From Eledone cirrhosa (lineage: Eukaryota): a stretch of DNA of 64,000 nucleotides. The notes below the pieces were generated by a model, which was given only the letters and a program-made list of their open reading frames with translations, was not told the origin of the DNA and made no database searches. Shown one piece after another: positions 1 to 64,000 of this stretch. Where the stretch lies: contig OZ024743.1 in the NCBI GenBank assembly GCA_964016885.1, forward strand, positions 197,656,001-197,720,000. The letters run 5' to 3'. Every line of letters begins with the position of its first letter. Positions within the stretch are counted from its first letter, which is position 1. Position numbers and translations under genes: made by a program.

Positions 1-135
1 AACACATATAAACACACACTAGTGAAGAAAGATAGAATACAAAAACGAAAACGAAAATGAATACACTGAAACATGAACTCACGCACCAAACATTAAACAC
101 ACACGCAAACGCATGCAGAGAGACAGAGACAAGAA

Positions 136-174
<39 letters not shown>

Positions 175-490
175 AAAATGGCGTAGACATTACAATACAA
201 TGGGAGGAAACATAATAGTACCACTGATGATGTTGTAGATGTGCGACGAAAGAAATTTGATAGACTATATATATATTTATATCTGTATTTTTAACCACTG
301 GTCAATCAATGATAAACATTGATTGTCAAATAAATTAACTATGGAGATATAAAGATACAGAAGCGAAAACCAACAAAACAATGAGTGTGTTCTGTTATTA
401 TTTCTGGCAATATTATAACAATATAACCCTCCCCAAGTATAACAATATTTGTTTTGACACACGATTTCATATCAAAAACCTTGCAACACA
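1..490 (+). mobile_element. 3' end/pLTR of a Penelope-like element, same family as 52613-56242
   Basis: Matches the reverse complement of 52613-53050 and the arm at 55856-56230 (e.g. gaagcgaaaaccaa, ccctccccaagtataacaatatttg). Contains a hammerhead-like core and ends in A-run/(TA)n. Confidence 0.8.
215..267 (+). ncRNA. Degenerate minimal hammerhead ribozyme
   Basis: CTGATGA (224-230), stem II gttgta-gatg-tgcgac, GAAA (248-251). Stems I and III are eroded. Confidence 0.55.
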
Positions 491-501
491 AAAAAAAAAA
501 G

Positions 502-532
<31 letters not shown>

Positions 533-693
533 GATAAATCTATCAAATCCTCTGATAATTTGTAATATTTTTACATAGATCTATATGATATACATACCAA
601 CACACATATACATCATCCCAGAAACGATAGTAAAATGATGAATTTTTTAATATAAGGAATTTGTTCTTTGTTTTTATTTCATTGTTTTTATCA

Positions 694-731
<38 letters not shown>

Positions 732-736
<5 letters not shown>

Positions 737-860
737 GAAGGAAGTGTGGTAAGGAACCAGGTGGACCCTAACGTACCAGAGTACTCAATACTTAGGGTAG
801 TAGAGTGGGTAATATTTCCAGAAATAGCCGTCGAAACGGCTTGAGCTCTGCCATCGAGGT
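732..860. mobile_element. Mini PLE remnant (tail plus inverted half-hammerhead) in (TA)n
   Basis: Homologous to 43878-44078 and 33753-33812. GAAA-cggc...gcca-TC is the 3' half of a hammerhead. Flanked by (TA)n on both sides. Confidence 0.6.
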
Positions 861-1177
861 CTATATATATATAAATTCAGGAAAGAGGGCTGAATAACCA
901 TTATCCAGTCATGCATGTAAATTCCGATTTAAGTAGAACGTGTTTATTCTGAAGTTTACTGATTAACTCATGGTACTGTCATAAAGTCAAGTATACTTTC
1001 CACATAACTGCTGTCAACCAAAAATTAAAACACACACACATATATAATACATACATGGTTGTGCATATATATAGGAATAAAACATAACTCTAACACACAC
1101 AAATACACATGTACACACATATAAATATAGAAACGCACTTACACGCAACACGCATGCACGTAGACTTACGATTAAGA

Positions 1178-1405
1178 AGGGCGGTGAATTGGCAGTATCG
1201 GTAGAGCGTCGGGCAACATGCTTTGCAGCACATAGTTACGGCACTTTACGTTCTGAGTTCAAATCCCGCCGAGGTTAACTTTGCCTTTCATCTTTCCGGG
1301 GTCGATAAAATAAAGCACCAGTAATGCACTGGGATCAATTTAATCCACTTTCCCCTACTCTTCAAATTGCTGGCCTTGTGCCTAAAGTAGAATTAATTAT
1401 ATTAG
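1178..1405 (+). mobile_element. tRNA-derived SINE, full length
   Basis: A-box-like tggcagtatcgg, B-box gagttcaaatccc, central gcctttcatc...ggggtcgataaaataaag domain, (TAT)n tail. At least 8 related copies in the window. Confidence 0.9.
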
Positions 1406-1624
1406 CGATAAGAATGAATAATCCATAGAGGAAACGAGAATATTTCTTTCTACAAGAGTTTAGCAAAGAGCTCAGTAAAGGAGAAGAAAAATCCAAATTT
1501 TAGGGAGATAAAATAAAAATATAAATTTGTTTAAACAGAATGACACGTGGAAAATAAATCAAAGTATATACATATTCAATATATCCTTAATATATATATA
1601 CCTTAATTTATCTTTTACACTTAA

Positions 1625-1665
<41 letters not shown>

Positions 1666-1753
1666 TATTTATCTTAATTTATCTTTTATATTTAATCTAC
1701 ACACACATATACATATATTATATATATATTATATTATATATATATATTACATA

Positions 1754-1811
<58 letters not shown>

Positions 1812-1960
1812 AATATATATATTCATTCATTCATACATAAACTTACCCACCTACCTAGGTACCAACCTACATCCCTACCTACATACATACAAGCATACAT
1901 ACACACATACATACAAACATAATACATACATACATACATAAATATATACATACATACATA

Positions 1961-2019
1961 CATGATGGCTGCCCCCTCGTTATCGAGTATGGCCATTGCA
2001 CAATAAAAAAAAAAAAAAA

Positions 2020-2085
<66 letters not shown>

Positions 2086-2115
2086 AAAAAAAAAAAAAAA
2101 AAAAAAAAGGAAAAA

Positions 2116-2148
<33 letters not shown>

Positions 2149-2270
2149 TATACATATATATATATATACACATATATATACACACACACATACATACACA
2201 TACATACATATATACACACACACATACATACACATACACTCACACATATATACACACATACATTAATAAC

Positions 2271-2322
<52 letters not shown>

Positions 2323-2401
2323 GCAATAATAATAATAACGACAACAACAATAATAATATACATATTCATATATATATACACACACACGCACGCACATAAG
2401 C

Positions 2402-2439
<38 letters not shown>

Positions 2440-5400
2440 GATAGCAACTAACAGTGCTGCGATCGAATGTGGCTTTTTAGCCCAGCCAATGATCTAAAAT
2501 GTCTTGCACAGAGTCGGCAACCAAAACATTTACTGGGAATAGTCGGATGTGGTTGGAGTTCGTGTACTTTTGCATGTCGCTTGAGTCCTCCTGCTGATTT
2601 ACATTCTCTACCACATGTTTGGCAAGCATGATGAGTAGCATCTCCAACAGCAGCCTGGTAGTCAACCACTGGTCTTACTTTATGACTGCGAAGATGACTT
2701 TCGAGTCCAGCTTTGCTTAGGCAGAGTCTCGCACAGACGCTGCATGTCAGAAACATAGGAGGACCCTCGCCGTCTGGAAGTGCAACAGCAATACCCTTCC
2801 TCACGTCCCGCTTTACTTTCTCGTGTGCGATTCGAGATGCCTCAAAGGCAACTTTTCCCTCATATACAGTCTTTCTCCATTTATTACGATCAGCAGCAAT
2901 ATTTTCCCATGTATCAGCAGAGATGTTAGCGTCTTTCAGAGAGGCTTTCAAGGAATCCTTATACCTCTTTTTTGGTTTATGTGGCGGTCGTTTTCCTTTA
3001 ACCAACTCTCCATAGAAGAGTTGTTTTGGTATTCTAGAATCCTTCATCCTGGCAAGGTGACCACTCCAACGGAGTCGCTGCTTAAACACAAGAGCTTCTA
3101 TACTGTCACACATAGAGCTTTCCAAAATCTCGACATCACTGATGTGGTCCCTCCAGCGAACGCCATGTATCCGTCTGAGACACATCTGATGGAAACGCTC
3201 CAATTGCTCAAGGTGGCGTCGATATGTGACCCAGGTCTCGCAGGCATAAAGAAGACAAGAGAGTACACATGCCCTGTACACCTTTACCTTTGTCCTCCTG
3301 CATATGTCTCGCCGACCCCAGAGTCGCCTTTCTAGCTTTCCGAAAGCATCACTTGCTTTCCTAATCCTAAGTGAGATTTCACCGTCAAGGTTGCCGTATC
3401 GATTGACAGTGCTTCCCAGGTAGACAAACTGATCAACCACTCCAAGTCGTTTGCCATACACATAGATGTTTGGTTCAGTGTACTGCCTACCAGGTGCAGG
3501 TTGGTACATGACGACGGTTTTCTTGAGACTGACAGTCAAACCCAGGGCAGTGCAAGCGTCAGAAAATACATTCAAAATGTGCTGCATATCACTCTCTGTG
3601 TGCGCTACAAGATCGCAATCATCTGCATACAAGAGGTCTCTTATGACTGATGTAAATACTTTTGTCTTCGCAGCAAAGCGCCTGATGTTAAATATGCTGC
3701 CTGAGGTTCGATATCGGATGTAAACACCATGCTCGCAATTCCTGAATGCAACACAGAAAACCATTGCAAAGTATATGGCAAACAGGGTCGGTGCTGGAAT
3801 ATCCCCCTGTTTCACTCCATTTTTTACTGAGATAGGCTCCGACATGTTACCTCCGACATTAACCCAAGCCTTCATGTCGTCATGGAAATACCTAACTAAA
3901 GCAAGGAACTTATCAGGGCAACCAAGTTTCTGGAGAACCTTCCATAATGCATCTCTGTTGACAGTATCGAAAGCCTTTGTCAGATCGACAAAAACCTGAT
4001 ACAGATCCAAGCCCTGTTCAATGCACTTCTCCTGGAGCTGTCTAGCTGAGAAGATCATATCAGTAGTGCCGCGTCCAACACGAAAACCAGATTGACTTTC
4101 AGGAAGGACACAATCTGCAATGTGTGTCAGCAGACGGTCCAGAAGCACCCTACATAAAACTTTCCCCACGACAGAAAGCAATGATATACCTCTGTAGTTC
4201 CCACAATCATTCCTGTTACCCTTACCCTTGTACAAGACCACCATTACTGCATCTCTCCAGTCCTCAGGCACGGATTCATTAGCCCATATCCTTCCAAACA
4301 GAGAGTGAAGATGTTGCAGGAGTCTCTCACCACCATATTGTAGGAGCTCAGCATGTATGCCATCCATACCTGGAGATCTTCCACTGTTCAGCTTCGAAAT
4401 AGCCACTGCAACCTCCACAAGTGTCGGAGGTTCTGCGAGAGCTACTTTCACAGGACTTTCCGGAATGAGATTGAGGAAATCTTCACTGACGACAGACGGC
4501 TGATTCAAAAGATCATCAAAGTGCTCTCGCCACCTTCGTAGAATTCCCTGTGAGTCACGAAGAAGTTCTTTGCCATCCTTGCTGCGAATCGGTGTCACCA
4601 GAGAAGAAGACGGTCCATAAACCTCACGCAAGAGACTGTACAACAGCTTTGTGTTATTGCAATCAGACGCAGTTTGTATCTCACCAGCCTTCTCACTCCA
4701 CCACTGATCCTTCATCTGAGAAAGACTCCGCCTAACACGTGATTTTACATCCCTGAGCTCCTCATGCAACGTATTCCTCTCCTGTGGTTTTGCCGTCAAG
4801 TAGCGTGACAGAGCGCGCCTCTTATCAGCCAACAAGTCATCTATATGCACATCTTTCTCATTAAACCAGTCCTGATGTTTTCTCTGCACCAATCCCAGAA
4901 CACGTCTGCCTACATCATAAACCGACTTTTTAAGGGTCGGCCAATCCTCACCAAGATCTGCAGCCTGCATCTCTTCTTCCAATGTCCTCTTCACATTTTT
5001 ATCCTTAAGACGAGCAGCATTCAATCTTTTGGGCAGGGCAACACCAGGAGCCCGGATTTTACGTTTGGTGATTAGATTCACTTTTGCGCGTACCAGGCGG
5101 TGGTCCGTCCAGCACTCAGCTCCACGAAGAACTCGAACACACTGCACATCCTGTCTGTCACGCATCCTGACTAGGACGTAGTCCAAAAGATGCCATTCCT
5201 TAGATGCAGGATGCATCCATGTGGTCTTGAATTTGTTCTTTTGTTGGAACATGGTGTTGGTAACACACAGATCCAGCTCCTCACACATCTGCAGCAAGAG
5301 CATACCATTGCTGTTACACTTTCCCACCCCATGCCTTCCGATTACATTCCATGTGTTAAAATCCCTACCCACTCTAGCATTAAAGTCACCAAGCACGATG

Positions 5401-6040
5401 ACTTTGTCTGCCTGAGGGATATTTCTTAAAACACCTTTCAAGGCATGGTAAAAGGACAGTTTTTCTTCATCGACAGAATTCATAGTTGGAGCATACACAC
5501 TCACCAGGGTAGCATATCTTCCCTTGTCCAGCGGAACTCTCATGGACATAAGACGCTCACTAATCCCCACTGGGAATTCTTCTAATTTATTCACCAGTAC
5601 AGTCTTAACAGCAAATCCTACCCCAGCCTCTCTTCTGGTTCCTTCATCTCTTCCTTTCCAGAAGAATGTATATTCTCCACAAAATTCCGTAAGATGACCA
5701 TCTCCAGCTAACCTCGTCTCAGACAAAGCCACGATGTCAAGATCGTAACGTCGAAGCTCCTTTGCAACAAGAGCGGTCCTTCGTTCAGGACGCTCCAAAG
5801 AATCCCTGTCAAGCAGCGTCCGTACGTTCCAGCAGCCAAGACTAAATGCCCTGTTTGGCTCTATTACAATGGCACGATGACGGGCGGGCCCAGGTTGTGA
5901 TAACTTGGGGCCCCTGCCCTTATTGCCAATGATCTTTTTTTGTTCCAGAACCCAAATTGGCAATTATCTCGTTTACATTGTTCTGGAACATCATTGAATT
6001 GGAAAAAAAAAAAAAAAAGAAAAAAAAAAAAGTAATAATA

Positions 6041-6075
<35 letters not shown>

Positions 6076-6380
6076 ACACTATTAATAATTATTAATGCAC
6101 TCGTGCAATGCCTGTGCGTGACGAATATTTTTAAAGTGAGGAAAGACTGTGCACTGAACCAATCCCACTCTCTGAGCGACAGTAGCTATAACCCGAAAAG
6201 AAGAAAAGATCAACATCATCGGTAACTACTGAGCCGCAGGTTTTATATCGGAGTTAACCCAGTTTCCTGAGATGCCTTCTCCTAGAAGAATACCCTGACA
6301 TGGGCTAGGGGTTCTTCACTCCCAGTGGTTTAACTGCGCGATCGGGCATTCAGCCCGATTATTTCTATGTCCCCGCGCAA
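1961..6380 (-). mobile_element. RTE-clade LINE, near full length
   Basis: Single APE-RT ORF. The 5' UTR segment (6100-6350) is shared with 37927-38165. The 3' tail tggccatactcgataacgagggggcagccatc runs into (ATGT)n. Confidence 0.95.
2448..5963 (-). CDS. RTE ORF: AP endonuclease + reverse transcriptase + three C-terminal C2H2 zinc fingers (1171 aa, uninterrupted)
   Basis: WNVRTL, LSETR, GDFNARVG, TDHRLV (APE); DLTKAFD, GVKQG, YADD (RT); CSVC..HLRSH, CQTC..HAKVH, CRLC..HIRSQH. No in-frame ATG at the start. Confidence 0.95.
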   Translation of the reverse strand: MPIWVLEQKKIIGNKGRGPKLSQPGPARHRAIVIEPNRAFSLGCWNVRTLLDRDSLERPERRTALVAKELRRYDLDIVALSETRLAGDGHLTEFCGEYTFFWKGRDEGTRREAGVGFAVKTVLVNKLEEFPVGISERLMSMRVPLDKGRYATLVSVYAPTMNSVDEEKLSFYHALKGVLRNIPQADKVIVLGDFNARVGRDFNTWNVIGRHGVGKCNSNGMLLLQMCEELDLCVTNTMFQQKNKFKTTWMHPASKEWHLLDYVLVRMRDRQDVQCVRVLRGAECWTDHRLVRAKVNLITKRKIRAPGVALPKRLNAARLKDKNVKRTLEEEMQAADLGEDWPTLKKSVYDVGRRVLGLVQRKHQDWFNEKDVHIDDLLADKRRALSRYLTAKPQERNTLHEELRDVKSRVRRSLSQMKDQWWSEKAGEIQTASDCNNTKLLYSLLREVYGPSSSLVTPIRSKDGKELLRDSQGILRRWREHFDDLLNQPSVVSEDFLNLIPESPVKVALAEPPTLVEVAVAISKLNSGRSPGMDGIHAELLQYGGERLLQHLHSLFGRIWANESVPEDWRDAVMVVLYKGKGNRNDCGNYRGISLLSVVGKVLCRVLLDRLLTHIADCVLPESQSGFRVGRGTTDMIFSARQLQEKCIEQGLDLYQVFVDLTKAFDTVNRDALWKVLQKLGCPDKFLALVRYFHDDMKAWVNVGGNMSEPISVKNGVKQGDIPAPTLFAIYFAMVFCVAFRNCEHGVYIRYRTSGSIFNIRRFAAKTKVFTSVIRDLLYADDCDLVAHTESDMQHILNVFSDACTALGLTVSLKKTVVMYQPAPGRQYTEPNIYVYGKRLGVVDQFVYLGSTVNRYGNLDGEISLRIRKASDAFGKLERRLWGRRDICRRTKVKVYRACVLSCLLYACETWVTYRRHLEQLERFHQMCLRRIHGVRWRDHISDVEILESSMCDSIEALVFKQRLRWSGHLARMKDSRIPKQLFYGELVKGKRPPHKPKKRYKDSLKASLKDANISADTWENIAADRNKWRKTVYEGKVAFEASRIAHEKVKRDVRKGIAVALPDGEGPPMFLTCSVCARLCLSKAGLESHLRSHKVRPVVDYQAAVGDATHHACQTCGRECKSAGGLKRHAKVHELQPHPTIPSKCFGCRLCARHFRSLAGLKSHIRSQHC

Positions 6381-7061
6381 AAAAAAAAAAAAAAAAAAAA
6401 AAAAATTACTTATTGACACTTATACGTACGACATACACACACACGCATACATATGCGTGCACACAGCAACACTCACACACACAACAAACACACACACACG
6501 CTACTCTACTCACTTACACGCACACACACACATATATATACATACATACATACATACATACATACATACATACATACATACATACATACATACATACATA
6601 CATACATACATAATTATCTACATATAACAACAGGAAAACCAAAAAATAATCACGTTGAAGTAATAATAAGTAGCAATAATGAGGAAACGACGTTTCATTA
6701 GTCGGTTAGGTTGGCTGCCCTCCCTTTGCTCTTAGCCGCTGCCTCGTAAGATAAGCGCAGCGTATCTTGGAACATTTATGTTTCGAGATGAATGGTAAAG
6801 AACGACAAGTCAACATAGGAAGCTAGATTTATGATGCACCGTAGCCTGACTAAGGTTTGAAATAAGGGAATGAATTATGACTATCGCTTCGTGGAACTGA
6901 TAGCAGAGACGATAAAACCGCTAGTCAGTAAACAGGCATAATTTCCCCTTCAAAATATAACATAGAAAATAGAGAAAAATTTAAGCGGGGTGGGAGCTTC
7001 ACAGTGGCTTTATTTATATTAATACTGTATGTAACAGGTATCTATCTGTGTATGTAAGTAC

Positions 7062-7106
<45 letters not shown>

Positions 7107-7124
7107 CGCCACACACACACATAT

Positions 7125-7172
<48 letters not shown>

Positions 7173-7187
7173 TATATATATATACAT

Positions 7188-7255
<68 letters not shown>

Positions 7256-7709
7256 TTATGTATATATATGCATGTTTATCAATACTCTCACAAAGAAAAA
7301 TATATTCACATAAATGCACACATATACACACATATACCCACATGCATACACAGATATAAATAAATTACACACACACACACGCACGCATACACACACAAAT
7401 ATATATATATATAGTACCCATGTATAAAGGCTGTGTCGCCAGGAAGTTCGCTTCGTAGCCATTTGCTTGCGAGTTTAATTTCACATCATGTCAAGTGTCC
7501 TTTAATATAACGTGTCAGACAAATCTCTTTTGTACCTAATTAGGTAGACCGAAACCCTGTGGAAGCCTGTGCTTCGGCAGGGAAAACTCCGAATCTCGAG
7601 TCCTTTTATGTCAAATATGTACTGGGTTGCATATTTTTGAGTACAATCATCACCTCTGGTATCCCAGCAGAGCCGCAGTCTAATGCTTAAGATTGATTAC
7701 AAAAATATA

Positions 7710-7807
7710 TGTATGCATGTATGTATGTATGTATGTATGTATGTATGTATGTATGTATGTATGTATGTATGTATGTATGTATGTATGTATGTATGTATGT
7801 ATGTATG
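7710..7807. repeat. (TATG)n microsatellite at the 3' junction of the R4-like stack
   Basis: Direct reading. Confidence 0.95.
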
Positions 7808-8265
7808 TTCTTCTGGTTTTATAATTTCACAAAGTTTTACCAATAGAGAGAGAGTCAGTTTCTAACATAGACACAAGACTCTCTCATTGGAATTTACACA
7901 ACATCAACTAGGTAGATATGTATGTATGTATGCATGCATGTGTAGATATGGATGTTATTGTGTGCATGTGTATATGCTTTGTATCTGTACATGTGTATAT
8001 GCAGTTATTAGATGCAACATTTTTGGAATGTTTTACATATTTTTACTGTTCCATTAATGGATTGTACTTGTAATTTCCTAACTAGTTGTGTTCTTTCTGT
8101 TCCTGTGAAGCCTAGCTTCTCAAGATTTGTATTGAGACAGTTACTAACATATTCCAGTGCCCCAATAATCACAGGCACAAATCTGAAGGTGTAATCAGGG
8201 TGGAGTATCTGCAGATTTCTCATCAGTTCTGCATAAATATTCTCCTTTTCACTAATCTTTGATAT
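7808..8265 (-). mobile_element. 5'-truncated 3' end of a second R4/Dong-like RLE family
   Basis: KISEKENIYAELMRNLQILHPDYTFRFVPVIIGA is homologous to but diverged from the C-terminus of 8350-8904. Its distinct 3' UTR ends ...agaagaa(cata)n. Confidence 0.85.
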
Positions 8266-11200
8266 ATGTTTTCTCTTTCTCTTAATTTCGGGTATATTTT
8301 TTTGACCGGCCACCTTCCTGGTGGCAAGGTTGTAAAAGAAAAGAAATTGTCATCCCTTGAATCGCAAGAATGTTTTGCAAATTTTGAAGGTGCCAGCTAT
8401 CGCAGCCATTTGTAGACTATGAATTAGGGAGCTGCGCTTTTTGTCCGCAAATCCAAGTTCAGTCATACTTTGGTCCAAGCGGGTTGGTATATAACCCGTA
8501 GCACCAATAATGATGGGTATGAAGCTAAAGGTGTATCTTGGATACTGGATTTGTAAATTCCTCATCAATGGTCCGTAGATGTCCTCCTTCTCCGGTATTT
8601 TTCTGACAACGTTTACATCAAGTGGGCAGCTGATCTCCACAACAGAACACGTTTTCAATGTGTGGTCCCAAACTACAATATCAGGCCGGTTGTGCTTTAA
8701 TTTGGTGGCAGTTTTTATTTTCAGGTTCCACCAGTATTCCTTAGTGACATCTGTCTCAATATATTCTTCCTCGTTTGTTGTTAATTTTGTTTTCCGAAGT
8801 GCGTTCCAGATGGTTCTAGCTATCCCATCGTGTCTCATGGGGAGGTAGTAGCGTACATTCTTTCGCAGCTGGTAGTAGGTACATTCTTTCGCAGCTGGCA
8901 ACAATGTGGCTTACATCCTCGATCTTTGTTTTACATAGCCTACATTTATTGTCAGCTGCTGGCTCTCCTCGTTTGTGCAGCAGATATTTGGTAGGGAGTT
9001 CTTGTTCCTGTATTGCACAGAGATATCCCTCAAGGTGTGATATCATAAACTTGTCGGAACTCCATGCCAGGCTTTTTGAGTGGTTTATCCCCTCTATGGT
9101 CTGTGTTTTACGCCTCAAGTATCCATGCACAACTTTTTCTGTAAATTGGTCAATTTTTTTATCTTGTTTGAACATTGAATAGGATCTTCCGATTTCTCTG
9201 GGTGAGAGATTTATATCAGGCTTTATTCCATATCTCTCCTCCAGATCAGTCGCTATTCTAATGATATTTCTTTTTTCATGCTCATAAACCTGGGCAAGAT
9301 GGTTGCCAACCTTTTTCCTCTGTTGAAGGTGTTGCTTCAGTGTTACTATCCGGGTCTCAAATGTTGTTAATATTGACTTTAGACCCCGGCCACCTTCCTT
9401 GCGTGAGAAGTATAGCCTATCCACATCACCATTGATGTTAAAGTTCCCAGTAACACTGAGAAGTTTTCGAGTTCTAACATCCATCTCACTTAGTTCTTGC
9501 AATGACCAGTTCAGTAGGCCAAATGTTGGCGTTAGAATTGGCACAGCATAAGTATTGTGGGCAATGTATTTGTTGTATGCTGACAGTTCTGATGACCATA
9601 TTTTCTTTACTCTTCTGAGGTATTCAGTTCTGGTTCTCTCCTTATTTATGGGTCCATCATATCTGACATTCTCATCCTGTCCAAGATATCTGTAGTTGTC
9701 ACCTGACTGCAGAGGTTGTATTGTCAGGCCGTTCATCTCTAGATTTCTGGAGGAGGGCACAGCTCTTCCACGTTTTACTGCCAAATATGCACACTTGGAC
9801 TCACCAAATTTCATTTTGATGTCGGTTGAAAATTGTGTAATGAGGTCCAATTGTTTCTTGATGTCATTGATATTTGGCCCATACAACTTCAGGTCATCAA
9901 CAAAGAAAAGATGGGAGATACTTCTGGGCCCACTTCTTTGTCCACCTTGTTTCCTAAGTAGGTAAGATAGTGGATTCAGTGAGAGAACGAAGAGTAGCAC
10001 TGACAAGCTATCACCCTGAAAGATGCCCTTCTGGTAATGTATCTTATCAGTCTTAACCTGCTCCTTCTCACCTCTAAGGATCAAATTGGTGTACCAGATC
10101 TTGGTCAGGCGTTCAACAGCAGCTACCAATGGTTGTGGGACTTTAGCTAACTGTAAAGCCTTAATAATCCACCCATGAGGTACACTATCAAATGCTTTTT
10201 GATAGTCCAGCCACACGACAGTCATGTTTCTGCGATTCTTTGTTGTTTTTTCCTGAATCATTTTGTTAGTTAGTAGGTGATCTATGCAACCCCACACCTC
10301 CCTCTTTCCACCAGCTTGCTCAGGTGTTATGATGTTGTTGGTAGCACAGTGATCCTGTAAGAACAGGTTAAGGCACCCAGTATATAATTTATACATGATG
10401 TTTTGGCAGGCAATTGGGCGGTAAGTTTTAGCAAGGGTGGTTTGGCTATTTTGGGGAATGAGGAGAGTAGTGGCATTTGATAACCATCTGGGCAGTTCTT
10501 GTGTGCCCTTAATGGTTTCTGTAAACAACCGTATGAGATCTTGCCGATAGAAAGTGAAATTCTTCAACCAGTATCCTGTAATGAGGTCTGGGCCTGGCGA
10601 TTTCCTATTCGACATTTTCTGTAGAGCTGTTTCCAGTATTGACCCATCTATGTCATATTGTTTTGTCTGAACATGTTGGCAGTAGTCCTGTTCCAGTTCT
10701 TTTAGCCAATTAGCTTGTCTGTTGAATCCGTCATCCGTTTCCCATACAGATCTCCAGTAGCTCTCAACCTGTTCTTTTGAACGGGTGTCGTTTACAGGGA
10801 TTGAGCTTTTGCCACCGAAGCTGCGATAAACTGATTTAGGATCTCTGGCAAACAATCTATTTAGCACTTGTCGTTTATGTGCTGTTGACTTATATTTTAG
10901 TCTTTCTGTTGTAGCTGTGAGTTGTTGTTTCAACTGGTGTAATTTGGAGTTCAAAGTTTTAAATTTTGTATCTACAAATCGTCTCTCTAACTTTTTCTTT
11001 AGGTCTTCCTGGTGTCGTGTGAAGTTGCTCTCTATGTTGCATTTCATAACGACTGCGATGTGTGAGATACTTCGTCTCAGGGACAAAATTTTGGTTTTTA
11101 AATTTCGCATCCACACTGGTTCAGGCTTTCTGTTTGTATCTTGATTGCATGGTTTTAGATGTGTGTTATATGATAGCAATGTGACAGCTGAAACATATAA

Positions 11201-11627
11201 CAAAACATTAAGCGTTTCAAATGTCGTTTCTACACCTTTAGATCGTATAGCCTTCAGATAATTGCCAGCTATTTCGTTCACCGCTTCCAATTCCAATTTA
11301 GTGGGTTCTTTACCGACTCTAGTGTTGTATGGTCTGTCACTCACATTAAGGCTGTGTATCTCTTGAAACATATCGTTCCATATCACTTGTAGGGTGCCCA
11401 CAAGTTTTTGGTGCTCTGTTTGTTCAGTAGAGTCATGAATTTCAACCTCGTTGTTGATGTGGTGACAATTACTACTAGAGTCAGCTGACCTTTCTCGCTG
11501 TTCTTCAGTGGAAGTGGGATGGATTTCAGCAAAATTGTTGGTGAGCTGTTCACTGTTAGATTTAGCTGGCCATTCTCTTTGTCTGTCAGTGGAGGTGGGG
11601 TGGTTGTCTACAAGGGCTGTATTTGTA
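8266..11627 (-). mobile_element. R4/Dong-like restriction-like-endonuclease non-LTR retrotransposon, 5' truncated
   Basis: RT followed by a CCHC knuckle and RHD/RPD/E..K endonuclease motifs. The 5' end abuts (CATA)n and the 3' UTR ends ...gaaaacata. Confidence 0.88.
8350..11401 (-). pseudogene. RT-RLE polyprotein with a frameshift at about 8853-8898
   Basis: DYQKAFDSVPH, GIFQGDSLS, FVDDLKLY, CRLC...HIVASC, then MRHD, NRPDIVV, EISCP in another frame. A 26-bp-period duplication lies at the break. Confidence 0.9.
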
Positions 11628-11707
11628 GTATGTATGTATGTATGTATGTATGTATGTATGTATGTATGTATGTATGTATGTATGTATGTATGTATGTATG
11701 TATGTAT

Positions 11708-12411
11708 GTGTCAGGTCACCAGTTGGTGCTACTGGTAACATGTATCCCAGTTTGTGTCAGGTCACCAGTTGGTGCTACTGGTAACATGTATCCCAGTTTG
11801 TGTCAGGTCACCAGTTGGTGCTACTGGTAACATGTATCCCAGTACAACCTGTCTCATGGTCGGGTCGTTGGCGACTAAACTGGCAACCCCACCAAGGTTT
11901 CTTGGTGAGGAGGGTGGCTTTGGACATCCTGCAGGACTAAAAACAAAACCTGTCAAAAGGCAAAGGGGCTCTTAAGAGTCAATAGCCATCCAAAATCACC
12001 GGGAGAGATGACCCCTTAGCCTTTGTCAAGGCAGAATTCTAGGAGAAGGAAAACTCTGATATAACACCTGCAACCCTGATGGTATCCAATGATGTTGAAT
12101 TGTTCTTCTTTTTGGTAAATATCATCTTGGTTAAGAGAGTGGGACTGGCTTTGTGCAGTGCCTTTGCTCACTATAAAAGCTTCACAGCACAGGCATTGCT
12201 TTATATCTGGAGATCTCTCTGCACTTGTCGTCACATGGTACCATGGGCCCAGCACTATGTGTCAATAATTGTCACAAGTGTAGTGTTTGTACCAGAGTTT
12301 TCAAGTCGTTGGCTGGACTAAAAAGTCACATTCGTTCAGCGCATTGGTAGGGGTTCTCCTACATGGATATAAAGTAGTGGCCGTACTCGAAAACGAGTTG
12401 GCAGCCACCAT
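11708..12411 (+). mobile_element. Non-autonomous bipartite RTE derivative, family A (46-bp 5' unit triplicated)
   Basis: RTE-type 5' UTR joined to the terminal zinc-finger codons and the RTE 3' tail. (TATG)n on both sides. Sister copy at 63088-63693. Confidence 0.85.
12243..12350 (+). CDS. Putative 35-aa single C2H2 zinc-finger micro-ORF (MGPALCVNNCHKCSVCTRVFKSLAGLKSHIRSAHW)
   Basis: Hand translation. accATGg start context. Homologous to the last RTE finger CRLCARHFRSLAGLKSHIRSQH. Translation is not shown. Confidence 0.4.
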   Translation: MGPALCVNNCHKCSVCTRVFKSLAGLKSHIRSAHW

Positions 12412-12447
12412 GTATGTATGTATGTATGTATGTATGTATGTATGTAT

Positions 12448-13617
12448 GTTTGTCTACCTGGGAAGCACTGTCAATCGATACAGAAACCTTGACAGTGAAA
12501 TCTCACTTAGGATTAGGAAAGCAAGTGATGCTTTCGGAAAGCTAGAAAGGCGACTCTGGGGTCGGCGAGACATATGCAGGAGGACAAAGGTAAAGGTGTA
12601 CAGGGCATGTGTGCTCTCTTGTCTTCTTTATGCCTACGAGACCTGGGTCACATATCGACACCACCTTAAGCAATTGGAGCGTTTCCATCAGATGTGTCTC
12701 AGACGGATCCATGGCATTCACTGGAGGGACCACATCAGTGATGTCGAGATTTTGGAAAGCTCTATGTGTGACAGTATAGAAGCTCTTGTGCTTAAGCAAC
12801 GACTCCGCTGGAGTGGTCACCTTGCCAGGATGAAGGATTCTAGAATACCAAAACAACTCTTTTATGGAGAGTTGGTTAAAGGAAAACGACCGCCACATAA
12901 ACCAAAAAAGAGGTATAAGGATTCCTTGAAAGCCTCTCTGAAAGACGCTAACATCTCTGCTGATACATGGGAGAATATTGCTGCTGATCGTAATAAATGG
13001 AGAAAGACTGTATATGAGGGAAAAGTTGCCTTGGAGGCATCTCGAATCGCATACGAGAAAGTAAAGCGGGATGTGAGGAAGGGCATTGCTGTTGCACTTC
13101 TAGACGGCGAGGGTCCTCCTATAGTGCTGACATGCAGCGTATGTGCGAGACTCTGCCTAAGCAAAGCTGGACTCGAAAGTCATCTTCGCAGTCATAAAGT
13201 AAGACCAGTGGTTGACTACCAGGCTGCTGTTGGAGATGCTACTCATCATGCTTGCCAAACATGTGGTAGGGAATGTAAATCAGCAGGAGGGCTCAAGCGA
13301 CATGCAAAAGTACACGAACTCCAACCATAGCCGACTATTCCCAGTAAATGTTTTGGTTGCCGACTCTGTGCAAGACATTTTAGATCATTGGCTGGGCTAA
13401 AAAGCCACATTCGATCGCAGCGCTGTTAGTTGCTATCGTGTGTGTGTGTGTAGATATGCTTATGTGTGTGCGTGTGTGTGTATATATATATATGTATATG
13501 TATATTATTATTGTTGTTGTCGTTATTATTATTGTTGTTATTATTATTATTATTATTATTATTGTTATTAATGTATGTGTGTGTGTGAGTATGTGTGTGT
13601 GTGTGTATATATGTATG

Positions 13618-13648
<31 letters not shown>

Positions 13649-13772
13649 TTCTTTTTTTTTTTATTTTTATTTTCTTTTTATTTATTTATTTATCATTATT
13701 ATTATTATTTTTTTTTTCTTTTCTTTCTCCTCGTGCAATGGCCATACTCGATAACGAGGGGGCAGCCATCAT
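12448..13772 (+). mobile_element. 5'-truncated copy of the RTE LINE
   Basis: Near-identical to 1961-3430 reverse-complemented. Premature stop at 13328-13330. (TATG)n at both ends. Confidence 0.95.
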
Positions 13773-13790
13773 GTATGTATGTATGTATGT

Positions 13791-14260
13791 TTCAAGTCGG
13801 GTCGTTGGTGACTAAACCGACAACCCCATCTAGCTAGCTTGGTGAGGAGGGTGATATTTGGACACCCCGCGGGATGAAATACAAGACCCGGCAAAGGGCA
13901 GAGGAACTCAGTAGAGTCTACGGCTATCCAAATAGTAGTTTTTTAAAATTATTTTTTAAAAAATTTTTATCACCTGGTAGTGAAATGCCCCCAGTTGTTG
14001 TCACAACACCTTTCTAGGGAAGCTCTGAAAAAAAAAACCCTTCGGCTTCGGAAGCATCCGATGATATTGACCAGTTCTCTCCTTTTCGGGTAATGTTTCG
14101 ATGCTGAGAGAGTGGATTGGTCGAGTGCATGGCCTTTCGCCCTTTAAAAAACATACAAAGTACAGGCATTGCTTGTGCAGGATATGTAGCCCAAAAGTGC
14201 ACCAAACTCTATAATCTGACAAGCGATTACAATACTCTTAGCAGAGTTTACTGCCATCAT
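13791..14260 (+). mobile_element. Bipartite RTE derivative, family B
   Basis: Shares leader hairpins, the gagagtggattgg...acaggcattgc block and a hairpin-gccatc(atgt)n tail with families A and D. Confidence 0.8.
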
Positions 14261-14340
14261 GTATGTATGTATGTATGTATGTATGTATGTATGTATGTAT
14301 GTATGTATGTATGTATGTATGTATGTATGTATGTATGTAT

Positions 14341-14626
14341 GTCACTCTGATATAAAACCTGCAACTCCGTTGGCAACGAATGATGTAGACCAGTTCTTCT
14401 TTTTGTGTAAATGTATCCGAGGTTCAGAGAGTGGGTTTGGCCTTGTGCAAAGTCCTTCCTCACTTAAAAAGCTCCAGGCACAGACATCACTTGATATGTG
14501 ACATTGTTTGTAATACATGGAATGGCTGGCCATATGCATGTCCCTAGCAGGACTAAAAAACATGTCCTTGATGCTCATGGTTAAGTATCAAGCGATGGAA
14601 TTAAACAAAACGAGTTGCAGCCATTA
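14341..14626 (+). mobile_element. Bipartite RTE derivative, family C, 5' truncated
   Basis: ctctgatataaaacctgc...gagagtgggtttgg block, decayed SLAGLK..H..AH finger, aacgagttgcagccat tail. Confidence 0.75.
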
Positions 14627-14630
14627 TTTG

Positions 14631-14675
<45 letters not shown>

Positions 14676-14867
14676 GGGGTGTGTGCGACCCCCCCAAGGC
14701 GCCTCTTCTCTATTGAGGACTTTGTTATAAATTTTATTTTTTGTTATATTTTATTTTATTTTTATATATTGTTATTGCCTCCTCCTTATTGAGGACGCCT
14801 TGTTTTGTAAACTCCCCCCATTGTACTTGTCCCACTTTTGATGCCCTGGTGGCAAATAAAAGAAACA

Positions 14868-14868
<1 letters not shown>
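14676..14868 (+). mobile_element. Tx1-like 3' UTR-only fragment between (TATC)n tracts
   Basis: ggggtgtgtgc.acccc, gtaaactcccc..ttgta.ttgtccc and aataaa are shared with the 3' UTRs at 20263-20408 and 31950-32010. Confidence 0.85.
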
Positions 14869-14943
<75 letters not shown>

Positions 14944-14956
14944 GAAGGAAGGAAAA

Positions 14957-16720
14957 ATGAAAATAAAAACGGACGAATCTGCGGAGGAAAAATTAAATGA
15001 CGAAAACAACGAAAAAAAAAAATTTGAAAAATTGCATGACAATACTAATAACACAAACAAAGACACAACAAACAAAAAAATAACAGTTGAAAATAACATC
15101 ATATCAGAAAACAAAGCAGACGACAAGATTTCTTTTGCACAGAAAACAAAGAAATCTTTGACTTATATAGCGGAAAACATTTCAGATGTGGTACGAAGGA
15201 TCACGGACGCAAAACAATACATAAGTGAAGGTGAGAATGGTATTTTATTGGTAAAAATGCCTCAAGAATTCACGAAAGACATTGAAAGCCGAACGGTCAA
15301 GTTTCGGACCATCAACAACAGTACAAAAAAACCTGAACAGCCTTCTCAAGCAGATATCAAAACAGTACTCGCAGAAGTACTGAATGAAACAACTTTCATA
15401 AGAAAAGACAGACTGTATGGAAGCCTAGCAATTATCATGAAGAACGAATCGGCGGCAAAAAAATGTGCTTTGTCACCGATTCGTTCGAAAAATTTCACCT
15501 TTTATCCATCTTATATGGGAAAAAAAACTCAACGCATATGGCTGGATGCAATGATGCCAGATGTGGACTACTGCTGGCTCATAGCTGGCTTCATCGATCC
15601 AGTGAATGACAACGTGATTTCCATTGGGAAAACCACAGGCAATGCGTTCAGTGGAACAGGTATAGAGCTGGTAGTACAAATGAAGCCTGAACGCATCGCC
15701 CAAATACCCGACAGAATCCTATTAGAGGACCACGGGTATATAAACATTAGCGTGGAGGGGAGAAGGCCGTCCTGCCATATCTGTGCAGGCAGAGGGCACC
15801 TGAAGGCCGCTTGTCCACAACTCAACAAAAAGAAAACTCTGCTACCAACACCAGCTCCACCACCACCACCACAACAGATAAACAAACAACAAAACTCAGT
15901 CCCACCCAACCCGTCCCTCAGTAACACCACAACACCACCACAACACAAACAGTCACAACACATTACCCCAAAACAAAATACAGGCCCACCCAACCTCTCA
16001 CTCAATAAAACAACACAACCACCGCAGACACAACACACAACACAGTCTAACATAGTGACATCCATCTCCCCCACAAAGAAAACCAACACGGAAACATTAC
16101 CAGCAAACATACCTCTTCCCTCCAACACTGAAGATAACCCAACGAATTCGGAGGAAGAAACGGAGTCCTTCAGACAGATTAAAAGGAAAAAAAGAAAACA
16201 TGTGCAAAACACACAAGGACAAACAACCCCCACCCAAATCGCAACACAATCTAACAAAACAGAAAACACCCCTCCAGCAACAAACAAAACCAAACCTGCC
16301 CCTCCCCTCTTCGAAACACTCACACCATCGGAAAAAAAGACATTACACTATACTTACATCAACAGAAACAATAATAAATTAAATGAACTCATATACAATA
16401 ATCCTTCGGTACAAACCGAAGGTGTAAACTTTGTTTCATCAGAAAACCACCCACATTTAAAACTAATAAAAATCCCAATGAACCTCTACCAAAAACTAAA
16501 AAAGGATTTTAAGGAGGACGTAGGACCACCCTCTGTCAAACCCATAAACCGCGTCCTACTAAAAAGCTTTCCCCCTCCCCTTCCCCTCCCCAACACAACT
16601 CCAAACACCCCAACCCCACCACACACCGACGACCCCACACCACCACAAGACACCCCTTCACCCAACACCCCCGACCCCATGGAAGTCGTGCAACCCGAAC
16701 CCCGGGAAGCGGAAAGGTAG
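14957..16720 (+). CDS. Tx1-like ORF1 (gag-like, CCHC knuckle, Pro/Thr/Gln-rich linker)
   Basis: CHICAGRGHLKAAC knuckle. The upstream extension to 14741 in the ORF track is microsatellite read-through. Confidence 0.85.
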   Translation: MKIKTDESAEEKLNDENNEKKKFEKLHDNTNNTNKDTTNKKITVENNIISENKADDKISFAQKTKKSLTYIAENISDVVRRITDAKQYISEGENGILLVKMPQEFTKDIESRTVKFRTINNSTKKPEQPSQADIKTVLAEVLNETTFIRKDRLYGSLAIIMKNESAAKKCALSPIRSKNFTFYPSYMGKKTQRIWLDAMMPDVDYCWLIAGFIDPVNDNVISIGKTTGNAFSGTGIELVVQMKPERIAQIPDRILLEDHGYINISVEGRRPSCHICAGRGHLKAACPQLNKKKTLLPTPAPPPPPQQINKQQNSVPPNPSLSNTTTPPQHKQSQHITPKQNTGPPNLSLNKTTQPPQTQHTTQSNIVTSISPTKKTNTETLPANIPLPSNTEDNPTNSEEETESFRQIKRKKRKHVQNTQGQTTPTQIATQSNKTENTPPATNKTKPAPPLFETLTPSEKKTLHYTYINRNNNKLNELIYNNPSVQTEGVNFVSSENHPHLKLIKIPMNLYQKLKKDFKEDVGPPSVKPINRVLLKSFPPPLPLPNTTPNTPTPPHTDDPTPPQDTPSPNTPDPMEVVQPEPREAER

Positions 16721-16753
16721 GTCTCTACACTCTCCTTTGGCTCTGCCGCCCAC

Positions 16754-19700
16754 ATGGATGTGTTAAGAGTAGGATGTTTGAATGCACGTGGCCTGGGCTC
16801 AACTTGGAAGCAAGCAAAGCTTCTAAATGACCTCAGGTCATGTAGTATAAATGTAATGGTTATCTGTGAGACTCGAATCAGCGTCATGCGGCAGCTGGCC
16901 CCCACCTTCGATGACTTTGAGGTGCATGCATCTCTCTGTCAACCTGGAGGTGGGGGTGGGGTTGTCGTGCTGCTGCAAAAACACCTGGGTCTTGCCGTAC
17001 AGGTTGTGCACTCGGACCCGGAGGGTCGTTTGTTGGTGCTAGACGTTGGCAGTAGTGAAAGTGCGGCCTTGAGACTGGTCGCCGTCTACTCCCCTTTCGG
17101 AGCTGAACGGCCCGACTTCTTCCAGCGTTTGGAGACTTTTCTGGGAACGTCGCGTTCCCTGCTTCTAGCGGGGGATTGGAATGACATCCTGGATGCACGT
17201 TGGGACTATGCAGGAGCATGTCCTAATAGAGGGGGGTGTAACAGCCTCAAGGGGTTACTCGACCGTTTTAACTTGGTCGATAGATATCGACTAGATTTTC
17301 CAACTGTGCCTACCTGGACTTGGAGAAACCACAGTGGTCAATCTAGATCGTACTTAGATAGATTCTTAGTTAGAAGTAAGGATAGGGACATATTAAGCTG
17401 TCCAGAAATGCGCACGGTTGGCTACACGGATCACAAATTAGTGACCTGCGTGGTCAATCTCGAGAAAACACATAGACAGGGTCCCGGTTACTGGAAACTT
17501 AATTTGTCTTTACCGGCAAAAGAGACTTACAGAAACCGGATTAGCAGATTAGTTAAGGAGAGGTTGACGGGTGCAATCGTCAACAACCGATGGTGGGCAT
17601 CTCTCAAAAGAGAGATTAGAACAGAATCAATAAGTTATAGCAAGATGTTAGCTGCCAATAGGAATAGAAACGAGAAAGAATTAACAGGTAAATTAGAAGA
17701 GGCAATCAAGAGCGAAGATGTGGCCAGAGTGCTGGCATCGAGGACGGCCTTGAACCAGTTTTTCGATGCAAAGCATGAAGGCTGCGTCATTCGAAGTAAA
17801 ATACGTGCTCTAGGTAATGAGGGGGCCAAAGCCGTTGGATGGGCCCGCGTGACAGAAGCTAAAAGTGGAAATCGATCCACCATCCGGTCGTTGCAAGACG
17901 AAGATGGACGAGTGATCCGGGAGCCTAAGCAGATGTGCGAGGCCTTTCAAAAGCACTTTGCCCGATTGTTCGGGGGAGGCGAGGGTCCGGGCCGGGGCGT
18001 GGATTTCGGTCCATACCTCGACGGCCTGCCGCGTCTCTCGAACAAAGAGGCAGAGTCCTGCGAGGGACCAATCTCGGCTGATGAGATCGGAGATGCGCTG
18101 AGCCAATGCAGCAGACGCAAATCTCCAGGTCTCGATGGTATACCTTACGAACTTTATTTAGCAATGCCGGTCTTCTTCTCTGAACTCCTCGAAGCGGTCT
18201 ACTGCAATTGGCAGCAGAACGGGAGAATTCCTTGTTCTGTAGCCAAGGGCGTAGTCACGCTGGTGAGGAAGGACGAGAACAAGGGGGATAGTATAAATAA
18301 TTTTCGGCCCATAACCCTGCTAAACACAGAGTTAAAGATTTTGGCCAAGGTGTTAGCAAAGAGGTTGGCGCTTGTCGTGGGCGGCCTGGTGGGAGATGCG
18401 CAGACATGTGCTATCCCATCCAGGTCCATTCACGATAACCTCCACCTCATGCGATACATCATAGAGAGGGTTGGCAACAAACCCGGCTTCGGTGGGGCCC
18501 TGATCAACTTGGATCAGTCTAAGGCCTTCGATAGGGTCGACCATGGTTACCTGGATGCGGTGCTAGCGGCGGCTGGGTTCGGTCCTGTTTTCAGAGGCTG
18601 GATCACTGCCCTACATAGCAACCACATCTGTTCTAGGATCAAGGTGAACGGCTACCTTTCGAAGCCGTTCGAAATCACACGATCCATTCGACAGGGGTGC
18701 CCTCTCTCCTCCCTTCTGTACGTATTGACTCTCGAGCCTTTACTGAGGAAGTTGGAGTTGTTGCAGGGTATCCCCCTGGAACCAGGATTGAGCAAAGCGG
18801 TGTCGGCCTACGCCGATGACGTAACAGTAATGGTATCAACCGACTCGGAGATCGAGGCGATCGGTACCTTACTGGAGGAGTACGAAAGGTTGTCAGGAGC
18901 GAAACTGAACCGGGAAAAATCCATCGGACTGCAACTCGGAACGTGGAGAAGCAAACCGATGCCTCCTGACGGTGTCGTCGGACACTGGACGGAGGGCCCG
19001 GTAAAGTTGCTTGGGGTCTGGTTTGGACCGGACCTCCAGGTGGAAAAGAACTGGAACGAGGTTACGAACAAGGTGTTTGCACTAACCCAGAAATGGGCCA
19101 AGTGTAAGCTGTCCCTAAAAGGCCGGGCGGAGGTGGCGAACATTTACATAGCGTCCGTCACTTACTACCGCCTGACTGTCGTGCCTTGCCCTAAGGAAAC
19201 ACTCACCACCATGGAACGCATGCTCTTCCAATTTCTTTGGAAGAAGCGTCCTCCTATGGTGAGAAGATCCATCTGCTGCCAACAACCTTCGAAAGGAGGG
19301 CTGGGGATGCCGTGGTTGATGATGCGTAGGCACGCATTAAGGCTACGGCACCTACAGGTATTCCTCACTGGTCAACCGGTGTGGGCTCCGTTCGTGAAAC
19401 GAGCCTTTCCGAGACTCGTCTCACTCACCGAGCTACAGTCCTGGGTCAAGCAAAGATCCGGAAAACTGGGAGACTGGCACACTGAGTGTGCTCAGGCGCT
19501 CAGGGCTCTCTGGCAAGCGGGCCGGACCATCGGTGGAGAATCCACCTCATCATTCTATAGAGGGCTGGTGGCTAGCAGGGGCGATGACACCCTTGGAGAG
19601 TCGCTGGACATGGAAGAAGACGAACTGGCCAGCCTGTTCGGTAGGACTTTCGGCCCAGGACCAATGGACAACTTCCAGAAGTCACTGGCCTGGCAGTGCT

Positions 19701-19972
19701 ACCGAGGGGCTCTACCCGTTCGAGAGAGGCTCTACAGACACGGGCGCCCGGGCAGGGATCCCTCAAAAAAGATTTGCCCTAGATGCGTGCGTCACGAAGA
19801 AACCGTGGCGCACGCATTGGTGCAATGTCCGGGCGTGGCTGATCTGTGGGGCTACGCCGAACAACTGCTGTCGCGGGTGGCGCCGATTAAATTGACCGCC
19901 GAGTCCGTGATGACAATCAAACCGCCCCCCCCCTCTTCACAAAGGAAGCAAAGGCGGTTTTTCTGTGCGTAA
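16754..19972 (+). CDS. Tx1-like ORF2: APE + RT + CCHC; last ~80 aa (to 20193) are out of frame
   Basis: LNARGL, ICETR, GDWN, YLDRFL, TDHK; DQSKAFD, RQGCPLS, YADD; CPRC...HALVQC. PGYWKLN is typical of L1/Tx1. Confidence 0.93.
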   Translation: MDVLRVGCLNARGLGSTWKQAKLLNDLRSCSINVMVICETRISVMRQLAPTFDDFEVHASLCQPGGGGGVVVLLQKHLGLAVQVVHSDPEGRLLVLDVGSSESAALRLVAVYSPFGAERPDFFQRLETFLGTSRSLLLAGDWNDILDARWDYAGACPNRGGCNSLKGLLDRFNLVDRYRLDFPTVPTWTWRNHSGQSRSYLDRFLVRSKDRDILSCPEMRTVGYTDHKLVTCVVNLEKTHRQGPGYWKLNLSLPAKETYRNRISRLVKERLTGAIVNNRWWASLKREIRTESISYSKMLAANRNRNEKELTGKLEEAIKSEDVARVLASRTALNQFFDAKHEGCVIRSKIRALGNEGAKAVGWARVTEAKSGNRSTIRSLQDEDGRVIREPKQMCEAFQKHFARLFGGGEGPGRGVDFGPYLDGLPRLSNKEAESCEGPISADEIGDALSQCSRRKSPGLDGIPYELYLAMPVFFSELLEAVYCNWQQNGRIPCSVAKGVVTLVRKDENKGDSINNFRPITLLNTELKILAKVLAKRLALVVGGLVGDAQTCAIPSRSIHDNLHLMRYIIERVGNKPGFGGALINLDQSKAFDRVDHGYLDAVLAAAGFGPVFRGWITALHSNHICSRIKVNGYLSKPFEITRSIRQGCPLSSLLYVLTLEPLLRKLELLQGIPLEPGLSKAVSAYADDVTVMVSTDSEIEAIGTLLEEYERLSGAKLNREKSIGLQLGTWRSKPMPPDGVVGHWTEGPVKLLGVWFGPDLQVEKNWNEVTNKVFALTQKWAKCKLSLKGRAEVANIYIASVTYYRLTVVPCPKETLTTMERMLFQFLWKKRPPMVRRSICCQQPSKGGLGMPWLMMRRHALRLRHLQVFLTGQPVWAPFVKRAFPRLVSLTELQSWVKQRSGKLGDWHTECAQALRALWQAGRTIGGESTSSFYRGLVASRGDDTLGESLDMEEDELASLFGRTFGPGPMDNFQKSLAWQCYRGALPVRERLYRHGRPGRDPSKKICPRCVRHEETVAHALVQCPGVADLWGYAEQLLSRVAPIKLTAESVMTIKPPPPSSQRKQRRFFCA

Positions 19973-20407
19973 TAGCCATGTTGAAAGAGGTTGTTTGGTG
20001 GACACGATTGAAAGGTCTGAGGTCAGGCAACTTCCTCTCTGGCCATAGTCTGGTCTACTTCTTCCGATATCACTTCGGAAGAAGGATAAGAATGGAGAGA
20101 GAGGTGCTTGGCCACAGGCAGTTTTATGAAAGGTGGGTGATAGTGGCGAGAATGGCTCGTGTAAATGGGCCTTCTCTGTATACCATCCTGTAGGTAAAGA
20201 AGTAAAAGAGAGGGGAGCACCTTCTCCATGTGCTCCCCGGGCAAAGGATTGCACACTTTTTCGGGGGTGTGTGCAACCCCCATCACGTCCCCTCCCTTTT
20301 GAGGTTATTTTCGATTATTTTCATGTTACACCCTTTTTACTCGATTATATGTAAACTCCCCCTTTGTATTTGTCCCTTCTTTTTATGCCTTTATGGTAAA
20401 TAAAGAA

Positions 20408-20477
<70 letters not shown>

Positions 20478-20479
20478 AT

Positions 20480-23400
20480 AATCTAGCTGTTAAAATCTAG
20501 CTGTCGTCTGTTCTACAGTGTGGATGTCATTCACTTCGCACAGAAGTTTTGTTCAAATTTATTGAGGAAATTTTGTGAGTTCAAACTTAATTTTGATACA
20601 ATTGTGTAGCTTGACCCTCCGTCTGAACTGTCAGGCGGTGGGTCAGCTCATCTTTACCCCTTCTAGAGGTGAAAAACCTGTTTTAAAAAATTTTGTGTAA
20701 ACAATTTCAATCGTCTAACAGAAATGTTAAACGCAGCGAACGAAAATAGTGGTGGGGGGACAGCGGTAAGAGTTGTAAGCTCGCACGCTTTAGTCCCCCC
20801 TTCCTTCCCAACTAACGTCATAGAGAAGGAAGGAAAAATTAAAATAAAAACAGACGAATCTGCGGAGAAAAAAAAAATGACGAAAACACAAATCTGGACT
20901 TGGATTCCAACAACGAAAAAATGACGAAAACACAAATCTGGACTTGGATTCCAACAACGAAAAAAAAAAATTTGAAAAATTGCATGACAATACTAATAAC
21001 ACAAACAAAGACACAACAAACACAAAAATAACATTTGAAAATAACACCATATCAGAAAACAAAGCAGACGACAAGATTTCATTTGCACAGAAAACAAAGA
21101 AATCTTTGACTTATATAGCGGAAAACATTTCAGATGTGGTACGAAGGATCACGGACGCCAAACAATACATAAGTGAAGGAGAGAATGGTATTTTATCGGT
21201 AAAAATGCCTCAAGAATTCACGAAAGACATTAAAAGCCGAACGGTCAAGTTTCGGACCATCAACAACAGTACAAAAAAACCTGAACAGCCTTCTCAAGCA
21301 GATATCAAAACAGTACTCACAGAAGTACTGAATGAAACAACTTTCATAAGAAAAGACAGACTGTATGGAAGCCTAGCAATTATCATGAAGAACGAATCGG
21401 CGGCAAAAAAATGTGCTTTGTCACCGATTCGTTCGAAAAATTTCACCTTTTATCCATCTTATATGGGGAAAAGAACTCAACGCATATGGCTGGATGCAAT
21501 GATGCCAGATGTGGACTACTGCTGGCTCATAGCTGGCTTCATCGATCCAGTGAATGACAACGTGATTTCCATTGGGAAAACCACAGGCAATGCGTTCAGT
21601 GGAACAGGTATAGAGCTGGTAGTACAAATGAAGCCTGAACGCATCGCCCAAATACCCGACAGAATCCTATTAGAGGACCACGGGTATATAAACATTAGCG
21701 TGGAGGGAAGAAGGCCGTCCTGCCATATCTGTGCAGGCAGAGGGCACCCGAAGGCCGCTTGTCCCCAACTCAACAAAAAGAAAACTCTGCTACCAACACC
21801 AGCTCCACCACCACCACCACAACAGATAAACAAACAACAAAACTCAGTCCCACCCAACCCGTCCCTCAGTAAAACCACAACACTACCACAACACAAACAG
21901 TCACAACACATTCCCCCACCCAAATCTCAACACAATCCCCACCCAAATCTCAACACAATCCAACAAAACAGAAAACACCCCTCCAGCAACAAACAAAACC
22001 AAACCTGCCCCTCCCCTCTTCGAAACACTCACACCATCCGAAAAAAAGACATTACACTATACTTACATCAACAGAAACAATAATAAATTAAATGAACTCA
22101 TATACAATAATCCTTCGGTACAAACCGAAGGTGTAAACTTTGTTTTTTCAGAAAACTACCCACATTTAAAATTAATAAAGATCCCAATGAATCTCTACCA
22201 AAAACTAAAAAAGGATTTTAAGGAGGACGTAGGACCACCTTCTGTCAAACCCATAAACCGCGTCCTACTAAAAAGCTTTCCCCCTCCCCTTCCCCTCCCC
22301 AACACAACTCCAAACACCCCAACCCCACCACACACTGACGACCCCACACCACCACAAGACACCCCTTCACCCAACACCCCCGACCCCATGGAAGTCGTGC
22401 AACCCGAACCCCGGGAAGCGGAAAGGTAGGTCTCTACACTCTCCTTTGGCTCTGCCGCCCACATGGATGTGTTAAGAGTAGGATGTTTGAATGCACGTGG
22501 CCTGGGCTCAACTTGGAAGCAAGCAAAGCTTCTAAATGACCTCAGGTCATGTAGTATAAATGTAATGGTTATCTGTGAGACTCGAATCAGCGTCATGCGG
22601 CAGCTGGCCCCCACCTTCGATGACTTTGAGGTGCATGCATCTCTCTGTCAACCTGGAGGTGGGGGTGGGGTTGTCGTGCTGCTGCAAAAACACCTGGGTC
22701 TTGCCGTACAGGTTGTGCACTCGGACCCGGAGGGTCGTTTGTTGGTGCTAGACGTTGGCAGTAGTGAAAGTGCGGCCTTGAGACTGGTCGCCGTCTACTC
22801 CCCTTTCGGAGCTGAACGGCCCGACTTCTTCCAGCGTTTGGAGACTTTTCTGGGAACGTCGCGTTCCCTGCTTCTAGCGGGGGATTGGAATGACATCCTG
22901 GATGCACGTTGGGACTATGCAGGAGCATGTCCTAATAGAGGGGGGTGTAACAGCCTCAAGGGGTTACTCGACCGTTTTAACTTGGTCGATAGATATCGAC
23001 TAGATTTTCCAACTGTGCCTACCTGGACTTGGAGAAACCACAGTGGTCAATCTAGATCGTACTTAGATAGATTCTTAGTTAGAAGTAAGGATAGGGACAT
23101 ATTAAGCTGTCCAGAAATGCGCACGGTTGGCTACACGGATCACAAATTAGTGACCTGCGTGGTCAATCTCGAGAAAACACATAGACAGGGTCCCGGTTAC
23201 TGGAAACTTAATTTGTCTTTACCGGCAAAAGAGACTTACAGAAACCGGATTAGCAGATTAGTTAAGGAGAGGTTGACGGGTGCAATCGTCAACAACCGAT
23301 GGTGGGCATCTCTCAAAAGAGAAATTAGAACAGAATCAATAAGTTATAGCAAGATGTTAGCTGCCGATAGGAATAGAAACGAGAAAGAATTAACAGGTAA

Positions 23401-26118
23401 ATTAGAAGAGGCAATCAAGAGCGAAGATGTGGCCAGAGTGCTGGCATCGAGGACGGCCTTGAACCAGTTTTTCGATGCAAAGCACGAAGGCTGCGTCATT
23501 CGAAGTAAAATACATGCTCTAGGTAATGAGGGGGCCAAAGCCGTTGGATGGGCCCGCGTGACAGAAGCTAAGAGTGGAAATCGATCCACCATCCGGTCGT
23601 TGCAAGACGAAGATGGACGGGTGATCCGGGAGCCTAAGCAGATGTGCGAGGCCTTTCAAAGGCACTTTGCCCGATTGTTCGGGGGAGGCGAGGGTCCGGG
23701 CGGGGGCGTGGATTTCGGTCCATACCTCGACGACCTGCCGCGTCTCTCGAACGAAGAGGCAGAGTCCTGCGAGGGACCAATCTCGGCTGATGAGATCGGA
23801 GATGCGCTGAGCCAATGCAGCAGACGCAAATCTCCAGGTCTCGATGGTATACCTTACGAACTTTATTTAGCAATGCCGGTCTTCTTCTCCGAACCCCTCG
23901 AAGCGGTCTACTGCAATTGGCAGCAGAACGGGAGAATTCCTTGTTCTGTAGCCAAGGGCGTAGTCACGCTGGTGAGGAAGGACGAGAACAAGGGGGATAG
24001 TATAAATAATTTTCGGCCCATACCCTGCTAAACACAGAGTTAAAGATTTTGGCCAAGGTGTTAGCAAAGAGGTTGGCGCTTGTCGTGGGTGGCCTGGTGG
24101 GAGATGTGCAGACATGTGCTATCCCATCCAGGTCCATTCACGATAACCTCCACCTCATGCGATACATCATAGAGAGGGTTGGCAACAAACCAGGCTTCGG
24201 TGGGGCCCTGATCAACTTGGATCAGTCTAAGGCCTTCGATAGGGTCGACCATGGTTACCTGGATGCGGTGCTAGCGGCGGCTGGGTTCGGTCCTGTTTTC
24301 AGAGGCTGGATCACTGCCCTACATAGCAACCACATCTGTTCTAGGATCAAGGTGAACGGCTACCTTTCGAAGCCGTTCGAAATCACACGATCCATTCGAC
24401 AGGGGTGCCCTCTCTCCTCCCTTCTGTACGTATTGACTCTCGAGCCTTTACTGAGGAAGTTGGAGTTGTTGCAGGGTATCCCCCTGGAACCAGGATTGAG
24501 CAAAGCGGTGTCGGCCTACGCCGATGACGTAACAGTAATGGTATCAACCGACTCGGAGATCGAGGCGATCGGTACCTTACTGGAGGAGTACGAAAGGTTG
24601 TCAGGAGCGAAACTGAACCGGGAAAATTCCATCGGGCTGCAACTCGGAACGTGGAGAGGCAGACCGATGCCTCCTGACGGTGTCGTCGGACACTGGACGG
24701 AGGGCCCGGTAAAGTTGCTTGGGGTCTGGTTTGGACCGGACCTCCAGGTGGAAAAGAACTGGAACGAGGTTACGAACAAGGTGTTTGCACTAACCCAGAA
24801 ATGGGCCAAGTGTAAGCTGTCCCTAAAAGGCCGGGCGGAGGTGGCGAACATTTACATAGCGTCCGTCACTTACTACCGCCTGACTGTCGTGCCTTGCCCT
24901 AAGGAAACACTCACCACCATGGAACGCATGCTCTTCCAATTTCTTTGGAAGAAGCGTCCTCCTATGGTGAGAAGATCCATCTGCTGCCAACAACCTTCGA
25001 AAGGAGGGCTGGGGATGCCGTGGTTGATGATGCGTAGGCACGCATTAAGGCTACGGCACCTACAGGTATTCCTCACTGGTCAACCGGTGTGGGCTCCGTT
25101 CGTGAAACGAGCCTTTCCGAGACTCGTCTCGCTCACCGAGCTACAGTCCTGGGTCAAGCAAAGATCCGGAAAACTGGGAGACTGGCACACTGAGTGTGCT
25201 CAGGCGCTCAGGGCTCTCTGGCAAGCGGGCCAGGCCATCGGTGGAGAATCCACCTCATCATTCTATAGAGGGCTGGTGGCTAGCAGGGGCGATGACACCC
25301 TTGGAGAGTCGCTGGACATGGAAGAAGACGAACTGGCCAGCCTGTTCGGTAGGACTTTCGGCCTAGGACCAATGGACAACTTCCAGAAGTCACTGGCCTG
25401 GCAGTGCTACCGGGGGGCTCTACCCGTTAAAGAGAGGCTCTACAGACACGGGCGCCCGGGCAGGGATCCCTCAAAAAAGATTTGCCCTAGATGCGTGCGT
25501 CACGAAGAAACCGTTGCGCACGCATTGGTGCAATGTCCGGGCGTGGCTGATCTGTGGGGCTACGCCGAACGACTGCTGTCGCGGGTGGCGCTGATTAAAT
25601 TGACCGCCGAGTCCGTGATGACAATCAAACCGCCCCCCCCCCCCTCTTCACAAAGGAAGCAAAGGCGGTTTTTCTGTGCGTAATAGCCATGTTGAAAGAG
25701 GTTGTTTGGTGGACACGATTGAAAGGTCTGAGGTCAGGCAACTTCCTCTCTGGCCATAGTCTGGTCTACTTCTTCCGATATCACTTCGGAAGAAGGATAA
25801 GAATGGAGAGAGAGGTGCTTGGCCACAGGCAGTTTTATGAAAGGTGGGTGATAGTGGCGAGAATGGCTCGTGTAAATGGGCCTTCTCTGTATACCATCCT
25901 GTAGGTAAAGAAGTGAAGGAGAGGGGAGCACCTTCTCCATGTGCTCCCCGGGCAAAGGATTGCACACTTTTTCGGGGGTGTGTGCAACCCCCATCACGTC
26001 CCCTCCCTTTTGAGGCTATTTTCGATTATTTTCATGTTACACCCTTTTTACTTGATTATATGTAAACTCCCCCTTTGTATTTGTCCCTTCTTTTTATGCC
26101 TTTATGGTAAATAAAGAA

Positions 26119-26119
<1 letters not shown>
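20480..26119 (+). mobile_element. Tx1-like LINE copy 2, with 5' UTR; ORF1 and ORF2 frameshifted
   Basis: Nearly identical to copy 1. ORF1 has an internal deletion near 21915 and ORF2 a 1-bp deletion near 24022. Flanked by (TATC)n. Confidence 0.93.
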
Positions 26120-26172
<53 letters not shown>

Positions 26173-26179
26173 ATATCTG

Positions 26180-26234
<55 letters not shown>

Positions 26235-29200
26235 CGGATTCTGTCTAACACGTGGAAAACGTGGTTGTGAGTAAATGTTTTAATTTCATTGGAAATTGCA
26301 TGAACTGAATCTACATTCTTACATCATTTTGTAGATAAGCTGCCACCTACACTTTGGCCATTTTGGCTATAGTCAAAATTCCGGTAGAAATTTTGTGGGA
26401 TTTCTCCCTTTTTCGCCCTGATGTGCTTATTATTTGGGGTTGCTACCACCTACACTTTGTAGGTGGTAGCAACCCCAAATAATAAGCACATCAGGGCGAA
26501 AAAGGGAGAAATCCCACAAAATTTCTACCGGAATTTTGACTATAGCCAAAATGGCCAAATTCTTTGACCACATCTTCTCAAAAAACACATCAGAGAATTG
26601 TGGGGTTGGGCTGTTAATCTCACCTTCCACAGTACTAACAACAACAGCAACAAAAACAACAACAACATCAAAACTGTCAGCCAACAATTAGACAGAGGTG
26701 GTGGAGGGACGGTAAAAGTGTCAAGCCAAGAAGCAGCTCGCACCGCCTCATTGAAACACTTCGATATGTTTAAAACACACCCTGACAACAACACCAGCAC
26801 CACCAACACGAAAACTGTGAATGGCACAAACCAAAACAACGCCATCAACAACAACAGTGACAACGAGAACAAGAATAACAACGACAACAAAACCACAACC
26901 AACAACAACAACACCAACAACGAAAAAAACGAAAACAACATCAACAATAAGAACAATAATAACAACAACAAGACCAATAACTGCAACAAGGAAGTAAACA
27001 ACAAAATATTTGCGCAAACCGTAAAGAAAACGGTAAGCTACACTCCGGTAGATATTTCAAATGCAAATGAGCTTTTGAATAACGCCAGACAATATGTAAC
27101 TTTTGGGGAGAACGGATCATTGTCCATAAACTCTCCCCCAGATTTGCGAAGAGAAGCTGCCTTGAAAACTGTGATTTTCAGGACAATCTCAAACAAAACA
27201 CGAAAACCGACTCAACTTTCACAAGGCGAAATTGAGTTGGCTTTAAAAAATGCCTTAAAAGACATTGCTTTTATTCAGAAGGGTAGACTCTACGGGAGTT
27301 TATCCATTCTAATGAAAGACCAGAAATATTCTGTCGCCAATTGTGTCAACGCTGTTCACCCTTTTCACCACTTACATGGGGAAAAGAATACAGAAGTAAA
27401 AATCCAAAGTATCACACCAAATATTGATATTTGGTGGGTACTATGTGGATTTTTAAACCATGAAACAGACTATATAATATCGGTAGGTAAGTCCTCCGGC
27501 GACCTGTTCAGCGGAATTAGCCTGGAACTTCTGGTCCAAATGACACCAGAACGAATAGCTAGGATCCCGGAACGTGTGTTGCTGGATGGACTTATATATA
27601 TAAACATTTCGGTCGAAGGTAGGCGTCCCTCATGTTACCACTGCTCAAGCAGGGGTCACCTGAGAGCTTCCTGTCCTCGACTAACTAGCCCCCCAAAAAA
27701 GCACTACTGCCAACACCTACAACACCAGCACAACAATCACCACCACCACAACAACAACATAAAAAATAAATAGTGACAACAAAACAAACGACAAACACAG
27801 TCCCACCCAACCCTCCCCACCTAAACAAATTCCAAAAACACCCACACACATAACAACACCCCAAAATGTACCCCTCTCCAACAATACGGATGAGGCCTCA
27901 TCATCGCCACCCAGTGACGATGAGGGAGAGCCTTTCCGACCAGTAAAAAGAAAAAAAAAAAGACATAACACAAACAAAAATGCAACAAACACACAAACAC
28001 CAACACAAGCGACGCAAACACCACAAACAAAAACACCCCCTCCTGAAAACAAAACACCTGCTACAAAACGTAAACACACACAAGAACCACAGACAAAAAG
28101 CAACCCAACACAACAAAAATGTTACACCTACATAAATACTAACAATAAAGCTTTAACAGACACCATATATAAAAACCCTTTACACACTCTTCGGAGAATC
28201 CTAATCTTAAAATGATTAGGACCTCCATGGACACACATAAACAGTTAAAAGAAAAATTTCCTAATGAAGTAGGTAACCTCTGCGTCAAACACTACAATCG
28301 AGTCCTGTTAAAATGTTTATCCAGCCCCATCCCCATCACACCAGACACCCCCTCCCCACCAAACATCTCTGTCCCCACCCCTCCAGAGACCACTACCCTA
28401 ACAAACAACCCCTCCAACACCCCCATGGAAATTGTGCAGCCTGGTCCCCAGGAGATGAAGAGGTGAGTGTTTTCTTTTCCTCTTCTTTTAACTTCTCAGC
28501 ACCCACATGGCCAATATAAGGGTTGGATGTGTGAATGTACGCGGCCAGGGGATGCCCTGGAAACAGGGCAAACTCTTAAACGACCTCAGGTCGGACAGTA
28601 TGGATGTAGTAGCCATTTGCAAGTCCAGGATCCACAGCGAGCAACAACTGGCCCCCATCTTCGACGACTTTGAGATCTACGCATCTCTCTGTCAGCCGGG
28701 AGGTGGGGGTGTGGTTGCCGTTTTGCTGCGGAAACAGCTGGACCTCGTAACACAGACGGTACATCTGGACCCGGAGGGTCGACTGGTGGTCCTAGACGTT
28801 GACGGTAGTGAAGGTAGAGCCTTCAGGCTGGTGGCCGCATATGCCCCATTCGGGACACCGCGGCCAGACTTCTTCAAACGTCTAGAGACTTTTCTGGGAA
28901 CGCCCCGCTCCCTGCTGTTAGTGGGGGACTGGAATGGAATCGTAGATGCACGTTGGGATTATGTGGGAGCATGTCCCGATAGAGGGGGTGTAACAGCCTC
29001 AAACAGTTAATCGGCCGATTTGACCTGGCCGATAGATATCGACTAAATTATCATACTGTGCCATTGTGAACGTGGACTAATCGCAGTGGAACATCTAGAT
29101 CGTACCTAGATAGGGTTCTAGTTAGAAAGATGGATAGGGACATGTTGAGCTGTCCACAAATGTTCATGGTTGCATATTCAGATCACAACTTAGTGACCTG

Positions 29201-32010
29201 CTTAGTCAACCTTGACAAAACCAATAGACAGGGAACCAGCTACTGGAAGCTGAACTTATCGTTACCGACATGCAAAGCCTACAGTAGACGGATTAGAACT
29301 TTAGTTGAGCAGCACTTGACGGGGGACATTGTCAACAACAGATGGTGCTACTCTCTCAAGAGGGCAGTTAGATTAGACTATATAGGTTTTAGTAAAGAAT
29401 TAGTGTTAGATAGAAATAAGACCGAAAAATATCTGATAGATAAAGTAGAAGAGGCAGTTAGGAGTGCAACGTAGCCAGCGTGCTAGCGACGAGAACGGCC
29501 TTGGACCAGTTCTTCGACGCAAAGCACGAAGGCTGCGTTGTCAGAAGCAAAATACGTGCTCTGGGAAACGAGGGAGCCAAAGCTGTTAGCTGGGCCCGAG
29601 TGATGGAGGCGAAAAGTGGCAACAAGTCTACGATTCGGTCTTTGAAGGACCAAGACGGATGCGTGATACGTGAGCCGAAGCAGATGTGTGCGGCCTTTCA
29701 ACGACCCTTTGCTCAACTGTTCGGGCAGGGCGGCGCCCGGGAGGGGCTATGGATTTCGGTTCATACCTCGACGGCCTACCGCGACTCTCGGACAGCGAGG
29801 CGAAGTTCTGCGGAAGGCCGATTTCGGCCGCGGAGATCGGGGACGCGCTGAGCCAATGCGGCAAACGCAAATCTCCAGGTCTCGACGGTCTACCCTACGA
29901 ATTTTACGTAGCAATGCCGGACATATTCTCCGGTCTCCTGGAAGCGGTCTAGGGCGTAATCACGTTAGTCAGGAAGGATGAGAACAAGGGGGATGACATA
30001 GGCAACTTCCGGCCCATAACCCTGCTCAACATAGAATTACAGATTTTGGCCAAGGTGTTGCAAAGAGGTTGGCGTTTGTCGTCGAAAACCTGGTGGGAGA
30101 AGCGCAGACATGCGCAATCCAGACCAGGTCCATATACGCCAACCTCCACCTCATGCGATACATCATAGAGAGGGTAGAGTGTAAACCCGGCTTCGGTGGG
30201 GCCCTGATTGATTTGGATCAGTCTAAGGCTTTCGATAGGGTTGACCATCGTTATCTGGATGCGGTGCTCGAGGCGGCAGGCTTCAGACCCGTGTTCAGGG
30301 GCTGGATTGCTGCATTGTACAGCAGCAACATCTGCTCAAGGGTCAAGGTGAACGGCTACCTCTCGGAGCCGTTCCATATCACGCGATCTATCCGACAGGG
30401 ATGCCCTCTCTGTACGTACTGACTCTCGAGTCACTACTGCGGAAGTTGGAGCTATTGCAGAGCATCCCTTTGGAACTGGGACTGCGAAAAGCAGCGTCGG
30501 CCTACGCCGACGACGTGACAGTAATGGAGTCGAGCACCTCGCAAATCAGGGAGATCGGCACCTTACTGGAGGAATACGAAAGGTTCAAAGGAGCGAAGCT
30601 GAACCGGGACAAATCCGTCATTTTGAAACTCGGAACGTGGAGAGGCAGACCGATGCCTTCCGATGACGTCGTCGGACGCTGGACGGAAGGACCGGTAAAG
30701 CTGCTCGGAGTCTGGTTTGGTCCGGACTTCCAGGTGAAGAAGAACTGGAACGAGGTGACGGCCAAGGTGTTTGCGCTCACCCAGAAGTGGGCTGAGGAGT
30801 GCAAACTATCCTTGAAAGGTCGAACGGAGGTGGCGAACACTTTTATAGCGTCCGTCATCTACTACCGCTTGACCGTCGTGCCTTGTCCAGCCAAAATGCT
30901 CACCAAAATGGAGCGCGCGCTCTTCCAATTCCTTTGGAAGAAACGGACTCCTTTGGTGTCATCTACTGCCAACACCCTTCAAACGGAGGGTTGGGGATGC
31001 CGTGGCTGACGATGCGCAAACACGCGCTTAGGCTGCGGCACCTCCACGTATTCCTCACCAGACAACCGGTGTGCGCCCGTTCGTGAGGCGAGCCTTCCCA
31101 CGACTCGTCTCGCTGACCGAGCTGCAGTCCTGGGTCAAGCAAAAACCGAGGAAAATGAGCGACTGGCACATCGAATGTGCTCAGGCGCTCACAGTCCTCT
31201 GGCAAACGGACCCGGCGATCAGTGGAGACTCAAATTCGACAGTCTATAGAGGGTTGGTCCGCAGCAAGTGCGACAACACGCTCGGAAAAACTCTAGGCGT
31301 AGAGGAGGACGAACTGGCCAGTCTGTTCGGTAGGACCTTCCACCCGGGACCAATGGACAACTTCCAAAAGTCCCTGGCCTGGCAGTGCTACCGAGGAGCT
31401 CTACCAGTTCGAGACAAGCTCTACAGACACGAGATGCGTGCGTAACGAAGAAACCGTCGCACACGCATTTGTACACTGCCCGGTCGTTACCAACCTGTGG
31501 GGCTATGTAGAACGACTATTGTCGCGGGTGGGACCAATCCAGTTGACCACCGAGTCCATTGTCCTGATCAAACCGCCACCCTCCTTCAAAAACGAGGGTG
31601 AGGCGGTTTTCCTATGTGTTATGGCTATGGTGAAAGAGGTTATATGGTGGACGAGGTTAAATGGGCTGAGGTCAGACACCTTTCTCTCCGGCGAGCAACT
31701 GATTCGTTTTTTCAAATATCATTTTGGAAGAAGAATCAGGATGGAGAGAGAGGTGATGTACCCCAGCAAATTTTATAAAAGGTGGGTGAATGTGGCAAAG
31801 ATGGCCCGAGTGGTTGGGCCTTCTCTCTATATAAGCCTGTAGGTTGAGGAAAAAGAGGAAGAGAGGAAAGGAGTACTCACTCTTGGTGCTCCTGGAGATG
31901 AGGTTTGTTATTTGTTATTGTATTAATAGTTTTATTTTCATATACCTGTATGTAAACTCCCCATTTGTATTTGTCCCCTTCTTTGTGCCCTTGTGGCTAA
32001 TAAATAAATT
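26235..32010 (+). mobile_element. Tx1-like LINE copy 3, diverged subfamily, decayed
   Basis: ORF1 CYHCSSRGHLRASC. ORF2 is fragmented over 28507-31842 with the same motifs. Ends aataaataaat(ttatc/tatc)n. Confidence 0.92.
26353..26559. repeat. Perfect 102-bp-arm palindrome with 3-nt loop
   Basis: 26353-26454 is the exact reverse complement of 26458-26559. Confidence 0.95.
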
Positions 32011-32125
32011 TATCTATCTATCTATCTATTATTAATTTTTTATTTTCATATACCTGTATGTAAACTCCCCATTTGTATTTGTCCCCTTCTGTTGTGCCCT
32101 TGTGGCTAATAAAGAAATTTATCTG

Positions 32126-32158
<33 letters not shown>

Positions 32159-32964
32159 ATTTATTCCTTTCTATCTACCTATCTTTATACCAATGAGCGA
32201 ATGAGCGAATTAATGAGTGTGTCTGCGCGTGTGTGTATGTGCGTGTCTGCATAAGCGGTTATGTCTGTATGCAAATGCATCTATCCACCATTGGTATACG
32301 TATGTAACAATAAACGATATTTTATGTCAAGCGTTAAAGCAAAGAAACCACGTGACAAAATTAAGACAAGGGAGCAAATGAGTCTCAAATATCAAATAGG
32401 CTTTGAAATTTACAAAGAAACAAAGATAAATGATAAAAAATAGATATAGGAAAGGGACTAGAAAGAAGAGAGGGAGTATCAAACTGTAGGATGTGAAAAA
32501 TTGGAAGATATGAGGTTAAAACGTGAGAGAGGGAGAGCGGGAAAAAAGAATAAAAAGATATAACTGGAAAGACGAGGGAGGATAATGAAAAAAGAAATGG
32601 GTGAAAAAAAAAAAAAATGAAGACAACAGAAACATAGAGTGTGCAGTTTAGATTGATTATCTGATACGTAGAACGACATATGTAAGAACACATACACACA
32701 TAGATACATACACACACACACACTCAAACACTCATACATATACACACATGCATACACACACACAAAAGCACACACACACACATATATATGTATGTATAAA
32801 TATATATATGATATATACATTCATATATATATATATAATATATATATATATATGTGTGTGTGTGTGCGTGCGAATTAGATATTAAGTCAGTTAACCAAGA
32901 TAGGTAGATAGAAATAGATATGCATCCGTGTTTGTGTGTGTGTATATATATATATGTATGTATG

Positions 32965-33025
<61 letters not shown>

Positions 33026-33026
33026 G

Positions 33027-33059
<33 letters not shown>

Positions 33060-33072
33060 GTATGTATGTATG

Positions 33073-33163
<91 letters not shown>

Positions 33164-33384
33164 TAGAGCAAACAGATTAGAGCAAACATCACGGGCGCTC
33201 TATCTCAAAATTATTTTTGAAAAGCATTAGAAATGCGCAACCGGTAAAACTTAAAACCAAAACTGAATACTAACCAATACTATTACTAATTTTTACTTAT
33301 TCCTAATTAAACTATTTTTCACTGGGAACAATTTGTCAGCATTTTCTTTTCCTTTTACCAATATATATATATGTATATATATAC

Positions 33385-33454
<70 letters not shown>

Positions 33455-33555
33455 GTGTGTGTGTGTGCATGTGTATGTGTGTGTGTGAATTAGATAGTAA
33501 GTCAGTTAACCAAGATAGGTAGATAGAAATAGATATGCATGTGTGTTTGTATATA

Positions 33556-33598
<43 letters not shown>

Positions 33599-33752
33599 GG
33601 AAAAAATGAAACGAAATTTCCTTTCCCACTCTTAGTACGGCTGTTACTTAAATATAAGTATGTATACGTACATACATATATGTATACATACTTATACGTA
33701 TACATATATATACGCATACATACTTATATATATATATATAAATATATATATA

Positions 33753-33812
33753 TAGGAACAAGTATGACCCCGACGGCAGAGCTCAAGCCGTTTCGACGGC
33801 TAATTCTGGACT
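33753..33812 (-). mobile_element. Mini PLE remnant (half hammerhead) in (TA)n
   Basis: Matches the left arm of 43963-44018. Confidence 0.65.
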
Positions 33813-33814
33813 AT

Positions 33815-33892
<78 letters not shown>

Positions 33893-34539
33893 TATATATA
33901 CATATACATATATATATGTGTGTGTGTGTGTGTGTGTCTGTCTGTCTGTCTGACAGTCTCTATATATATATATATATAACTATTTGTGTTTATATGCATA
34001 AATGTATATTCTTTTCTCATTTTAGCTTATTTCTGTGAATGTACTTTTTCCTTTGCTGAACAACCCATTCCCACAAAAGAAAGCTTCTAATCCTTTTCGG
34101 TTAGATTTTTTCTTTGTTTCATCCCCCCCCCCCCTCTCCTCTCTTGCTCTTTGTCAACTTCTTCCTTCTACTATCTTATATACTTCCTAAATGGTTTGAG
34201 TTCCTCCCTGTCTCTTTAGCTTCCTGTACATGTATATATCTTTTAGATATGTTTTATTAAAGACATGTCTGGGTTTGTGTTTTAAATTTCTTATCAATTT
34301 TTTCTCATTTTTCTATGAGACCTTTCCAGCACGTTTTCCACAACAAAGTTCCTAAATTCATAATCTAACCAATGTTTGCAGACTTTCATATTCTCATTAT
34401 CAGGATGCTAACAACACTCCACCAACTGAGGGTGAGAGGGTGAAAGTTTGGACATATTCTTCAAAATATGGATTTAGGATATTTCTACCGAATTCGATTT
34501 TGTTGTGTCTGAACATAAGTGACATCCATATCTTAAGTT

Positions 34540-34935
34540 GACTATACCAACTGATTTTCATTTCGGCCATGCAGCACTTAGCTTCAGACCTATCGAGTGC
34601 AAGCTGGAGATCACCTTTTGTCAAGGTAAGTAACACCATATCGTCTGCAAATTCCATCCGACTGATTTTACACCCGCCAGTCAAGATACCACTTCCAAGC
34701 CGGTTGCATTTGTCAATCCTGCTCATGTAAATAATTGTTTCTACTTTTGACACAGGGCCAGCAAATATCCAGCGCATTACTGGTACTTTATTTTATCGAC
34801 CTCGAAAGGATGAAAGGCAAAGTTAACCTCGACGCGATTTGAATTCAGAACGTAAAGAGACGTAACTATGCTAGAAAACATGGCGTCCGACCCTCTATCG
34901 ATGAACAGGAGAGGTGACATTAAGCACCCTTTTGA
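34540..34935 (-). pseudogene. Old LINE RT fragment interrupted by a SINE (34730-34900)
   Basis: GCLMSPLLFI on one side of the SINE and ISRMEFADDMVLL on the other. Confidence 0.7.
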
Positions 34936-35051
34936 GAAATAATGTTTCTTAAAAAACAATTGCCAGATTCCTAACCGGTTTCGGTTATCATTGCGCATGT
35001 TATCATTGCGCATGCAATCATTGCGCAAGTCGTGATATGGCTTCATTTTTT

Positions 35052-35100
<49 letters not shown>

Positions 35101-35277
35101 AATTAGGAATTAGGATAGATTCAGTTTGAAACTGATTAAACCATCGCTCAACAGTGTACTTGAAACTTGGTGTAGTAGAGTATGGTTATATAATAAAGAG
35201 TCGGGACCCGATGGGTGAGCTTTTGCCGTTTCAACAGTTAGTTCCATATATATATATATATATACATATATATGTAG

Positions 35278-35308
<31 letters not shown>

Positions 35309-35312
35309 AACT

Positions 35313-35369
<57 letters not shown>

Positions 35370-36676
35370 GAGGGGGGGGATAGAGAGTAAGAGAGAGAAA
35401 CAACAGTGATATAATGAAGCAATGGTACTCCAGCAGAGCTGCAGTCCAATGACTGAAATCAGTAAAAAGATTAAGCGAAGAAAATGGCAAAACTACATTT
35501 AGAGAAGTAAATCAAAATAATAAAATCTTAAAATACAATGAACATTCAGTTAAGAGGAATGAATGAACAAACGATAGACTGTAAGTCTTGGTACACGTGA
35601 CTAAACTTAATGCAAACTTAATGATATCAATAACAGGGGGCGTTGAGAACATTTGTTTGTATGCTTCTGTTTAAACTCTCCCCCATCTCTCTACTTCCTC
35701 GATCCATTTTATCCCAACCCCCGCCTCGGTCCCTCACTATTTGCCATTCTATCTCTTCCTCTCTATATGACGGTGAAAATGGAAATAGCTAAAACAATGC
35801 CACTACTGATTTGGATAATTGAAATTGTAGTATAGTGTGGTACAGTAACTTTATGTAATAAACATACGCTGTTTCAAATTTCATTGTCTCTCAACGACTG
35901 CAGGATTTATTTTCGTACAGATTTGATAAGAGTACTTTTAAAGCTTACTATATTCTACCAATGAAAATACAGATTTATTTTTATTTTAGAACTAAGTCAA
36001 ATTTGGTAGCTACGTTGATAGTAAAATTGGCGGTGTAAGTTTAGGTTGAAATTTTGCCAGTATTTTATTAACCTTTATATTTTTCTTTACTTGTTAATCC
36101 CAAAGATGTTAAAAGCGAAGTTGATTCCCCTGTAATTCCGGGAAGAAAACATAATTAAATTCTGCAATGGATTTAATTAGATTATCAACATTTCCGCTCG
36201 TTGAAGCGGTAATATCTTAATTGTATTTAATTATTTTACATTGACAAAGAGCCATTAGTTTATAGGGCAAGGTTACGAAACAAGGAAATAAACAAACAAA
36301 TGAACATAAAATGTAAAACCTTTGATGTTTCCCCCCAAAACTGTGACTTCAGTTTCATGTGTCCTACGGTCTAAGTTGGGCGAAGGAAATATAGCAAGTT
36401 AGCTTTGTTAACTGTCTATCCAGAATTATATGTGCGATCTGTGAGCTAAGTAAAATGGCTCGACCGGAAATAGAAACCATTTTGCAAACATGAGTATCCT
36501 CTAGTTTTCATCACCGCCACTACCGCCGCTGACACCTTCCCCGAAACACACCACACATCCATTACTATAACCCCCGCCGTAACAAGAACCATCACCGCTA
36601 CCACCTCCAATATCTATGGTCGATCTTACAGATGCAGTAAAGTGATATATAGTCGTTGGTAAAGTTGACTCTAAGA

Positions 36677-36966
36677 CAGGCATGGGCAACCTTTTTCGAG
36701 AAGCGGGCCGCATGAGATATGGTTCATCATCAGGCGGGCCGCAAGCGCTAATTTGTATTCGTGCCCACATTTATAAAAGTGAGGTAACTCAAGTTGTTTT
36801 GATTTGTTTCTTCAGAATTAGTAGACGTTGTTTTCCTCGATCGTAAAAATTATAGAAAGATAAATTACGACTGAAAAGTTGGGGTAAAAAACCCAGAAAG
36901 ATTTCACATATGTGACTTAGGCGAGCCATTCAGAAAGCTTTGTGGGCCGCAGGTTGCCCATGACTG
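36677..36966. mobile_element. hAT (Charlie-like) MITE
   Basis: TIRs caggcatgggcaacct / aggttgcccatgactg. Perfect 8-bp TSD ctctaaga at 36669-36676 and 36967-36974. Confidence 0.9.
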
Positions 36967-37706
36967 CTCTAAGATATGGGTGGCACTACTTTTGGGAGAT
37001 AGAGCTATGTCGAATTCGGTAGGATTTGAACTCGGCACGTAGATGCACATAACTACATATCTCACTCGAAAGACAAAAAACAAAACAAGACAAAAAAAAA
37101 GAAACGAAACAAAAACAAAAACAAAAACAAACAGTCAATTAAAGTTGCGGAGCTAATGTTACTTAACAATGATTTGTCCATACGATAAAACGACCACATT
37201 CAGTCAATGGTGTAGTATTGGTCTATTTATTTATTCCAACTAGCTTCCTTTAACAGCTGGCTTCGATTTAACCCAAGAGAAAAGAATTTCGGTAACTTTA
37301 GCACTCTATCAAGTAATAACAACAAGTGCCGTTGTCAATATATGCCCATATAGATTGGTGTAAGTAAACAATGTTATGTGGGCGATATACACTGTTCTTA
37401 GATCAGTAAACAGACTAGAGGTTTAGTTACGTACATCTATTTAAGTACGACGAAATGTATGTGTATATATAATGTGTGTACGTATGTGTGACTAGTTCAG
37501 TGTAAGGATGTGTATATTCTATGTTGTTTTGTAAATTTTATGAAAGTCTCTGCGTGCGAGTGTTTGTACGTTATCATACATCGCACAAGGGAAGTGCTAG
37601 AGATACTAATATTATAGACTGAAAAAGAAAGAGAAACAGGGAACAATAATTGAGAAATAACATATCTATTAGACTATTTATATACATAGAATATGTATGT
37701 ATGTAT

Positions 37707-38232
37707 GTTGGGTCACTCTTGAGTGCTACTAGTAACATGTAACCCAGTACAACCTGTCGCATGGTCGGGTCGTCGGCGACTAAACCGGCAACCCCACCAA
37801 GTTTACTTGGTGAGGAGGGTGATTTTGGACACCTCGCAGGACAAAAAACAAAACCTGACAAAGGGCGGAAGAACACATAAGAGTCAACGGCCATCCGAAA
37901 GTGTGTAAATATGTATATACACATGTACCGCGCGGTTAAACCGCTGGGAGTGAAGGACCCCTAACCTTTGTCAGGGCATTCTTCTAGAAGGCAACTCAGG
38001 AAACTGGGATAACTCCGATATAAAACCTGCGGCTCAGTAGTTACCGATGATGTTGATCTTTTCTTCTTTTCGGGTTATAGCTACTGTCGCCCAGAGAGTG
38101 GGATTGGCTCAGTGCACAGTCTTTCCTCACTTAAAAAAATATCTTCAAGCACAGGCATTGCACGATAGCATTAATTGATAATTATTAATAATGGTATATC
38201 GTGCAATGGCCATACTCGATAACAAGGGGGCA

Positions 38233-38240
<8 letters not shown>
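37707..38240 (+). mobile_element. Bipartite derivative (family D) of the RTE at 1961-6380
   Basis: 37927-38180 closely matches the 5' UTR of the autonomous copy and is fused directly to its 3' tail gtgcaatggccatactcgataac.agggggcagccatc. Confidence 0.9.
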
Positions 38241-38279
<39 letters not shown>

Positions 38280-38284
38280 AGTGT

Positions 38285-38354
<70 letters not shown>

Positions 38355-38455
38355 GTGTGTGTGTATGTGTGTGTGTGTGTGGGTGTTCGCATACATATAT
38401 GAGGAAGTGAGAAAGGACGAGGGACCAGATAGATAATAACAAGTGGAGCATATAT

Positions 38456-38487
<32 letters not shown>

Positions 38488-39087
38488 CGTATGTGTACAT
38501 AAATATATATTTCTTACAAAACTACTGAGGATATACTCCAAAGCTAGTCAGAGGTTAGGGTTATGGTTAGGGTGGATTTTAAACGCCATTTGGATTGATT
38601 TTCATTGGCCGAGAAGGGCGAAGGAAAATGCTGTTTTGTCCTTCACCAAGGCTATTGGAAGATTAGGTCCTCTTTCTGCTATTATGATATCTAACTCGTA
38701 GGAGGAAGTTGTGAATAGGCCTATTCAACTGATAGGATAGTTTGAGCTCAGAATTAAAAAAAGAAAAAAAACATTATATACCGCAAAAAATGTAATTCGC
38801 CGCTCCGCCAATTAATCCCCTAATCAACCACACCCTCTACCATTTAAGTCTATTTCAGAGAACATGCTTAGCTTTATGAAGAAAATGCATTTAGTTAAAC
38901 ATTTTAGATCTATATCATTCTTATCCCACCGAGTTGATAACAGATACTGTAAAATGAAATACAATAAAATCAATTATCAATATTCAATCAATAGAGAATT
39001 ACTATATCAATAGAACTAGTATTGCTTCAATAAATGAAGACTATTTGGAAAGCTTGCATTCATTATCAATCAAACCTTGATTCGGAC

Positions 39088-39373
39088 CAGGGTTGGATTT
39101 AATGGGGGCCAAATGGGGTAATTGCCCGGGGCCTTCTGCAGTGGAGAGCCCCAGCAGCAACGGCCGTAGCAATTTATTTGTACCCTCAGCTTGGCTTTTT
39201 ACTTTGGGGATGGTCAGATTTTTAAAAAATGTAATACCTGTATGAATAACGTTTCAATTCCAATTACTTGCAGCAAGCTAGCTTTGATATGTAAAATTAG
39301 GGTGTTTGCTGTGTTATCTAATTTTTTGCGTATAAGGGGCCCCCAAACTTGAAGTACCCCGGGTCCAACCCTG
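39088..39373. mobile_element. hAT-like MITE
   Basis: TIRs cagggttgga / tccaaccctg. 8-bp TSD attcggac / atttggac. Confidence 0.8.
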
Positions 39374-40544
39374 ATTTGGACCACCAGATGACAAGTTGAA
39401 GAACTTTAGCCTTATAATCGAGCTAAGAATGACTCTAGCTTTGACAATTATTAAGTTATTACAACTCCAGCTCAGGAGGGAACACAGCATTAGTTAATAT
39501 CTATCAACAACAAATATGTTAAGTTAGGTTGTGTAACCTAATATAATCTGATACTTCAGAATTAACATTGTTCTCTCGGTGAAGTCTGCAGAATTTCAAA
39601 CTTTTAAAACCACCTGCTGTCATAGTAATATATTAAGAAATTGATATGATGCTCACGTCTATCAATTTTTATGCTTTTCACGACAACGATATACTTTCTT
39701 TCACTTTGTCAATATCCATACCTTTTTCTGTACAAAGATATGGCTAACGTGTTGCTCCAAACAGACCTAAAATCAACAACGACATTTTCTTTTTCCCTTG
39801 CTGATATTCATACCTTTTTCACGCTAAAGAAATGGCGATTTGATTGTCCCAAATTAGGAACGGATTTGAAATAAAATGTTTCTTCAGTACAAAGTTATAA
39901 AATGGATGAAATGTTTGCCAGTCTGTAGAGAGTTCTAACCCTACACTGTAAACCATGAATTTCACTACACCACTAGAAGTGATATTTTTTTATATGGCTG
40001 ATGACATACGATATTTTTCTATATGGCTGATGACATACCATATTAATGTTGATATTGGCTATTGAATTTGTACGTATATTGTGGTTGTTGTTGCTATCTA
40101 ACCCCAGATCAGCGCTGATTAAGCGGAACTATGGATAATAGTGTTCAGATCCTGACTATCCTGCATAATGTATCAAAGTATTACACATTTCATTTCATTT
40201 CCAGGGATTTAATTTGAGATATATTTGGCTGCTATTTCTAGCTGATCAAATTACCGTTCTAGCTGATCAAATTACCCTCGGTAGTGGCTCGTGTTACATC
40301 GATTCTTTATGCTAATGATTCCCTAGTATAAAATTGCTTTACGTTGTTGTTTAGTACCATGCCAGTATTAGCTTAGCATGCTTATGATCAAAGGCATTCC
40401 AGCCAAGACTTATCCTGTGTTATGTTCCTTGATGTTTTAAGATAGTAGGGTGTGAATTGTGGTAGATTTAGTTGTCATTTCAAGCAAATGAATTGAACTC
40501 CCTAAGGTTCATTTCTGTGCTATGTTGACGCAGTTGGTTCTATT

Positions 40545-40750
40545 TCAGTTGATACACAAGGCCAATCATTAGAGGGGAGAGTAAAATGGATTAAATAGAG
40601 CCCAGTGCATTACTGGTGCTTTATTTTATCGACCCCTTAAGGATGAAAGGTTACGGTAACCTCGGCGGGATTTGAACTCAGAACATAAAGGGATGTAACT
40701 ATGCTGCGAAGCATGGTGCCAGACGCTCTACCGACTGATTCTGCCAATGT
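40545..40750 (-). mobile_element. tRNA-derived SINE
   Basis: Reverse complement of the 1178-1405 family. Confidence 0.88.
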
Positions 40751-41515
40751 TTCTATCAATAATAATCAATAATACTGATGCTGGGCTTCTTCCTGGAACT
40801 GTTGTACACATCATCCATGTTACCAATACATCTGTTATTGTCTTCCATAGCTTTTCTTGAAGTTAAAGTTTCTTTGGTTGTTAAATCTGGAAATGAAAAC
40901 AAAGAAATCTCTTAAATATTTTCCATTTCACGAAGCCCATTCTTTATGATTTCTCTTTTCGAGAATAACAGATTAATTCATAAAGTTTCTTTCACTGGGT
41001 ATATTAACGTGATGGAATTTCAATTGGAAACTTTATTTCCTACAACGTTTAGAAGTTGTGTCGTCATCTCATGATTATGTCTAATGTTTAAATATCTGGC
41101 ATATATGCTCTTTTTAATTGTGACTGCTGCCCCTACTAGAAAGAGCACAATTCCAGGTTATTTGCAAAGGTATTATAGCTGCCCGAAATAGCAATGTACT
41201 GTCAGATGTACATTCACCAATGTTCGCCATACAGACTAATAAATATATAATATAACGTATTCCTTCAATTTTATTTTCATATTGATTTAAAATGGTCGAC
41301 AATGGAACGATGACGGAATAGGACGAGTAAATCGATTTGTTACAAGAAGCTGCTTTTATCTGTTTTAATTAGAAAATGACGAATTTCTTATATAATAGAT
41401 TTTAGTAACTTTAAAGTGCGTTTAATTCACCATTTGCTATAAGGAGAAAATCTAAATTGTATGATTAAATATCGTATGAAACCAATGTTACTTTCTCCGA
41501 GTTACTTTATTACAG

Positions 41516-41673
41516 GAATTCGATATGTATCAGGATATGGGATATAAGTTTGTAAAATCTTTTGATGCGCTTCATCAATTCTATTCTGAAAGGTCTGTTA
41601 GGGGAAACTGGAAGAATATGTTTCTCAACGGATCGGGATTTAGCAATTTCAGACAATTTTTGGATAACGGATG
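41516..41673 (+). CDS. Candidate internal host exon (EFDMYQDMGYKFVKSFDALHQFYSERSVRGNWKNMFLNGSGFSNFRQFLDNG)
   Basis: ttactttattacag acceptor, TG|gtatga donor, open frame, non-repetitive protein-like composition. Protein not recognised. Confidence 0.45.
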
Positions 41674-42070
41674 GTATGAAAAGTTTTCTTCCAGTGTAAA
41701 CATAAGTGTGACACAAAATGCAAAGAAATTATATATATATATATATATATAATTTCCTTGCATTTTGTGTCACACTTATGTTTACACTGGAAGAAAACAT
41801 ATATATATACTTAACCTGAGGTATATGATTTTTAATGCGATGAAATACCAATGAAGGTTGGAAAACCACTGACGAAGGACTATTTTTATCATATGTAACC
41901 CATGTGCAACCACGCAGTATTCTTCTTTCTTATATATATATATATAGTAATAATAATAAATTTGAAGACTAAAATCCAAAGAGGGCTCGATAAGGATAAC
42001 TATATATCAAATATATAAGAATCGTAGGGTGAAAGCAGCGATTCTTTGCTTAAACTTTAATCTGTTATTT

Positions 42071-42165
<95 letters not shown>

Positions 42166-42255
42166 TCTTTCAACCAATGACCTCCACCCATTCCACTCCC
42201 ACCCTCTCCTACCACCAGAAAAGATATAAATACCACCATATTTACTTGGACAGTC

Positions 42256-42306
42256 AGATTCCTGATGATTTCTGACGAATGAAACAGTTCTAGTCCTGTA
42301 GAATCT
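42256..42306 (+). ncRNA. Type I hammerhead ribozyme in a solo pLTR (42165-42312)
   Basis: agattc-CTGATGA-t-ttc(tgac)gaa-t-GAAA-cag(ttctagtc)ctg-TA-gaatct. TATAAATA lies upstream at about 42224. Confidence 0.8.
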
Positions 42307-42436
42307 CTTCTATATATATATATAATTGTTTCTACTGTTGACACAAGGCCAGCAATTATCCCAGTGTATTACTGGTACTTTATTTTATCGACCCCGTAAG
42401 GATGAAAGGCAAAGTTAACCTCGGCGGGATATAATA

Positions 42437-42738
42437 CAAGAACGAATGGTTATTCCTTCATTAGGTTTATTGGTTGGTGACGCGTGGCGTTTCGCTACTA
42501 ATCAGCTGTATCGATCTAGCCCGACTCTCGAATCAAAAGCTCGTCGGACCTCTGTGGTAGTAATGACAGTAGCGAAACGCGCGTCACCAACCAATAAACG
42601 TAATGAAAGAGTAACCATTCGTCTTTGTACTATTATATTACACTCTGTCTAGCTCTACACCTCGCTACTGACGTGAACCTAAACATCGAGTGCTCACCCA
42701 GGTGAACCTACAGTAACTCCGCGTTACACTTCTTGGAT
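42437..42738 (+). mobile_element. Mini PLE with inverted arms (42437-42500 / 42568-42625)
   Basis: GAAAC-GCGC-GTC minimal stem III, gagtgct tail motif, ends in (TA)n. The CTGA core is not recognisable. Confidence 0.55.
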
Positions 42739-43784
42739 ATATATATATATATATTCTTTGGAATCTTTGAGCTTATTCTACGGTGCATATGGTGCATGTC
42801 TCGGACATGACTCCCTTAATTTAATTTAATTTATATTTATTTCGGATATATATATATATATAATTTCCTTTACACCAATAAAGCCGTTGGAGGAAAACAA
42901 GTGTCCCATTTGCCACCAGAGTTTCTCTAACGTCAGTACAAATTATCTCCAATTGATGGATACCACTGATCATGAAAGTTCACATAACTGACCTGTAAAT
43001 CATACTAGGGCTTGGATATAAATATTTATTTTAAAAGAATCACTTTCAAAGGGTTAAAATGTTTTCAATGTATATTTCAGCCTGAAATAATATTGCTTTC
43101 ATTTTCTCTGAAAATTTCCGTTGAAAACATTATTCTACAAAATTCATGTATGTTTACCACCAAAACTAAAAGAAGTGATATAGATGGTTCTTGGAGGTGA
43201 ATAATCGGTTAAATAGACCATATGTTATTTTATTTTATAAGAAAGATGTACATTAGTTGCTTGTGTAAACGATCCAACAATGAAAACGAAGAAGAAATAT
43301 ATGCTTCTTGGTAGCCAGGTCTTCAGCATCACAGGACAAAATATATATAATCTTGGAGAATCAGGTGTCAAATGTTTTTCTTTTCTTGCTTTCTTGAGAG
43401 AGTGCTGGGTCACCGGAAATGAACTAGAGAAAAACAAATCAAACAAATAACTAAAATGATAAACAAAAGAAAAAGAAGGAAAACGGAGAGCCAAAAAAAA
43501 TAACAAAAAAAAAAACGGCCCTCGTGTCCCGTTCATTTCAGAAAAGAGTGAAGTATTACCGGAAATGGTAATGCACTTTACCAGACAGGACAGCCACACT
43601 AGTCTGGATTGGTTGCGCATCTGCATATTTTTCTAAATTTCTTCACTTGCTTTCGACAAGATTTCACCTCTGAAGCGAAGAGTAATGTTTAAACATAATA
43701 CCGCAAACTTCTCTTTATCCTACTTCCTTCTCCCTCCCATCTCCCCCCTCTTTCTATATATTTATATAAATATATATGTATATG

Positions 43785-43877
<93 letters not shown>

Positions 43878-43879
<2 letters not shown>

Positions 43880-44077
43880 CAAAGGAATTGTGGTAAGGAA
43901 GAACCAGATGGACCATAACGCACCAGAGTACTCAATACTTAGGGTAGTAGAGTGGGAAATAGGAAAAAGTATGACCCCGACGGCAGAGCTCAAGCCGTTT
44001 CGACGGCTATTTCTGGACTTTCCAGAAATACCCGTCGAAACGGCTTGAGCTCTGCCGTCGGGGTCATACTTTTTCCC

Positions 44078-44078
<1 letters not shown>
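43878..44078 (-). mobile_element. Fold-back mini PLE in (TA)n
   Basis: Near-perfect hairpin 43962-44077, each arm containing GAAA-cggc(ttgagctct)gccg-TC. The tail is present on one arm only. Confidence 0.7.
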
Positions 44079-44126
<48 letters not shown>

Positions 44127-44171
44127 CACGTATATATACATATGCCTATATCTATATCTATCTATCTATCT

Positions 44172-44293
<122 letters not shown>

Positions 44294-44410
44294 CACATAT
44301 ATATATATATACGTATATATACATATACCTATATCTATATCTATCTATCTATCTCGTCGCGCTCTCTCTCTCTATATATATATATATATGTTATATATAT
44401 ATATATATAT

Positions 44411-45207
44411 AGTATTAAGGATACTATTTATGGTTATGTATATAATAAAACCTTATATAGTTATATATATTTTAAACCCTAAATAGTGAAAGACAGTAAT
44501 TCATTACTATCTTATTACCAGTAAGATAAATAGCTCAATGTAATAACATCAGTTGTTTTACAGAGCAGTTATACAGAAATTACATGAATCAAAGTTCAGT
44601 TTAAATCATTTATTTGCTTACAATTGTTTCCTCCAAACCGAGATTTGGATTCTTCGGAGCAACTATTTAGTGATTGTTACATACTTGACCTCCTTTTCAA
44701 CACAAGAGACATATAGAAACATATGTATATATTGACCCACAGTGGGTTGACATCCATCATAATAATATAATAATATGGCAATTTACATACATCATATTAA
44801 AGGACAAAATTATAGTTAAAATTAAAATTAAAATTAAAATTAAAATTAAAATTAAAATTAAAATAAATAAAAATAAAAATAAAACATTGGCAGTTTATGA
44901 AGATAAAGCAAGAGGAAAGTTTAGAGTAGTCAGTGTACGAAACAGTCTCACGTGTGGCATGCACGCGTGTCTTATTTATACAGTATTATAGTGTGGCAGA
45001 TTGATACATGTAAAACAAGCAGTTAAAGCAGGCAATCAACAGCATCATGGGATCTGTATATACATATCTTTTTATATGTCTCTTGTGTTGAAAAGGAGGT
45101 CAAGTATGTAAAAATCACTAAATAGTTGCTCCGAAGAATCCAAACCTCGGTTTGGAGGAAACAATTTTAAGCAAATAAATGACTTAAACTGAACTTTGAT
45201 TCATGTA

Positions 45208-45211
<4 letters not shown>
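44411..45211 (-). mobile_element. Non-coding PLE-type insertion with ~145-bp inverted arms and two hammerheads (44614-44662 minus; 45126-45174 plus)
   Basis: ttgct-CCGAAGA-a-tccaaa..tttgga-g-GAAA-CAATTG-TA-agcaa. (TA)n on both flanks. Confidence 0.75.
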
Positions 45212-45296
<85 letters not shown>

Positions 45297-45327
45297 TAGA
45301 TAGATATATAGATATATAGATATATAT

Positions 45328-46122
45328 AGAAGTGGTTACACAACAGTTAGTTCACCATACCGAGAAGAATTGTTTCACCTTAGCGGATCCTCAGCTTTGC
45401 CCCTTCAACACCAATGCAACACACCAGCTGTAATTTATGAAGCTGTGGTCACTTCCAACCGACCAAACGAACCACAGGAGGTCAAATCCTATGTGGGCAT
45501 GGCGGAGGGCCGATTTAAGGAACGTTTCCTGAACCACCAGTCTACCTTCAGGTACCCAAACAGACGTTCATCCACGAAACTCGCGAGCCACGTATGGTCC
45601 CTCAAGAACTCAAGTATAGACTACTCCATTCAATGGAAAGCCATCACTAAGTCCAAGCCATACGCAAGGGGAAATCCGATGTGTGGCTTATGTATTGACG
45701 AACAAATAACTATTCTAAAGAGATTACGCAATAGTGATTGCCTAAATACGAGAAATGAATTTTTCACACGTTGTCCACACGTCGCCAAACACCTATTGCA
45801 TAACTACAAGGCTCCGGACTGATTCTTTGTAATTTTAGTTTCAACCTAAAAACTTTTCGGACTTTCGCAGTTATCTCCCTCACTCCTCTCGCACGCAGTC
45901 TAGTATTGCCTGTGTGAAGTGACCGGGTTTCTGCGCATGCGCGTTCGTACGGTTGTCCTTCCTGTTCCTATAACCATGCCCATTCCGAGCTGAGGATCTG
46001 CTAAGGTGAAACAATTGTTCTCGGTATGGCGAACTAACTGGTGTGTAACCACTTCTACCTAACTCGTCCCATGGACTGAGTGCTCTACCACTACGGATAT
46101 TACCTTCCAGTGTTCCACCACT
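45328..46122 (+). mobile_element. 5'-truncated PLE: inverted pLTR arm + GIY-YIG fragment + pLTR
   Basis: AVIYEA...SYVGMAEGRFKERFLNH...CGLC..E...LNTRNE (45400-45822). Arm 45328-45396 is the reverse complement of 45988-46056. Confidence 0.92.
45985..46024 (+). ncRNA. Minimal type I hammerhead ribozyme
   Basis: ccgag-CTGAGGA-tct(gcta)agg-t-GAAA-CAATTG-TT-ctcgg, with a palindromic stem III. Confidence 0.8.
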
Positions 46123-46147
46123 ATATATATATATATATATATATATG

Positions 46148-46946
46148 CAAAAGTTCTATTTAAAATTGTTGGGATACAACTAGTAAATATTTTTATAACT
46201 GAAATAAAGCACTGGACAAGTATTTTGAGTAGATATACGATATTAATAAATGGAAACTATATTTATAAAACCATATTTATTTCATTATACATATTTCAGG
46301 GATACCAAATTAAATTATGGTATGCCTTCATCAGATAAAATACAATATATAACAGTTTTACAAATAAGCTTTGACGTACCCTTTTAAAATGCAACCATTA
46401 TTTTTGGAAGCCATCCGGATAGTGAGTTGTTTATATTATTTTAATAAGTCATAGTGTTAAGGACAATTAGAAAAAGACGGAGATAAAGAAAAAGACGGAG
46501 AGAGAGAAAGAAAAAACGTGGAGAAATATCGGAGAGAGAGAAATGCATGGAGAAAAAAAAAGAGATAAATAAAGACTGGAGGAAAGAAAGAAAGAAGAAA
46601 AAAGGAAGAAATAAGAAAAACAGAGGAAAGCAACAGAGAGATATTAAGTTATCAGACAGATAGAAAAAACTCAAGAGAGAGAAATATTATATAGAGAGAG
46701 AGGGAGATAATGAAGACTTTACGTCATGTCATATTAAGTTGAGTTAACAATTTATATAAAATGAATAATAAAAATATAAATATTAATATTCATGAATGGG
46801 ACATAAATATATAATTTGAGAAATTAAACATTGTTTAATATTGACTATATGTTTAGTTTAAAACTTGAGATCAATATACCAAAATTTGGGTTTAATCTCC
46901 AAAATGTACACATTGCTAGAGAAATCAGTATCTTAGGCAAAGACAC

Positions 46947-47018
<72 letters not shown>

Positions 47019-48486
47019 GCCCGTCCTGAAAATAGAAATTATATTTACTCAAGTCAACAATATAGACATATAAAACGCAGACGATTTCTCTTAATCACTG
47101 CTATAAAAAGTTCACAGTATATATACATAAATATATACGATTATCATTCATGTCTTCATATATACGATTACCATTCATGCATTTAACATTCTGTTAAAAT
47201 TATGCATATCTGCAATCAAAACTGCGTGGTTAGGCAACATATCTCTTACCCACATACATACATACACATATATATATACATATACACATATATATGTATA
47301 AATAAATATTTGCATGCGTCTTCACGCATCGCTCATGTATACATACAGACATATATACAATCATAAAAAACCTATAACACTTTTATATGCATGTTAATAC
47401 ACATACACATTTGTATAGAGATAATCAAATATCAATATATTACACAGGATTATACTTTGGAAATATAATTATAACAATATAAATTGAAATACCAAAGGAT
47501 TATATTATATCAGTATAGTCAAAAGGACAAACGAATTCTAGAAATGTCAAAGCATTAAATATCTTTAAAACACTATAGAGTATCTTAAGTTAAAATAATA
47601 TGTTTCATATATTTAGTATAAAAATATATATATTTCAATCAAGATATTGAAAGGGTAGACTTGTGAAAATTATGAGAAGCTATCAGAATCAAAGCAAAAC
47701 TAATAAAAATAAATAAAAATAAAAATAAAATAAAAGTTAAATAAATATATCAATATAATTTAAAAATTTAAAAATTTAAAAATTAAAAAATTAAAAAATT
47801 TAAAAATTTAAAAATTTAAAAATTTAAAAATTTAAAAATTTAAAAATTTAAAAATTCAAAAAATAAAAAAAAGGAATGTATAGCAGTGATTAAGAGAAAT
47901 CGTCTGCGTTTTATATGTCTATATTGTTGACTTGAGTAAATATAATTTCTATTTTAAGGACGTGCGTATATATATATATATATACTTGTGTGTCTTTGCC
48001 TAAGATACTGATTTCTCTAGCAATGTGTACATTTTGGAGATGAAACCCAAATGTTGGTATATTGATCTCAAGTTTTAAACTAAACATATAGTCAATATTA
48101 AACAATGTTTAATTTCTCATATTATATATTTATGTCCCATTCATGAATATTAATATTTATATTTTTATTATTCATTTCATATAAGTTGTTAACTCAACTT
48201 AATATGACATGACGTAAAGTCTTCATTATCTCCCTCTCTCTCTCTATAATATTGTCCTTAACACTATGACTTATTAAAATAATATAAACAACTCGCTATC
48301 CGGAGGGCTTCCAAAAATAATGGTTGCATTTTAAAAGGGTACGTCAAAGCTTATTTGTAGAACTGTTATATATTGTATTTTGTCTGATGAAGGCATACCA
48401 TAATTTAATTTGGTATCCCTGAAATATGTATAATGAAATAAATATGGTTTTAGAACTATAGTTTCCATTTATTAATATCGTATATA
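46148..48486 (-). mobile_element. Non-coding PLE-type element with ~600-bp inverted arms and hammerheads (46278-46342 minus; 48376-48440 plus)
   Basis: Arms 46233-47105 and 47879-48486. tattttgt-CTGATGA-agg.atacca..tggtat.cct-GAAA-tatgta-TA-atgaaata. Confidence 0.75.
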
Positions 48487-48499
48487 TATATATATATAT

Positions 48500-49331
48500 A
48501 TTAATATATGGAGAAGAAGTTTATGAAATGGAAATGCGGGTATACAGAATTTATTAGGTAATAATTGTTTCTATAGTGTATGGGTTACCTATACCTCGCT
48601 ATTTGAATAATATAAAAATATTATCATAAACCGAAGGTACACTGTAAGCAAACACACCATGTCGTCAGACCTTTGTATTGGAATGATATGAAAATATTTT
48701 ATACACTAGATAAAATAGAAAGAAGGAGGTAGGAAGAGAAGGGGAAGAGGGAAGTGAGTAAGGTGGAGGGAGTCCTAGGATTTAAGACTGCCAGACTAGT
48801 AGAGATTGTAAGGAGAGAATGTTTTGGCAGCAGTTAGCTTAATGAGGCGTGTTAGGGTTGGCGGGGGAAGTAAATTCTTCTAGTGGTGTTGTTCGGACAA
48901 AATTTAGTTAAAGGGGTCAAAGTTGTACAGAGTCACAGACAAGTTATTGGGGCTATTATAGTAGCAGGTTATTTCTAAAGGGGTCCAGAAAACAGTGTTT
49001 AGTACTATTATTATAGAAAGCCATATCTTGTGTATAAACATATAAAACAGAAATTTGCAAACGGTGGTGTAAAAAGGTAACATTATATGCATTTAAAAAA
49101 AGAAAAAGTCGTTTTCAAACGATGGTTACAGTATAGAGAACGTTCAATTTTGCTGTTCAAAAGTTTGTTTTCCGACGTTAAAATGCAGTATATCTCCAAA
49201 TTGCATAACTTGCAGAATCGATGATTTTGGTGTATGCAGGCGCAGCTGAATAATTTGCCAATCAAGGGAGAATGCTTGATTGTTCCTCCGGAGCTGCCAG
49301 GCTTTATCGGCGAGGGTTGTTACGGAGCGCA

Positions 49332-49335
<4 letters not shown>
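48500..49335 (-). pseudogene. Decayed PLE 3' fragment (GIY-YIG C-terminus and UTR)
   Basis: TTLADKAWQLRRNNQAFSLDWQII and CKLCNLE...LLNSKIE resemble 45370-45822. Flanked by (TA)n. Confidence 0.7.
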
Positions 49336-49369
<34 letters not shown>

Positions 49370-49749
49370 TTATTGTTATTATCTGTTTTTGCCTTTTATT
49401 AACTTTCTGAGTAATTTTGTTTTACTGCTTTTAATATAACATTTATATTTTTTGTAATAAAATTCTAACTTTAACTGCTATATGGTTCTAAGTATAACAA
49501 TAATGTTAATGTTAGGAATCAGAGGAATATTTCCAGAAATCAGTAGACAACTGGAACATGACACTTATACATATACAGAAGTACATATGCTAAAATGATG
49601 TGAAATACTTGCAACAAATCAATATCAATATATGTGAATATGTATAAATGTATGGCCGCATAAATCTTGACAGAATTGTATTCAGTAATCAGAAGATTGG
49701 AGGTAGGTGTAAAAGCCAAACAATTCAGTATTCGTACCAACCCTTACAT

Positions 49750-50152
49750 ATGGTCAGGAATCTTTGGTAATGACCGAAAGAATACGATCGTGAATACAAG
49801 CAGTCGAAATGGGGTTCCTCTGAACAGTCATTGGAGTAGCGTAACTCGATAGCTTGCGTAGTTCGGAGATAAGAGAGTCACACCAGGTAGAACCGCTATT
49901 TCGGGAAAATCCAACCGGCAGGAGACCAGGAGACTCCGAGCAAGATGGTTGGATAACATCCATGAGCTTGGCTGGTCTCGCTTGGGGATCCAGACTGATC
50001 TGTTGGAGATGGTTGTCTGACATAACCTGCTGGAAGGAGTGCATGAGGATTCTGCCACCGCGGCTCTCTCAGGAATAAGTGGGTGAAGAAGAAGAAGAAG
50101 AAGAAGAAGAAGAAGAAGAAGAAGGAGGAGGGGGAGGAGGGGGAGGGGGAGG

Positions 50153-50183
<31 letters not shown>

Positions 50184-50308
50184 GAAGAAGAAGAAGAAGA
50201 AGGAGGAGGAGAAGAAGAAGAAGAAGGAGAAGGAGAAGAAGAAGAAGAAGAAGAAAGGAGAAGGAGAAGAAGAAGAAGAAGAAGAAGAGAAAGAAGAAGA
50301 AGAAGAAG

Positions 50309-50340
<32 letters not shown>
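49750..50340 (+). mobile_element. Old RTE/Expander-like 3' end with (GAA)n-rich tail
   Basis: PTGRRPG... remnant and a ctgccaccgcg...ataagtgg terminus directly followed by (GAA)n. Confidence 0.55.
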
Positions 50341-51724
50341 TGAATGAATGACCTTCAGCCATGTTTTATCATACAATGCTCTGACGTAGCCGATATTTAT
50401 TCATTGCCATTGTCCATACATTCCTGGTCACTAATCACAATCTTTGTCAGGTACATAGGCAACTATTTGTTGTGTTTTTATAGGATCATGTTTTCAGAGA
50501 CCAGGAGCAGTCAGTTTCTACAAATTCGTCTTCAATATTTGGGTTCTCCGGTTAACATTATCGATGAATTGCTTAATTCGAATAATATCGATACCAGACT
50601 TCACAACTGATTCAATATCTTTAGTGGTAACCAGCATTCCATCGTTAATTTCGTCCACAATTTTATGTATTTTGAATTCAGGTAGAATATGAGTTTTACG
50701 ACTTTCGCCAAAATCCTAATCAATCGCGATTGGCAGTATTTATAATGTATCAACATTTTCGTGTTGCTTCGAATTTTGTGATCGGTGATTAATTCAAAAT
50801 GTCATCCATATAGGAATTGATTAAATTTATAGAGACAAAACATTATATATAACTCCTCTTTATCTATTCCTGAATATCACCGTTTATGTTCATTCGATTT
50901 ATTAGGTATGGGAAACTGTGGACAGAACTGTTCAGTCATTGAGTGGCGATGCATTTGTTATAATAAAAATATTAATGACAAATTTTCATTTTAATACATA
51001 ATTGTATCAATTTATCAAAACTGTTGTTAGTCATCTGGCCAATTTAATAGAAAAATAAAAAAAAAATAGAAAAGAATGAAATGAAATTTCACATACTTAC
51101 ATGAAAAAAATAGATTGAGAAGAAAGAATGGAATGAAAAATATGAAAATATTAAAAAAAAAACAGAAAAGGAAGAGAAAGGCAAGGGCTCTAGTGTCACA
51201 GAAGAATAGGGAGAGGGGAGGGGGGATTGAGTTCTGGGCCTCGGGCGCGGCGGTAATAGGGCTGCACTCTGCGGACAGGACCCCAAAAGCATTCTCGCAT
51301 GGCATTTTTGTCATTAGACTATATAACAGTAAAGTTTGCCGTGTACGCATATTTAACTTTCAAATAGAATGCGTATATTAGAATAGAAAATCTTTTAACA
51401 GCATCGCTATATTTTCCAGATTATATTCTGTTAGAGACGCTGATAGTATAGTCAGGATAATTGACTTCTTGCAGATAAAATGCTAATTGTCTTTGATAAC
51501 TTATACGATTAAATGTAACAGATTAAATATTATTTCTCAACTAACATAATACAAGTCTGTATAGTAAAAATATATTTAATTAAAGAATTTCTTGATTACA
51601 ACATTCTATGTAAATATGCTTGAAAATTTGAGTTTTCTGTGACTTCAGTAATTTTCAGTCTAGAACAGAAACGATACACTAACGACTCTGAAATGTTCTG
51701 ACAATGTATGCATAGTATAAGAGG

Positions 51725-51930
51725 TACACGATGATAGCATCCACGCGTTCGAATATAGCCATCAGAAAACCAAGCATATCGTCACAGATGTTATATAGCG
51801 ACTCTTTAAATGGTTTCCAGTTGTTTTAACATTCCATCACATTGCTGGACACTTTGGCCTTTGATAGTAGGGTCTGTCAGATAGATAACATCCAGCTTCT
51901 TCGGAAGTGTGACACACTTGCACCTAATTC
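51725..51930 (-). pseudogene. Old RTE remnant (internal ORF piece joined to 3' tail)
   Basis: LPKKLDV and WKPFKESLYNICDDMLG resemble LPKRLNA and WPTLKKSVYDVGRRVLG, followed by a tail-like atggctatattcgaacgcgtggatgctatcat. Confidence 0.5.
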
Positions 51931-52006
51931 TTGGCTTTATTACAAATCTACCCTTAAACCTTAACAGAAAGATATACCGTATAAATTATTCCCTTTCAAC
52001 AATATA

Positions 52007-52091
<85 letters not shown>

Positions 52092-52413
52092 AACGTAGAG
52101 AAGTGACACATGAGTTGATACATATAAAAAAATAGTAAAAAAGAAAAAAACAGTTGAGAATGCTAAAGGGATTTTCTCTCAGAATAACATCAAAACATTT
52201 ATTTACAAAATAGGAAATTACGCATTATTTGTACCGGTTTCAGCTAATAGGCTCTTTCACACGACGGAAGTGCAATTAAATTGCATATTAATAAGAAGAA
52301 TCAGAATATGGGAAAAATTGTTTTTACATACATATATAAAGAGAAAAGTTCACATTTTTGTCTTTAGTTTTTTTCTTTCTGTCTTAGTGTTGACCTTAGC
52401 TGTGTCACCATGT

Positions 52414-52541
<128 letters not shown>

Positions 52542-52563
52542 ATATATATATATATATATATAC

Positions 52564-52608
<45 letters not shown>

Positions 52609-52612
52609 TATA

Positions 52613-56382
<3,770 letters not shown>

Positions 56383-56477
56383 TCATATTTGTGTCTCTAG
56401 TTTTTTTCACGTTTTGTTCACATTTTTGTCTCTAGTTTTTTTCTTTCTATCTTAGTGTTGACCTTAGCTGTGTCACC

Positions 56478-56652
<175 letters not shown>

Positions 56653-56659
56653 TATATAG

Positions 56660-59600
56660 TAAAAAATTGAACGGGAACAAAACAGGGAGGCAGTACGAAC
56701 AAAGGTTTATTAGTTTCACGCTCTTGAGAGTGGGGTGGTGGTGGGGAACGACGTTTCGGGCATAAGCCCTTCTTCAGGTGAAAAGTGTGTGGGAAGAAAG
56801 TTCCATGGGTGTGTTGGGGAGTGGTGGAGAGACATATAGAAAAGAGGGGGTGAGAGGAAACGGTACAAATGAAATTAAATATAAAGGCATGTTAAAAATA
56901 AAAATAATAATAATACACATGAAGTAAAACAGGTGGTGGAAGGGTGTGGGGCGTGTAGGGGTGGTGGCTGTTGGAGTGGGGAGAGGGAGACGGGGTGTCC
57001 GAGCGGCGAGGGCTGAAGGAGGTGTGTGTGTGTAGGTGTACGTGTGTGTGTGTGTATGTGAAAGTGAGAGTTGAGAAAGAACGGGGTTGCATGTTCAGGA
57101 AGAGGTGTGTGTGGGGTGGGGTGTAGGTCGGAGTGTGTGTGCGTGTGTGGATAGAGGGGTGGGGGGAGAGGATTCCGGAGGCTGAATGTGTAAATATGTG
57201 GTGGTACGCACGTGTGTGTGTGGTGTTTATGCGTGTTGTGGATGTAAGTGGCGTGTGGGGAAAAAAATCTTTTTGGGTGTATGTCCGTGGGTGAGTCGTT
57301 AAGGTAATTCCGTAGACGGTGTGGTGGAATGCTGAGTAATATCTTTGGGATGTGGTGGATTCTCGGGATCAAGGTTCACATATGTGTAATCCGTGAAGAG
57401 ATTGGTCGGAAGAGGGGAGATGTGAAGTGCGCGCGCAACAGGAAGTTGTCAGAGGGTCAAGGCAGGAGGAGGGTTGTGTGTCTGTGTGTGCGGGGAGGTG
57501 GTCAGAGAGGCATAGCAGCAGTAGGGTAGAATGGTAGGTGAAGAAAGTCGGTGTGTCAGTGTGTGCGGAGGTGCGGTGGACAGGGGAGAGGATGGGTAGG
57601 TGTGAAAGTTGGAGTGAGGAGGGGTGTGTGTGTATTATTAGAGGTGTTAGTGTGATGTGTGTGTGTGTTTGAGAAAGGGTGTGCGTGGAGCGGGGAGAGA
57701 AGGTTGTGGGGGCCGATGGAGGGTGTGTAGTGTACTGGTGTGTGTGTGCGTGTTTGGATGAGTGTGTGTGTGGTGAAGGGGGTGTTAGTGGGTGTTAGTA
57801 TACTGGAGGTGGAGAAAGGGTTGAATGCGGGTGTGAGTGGGGGTCAGTGGTGGTAGGGTGTGTAGCGTGGGTGGTGTAAGAGGGTGTGTGTGTTCGTGTG
57901 CGTAGGGTTGGGAGGTGTTAGTGATGTTAGTTGCGTGTAGAGTGGGTGGTGTAAGTGGGTGTGTGTGTTCGTGTGCGTGGGGTCGGGGGGTGTTAGTGAT
58001 GTTAGTTGTGGGGTGGTGGGGTGGTGGGGTGGATGTGTGGGGGTGAGGGTTAGTGGTGGTAGTAGGGTGTGTGTTTAGTGTGAGCGCGTGTATATATGTA
58101 CCGGTGGGTGTGTGCGTGTGATAAGGAGGGGGGAGAAGAAGGGGAGGGATGTTAGTATGTTAGTTGGGGAAGGGTGGTCGGGTGTGGGGTGGAGGTATTA
58201 GTATTGTTAGTTGTGGAGTGGGCGGTGAAAGGGAGGGGTGTGTTAGTGGTGTTAGTGGGGGATATGTGTGGGGGGAGGGGGCGGTCGAAGGCTAAAGGAA
58301 TAAGGGTGGGGAGTTCAGGCCGGGGGGAGTGTGGGTCTGTAGGGTGAAGATGGTTCGTTGTTCGACCCTGAGGAGAGTGGCGGGTGTTCCGTGTCATTGG
58401 AGTAGGCCACAGACTGTGAGGTGGTGTGCGGAATGTCCAGGGGCACCAAAGTGGCGGGCCATGGGGGAACTACCACCGAGACGAATATCCCGGAGGTGTT
58501 CAGTAAACCTGCCCGCCAGGCGACGTCCAGTCTAGGTTGGAGGGTAGGGAGCTGTGGACGAGGAGGGTGCGGAGATTGCGTGCGCGTTTGAAGGAGGGGA
58601 GTGGTGGGGCTGGGAAGATGCGAGAGGTGGAGGGGTCGGACTGGAGGCGTCGGAAGAGGCGGAGGATGGTGCGGTGGAGGGGTATGGTGGAGGGGTGGTA
58701 GGTGATGGGGAAGGGGAGACGGTGGGTGGATGTGCGGTGGCGTGTGGTGAGGGTGGTGGAGCGGTTGACAGCACGGGCGCGGGTGAGAGCGGTGTGGACG
58801 AGAGGGGGGGGGGGGGTAACCTGTGCAGATGAAATGGCTGACTAGGGAAAGGGCCTGGGACTCAAAGTCAGCATCTCGTCTACAGAGACGTCGGATCCTG
58901 AGGAGTTGGGAGTAGGGAATAGAGTGTTTAGTGTGTGTGGGGTGGGAAGAGGTGAAGTCGAGGTAGAAGTGGGAGTCGGTGGGTTTGAAGAAGGCGGAGG
59001 TGACGAGGGAGTGGTTGGAGGGGTCGAAGGCGACGGAGATGTCTAACAAGTGGACGTGGGTGGTGGAGACAGAGGTGGTGAAGTGGAGGGAGGGGTGGAA
59101 GGAGCAGAAGAAGGAGAGAAAGGAGTCGAGCTGTTCTCGGGTGAGGGTCGTGGCTCCGATACAGTCGTCAATGTAACGACCGGACAGTTCGAGTGTGGGG
59201 CCGGTGGACTGGGCAAGATTTGGGCCTCAACATGGCCAACAAAAAGGTTGGCATAGTTTGGGCCCATTCTTGTACCCATGGCTACCCCCGTGACCTGTTG
59301 GTAAAACTCACCCGAGAAGGAGAAACAGTTGAGGGTGATGACCAGCTCGGCGAGGCGAAGGAGGGTGGGGGTGGAGGGGATGGGGGAGGGGCGAAGGTCT
59401 AGGTAACGCTTGAGGGCACGTAGGCCGTCGGCGTGGGAGTATGACGGTATAGAGGGACTTGATGTCTAGGGTGAAGAGGAAGGGCTGTGGGCCGGGTGGG
59501 TAGGTGAAGGAGTCGAAAAGGCGCAGGGCGTGGTTGGTGTCGGAGATGTGGGAGGGGAGGGTGGTGACAATGGGGGCGAGGATGGAGTCAAGAGCAGAGA

Positions 59601-59790
59601 CGATAGGGCGGCCGGGGTTGTCGGGTCTGTGGAGTTTGGGGAGGAAGTAGATGGTGGGGGTGCGCGGGGTGCGGACGATGAGGTGGGAAGCGGTGGGGGG
59701 GGGGGGGAGACAAGGTGTTGGATGGTGGAGGAAACTTGTTGTTGGTAGAGGGGTGTGGGATCGGAGGGTAGAGGGGTGTATATTGTGTAT
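56660..59790 (-). mobile_element. Second PLE family, decayed, C-rich sense strand
   Basis: MGTRMGPNYANLFVG, LDISV, KPTDSHFYLDFTSSHP...SIPYSQLLRIRRLC. Long CA-rich 3' region. Flanked by (TA)n. Confidence 0.88.
56744..56782 (-). ncRNA. Minimal hammerhead ribozyme (PLE type)
   Basis: CTGAAGA-a-gggc(ttat)gccc-GAAACGTC. Stem I is weak. Confidence 0.7.
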
Positions 59791-59835
59791 ATATATATAT
59801 ATATATATACGGTGACACAGCTAAGGTCAACATTA

Positions 59836-59930
59836 GAGAATTGGATTCGCAATCCTGAGATTTTGAGTTCGATTCTCGGACTGGCCTATGCACTATGTCC
59901 TTGAGCAAGACACTTTATTTCACGTTGCTC
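59836..59930 (+). mobile_element. Fragment of a second tRNA-derived SINE family
   Basis: B-box gagttcgattc and gtccttgagcaagacact core-like motif. Confidence 0.6.
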
Positions 59931-60548
59931 CTTCTACCTGGAGCTGCGACCGATAGATAGTATTAGCAATTGGAAAGACCAACGGAAACATTGTTTCCTC
60001 GGTCCGATTTGACGAAAGTCGACCGACTGTCGATATATATATATATATATATATATGAATAATATATACATACATTGTTGGAGTTCAGTATGAAATTATT
60101 AACATGTTGATGATGTGATTACTTTAAAAGAAAGACATTCTATCAGACCCCATAAGATCGATACAAAGGATTTTATTTGGGATTATAATAAATTTATATG
60201 CAGAAAGCAAGCCAAAGTAATTTTAGAGCGTTAACAAAGAATTTGTTGTAATGTAGATATAGATATCTTTAGATAATTGCTGGAATTGGAATAGAAATAT
60301 TTCCCCCACTTCCAGTGATAAATACATCAGTTGTTTAGGACAATTGACATATCTTATTTAAAGTGGTTTCTTTATATTTTGGCACTAACCCCACTCCACG
60401 ACAACAACAACATAACTACCAAACGAAGTCTTGGTTATTAAACTACGAAAAGTTGCTTATAGAAAGAAACTAAGAATCGGTATGGGTACTAACATGCAAT
60501 ATACGACTTCAAAGAGTCGTATGCGAAGATATAGTGAAAATAATAACG

Positions 60549-61388
60549 ATAATTGTTTCTACTTTAGGCACAAGGCCAGCAATTACCCAGTGCATTACTG
60601 GTACTTTATTTTATCGACCTCGTGAGTATGAAAGGCAAAGTCAACCTCGGCGGGATTTGAACTCAGATCGTAAAGGGACGTAACTATGCTGGAAAGCATG
60701 GCGTCCGACCCTCTACCGATACTGCCAATCCACCGCCCTAAAGATAATGGTTTCTACTATAGACACAAGGCCAGCATTTTGAATGGGAGGGGGAAATCGA
60801 TTAAATCGACCCCAGTGTATTACTGGTGCTTTATTTATCGACCCCGTAAGTATGAAAGGTAAACTTAACCTCGGCAGGATTTGAACTCACAAAGTAAAGG
60901 GCCGTAACTCTGTGCTGTGAAGCATGGTGTCTGATACTATACCAATACTGTCAATCCACCACCCTAATATAGAGCGAACAATAATAATTGTTTCTACTTT
61001 TGGCACAAGGCCAGCAATTACCCAGTGCATTACTGATACTTTATTTTATCGACCTCGTAAGGATGAAAGGCAAAGTTAACCTCGGCAGGATTTGAACTCA
61101 GATCGTAAAGGGACGTAACTATGCTGGAAAGCATGTCTGACTCTCTACCGATACTGCCAATTCAAATAATAATGGTTTCTGAATTATGCACAAGGCCAAC
61201 AAATTCTAGGGAAAGGAAAAGTCGATTAAATTGACCCCAGTACTTTACTGGTACTTTATTTTATCGACCCTGTAAGGATGAAAGGCAAAGCTAACCTCGG
61301 CGGGATTTGCACTCGGAACGTAAGGGGACATAACTATATACCGCAACGCATGTTATTCAATGCTCTACCGATACAACCAATCCACCAC
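60549..61388 (-). mobile_element. Four tandem head-to-tail tRNA-SINE copies
   Basis: Units at about 60549-60740, 60743-60965, 60985-61162 and 61170-61388. Confidence 0.9.
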
Positions 61389-61469
61389 ACAGATGATGTT
61401 GATGATGATGATGATAAAAATAATCTCACCCATCAGTGGCTGTGGACAGCAATAACAATAAACAAGAAA

Positions 61470-62250
61470 ACTATAACAATACAAATTCCCCAATAGTGGA
61501 GAGACCCACCCAGAGACGACTCACCAACCCTGAACCATCCAACACTTCGAGAGTACCCAGGAAGGACACCCCTCTCCTCTTCAAATCAACGACTCTACAG
61601 GCGCACGCTCAGAGTAGGCCCATTCTCACGGGTCATTCTCGCCACATTTTCCCACCTTTTAGAAAATGTACTGGGGGCAACACTTCCCTCTCCACCCTCA
61701 ACTTCCTTTCCGAATGAAACTAGAAAAAGTTATTGAGGTAGTGGCCAAAGAGGAAAGTGTCTATATTCAGTCCCTTCAGCCCTGTCCACCACACAACCTC
61801 TTTCGCTACGGCCACCAGATAGAGGAAAGCTGCCTGCCCTTTTCGGCCAAAAGAAGGCGGCGGGGCGAACTTCACTGTGGACTCGGTTGATGGCTGGATC
61901 CGTTCCACACGCGATAACAGCTGTTCGACATAACTGTACAAGTTAGTAATGCACGGATACTTGGCTAATGCGTGCAGAACAGTTTCGTCGTACTGCGTGC
62001 ATCTTGAACAGGTGCGTCTGACCACATTTCCGTGTCTGTGGTGTTTTTTTTTTTTTTTTTTTTTACCGGCAGTGCTCCCGGTAGCGACACCACCAAGCGA
62101 GGGATTTCTGAAGGTTATCCATAGTCGCCGGCTCGAAAATCCTACGGAATAGACTGGTCAGTTCGATTTCGTCGACGCTCAGAGCCTCTCCAAGAGCGCC
62201 CTCGCATTTGCCCACCACTAATCCTCTATAGAACTCTAGAATGTGCACGC
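61470..62250 (-). pseudogene. Decayed Tx1-like 3' fragment
   Basis: MDNLQKSLAW, CSRC..DETVLHAL, KEVVWWT are homologous to the ORF2 ends in the array. Confidence 0.85.
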
Positions 62251-62254
62251 AGCA

Positions 62255-62597
62255 AGGCCTCCTTCGGTCAAGGCTGACCATGGGTACTATTCTGTTGTCA
62301 GCTCGCTGGTGCAGTGTCTCCGGTTGCTAAACAGGCCTATATGTGAGTGACAGTCTCTGAAACATAGAACACATCTGTATATGGTCTCTGGTCTGTTGGA
62401 TTTATTGCTTTCCTTTCGTCGCGCTCGCTTGTCCGCTGCTGCAGTCATCAGTAAGTAAGGTACTCAATACATTCCCTGATTTGAGGTGTCGATTCCGGGT
62501 CATCCGCCATCATGGCCGGTCAGCTGCAAGGCCCTTTCAGACCTCTGTGTTGATCTCAATGGCCTTCATATCTCCCTTCACAATGTCCTTGTATCGC
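62255..62597 (-). pseudogene. 3' fragment of another RTE/BovB-like family
   Basis: RYKDIVKGDMKA, AAADKRARRK, CVLCFRDCHSHIGLFS. The 5' end abuts a degenerate (TATG)n. Confidence 0.8.
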
Positions 62598-62904
62598 ATG
62601 CATACATATACACACACATACATATATGCATACATATATACATGCATACATATATACATACATATATACATGCATACATATATACATTATACATACATAT
62701 ATACATGCATACATATATACATACATATATGCATACATATATACATACATATATATATGCATACATATATATACATACATATATACATGTATACATATAT
62801 ACATACATATATGCATGCATACATATATACGAACATGCATACATAAAAAAGATAGATAGATATATTCATACATACATACATACATACATACATACATACA
62901 TACA

Positions 62905-62935
<31 letters not shown>

Positions 62936-63087
62936 TTAACAATTGCACAATTATTTTATTATTAATAATAATTATCTGAAACTTTGCATGAATATAAACA
63001 TTTTAAGCATAATAAAGATGCATTAATAAATATGTATGTATGTTTGTATGTATGTATGTGTATATATGTATGTATATATATGTATAT

Positions 63088-63693
63088 GTCAGGTCACCAG
63101 TTGGTGCTACTGGTAACATGTATCCCAGTACAACCTGTCTCATGGTCGGGTGGCGACTAAACTGGCAACCCCACTAAGGTTTCTTGGTGAGGAGGGTGAC
63201 TTTGGACATCCTGCAGGACTAAAAACAAAACCTGTCAAAGAGCAAAGGAGCTCTTAAGAGTCAATGGCCATCCAAAATCATCGGGAGAGATGACCCCTTA
63301 GCCTTTGTCAAGGCAGAATTCTAGGAGAAGGAAAACTCTGATATAACACCTGCAACTCTGATGGTATCCAATGATGTTGACTTGTTCTTCTTTTTGGTAA
63401 ATATCATCTTGGTTAAGAGAGTGGGACTGGCTTTGTGCAGTGCCTTTGCTCACTATAAAAGCTTCACGACACAAGCATTGCTTTATATCTGGAGATCTCT
63501 CTGCACTTGTCATCACAGGGTACAATGGGCCCAGCACTATCTGTCAATAATTGTCACAAGTGTAGTGTTTGTACCAGAGTTTTCAAGTCACTGGCTGGAC
63601 TAAAAAGTCACACCCGTTCAGCACATTGGTAGGGGTTCTCCTACATGGATATAAAGTAGTGGCCGTACTCGAAAACGAGTTGGCAGCCACCAT
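63088..63693 (+). mobile_element. Bipartite RTE derivative, family A copy 2; micro-ORF 63525-63632 intact
   Basis: Highly similar to 11801-12411 and preceded by (TATG)-like repeat. Confidence 0.88.
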
Positions 63694-63727
63694 ATGTATA
63701 CACACGCACGCGCACATAAATATATAT

Positions 63728-63784
<57 letters not shown>

Positions 63785-63791
63785 CACACCT

Positions 63792-63852
<61 letters not shown>

Positions 63853-63858
<6 letters not shown>

Positions 63859-64000
63859 ATATAGAAAAGGCTTCTACAGGACTTCCTGATGATTTCTCCC
63901 GAATGAAGCAGTTCTAGTCCCGTAGAAGCCTTTTCTATATTAAATATTTAAACTCTGCTTTGTATTGAGTACCTTACTTACTATGGTTACCTCCGATTGA
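63853..64000 (+). mobile_element. Fold-back mini PLE around a hammerhead, same family as 42256-42306
   Basis: Arms 63853-63883 and 63916-63947. cttc-CTGATGA...GAAG (mutated)...TA-gaag. Tail tattgagtacc. Confidence 0.7.

Follow-up and report, generated by a model that had tools for sequence, protein, structure and literature searches.

The window, a stretch of 64,000 nucleotides of the Eledone cirrhosa genome, holds between positions 7708 and 32184 about 24 kb that consist only of retroelements with tetranucleotide tracts between them, as the original prediction, made from the letters alone, had described (Table 1). From left to right the nest runs through (TATG)25, R4-like B, R4-like A, (TATG)21 and the RTE derivative D1, then (ATGT)10, a 5'-truncated RTE, (ATGT)5, D2, (ATGT)21, D3 and (TCTA)11, and lastly four Tx1-like units with (TATC)19, (TATC)17 and (TATC)29 between them, the last unit having its 3' end duplicated in tandem (108 bp). 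The RTE copies and derivatives start and mostly end in (TATG)n, with D3 running nearly straight into TATC; the R4-like elements use the same repeat on the opposite strand, as (CATA)n; and all four Tx1-like units lie in (TATC)n. Each of these placements had been predicted and was borne out. The description of the R4-like elements as a pair was also correct, as they are two different families on the minus strand, with only ACATA between them.

Table 1. Retroelements and repeat tracts of the nest and of the remainder of the window.
Feature	Position	Strand	Basis	Remarks
Long autonomous RTE	1963..6548	-		Open 1171-aa frame (APE-RT-C2H2); both ends (TATG)n on sense strand
(TATG)25 tract	7708..7808	.	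Repeat tract	Left edge of nest
R4-like family B, 3' fragment	7809..8264	-	Sequence comparison	RLE ORF end and 3' UTR; CATA-like run in 3' UTR, 7917-7941
R4-like family A, 5'-truncated	8270..11623	-	Domain reading	RT, CCHC, RHD, PD..E..K restriction-like endonuclease; frame interrupted by 26-bp tandem duplication, 8844-8898
(TATG)21 tract	11624..11709	.	Repeat tract	Head-to-head junction of R4-A and D1
RTE derivative D1, non-autonomous	11708..12409	+	Sequence comparison	~610 bp; 46-bp head triplicated here; 99% identity in best genome copies
Autonomous RTE, 5'-truncated	12448..13770	+	Domain reading	Follows (ATGT)10; RT C-terminus, C2H2 fingers; GT/TA/TTA/T microsatellite cassette in 3' UTR, about 13438-13725
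RTE derivative D2	13791..14258	+	Sequence comparison	Flanked by (ATGT)5 and (ATGT)21; 77% to D1 head
RTE derivative D3, fragment	14343..14625	+	Sequence comparison	Ends 5 nt short of first TATC tract
Tx1-like 3' fragment	14676..14867	+	Sequence comparison	Third subfamily; flanked by (TCTA)11 and (TATC)19
Tx1-like unit	14944..20407	+		Lacks ~330 nt of 5' UTR; ORF1 CCHC knuckle, ORF2 APE-RT-zf; frameshift in C-run near 19925; 3' terminus AATAAAGAA, without poly(A); 99.5% identity to full-length genome copy
Tx1-like unit, 5' end complete	about 20495..26118	+		Frames broken; flanked by (ATCT)17 and (ATCT)29
Tx1-like subfamily, older, decayed	26235..32010	+		75% DNA identity; inverted repeat near 5' end, 26353-26559
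(TATC)4, second copy of Tx1 3' end, last degenerate TATC tract	32011..32184	+		Second copy at 32030-32119
Penelope-like 3' part	45330..46122	+	GIY-YIG motif read by eye	(TA)n at both bounds
Old Expander/RTE-like 3' fragment	49700..50084	+		Followed by (GAA)13; "Expander" is the original prediction's label
Third PLE piece	53.1-55.9 kb			
Fragment of sister Tx1 family	61425..62250	-		Relatives end in (ATT)n

Outside the nest, two pieces of Penelope-like elements (PLEs) have (TA)n bounds, as predicted, and 23 of 29 PLE 3' boundaries among genome copies lie in (TA)n. An Expander-like end had been placed in (GAA)n, which it does adjoin, but we rejected GAA as a target: none of 12 truncation points lies in GAA, so that the repeat looks like a plain tail, the outcome that the original prediction had itself named as contrary to its reading.

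We assigned the elements to classes mainly from their layout. ORF layout, 3' end and derivatives point to RTE for elements with a single APE-RT ORF, no ORF1, a microsatellite-rich 3' end and derivatives with common 5' and 3' ends; PDB comparison gave only distant L1 and R2 structures. The Tx1-like label is suggested by an ORF1 with a CCHC knuckle and an ORF2 with APE, RT and zinc finger (APE catalytic residues identified by eye), a layout common to the L1-group, together with the target duplication; a homologue search gave one distant match named Transposon TX1 (26%). Target duplication in Xenopus Tx1L is about 23 nt, and the long duplication expected of the Tx1 clade is present here (18, 19, 19, 19, 22 and 22 nt in six copies; 13 and 15 nt in two). 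The elements termed R4-like have the order RT, CCHC, RHD and PD..D/E..K endonuclease without APE, which is common to all RLE clades, and layout and insertion into one repeat together suggest the assignment. The best named relative of R4-A is from Argonauta hians (56%), and homologue searches, PDB and Atlas returned no named Kibi, Koshi, Dong or HERO references. Dong-R4 elements are abundant in octopods, and microsatellites are also a possible target of HERO elements. A third R4-like family, R4-C (protein identity 33% to A and roughly 25-43% to B), lies in (AAT)n, on the opposite strand in 7/7 cases. A sister Tx1 family uses (ATT)n instead of TATC; its endonuclease is 58% identical to that of the TATC family.

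Junctions were scored in the best 30-40 of 162-7019 candidates per family (1708 first-look candidates for R4-B), copies for the 5' junctions being chosen by 3' end or whole length; these copies are not independent, because a few of them come from tandem or duplicated loci. Left out were 7/31 RTE copies (five broken at an internal 5' UTR tract, one with an internal deletion, one with its end outside), 6/29 R4-A and 19/28 R4-C copies with the 5' end at or beyond the locus edge, 4/20 5' ends of ATT-type Tx1 in tandem arrays, and four unoriented loci in the count of neighbour orientations. As background we took 400 kb of the genome at round-number positions, where TATC accounts for 0.054% and TATG for 0.36% of 12-mers per strand and TA is ~90 times commoner than TATC. 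Microsatellites make up about 8% of 12-mers in this sample, and the genome is thus microsatellite-rich. The same junction rule applied to the 400 kb gave TATC 0.11%, CATA 0.68%, TATG 0.66% and TA 6.2%.

Against this background, the 5' junctions of these best copies lay in TATC for Tx1 (17/27), in CATA for R4-A (19/23) and R4-B (15/20), in TATG for RTE (13/24), and in TATG (16/29) or TA (12/29) for D1. This is an enrichment of about 80-570 fold and sustains the view that the repeats are targets and not tails alone. The pattern of the nest holds across the genome. Altogether 21/24 RTE and 28/29 D1 junctions fall in or beside TATG/TA-type tracts, and all nine R4-C truncation points fall in AAT. 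The other Tx1 5' junctions fell in no repeat class (7/27) or in TA (3/27); by eye, TATC stands directly upstream in 29/29 full-length 5' ends. With TATC also at 23/27 of its 3' junctions, Tx1-TATC has one target at both ends in more than 20% of flanks, the level at which elements have been termed microsatellite-specific (PMC4494074, in part). Of 16 resolved copies of ATT-type Tx1, only four, each of full length, have their start in (ATT)n. Because 5' truncation points vary between copies, the flanking tracts do not belong to the element. Many of the scored copies are 98-99.7% identical, which left selection little time to sort them.

The 3' sides do not bear out the claim that each tail regenerates its own target, at least for Tx1 and RTE, where the 3' flank mostly copies the pre-existing tract. 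D1 3' flanks begin with ATGT (15/29) or ATAT (14/29), mostly as in the 5' tract, and a fixed, element-encoded repeat tail was rejected since the 3' flanks of Tx1 and RTE vary with the target. Tails as makers of tracts were likewise rejected: only 4/20 long TATC tracts come after a Tx1 3' end, and a BLAST-identified Tx1 adjoins in the expected direction at 9/20, in five of the nine only at its 5' junction. The same irregular bases occur on both sides in 6/12 informative Tx1 copies versus 9.9% of shuffled pairs, and some RTE copies duplicate 10-13 nt of irregular target. Duplications are in modest excess in D1 (10/22 versus a 28% null) and at most tentative in R4 (5/20 versus 17%; 2/9 versus 2.6%), whose 3' end may carry a short repeat tail.

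The arrays are orientation-polarised, as foreseen: neighbouring RTE and R4 elements point in opposite directions in 16/16 cases and same-lineage neighbours in the same direction in 60/61. A lone same-direction R4-RTE pair was an artefact of a SINE embedded in the reference and disappeared after masking. None of the scored copies is an RTE that ends in CATA sense or an R4 that ends in TATG sense. Niche partitioning was upheld insofar as families split among repeats, but one repeat per clade was rejected, because Tx1 uses TATC and ATT, R4-like elements CATA and AAT, and RTE TATG and TA, with (TA)n common to RTE and PLEs; partitioning goes by family, not clade. The TATG nest beside the TATC nest is a local coincidence, as Tx1-TATC adjoins RTE or R4 on only 1/58 sides. 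True seeding is cross-family: RTE UTRs carry internal TA/ATT/GT tracts that host insertions of other families, and 7/29 RTE copies have later insertions there.

These elements thus have, at both junctions, the repeat specific to their family, together with a fixed orientation and stacking in the same direction. We consider it probable that the nest is a stack of insertions of several non-LTR families, each with one microsatellite and one orientation, likely made by an endonuclease that nicks one strand of the repeat, while insertion duplicates a portion of the tract to either side. One repeat and one direction per family likely arise because the family's enzyme cuts the repeat and the target is copied to both sides, and nests like the 24-kb one would build up in this way. 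To judge from the junctions, whose exact position within a repeat is ambiguous, the nick would fall at the TpA step of the CATA or TA strand for RTE, the TATG strand for R4-A and R4-B and the GATA strand for Tx1. Reverse transcription would begin with the last unique base of the element, probably aided by pairing between the nicked strand and a few repeat bases that the RNA carries from read-through. The split tract would then regrow by slippage, giving two targets in place of one, and the cargo tracts of RTE UTRs form a second source of targets. Under this scheme the endonuclease likely sets the target.

It is unlikely, though less so than the other alternatives, that the RNA makes the choice, with an enzyme that nicks TpA loosely, a 3' repeat of the transcript that selects a matching tract by pairing with it and is copied in part, and a tail that sets the target of the daughters. 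Such guidance would fit the absence of poly(A) at 29/29 Tx1 3' ends despite an AATAAA 3 nt from the end, the 2-10 nt of the 3' junction at L161, L155, L022 and L338 that match the family's usual repeat and not the duplicated target, and the copies that have the repeat 3' but not 5' (Tx1 L003, L025 and L170; R4-B L319, L325 and L328); a model in which 3' repeats pair with the target has been proposed for RTE (PMC6007223, in part). Yet 3' flanks track the local tract even where the canonical unit is missing (L161, L095, L109, L132), and swapping the endonuclease shifted specificity from SART1 to TRAS1 (PMC7265360, in part). No heritable target preference is visible among 29 D1 copies, a sample of low power, and D1 sub-lineages are unsorted by target (3 ATGT/2 ATAT in one, 0-1/3-4 in another, again with weak power).

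Still less likely is that targeting is loose and that copies pile up in microsatellites since they are harmless there, or since repeat-rich chromatin or breaks attract them. The genome is rich in microsatellites, some junctions, a minority, fall in unique DNA, and passive accumulation near CA repeats has been suggested for Drosophila Waldo-A/B (PMC3812793, in part). Loose targeting cannot, however, yield patterns specific to unit and strand, such as Tx1 in TATC when TA is so much commoner; the bias is already present in young copies, the Expander-like control has no 5' bias, and the strand polarity largely refutes this reading. That the repeats are tails only, with nests formed by tandem duplication, unequal crossing-over between tails or assembly artefacts, is hardly credible: the tandemly duplicated last Tx1 3' end, the equal 5835-bp spacing in one C1 array and the Expander-like family all fit, but the nest units come from different families or subfamilies with different truncation points, in 16/29 full-length Tx1 copies no recognised element lies upstream of the 5' TATC tract, 16/20 long TATC tracts have no Tx1 end before them, some solo copies carry the repeat where their 5' end is truncated, and in another individual the read ends hanging loose at two truncation points consist of TATC. 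No joint spanning the insertion (empty-site allele) turned up at L025 or L338 in four runs each, a result that favours neither side, since repeats were skipped and the other individuals are RAD-seq.

More tentatively, this octopod genome may hold a self-organising community in which at least seven retroelement families split TpA-containing microsatellites by unit and strand. On a shared repeat, APE elements would have the T-rich strand as sense and RLE elements the A-rich one, a target-specific RTE would act as niche builder through its UTR TA/ATT tracts, and the sister Tx1 families would have switched between TATC and ATT. Octopod transposon hotspots have been described as possible niches, without a cause (PMC13282606); a sequence-level cause is offered here for them and for the close LINE-microsatellite link in octopod genomes, with an RTE family that acts as a microsatellite targeter beyond being a microsatellite maker. 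The two Tx1 families with their different targets, and R4-like CATA versus AAT, are natural pairs for the long-open question of what chooses the target, the endonuclease or the 3' end of the RNA. Such elements also confound the use of microsatellites as markers, and the calling of insertions from reads, in this group.

In its mode of action the proposed system would resemble Kibi/Koshi, Dong and TRAS/SART, as far as the consulted portions of the reports cited below extend; the literature searched contained neither the targets found here nor a target-specific RTE nor the community pattern. The PLEs offer nothing new, since Penelope-like Neptune/Naiad elements, also GIY-YIG elements with (TA)n bounds, are biased to (TA)n (PMC8557442). 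Waldo in (ACAY)n and Mino in (AC)n are likewise APE elements specific to a microsatellite in which purines and pyrimidines alternate, but belong to the R1 clade of insects (PMC3812793); as (ACAY)n covers ACAT, the repeat was already known as a target, but for another clade. Lepidopteran RTEs, RTE-2_OV and Bov-B have microsatellite 3' ends (PMC2887409, PMC9115989, PMC6007223) and share with the elements here an APE-RT ORF, a microsatellite-rich 3' UTR, bipartite non-autonomous derivatives and duplications of about 10-12 nt. In Lepidoptera the repeat is newly made inside the duplication and absent at the 5' junction, whereas the terminal repeat of the present elements is their target and occurs at 5' junctions, truncation points included. 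Kibi in (TC)n, Koshi in (TTC)n and the crocodilian (TTCC)n/(TTTC)n families, two-ORF APE-RT elements also labelled Tx1-like, have both ends in one microsatellite (PMC4494074), as here; the present families differ in their TpA-containing repeats, (TATC)n and (ATT)n, their mollusc host and their head-to-tail arrays of several subfamilies. Dong, of the R4 clade, has RT, CCHC and restriction-like endonuclease in the same order and targets (TAA)n, the repeat of R4-C (PMC3812793); R4-A and R4-B differ in lying in (CATA)n, for which no R4 report was found in the literature searched. TRAS and SART of Bombyx insert in opposite directions into one repeat, (TTAGG)n (PMC7265360), and so match the pairing of two families on one repeat; both are APE elements of telomeres, whereas here APE is set against RLE in dispersed microsatellites, and twice, in TATG/CATA and in ATT/AAT.

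Repeat-specific, polarised insertion proved to be real and genome-wide. We estimated the repeat background from 40 stretches of 10 kb at round-number genome positions, where 12-mers of TA account for 4.7%, CATA and TATG for 0.36% each, and TATC and GATA for 0.054% each. Under the rule used for junctions (a 12-mer, at most one mismatch, at most 8 nt from the junction) the background is 6.2% for TA, 0.68% for CATA, 0.66% for TATG, 0.14% for AAT and 0.11% for TATC, rates that are conservative because tracts adjoining elements were counted in. Among 27 Tx1 copies picked by their 3' end, the 5' junction lies in TATC in 17 and TA in three; seven are unclassified, several of them irregular TATC. Copies outside the window picked by their 5' end, a query that may mildly favour TATC upstream, have TATC directly upstream in 29/29 (by eye), with no recognised element beyond the tract in 16 of the 29. 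Truncation points of the restriction-like endonuclease (RLE) family R4-A are scattered in position and fall in CATA in 19/23, as do 15/20 5' junctions of R4-B (13/18 by rule plus two by eye). D1, the ~610-bp non-autonomous RTE derivative, begins in TATG in 16 of 29 copies, in TA in 12 and elsewhere in one, while the 24 resolved autonomous RTE junctions comprise 13 in TATG, four in TA, four irregular but TATG-containing and three unique. These 5' counts exceed background 80-570 fold (7-fold for D1 in TA), so the junctions are non-random, and the original prediction that the repeats are targets withstands a test against random 5' junctions. Penelope-like 3' boundaries lie in TA in 23/29. Two R4-B 5' junctions (L314, L319) carry 20-35 nt of C/A-rich filler of non-templated look between target and element.

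Targeting is likely to proceed by strand-selective TpA nicking, tract duplication, slippage and re-insertion. Judging from the junctions, target-primed reverse transcription would start at a strand-selective nick at TpA steps; part of the tract would be duplicated, as seen for Tx1 and partly for RTE; and the split tract would lengthen again by slippage before receiving a new insertion. Junctions at four loci (L161, L155, L022, L338) hold 2-10 nt of canonical repeat not present in the target, pointing to a short overlap derived from the RNA; that target choice itself is RNA-guided seems unlikely. GAA is the sole repeat among those here without a TpA step. The Expander-like fragment beside (GAA)13 had been read as another targeted insertion, a reading that its family, used as a negative control, does not bear out: by eye, 0/12 truncation points lie in (GAA)n and 1/12 in TA, in copies that are old (71-88% identity) and whose flanks may have decayed. 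The pattern fits a plain tail.

Orientation is as polarised as foreseen. RTE and R4 neighbours across a tract point in opposite directions in 16/16 cases, and same-lineage neighbours in the same direction in 60/61; passive retention of copies in repeats is quite improbable. Nests confined to a single repeat type are frequent, roughly a third to a half of focal copies having an abutting neighbour. Tx1-TATC, the Tx1 family of the nest, adjoins RTE or R4 on 1/58 sides, and the window's junction of a TATG nest with a TATC array is therefore unusual. D1-D1 dimers with a short internal (ATGT)2-3 spacer occur among the scored D1 copies at L106, L107, L113 and L115, three of these having variants in common, which suggests that they move as one transposing unit.

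Tail-driven seeding, in which each tail regenerates its own target, fared less well. The Tx1 3' end is AATAAAGAA, poly(A) being absent in 29/29. Where the tract is irregular, identical odd bases flank both sides in 6/12 copies versus 9.9% of shuffled pairs; six copies have duplications of 18-22 nt and two have shorter ones, of 13 and 15 nt, and the L161 target site, which has no TATC unit, gained AT only. The D1 3' flank starts with ATGT in 15 and ATAT in 14 of 29, mostly agreeing with the 5' tract. Odd tracts are duplicated over 10-13 nt at L095, L109, L110, L118 and L132, and D1 duplications overall show a modest excess (10/22 versus a 28% null). At R4 insertions a duplicated tract is at best tentative, and in three R4-B copies the repeat is on the 3' side only. 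Conversely, we took 20 long (TATC)8+ tracts, the first listed for contig C1 (two from one five-tract array): at nine a BLAST-identified Tx1 abuts with the expected orientation and at a tenth it probably does; another bears an inverted Tx1 piece, and only four are preceded by a Tx1 3' end. Most TATC tracts were thus already there as targets, and roughly half of them are occupied. An account by tails or duplication only is very improbable. A further repeat, ending in TACACAATCATACACAC, adjoins TA, TATC or TATG tracts at L041, L045, L051, L097, L162 and L426, tracts later used by Tx1 or D1. At L420 a Tx1 3' piece lies inverted at a TATC tract; this and the window's inverted repeat possibly arose by inversion at integration.

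The partition runs by family, not by clade as originally proposed, with Tx1 families on TATC versus ATT and R4-like families on CATA versus AAT. Of the 18 relatives of the ATT-type Tx1 fragment whose 3' end can be seen, 15 run on as ATCATTAT or ATCAGTATT; the four full-length copies of this family that could be resolved begin in (ATT)n and 12 truncated ones mostly do not, so targeting is looser. The family often lies next to a tRNA-type SINE, at the latter's ATT-rich end, and one copy (L338) duplicated 17-18 nt of a site that held just one or two ATT units. The two Tx1 endonucleases are 58% identical and differ, in an alignment read by eye, in the segment matching the beta-B6/B5 hairpin loop, whose role is treated in PMC1950540. 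R4-C, a young (99%) RLE family absent from the window, was found through an insertion within one RTE 3' UTR. Its 3' ends run into (AAT)n in 28/28 and its truncation points lie there in 9/9 (three by eye). It meets ATT-type Tx1 tail-to-tail in 7/7 (five by eye), making a second APE/RLE opposite-strand pair. Another element's 5' end starts in (ATT)n, opposite in direction to R4-C, at L139, L345 and L397.

Seeding does occur across families, which insert into one another. The autonomous RTE 3' UTR holds ~300 bp of GT/TA/TTA/T tracts, with similar ones in the 5' UTR, and this 3' cassette carries a later insertion in 7/29 copies outside the window (one tRNA-type SINE, two Tx1-like pieces, one D1, one R4-C, two unassigned). 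Two R4-C copies also lie within the cassette, and ATT-type Tx1 ends interrupt two RTE 5' UTRs. The full-length 5' UTR of other RTE copies contains a SINE-derived piece.

The contig that bears the window measures 379 Mb in a genome of 3.0 Gb; the window itself is rich in AT and microsatellites, and its nest is built as originally described. Clade names (Tx1, R4, RTE) follow domain layout, not trees. The nest's R4-like pair is two distinct families, A and B, five bases apart; R4-A encodes a PD..E..K endonuclease besides RT, CCHC and RHD. Of named relatives, that from Argonauta hians matches the R4-like protein best (56%), and together with the window's base and repeat content this makes an octopod host probable. 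In the Tx1-like units, of three subfamilies in the nest, ORF1 bears a CCHC knuckle and ORF2 has the layout APE-RT-zinc finger.

Locations of elements and related features (window positions unless a contig or locus is named)
Feature	Location	Strand	Remarks
RTE, candidate active by its frame	2448-5963	minus	open 1171-aa frame; APE, RT, C2H2 fingers
Inverted repeat	26353-26559		207 bp, near-perfect; 5' end of older Tx1 unit
Penelope-like element	53108-55889	minus	decayed
Penelope-like element	56660-59787	minus	decayed; relatives truncated in (TA)n in 6/12 by rule, more by eye
tRNA-type SINEs	60529-61388		four or five tandem copies, short AAT runs between
ATT-type Tx1 fragment	61425-62250	minus	sister family, not Tx1-TATC; also L272-L290, L331-L350
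Short hairpin-forming elements	43879-44079, 733-880, 33752-33812		(TA)n borders; common genome-wide
Head-to-tail arrays	G000:C1:22191510-22214332; C1:348917493-348929543		5.4-5.8 kb spacing, TATC spacers; checked ends are Tx1
R4-C	L147:2312-2712	minus	also L387-L415; 869 first-look candidates; C-terminal frame of 597-aa open in L388

A literature search over the main text of mostly open papers returned no report of a TATC-targeting Tx1, a CATA-targeting R4, a microsatellite-targeting RTE or such a partition in cephalopods; the families may already be catalogued in Repbase, Dfam or supplements. Already known from earlier sources are microsatellite-specific Tx1 (PMC4494074), the bias of Penelope-like elements to TA (PMC8557442), TRAS and SART on opposite strands (PMC7265360), RTE 3'-repeat pairing (PMC6007223) and the niche idea, for nimaviruses (PMC10871703). 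For comparison, others treat RTE with microsatellite 3' ends (PMC2887409, PMC9115989), HERO microsatellite targeting (PMC4640811) and Dong-R4 abundance in octopods (PMC8967140, PMC13282606). Microsatellite-specific Dong and Waldo/Mino are likewise described in PMC3812793, and R4-C has its (AAT)n setting in common with Dong.

What the first reader, a model, noticed from the sequence alone, without database searches (positions are those of the whole stretch)
12243..12350. Non-autonomous RTE derivative retaining an ATG-initiated 35-aa single zinc-finger ORF
Seen: family A discards the entire APE-RT but keeps the last C2H2 finger behind an accATGg / acaATGg start. It is intact in both copies (12243-12350 and 63525-63632). 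Three codons differ synonymously (tcg/tca, ttg/ctg, gcg/gca) and two non-synonymously (C6S, I30T), with all zinc ligands unchanged. Families B and C carry decayed finger remnants at the same position. Inference: either a SINE-like element encoding a micro-protein (decoy or regulator of the three-finger RTE protein) or a cis-required RNA segment. Two copies cannot establish selection, and two of the changes are CpG-type.
Basis: partly seen in the sequence, partly recalled or inferred. Interest (0 to 1): 0.72.

Follow-up and report, generated by a model that had tools for sequence, protein, structure and literature searches.

The report
Leftover gene tail in jumping element
The tiny zinc-finger reading frame is the leftover last 35 codons of a jumping gene that lost its middle, its apparent start codon is an internal methionine of the parent protein, and copies that broke the frame or the finger still spread, so it is likely an ordinary passenger rather than a new micro-protein.

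Summary
The ORF is real in both copies and is the majority state of a ~610-bp family (about 38,000 copies estimated). I found the autonomous parent, a ~4.05-kb three-finger RTE. The family is its first 432 nt joined at a 2-3-nt microhomology to its last ~180 nt; ~3.45 kb is gone, including the real start codon. The ATG is an internal Met between fingers 2 and 3, present in 64 of 75 parent copies; its 'Kozak' context is Thr-Met-Gly codons. A frameshifted form has 690 exact matches (about 9 expected) and a form lacking the last zinc ligand 1,014 (about 26 expected). Sister families keep half a finger or none. dN/dS is about 1, but that test also missed selection in the parent, so it is weak. Translation is untested. 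The scan noted bipartite RTE fragments in this genome before, not this ORF. Verdict: new member of a known kind (bipartite non-autonomous RTE); low interest.

The parts
11801..12410 (+). Family A copy 1: bipartite non-autonomous RTE element, ~610 bp, between (TGTA)n tracts
   Evidence: Fixed 5' and 3' ends across genomic copies; 95.9% identical to copy 2
11801..12232 (+). 5' part: positions 1-432 of the parent RTE's 5' UTR, ending 51 nt before the parent's start codon
   Evidence: 88-98% identity to the 5' ends of near-full-length parent copies such as L261, L262, L264, L266, L283, L285, L299, L300, L308, L318
12230..12232 (+). Deletion junction, 2-3 nt shared by both parent breakpoints; about 3.35-3.47 kb removed
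   Evidence: Both blast pieces overlap at element positions 430-432; sizes from 10 parent copies
12230..12410 (+). 3' part: last ~180 nt of the parent (end of finger 2, linker, finger 3, stop, 3' UTR)
   Evidence: Majorities of family A and of 75 parent-type copies differ at 2 of 179 positions
12243..12350 (+). 35-codon frame = last 35 codons of the parent ORF; ATG is an internal linker Met; C2H2 finger at residues 11-34
   Evidence: ATG in 64 of 75 parent-type copies, in frame with RT and fingers 1-2
12351..12410 (+). 3' UTR with predicted terminal hairpin (about 12377-12408), followed by (TGTA)n; likely the recognition signal for the RTE protein
   Evidence: Identical tail in parent copies; hairpin predicted, z -1.59, 16 of 200 shuffles as good; 22,598 exact matches of a 34-nt piece
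63087..63692 (+). Family A copy 2; frame at 63525-63632
1946..6340 (-). Related but distinct autonomous three-finger RTE ('W'; open frame 2451-5963), not the parent of family A
   Evidence: APE, RT and C2H2 hits; 5' UTR only ~68% identical to family A; many copies with frames over 1,200 aa
14344..14625 (+). Older short RTE derivative that keeps only the second half of the last finger
   Evidence: Majority of 25 copies
13790..14260 (+). Short derivative of a third RTE ('X'): 5' UTR joined to 3' UTR, no finger codons
37700..38240 (+). Short derivative of W: 5' UTR plus ~45 nt of 3' end, no finger codons
   Evidence: 90% identity to 6077-6340 and tail match to 1963-2005

Best explanation
The element is a three-finger RTE retrotransposon that lost ~3.45 kb of its middle, and the 35-codon frame is the parent's last 35 codons, likely carried along as a passenger with no job of its own. 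Shown: the junction, the loss of the true start codon, the internal origin of the ATG, and the spread of broken forms. Inferred: the deletion arose once, by a template jump or end-joining at a 2-3-nt microhomology. The RNA is then likely made from the retained 5' UTR and copied in trans by an RTE protein that recognises the 3' hairpin and (TGTA)n tail. The finger was kept because the parent's 3' UTR is only ~60 nt, so a breakpoint 180 nt from the end falls in coding sequence. It still looks intact because the family is young (1.9% from its majority) and inherited a finger that selection had kept intact in the autonomous lineage.
For: Parent found: 113 exact matches of a 20-nt motif. Of 60 upstream stretches fetched, 12 hold the family-A 5' part directly before APE, RT and three fingers. 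ATG present in 64 of 75 parent-type copies as an internal Met; true start 51 nt past the breakpoint in 10 of 10 copies measured. Frameshift form 690 against 14,148 intact matches, about 9 expected from the local deletion rate; H34L 1,014 against 11,038, about 26 expected. H34L copies form a stepwise lineage with linked changes in and outside the frame; all four linked codon changes are non-synonymous, and the lineage is younger (1.1% against 1.9%). In 91 tail-selected copies, 67 keep the frame (79% expected if neutral, p 0.19) and 47 keep all four ligands (69% expected, p 0.0006, i.e. fewer). All 18 indel events in the frame shift it. Sister families keep half a finger or none. Between autonomous families the finger is conserved through synonymous change (parent vs W: 7 identical, 8 synonymous, 7 non-synonymous codons of 22). 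The ATG is the ninth in the element.
Against: The frame is the majority state and is intact in about three quarters of copies. The within-family dN/dS of about 1 (0.94, p 0.80 for distinct variants; 1.5 counting every difference) is weak: the same kind of test gave 0.78 (p 0.07) to above 1 on the parent's own ORF. The 28-nt duplication in half of the H34L lineage keeps an open ATG frame of 47 codons (14 of 14 by script, a 15th by eye, of 30); chance gives this one time in three. Broken lineages exclude a need in cis but not a benefit supplied in trans by intact copies. The frameshift form shows only partial linkage to other changes, so some of the 690 may be recurrent deletions. Expression and translation were not tested.
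Confidence: 0.87

Rival explanations
1. The frame is translated at a low level from some copies but the peptide has no selected effect (translational noise from a strong-context ATG behind an RTE 5' UTR).
For: accATGg context; the ATG lies about where the parent's own start lay (element position 443 against about 484); tens of thousands of intact copies.
Against: Eight ATGs lie upstream, one 8 nt before it and out of frame. No expression data either way.
Confidence: 0.07
2. The element encodes a functional single-finger micro-protein that acts in trans as a decoy or regulator of the three-finger RTE protein.
For: Frame and four ligands intact in the majority; passes the Pfam cut-off; the duplication lineage stays in frame; family A outnumbers its parent by two orders of magnitude, and no sampled parent copy has a whole open frame.
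Against: ATG and context are inherited codons. No excess of synonymous change at any sharing threshold. A young lineage lost H34 and spread. The segment varies more than the 5' UTR. Sister families amplified without it.
Confidence: 0.04
3. The finger-coding segment is kept because the RNA there is needed in cis for recognition by the RTE protein.
For: It is present in nearly all non-truncated copies and lies next to the 3' signal.
Against: More shared variants than the 5' part; no fold signal; lineages with a 2-nt deletion or a 28-nt duplication in it spread; related families move with 45-60 nt of 3' end.
Confidence: 0.02

Closest known systems
Bipartite non-autonomous RTE LINEs (RTESINE1/2, WALLSI3, MAR4_MD, RTE-N2_Lch, Bov-A); Kojima 2018, PMC5786205 (parts 1-4 of 5 read)
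   Same: 5' end plus 3' end of an RTE joined by internal deletion; no small-RNA head; microsatellite tail; shares its 3' end with the autonomous partner.
   Different: The examples described there keep 5' and 3' UTR pieces (RTE-N2_Lch keeps 214 + 70 bp). Family A keeps ~120 nt of coding sequence, a whole finger and an internal Met. I saw no example with a retained finger in the text read.
R2 SIDEs (short internally deleted elements), Eickbush and Eickbush 2012, PMC3414825 (passages read)
   Same: Non-autonomous non-LTR element formed by internal deletion; template jump or recombination proposed as the cause.
   Different: R2 clade, rDNA-specific, old and 19-36% diverged from the parent; family A is young (96-97% identical to its parent) and dispersed in microsatellites.
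Protein-coding non-autonomous LINEs HeT-A, HAL1, Ag-Sponge (as summarised in PMC5786205)
   Same: Non-autonomous LINE derivatives that retain an ORF.
   Different: They keep a whole ORF1 with its own start codon. Family A lost the start codon and keeps only a C-terminal 35-codon stub with no sign of constraint.
RTE-2_OV of Octopus vulgaris, PMC9115989 (passages read)
   Same: RTE LINE with endonuclease, RT and a C2H2 finger, which the paper calls relatively rare in RTE elements.
   Different: Autonomous, one finger reported, 3' UTR ~600 nt. Its sequence was not compared here, so identity with W, X or the parent is untested.

Membership tests
Bipartite non-autonomous RTE LINE | 5' part derived from the 5' end of an RTE | tested here: met
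   Positions 1-432 match parent 5' ends at 88-98%
Bipartite non-autonomous RTE LINE | 3' part derived from the extreme 3' end of the same RTE, with microsatellite tail | tested here: met
   Positions 430-609 match parent 3' ends, mostly 92-98%; (TGTA)n follows
Bipartite non-autonomous RTE LINE | No endonuclease or RT; partner is an RTE-type APE-RT element | tested here: met
   0 of 99 tail-selected copies continue into RT; parent aligns at ~55-60% over APE-RT to the window RTE, which has Pfam APE and RT hits. Clade assigned by similarity and recalled architecture, not by a tree.
Bipartite non-autonomous RTE LINE | Amplified by retrotransposition (dispersed, fixed 3' end, variable 5' truncation) | tested here: met
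   22,598 exact tail matches on both strands; variable 5' starts with a common 3' end
Bipartite non-autonomous RTE LINE | Transcribed from the LINE's own 5' region and mobilised in trans | not testable with these tools
   Inferred; no RNA holder listed
Classical SINE (tRNA, 5S or 7SL head) | Small-RNA-derived Pol III head | tested here: not met
   No tRNA, no Rfam match at gathering score; the 5' end is the parent's own 5' end
Protein-coding non-autonomous LINE (HeT-A, HAL1 type) | Retains a complete ORF with its native start codon | tested here: not met
   Native start deleted; ATG is an internal Met
Protein-coding non-autonomous LINE (HeT-A, HAL1 type) | ORF under purifying selection in source lineages | tested here: inconclusive
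   dN/dS about 1 or above, but the positive control had little power; broken lineages amplified
C2H2 zinc finger | C-x2-C-x12-H-x3/4-H with Pfam zf-C2H2 score above cut-off | tested here: met
   28.2 bits against 25.2
C2H2 zinc finger | Peptide is made and binds zinc | not testable with these tools
   No expression or biochemical data

The most novel reading that the evidence does not exclude
An internal deletion turned an internal Met of an RTE protein into a start codon, giving ~25,000 dispersed copies of a translated single-finger peptide that competes with the three-finger RTE proteins and damps their activity: a retrotransposon counterpart of the truncated repressors known from DNA transposons (comparison recalled).
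Probability: 0.04. Interest if true: 0.7.

Novelty: new member of a known kind. Interest (0 to 1): 0.13.

Why it matters
As found, it is a clean worked example of how a bipartite RTE derivative arises: parent, both breakpoints and three sister families with different breakpoints all lie in one genome. It is also a caution that an intact small ORF with a good start context in a young repeat can be pure inheritance. For annotation, tens of thousands of such copies could be miscalled as single-finger C2H2 genes. It would matter more only if the peptide proved to be translated and to regulate RTE activity, which the evidence does not favour.

Tried and rejected
1) That the ATG is the parent's own start fused in frame to the finger: rejected, the true start is deleted. 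2) That the window RTE W is the parent: rejected, 5' UTR ~68% identical and a different tail. RTE X, also checked, is the parent of 13790-14260, not of family A. 3) My early idea that an H-x3-H just upstream of the ATG was all finger-2 remnant: half wrong, the first His is 5' UTR sequence. 4) An extended imperfect repeat at the two breakpoints: not significant, 47 of 258 control windows scored as well. 5) Positive control for dN/dS in the parent: the versions were out of frame and are discarded; the corrected one did not detect selection in the parent ORF, so the test is weak. 6) Protein database search with the 49-aa in-frame stretch against longer proteins: 1 candidate, none scored; weak. 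7) Rfam: nothing at gathering score, no ribozyme family. 8) Sequencing runs: no RNA holder listed; the raw-read run X23 laid 0 reads and is no test. 9) Literature searches listed no paper on a finger-retaining RTE derivative; Repbase/Dfam entries and supplements (e.g. of PMC5786205, PMC13282606) were not seen and may already hold this family. PMC13282606 and PMC6007223: passages only. 10) No structure or complex prediction was run; a single canonical finger would add nothing to the question.

Full report
Observation. Both frames are as described: ATG, 35 codons, TAG, five differing codons, four zinc ligands unchanged, and a Pfam zf-C2H2 hit above cut-off. They lie in two copies of one ~610-bp element, 11801-12410 and 63087-63692, 95.9% identical. 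The host is probably an octopus-type cephalopod; that label comes from earlier AI notes and was not tested here.

The family. A 34-nt piece of the 3' tail has 22,598 exact matches in the 3.0-Gb genome and 0 for the reversed control. A 35-nt piece of the finger has 16,187, and 42 of 99 tail-selected copies hold it, which gives roughly 38,000 copies (this assumes independence, so it is rough). I fetched the first 100 tail matches on contig C1, chosen without regard to the ORF, and recovered 99 distinct copies. They share a 3' end, start at a fixed 5' end or are 5'-truncated, sit mostly in (TGTA)n or (TA)n tracts, and none continues upstream into RT. Mean divergence from the majority is 1.9%. The 35-codon frame is the majority state, with T30 and R35.

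Against the majority, copy 1 has L23 TTG (1 of 95 sampled copies), T30I (7 of 96) and R35W (6 of 97). Copy 2 has C6S (0 of 92), S22 TCA (6 of 95), T30 ACC (1 of 96), A33 GCA (3 of 96) and R35W. Two of the three synonymous differences are CpG decay and the third is nearly private. They say nothing about selection on source elements.

The parent. Assembled contigs of public runs laid on the element showed a recurrent loose end before position 12230. Its 20-nt motif has 113 exact matches in the genome. Most of the 30 loci shown are 5'-truncated copies of a three-finger RTE whose ORF runs through finger 2 into H-L-G-S-H-G-T-M-G-P and on through the same last finger, stop and tail (part of that output was cut). 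Of 60 upstream stretches fetched, 12 hold the family-A 5' part directly before APE, RT and the fingers, about 4.0-4.07 kb in all. Family A equals parent positions 1-432 joined to the last ~180 nt, with 2-3 nt shared at the junction; 3.35-3.47 kb is deleted in the 10 copies measured, and the parent's start codon lies 51 nt inside the deleted part in all 10. The ATG at 12243 is present in 64 of 75 parent-type copies as an internal Met of the finger 2-3 linker; its context is the codons Thr-Met-Gly. Over the shared 179 nt the two majorities differ at two sites, G6C and one synonymous site that is polymorphic in the parent. No sampled parent copy has one open frame throughout (longest pieces 863 and 451 aa), whereas the related window RTE W has many frames above 1,200 aa. 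Which protein moves family A today is not shown.

Selection tests. Among 91 copies that cover the ATG, 67 keep the frame and 47 also keep the four ligands. A neutral simulation with rates from the element's own 5' part expects 79% and 69%; the first is not different (p 0.19) and the second is lower than neutral (p 0.0006). dN/dS is 0.94 for distinct variants (57 non-synonymous + 1 stop against 23 synonymous, p 0.80) and 1.5 when every difference is counted. All 18 indel events in the frame shift it. Against this, the same style of test on the parent's last 440 codons gave 0.78 (p 0.07) for variants in two or more copies and about 1 or more at other thresholds, so within-family dN/dS has little power here and I give it little weight. 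Two earlier versions of that control were out of frame and are discarded.

Broken forms spread. Genome-wide, a 2-nt deletion at codon 5-6 has 690 exact matches against 14,148 for the intact form, with about 9 expected from the element's own 2-nt deletion rate. The first 30 have varied 5' ends and 28 distinct 5' flanks, though only partial linkage to other changes. H34L, which removes the last ligand, has 1,014 matches against 11,038, with about 26 expected. Its first 30 copies show linked changes: 430C in 23 of 29, V19G in 18 of 30, K12R in 15 of 29, P3L in 13 of 29, a 28-nt duplication in 15, and changes outside the frame. They are 1.1% from their own majority, so younger than the family. One result runs the other way: the duplication leaves an open 47-codon ATG frame in all 14 copies the script flagged, and a 15th by eye, a one-in-three chance event. 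These lineages show that neither frame nor finger is needed in cis. They do not exclude a benefit supplied in trans by intact copies.

The RNA alternative. In the 45 full-length copies the frame has 24 shared variants in 97 non-CpG sites against 31 in 398 for the 5' part (p 5e-5); singletons are also somewhat higher (p 0.015). The segment folds no better than shuffles (z -0.94), and the tail hairpin is only modestly stable (z -1.59). The constraint appears to lie in the 5' UTR and, by inference, the tail.

Sister families. Three other short RTE derivatives lie in the window. 37700-38240 is W's 5' UTR plus ~45 nt of 3' end. 13790-14260 comes from a third RTE, X, and joins the first two bases of X's start codon to the end of its stop codon. 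14344-14625 keeps only the second half of the last finger in the majority of 25 copies; its parent was not found. So four independent deletions kept a whole finger, half a finger, none and none. Between autonomous families the last finger is conserved through synonymous change (parent against W: 7 identical, 8 synonymous, 7 non-synonymous of 22 codons), which explains why the stub looks like a good finger.

Mechanism. Shown: structure, parent, breakpoints, origin of the ATG, spread of broken forms. Inferred: one deletion by template jump or end-joining; transcription from the retained 5' UTR; copying in trans by an RTE protein that reads the 3' hairpin and microsatellite tail. The last step follows the model for RTE-related retroposons in PMC6007223 (passages read). 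Translation is untested: the ATG is the ninth in the element, but the parent's own start sat behind the same leader.

Comparison with what is known. Kojima 2018 (PMC5786205; parts 1-4 of 5 read) describes bipartite non-autonomous LINEs made by internal deletion, names RTE as one of four clades that produce them, and separates them from forms that keep a whole ORF1. R2 SIDEs are the parallel case (PMC3414825; passages). A C2H2 finger in an octopus RTE is reported in PMC9115989 (passages). Four searches listed no paper on a derivative that keeps a finger-coding stub; repeat libraries and supplements were not seen.

Verdict. Observation largely right, interpretation as a micro-protein unlikely. 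A new member of a known kind; interest 0.13.

Noticed in passing
window 11709-11800: The first ~46 nt of copy 1 are present three times in tandem (starts 11709, 11755, 11801), probably repeated priming or slippage at the 5' junction.
   Followed up: no
L316 (G000:C5:42049600-42054400) and L275 (G000:C1:53936800-53941600): Chimeras of family A and its parent: L316 has an A-type junction followed by the parent's start codon and full ORF; L275 has A positions 1-443 joined to the parent's RT C-terminus. They suggest template switching between the two RNAs, or gene conversion.
   Followed up: partly
L235 (G000:C1:103909035-103912054): An independent, shorter internal deletion of the same parent: about 120 nt of 5' end joined inside finger 2. 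Seen once.
   Followed up: partly
window 13790-14260: This family's deletion removes the parent's ORF almost exactly, from the start codon to the stop codon.
   Followed up: partly
window 11620-14700: Five RTE-related insertions stacked head to tail, each landing in the (TGTA)n tail of another (family A, a 5'-truncated W at 12448-13788, and two or three short derivatives); the same stacking is common in fetched loci.
   Followed up: partly
window 1946-6340 (-): Young autonomous three-finger RTE with microsatellites in both UTRs; 150 scored matches at 98-100% over the last 122 aa, many in frames above 1,200 aa. The window copy appears to have a frameshift near its N-terminus (read).
   Followed up: partly
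window 14900-32200: Three tandem copies of a different LINE (APE-RT frames at 16721-19969, 22430-25680 and a 75%-identical copy at 28326-31857); two are 98.7% identical over 4.3 kb.
   Followed up: no
window 8353-11710 (-): Long open frame (964 aa stop to stop) with RT similarity and a downstream piece rich in conserved-looking motifs, perhaps a restriction-like endonuclease LINE.
   Followed up: no
runs X4-X20: The element is held by runs under many organism codes; in X5 a single contig at depth 14 differs from copy 1 at nine sites, the same number and kinds of change as the family majority. Trace DNA of the host in other samples would explain this; not examined.
   Followed up: no
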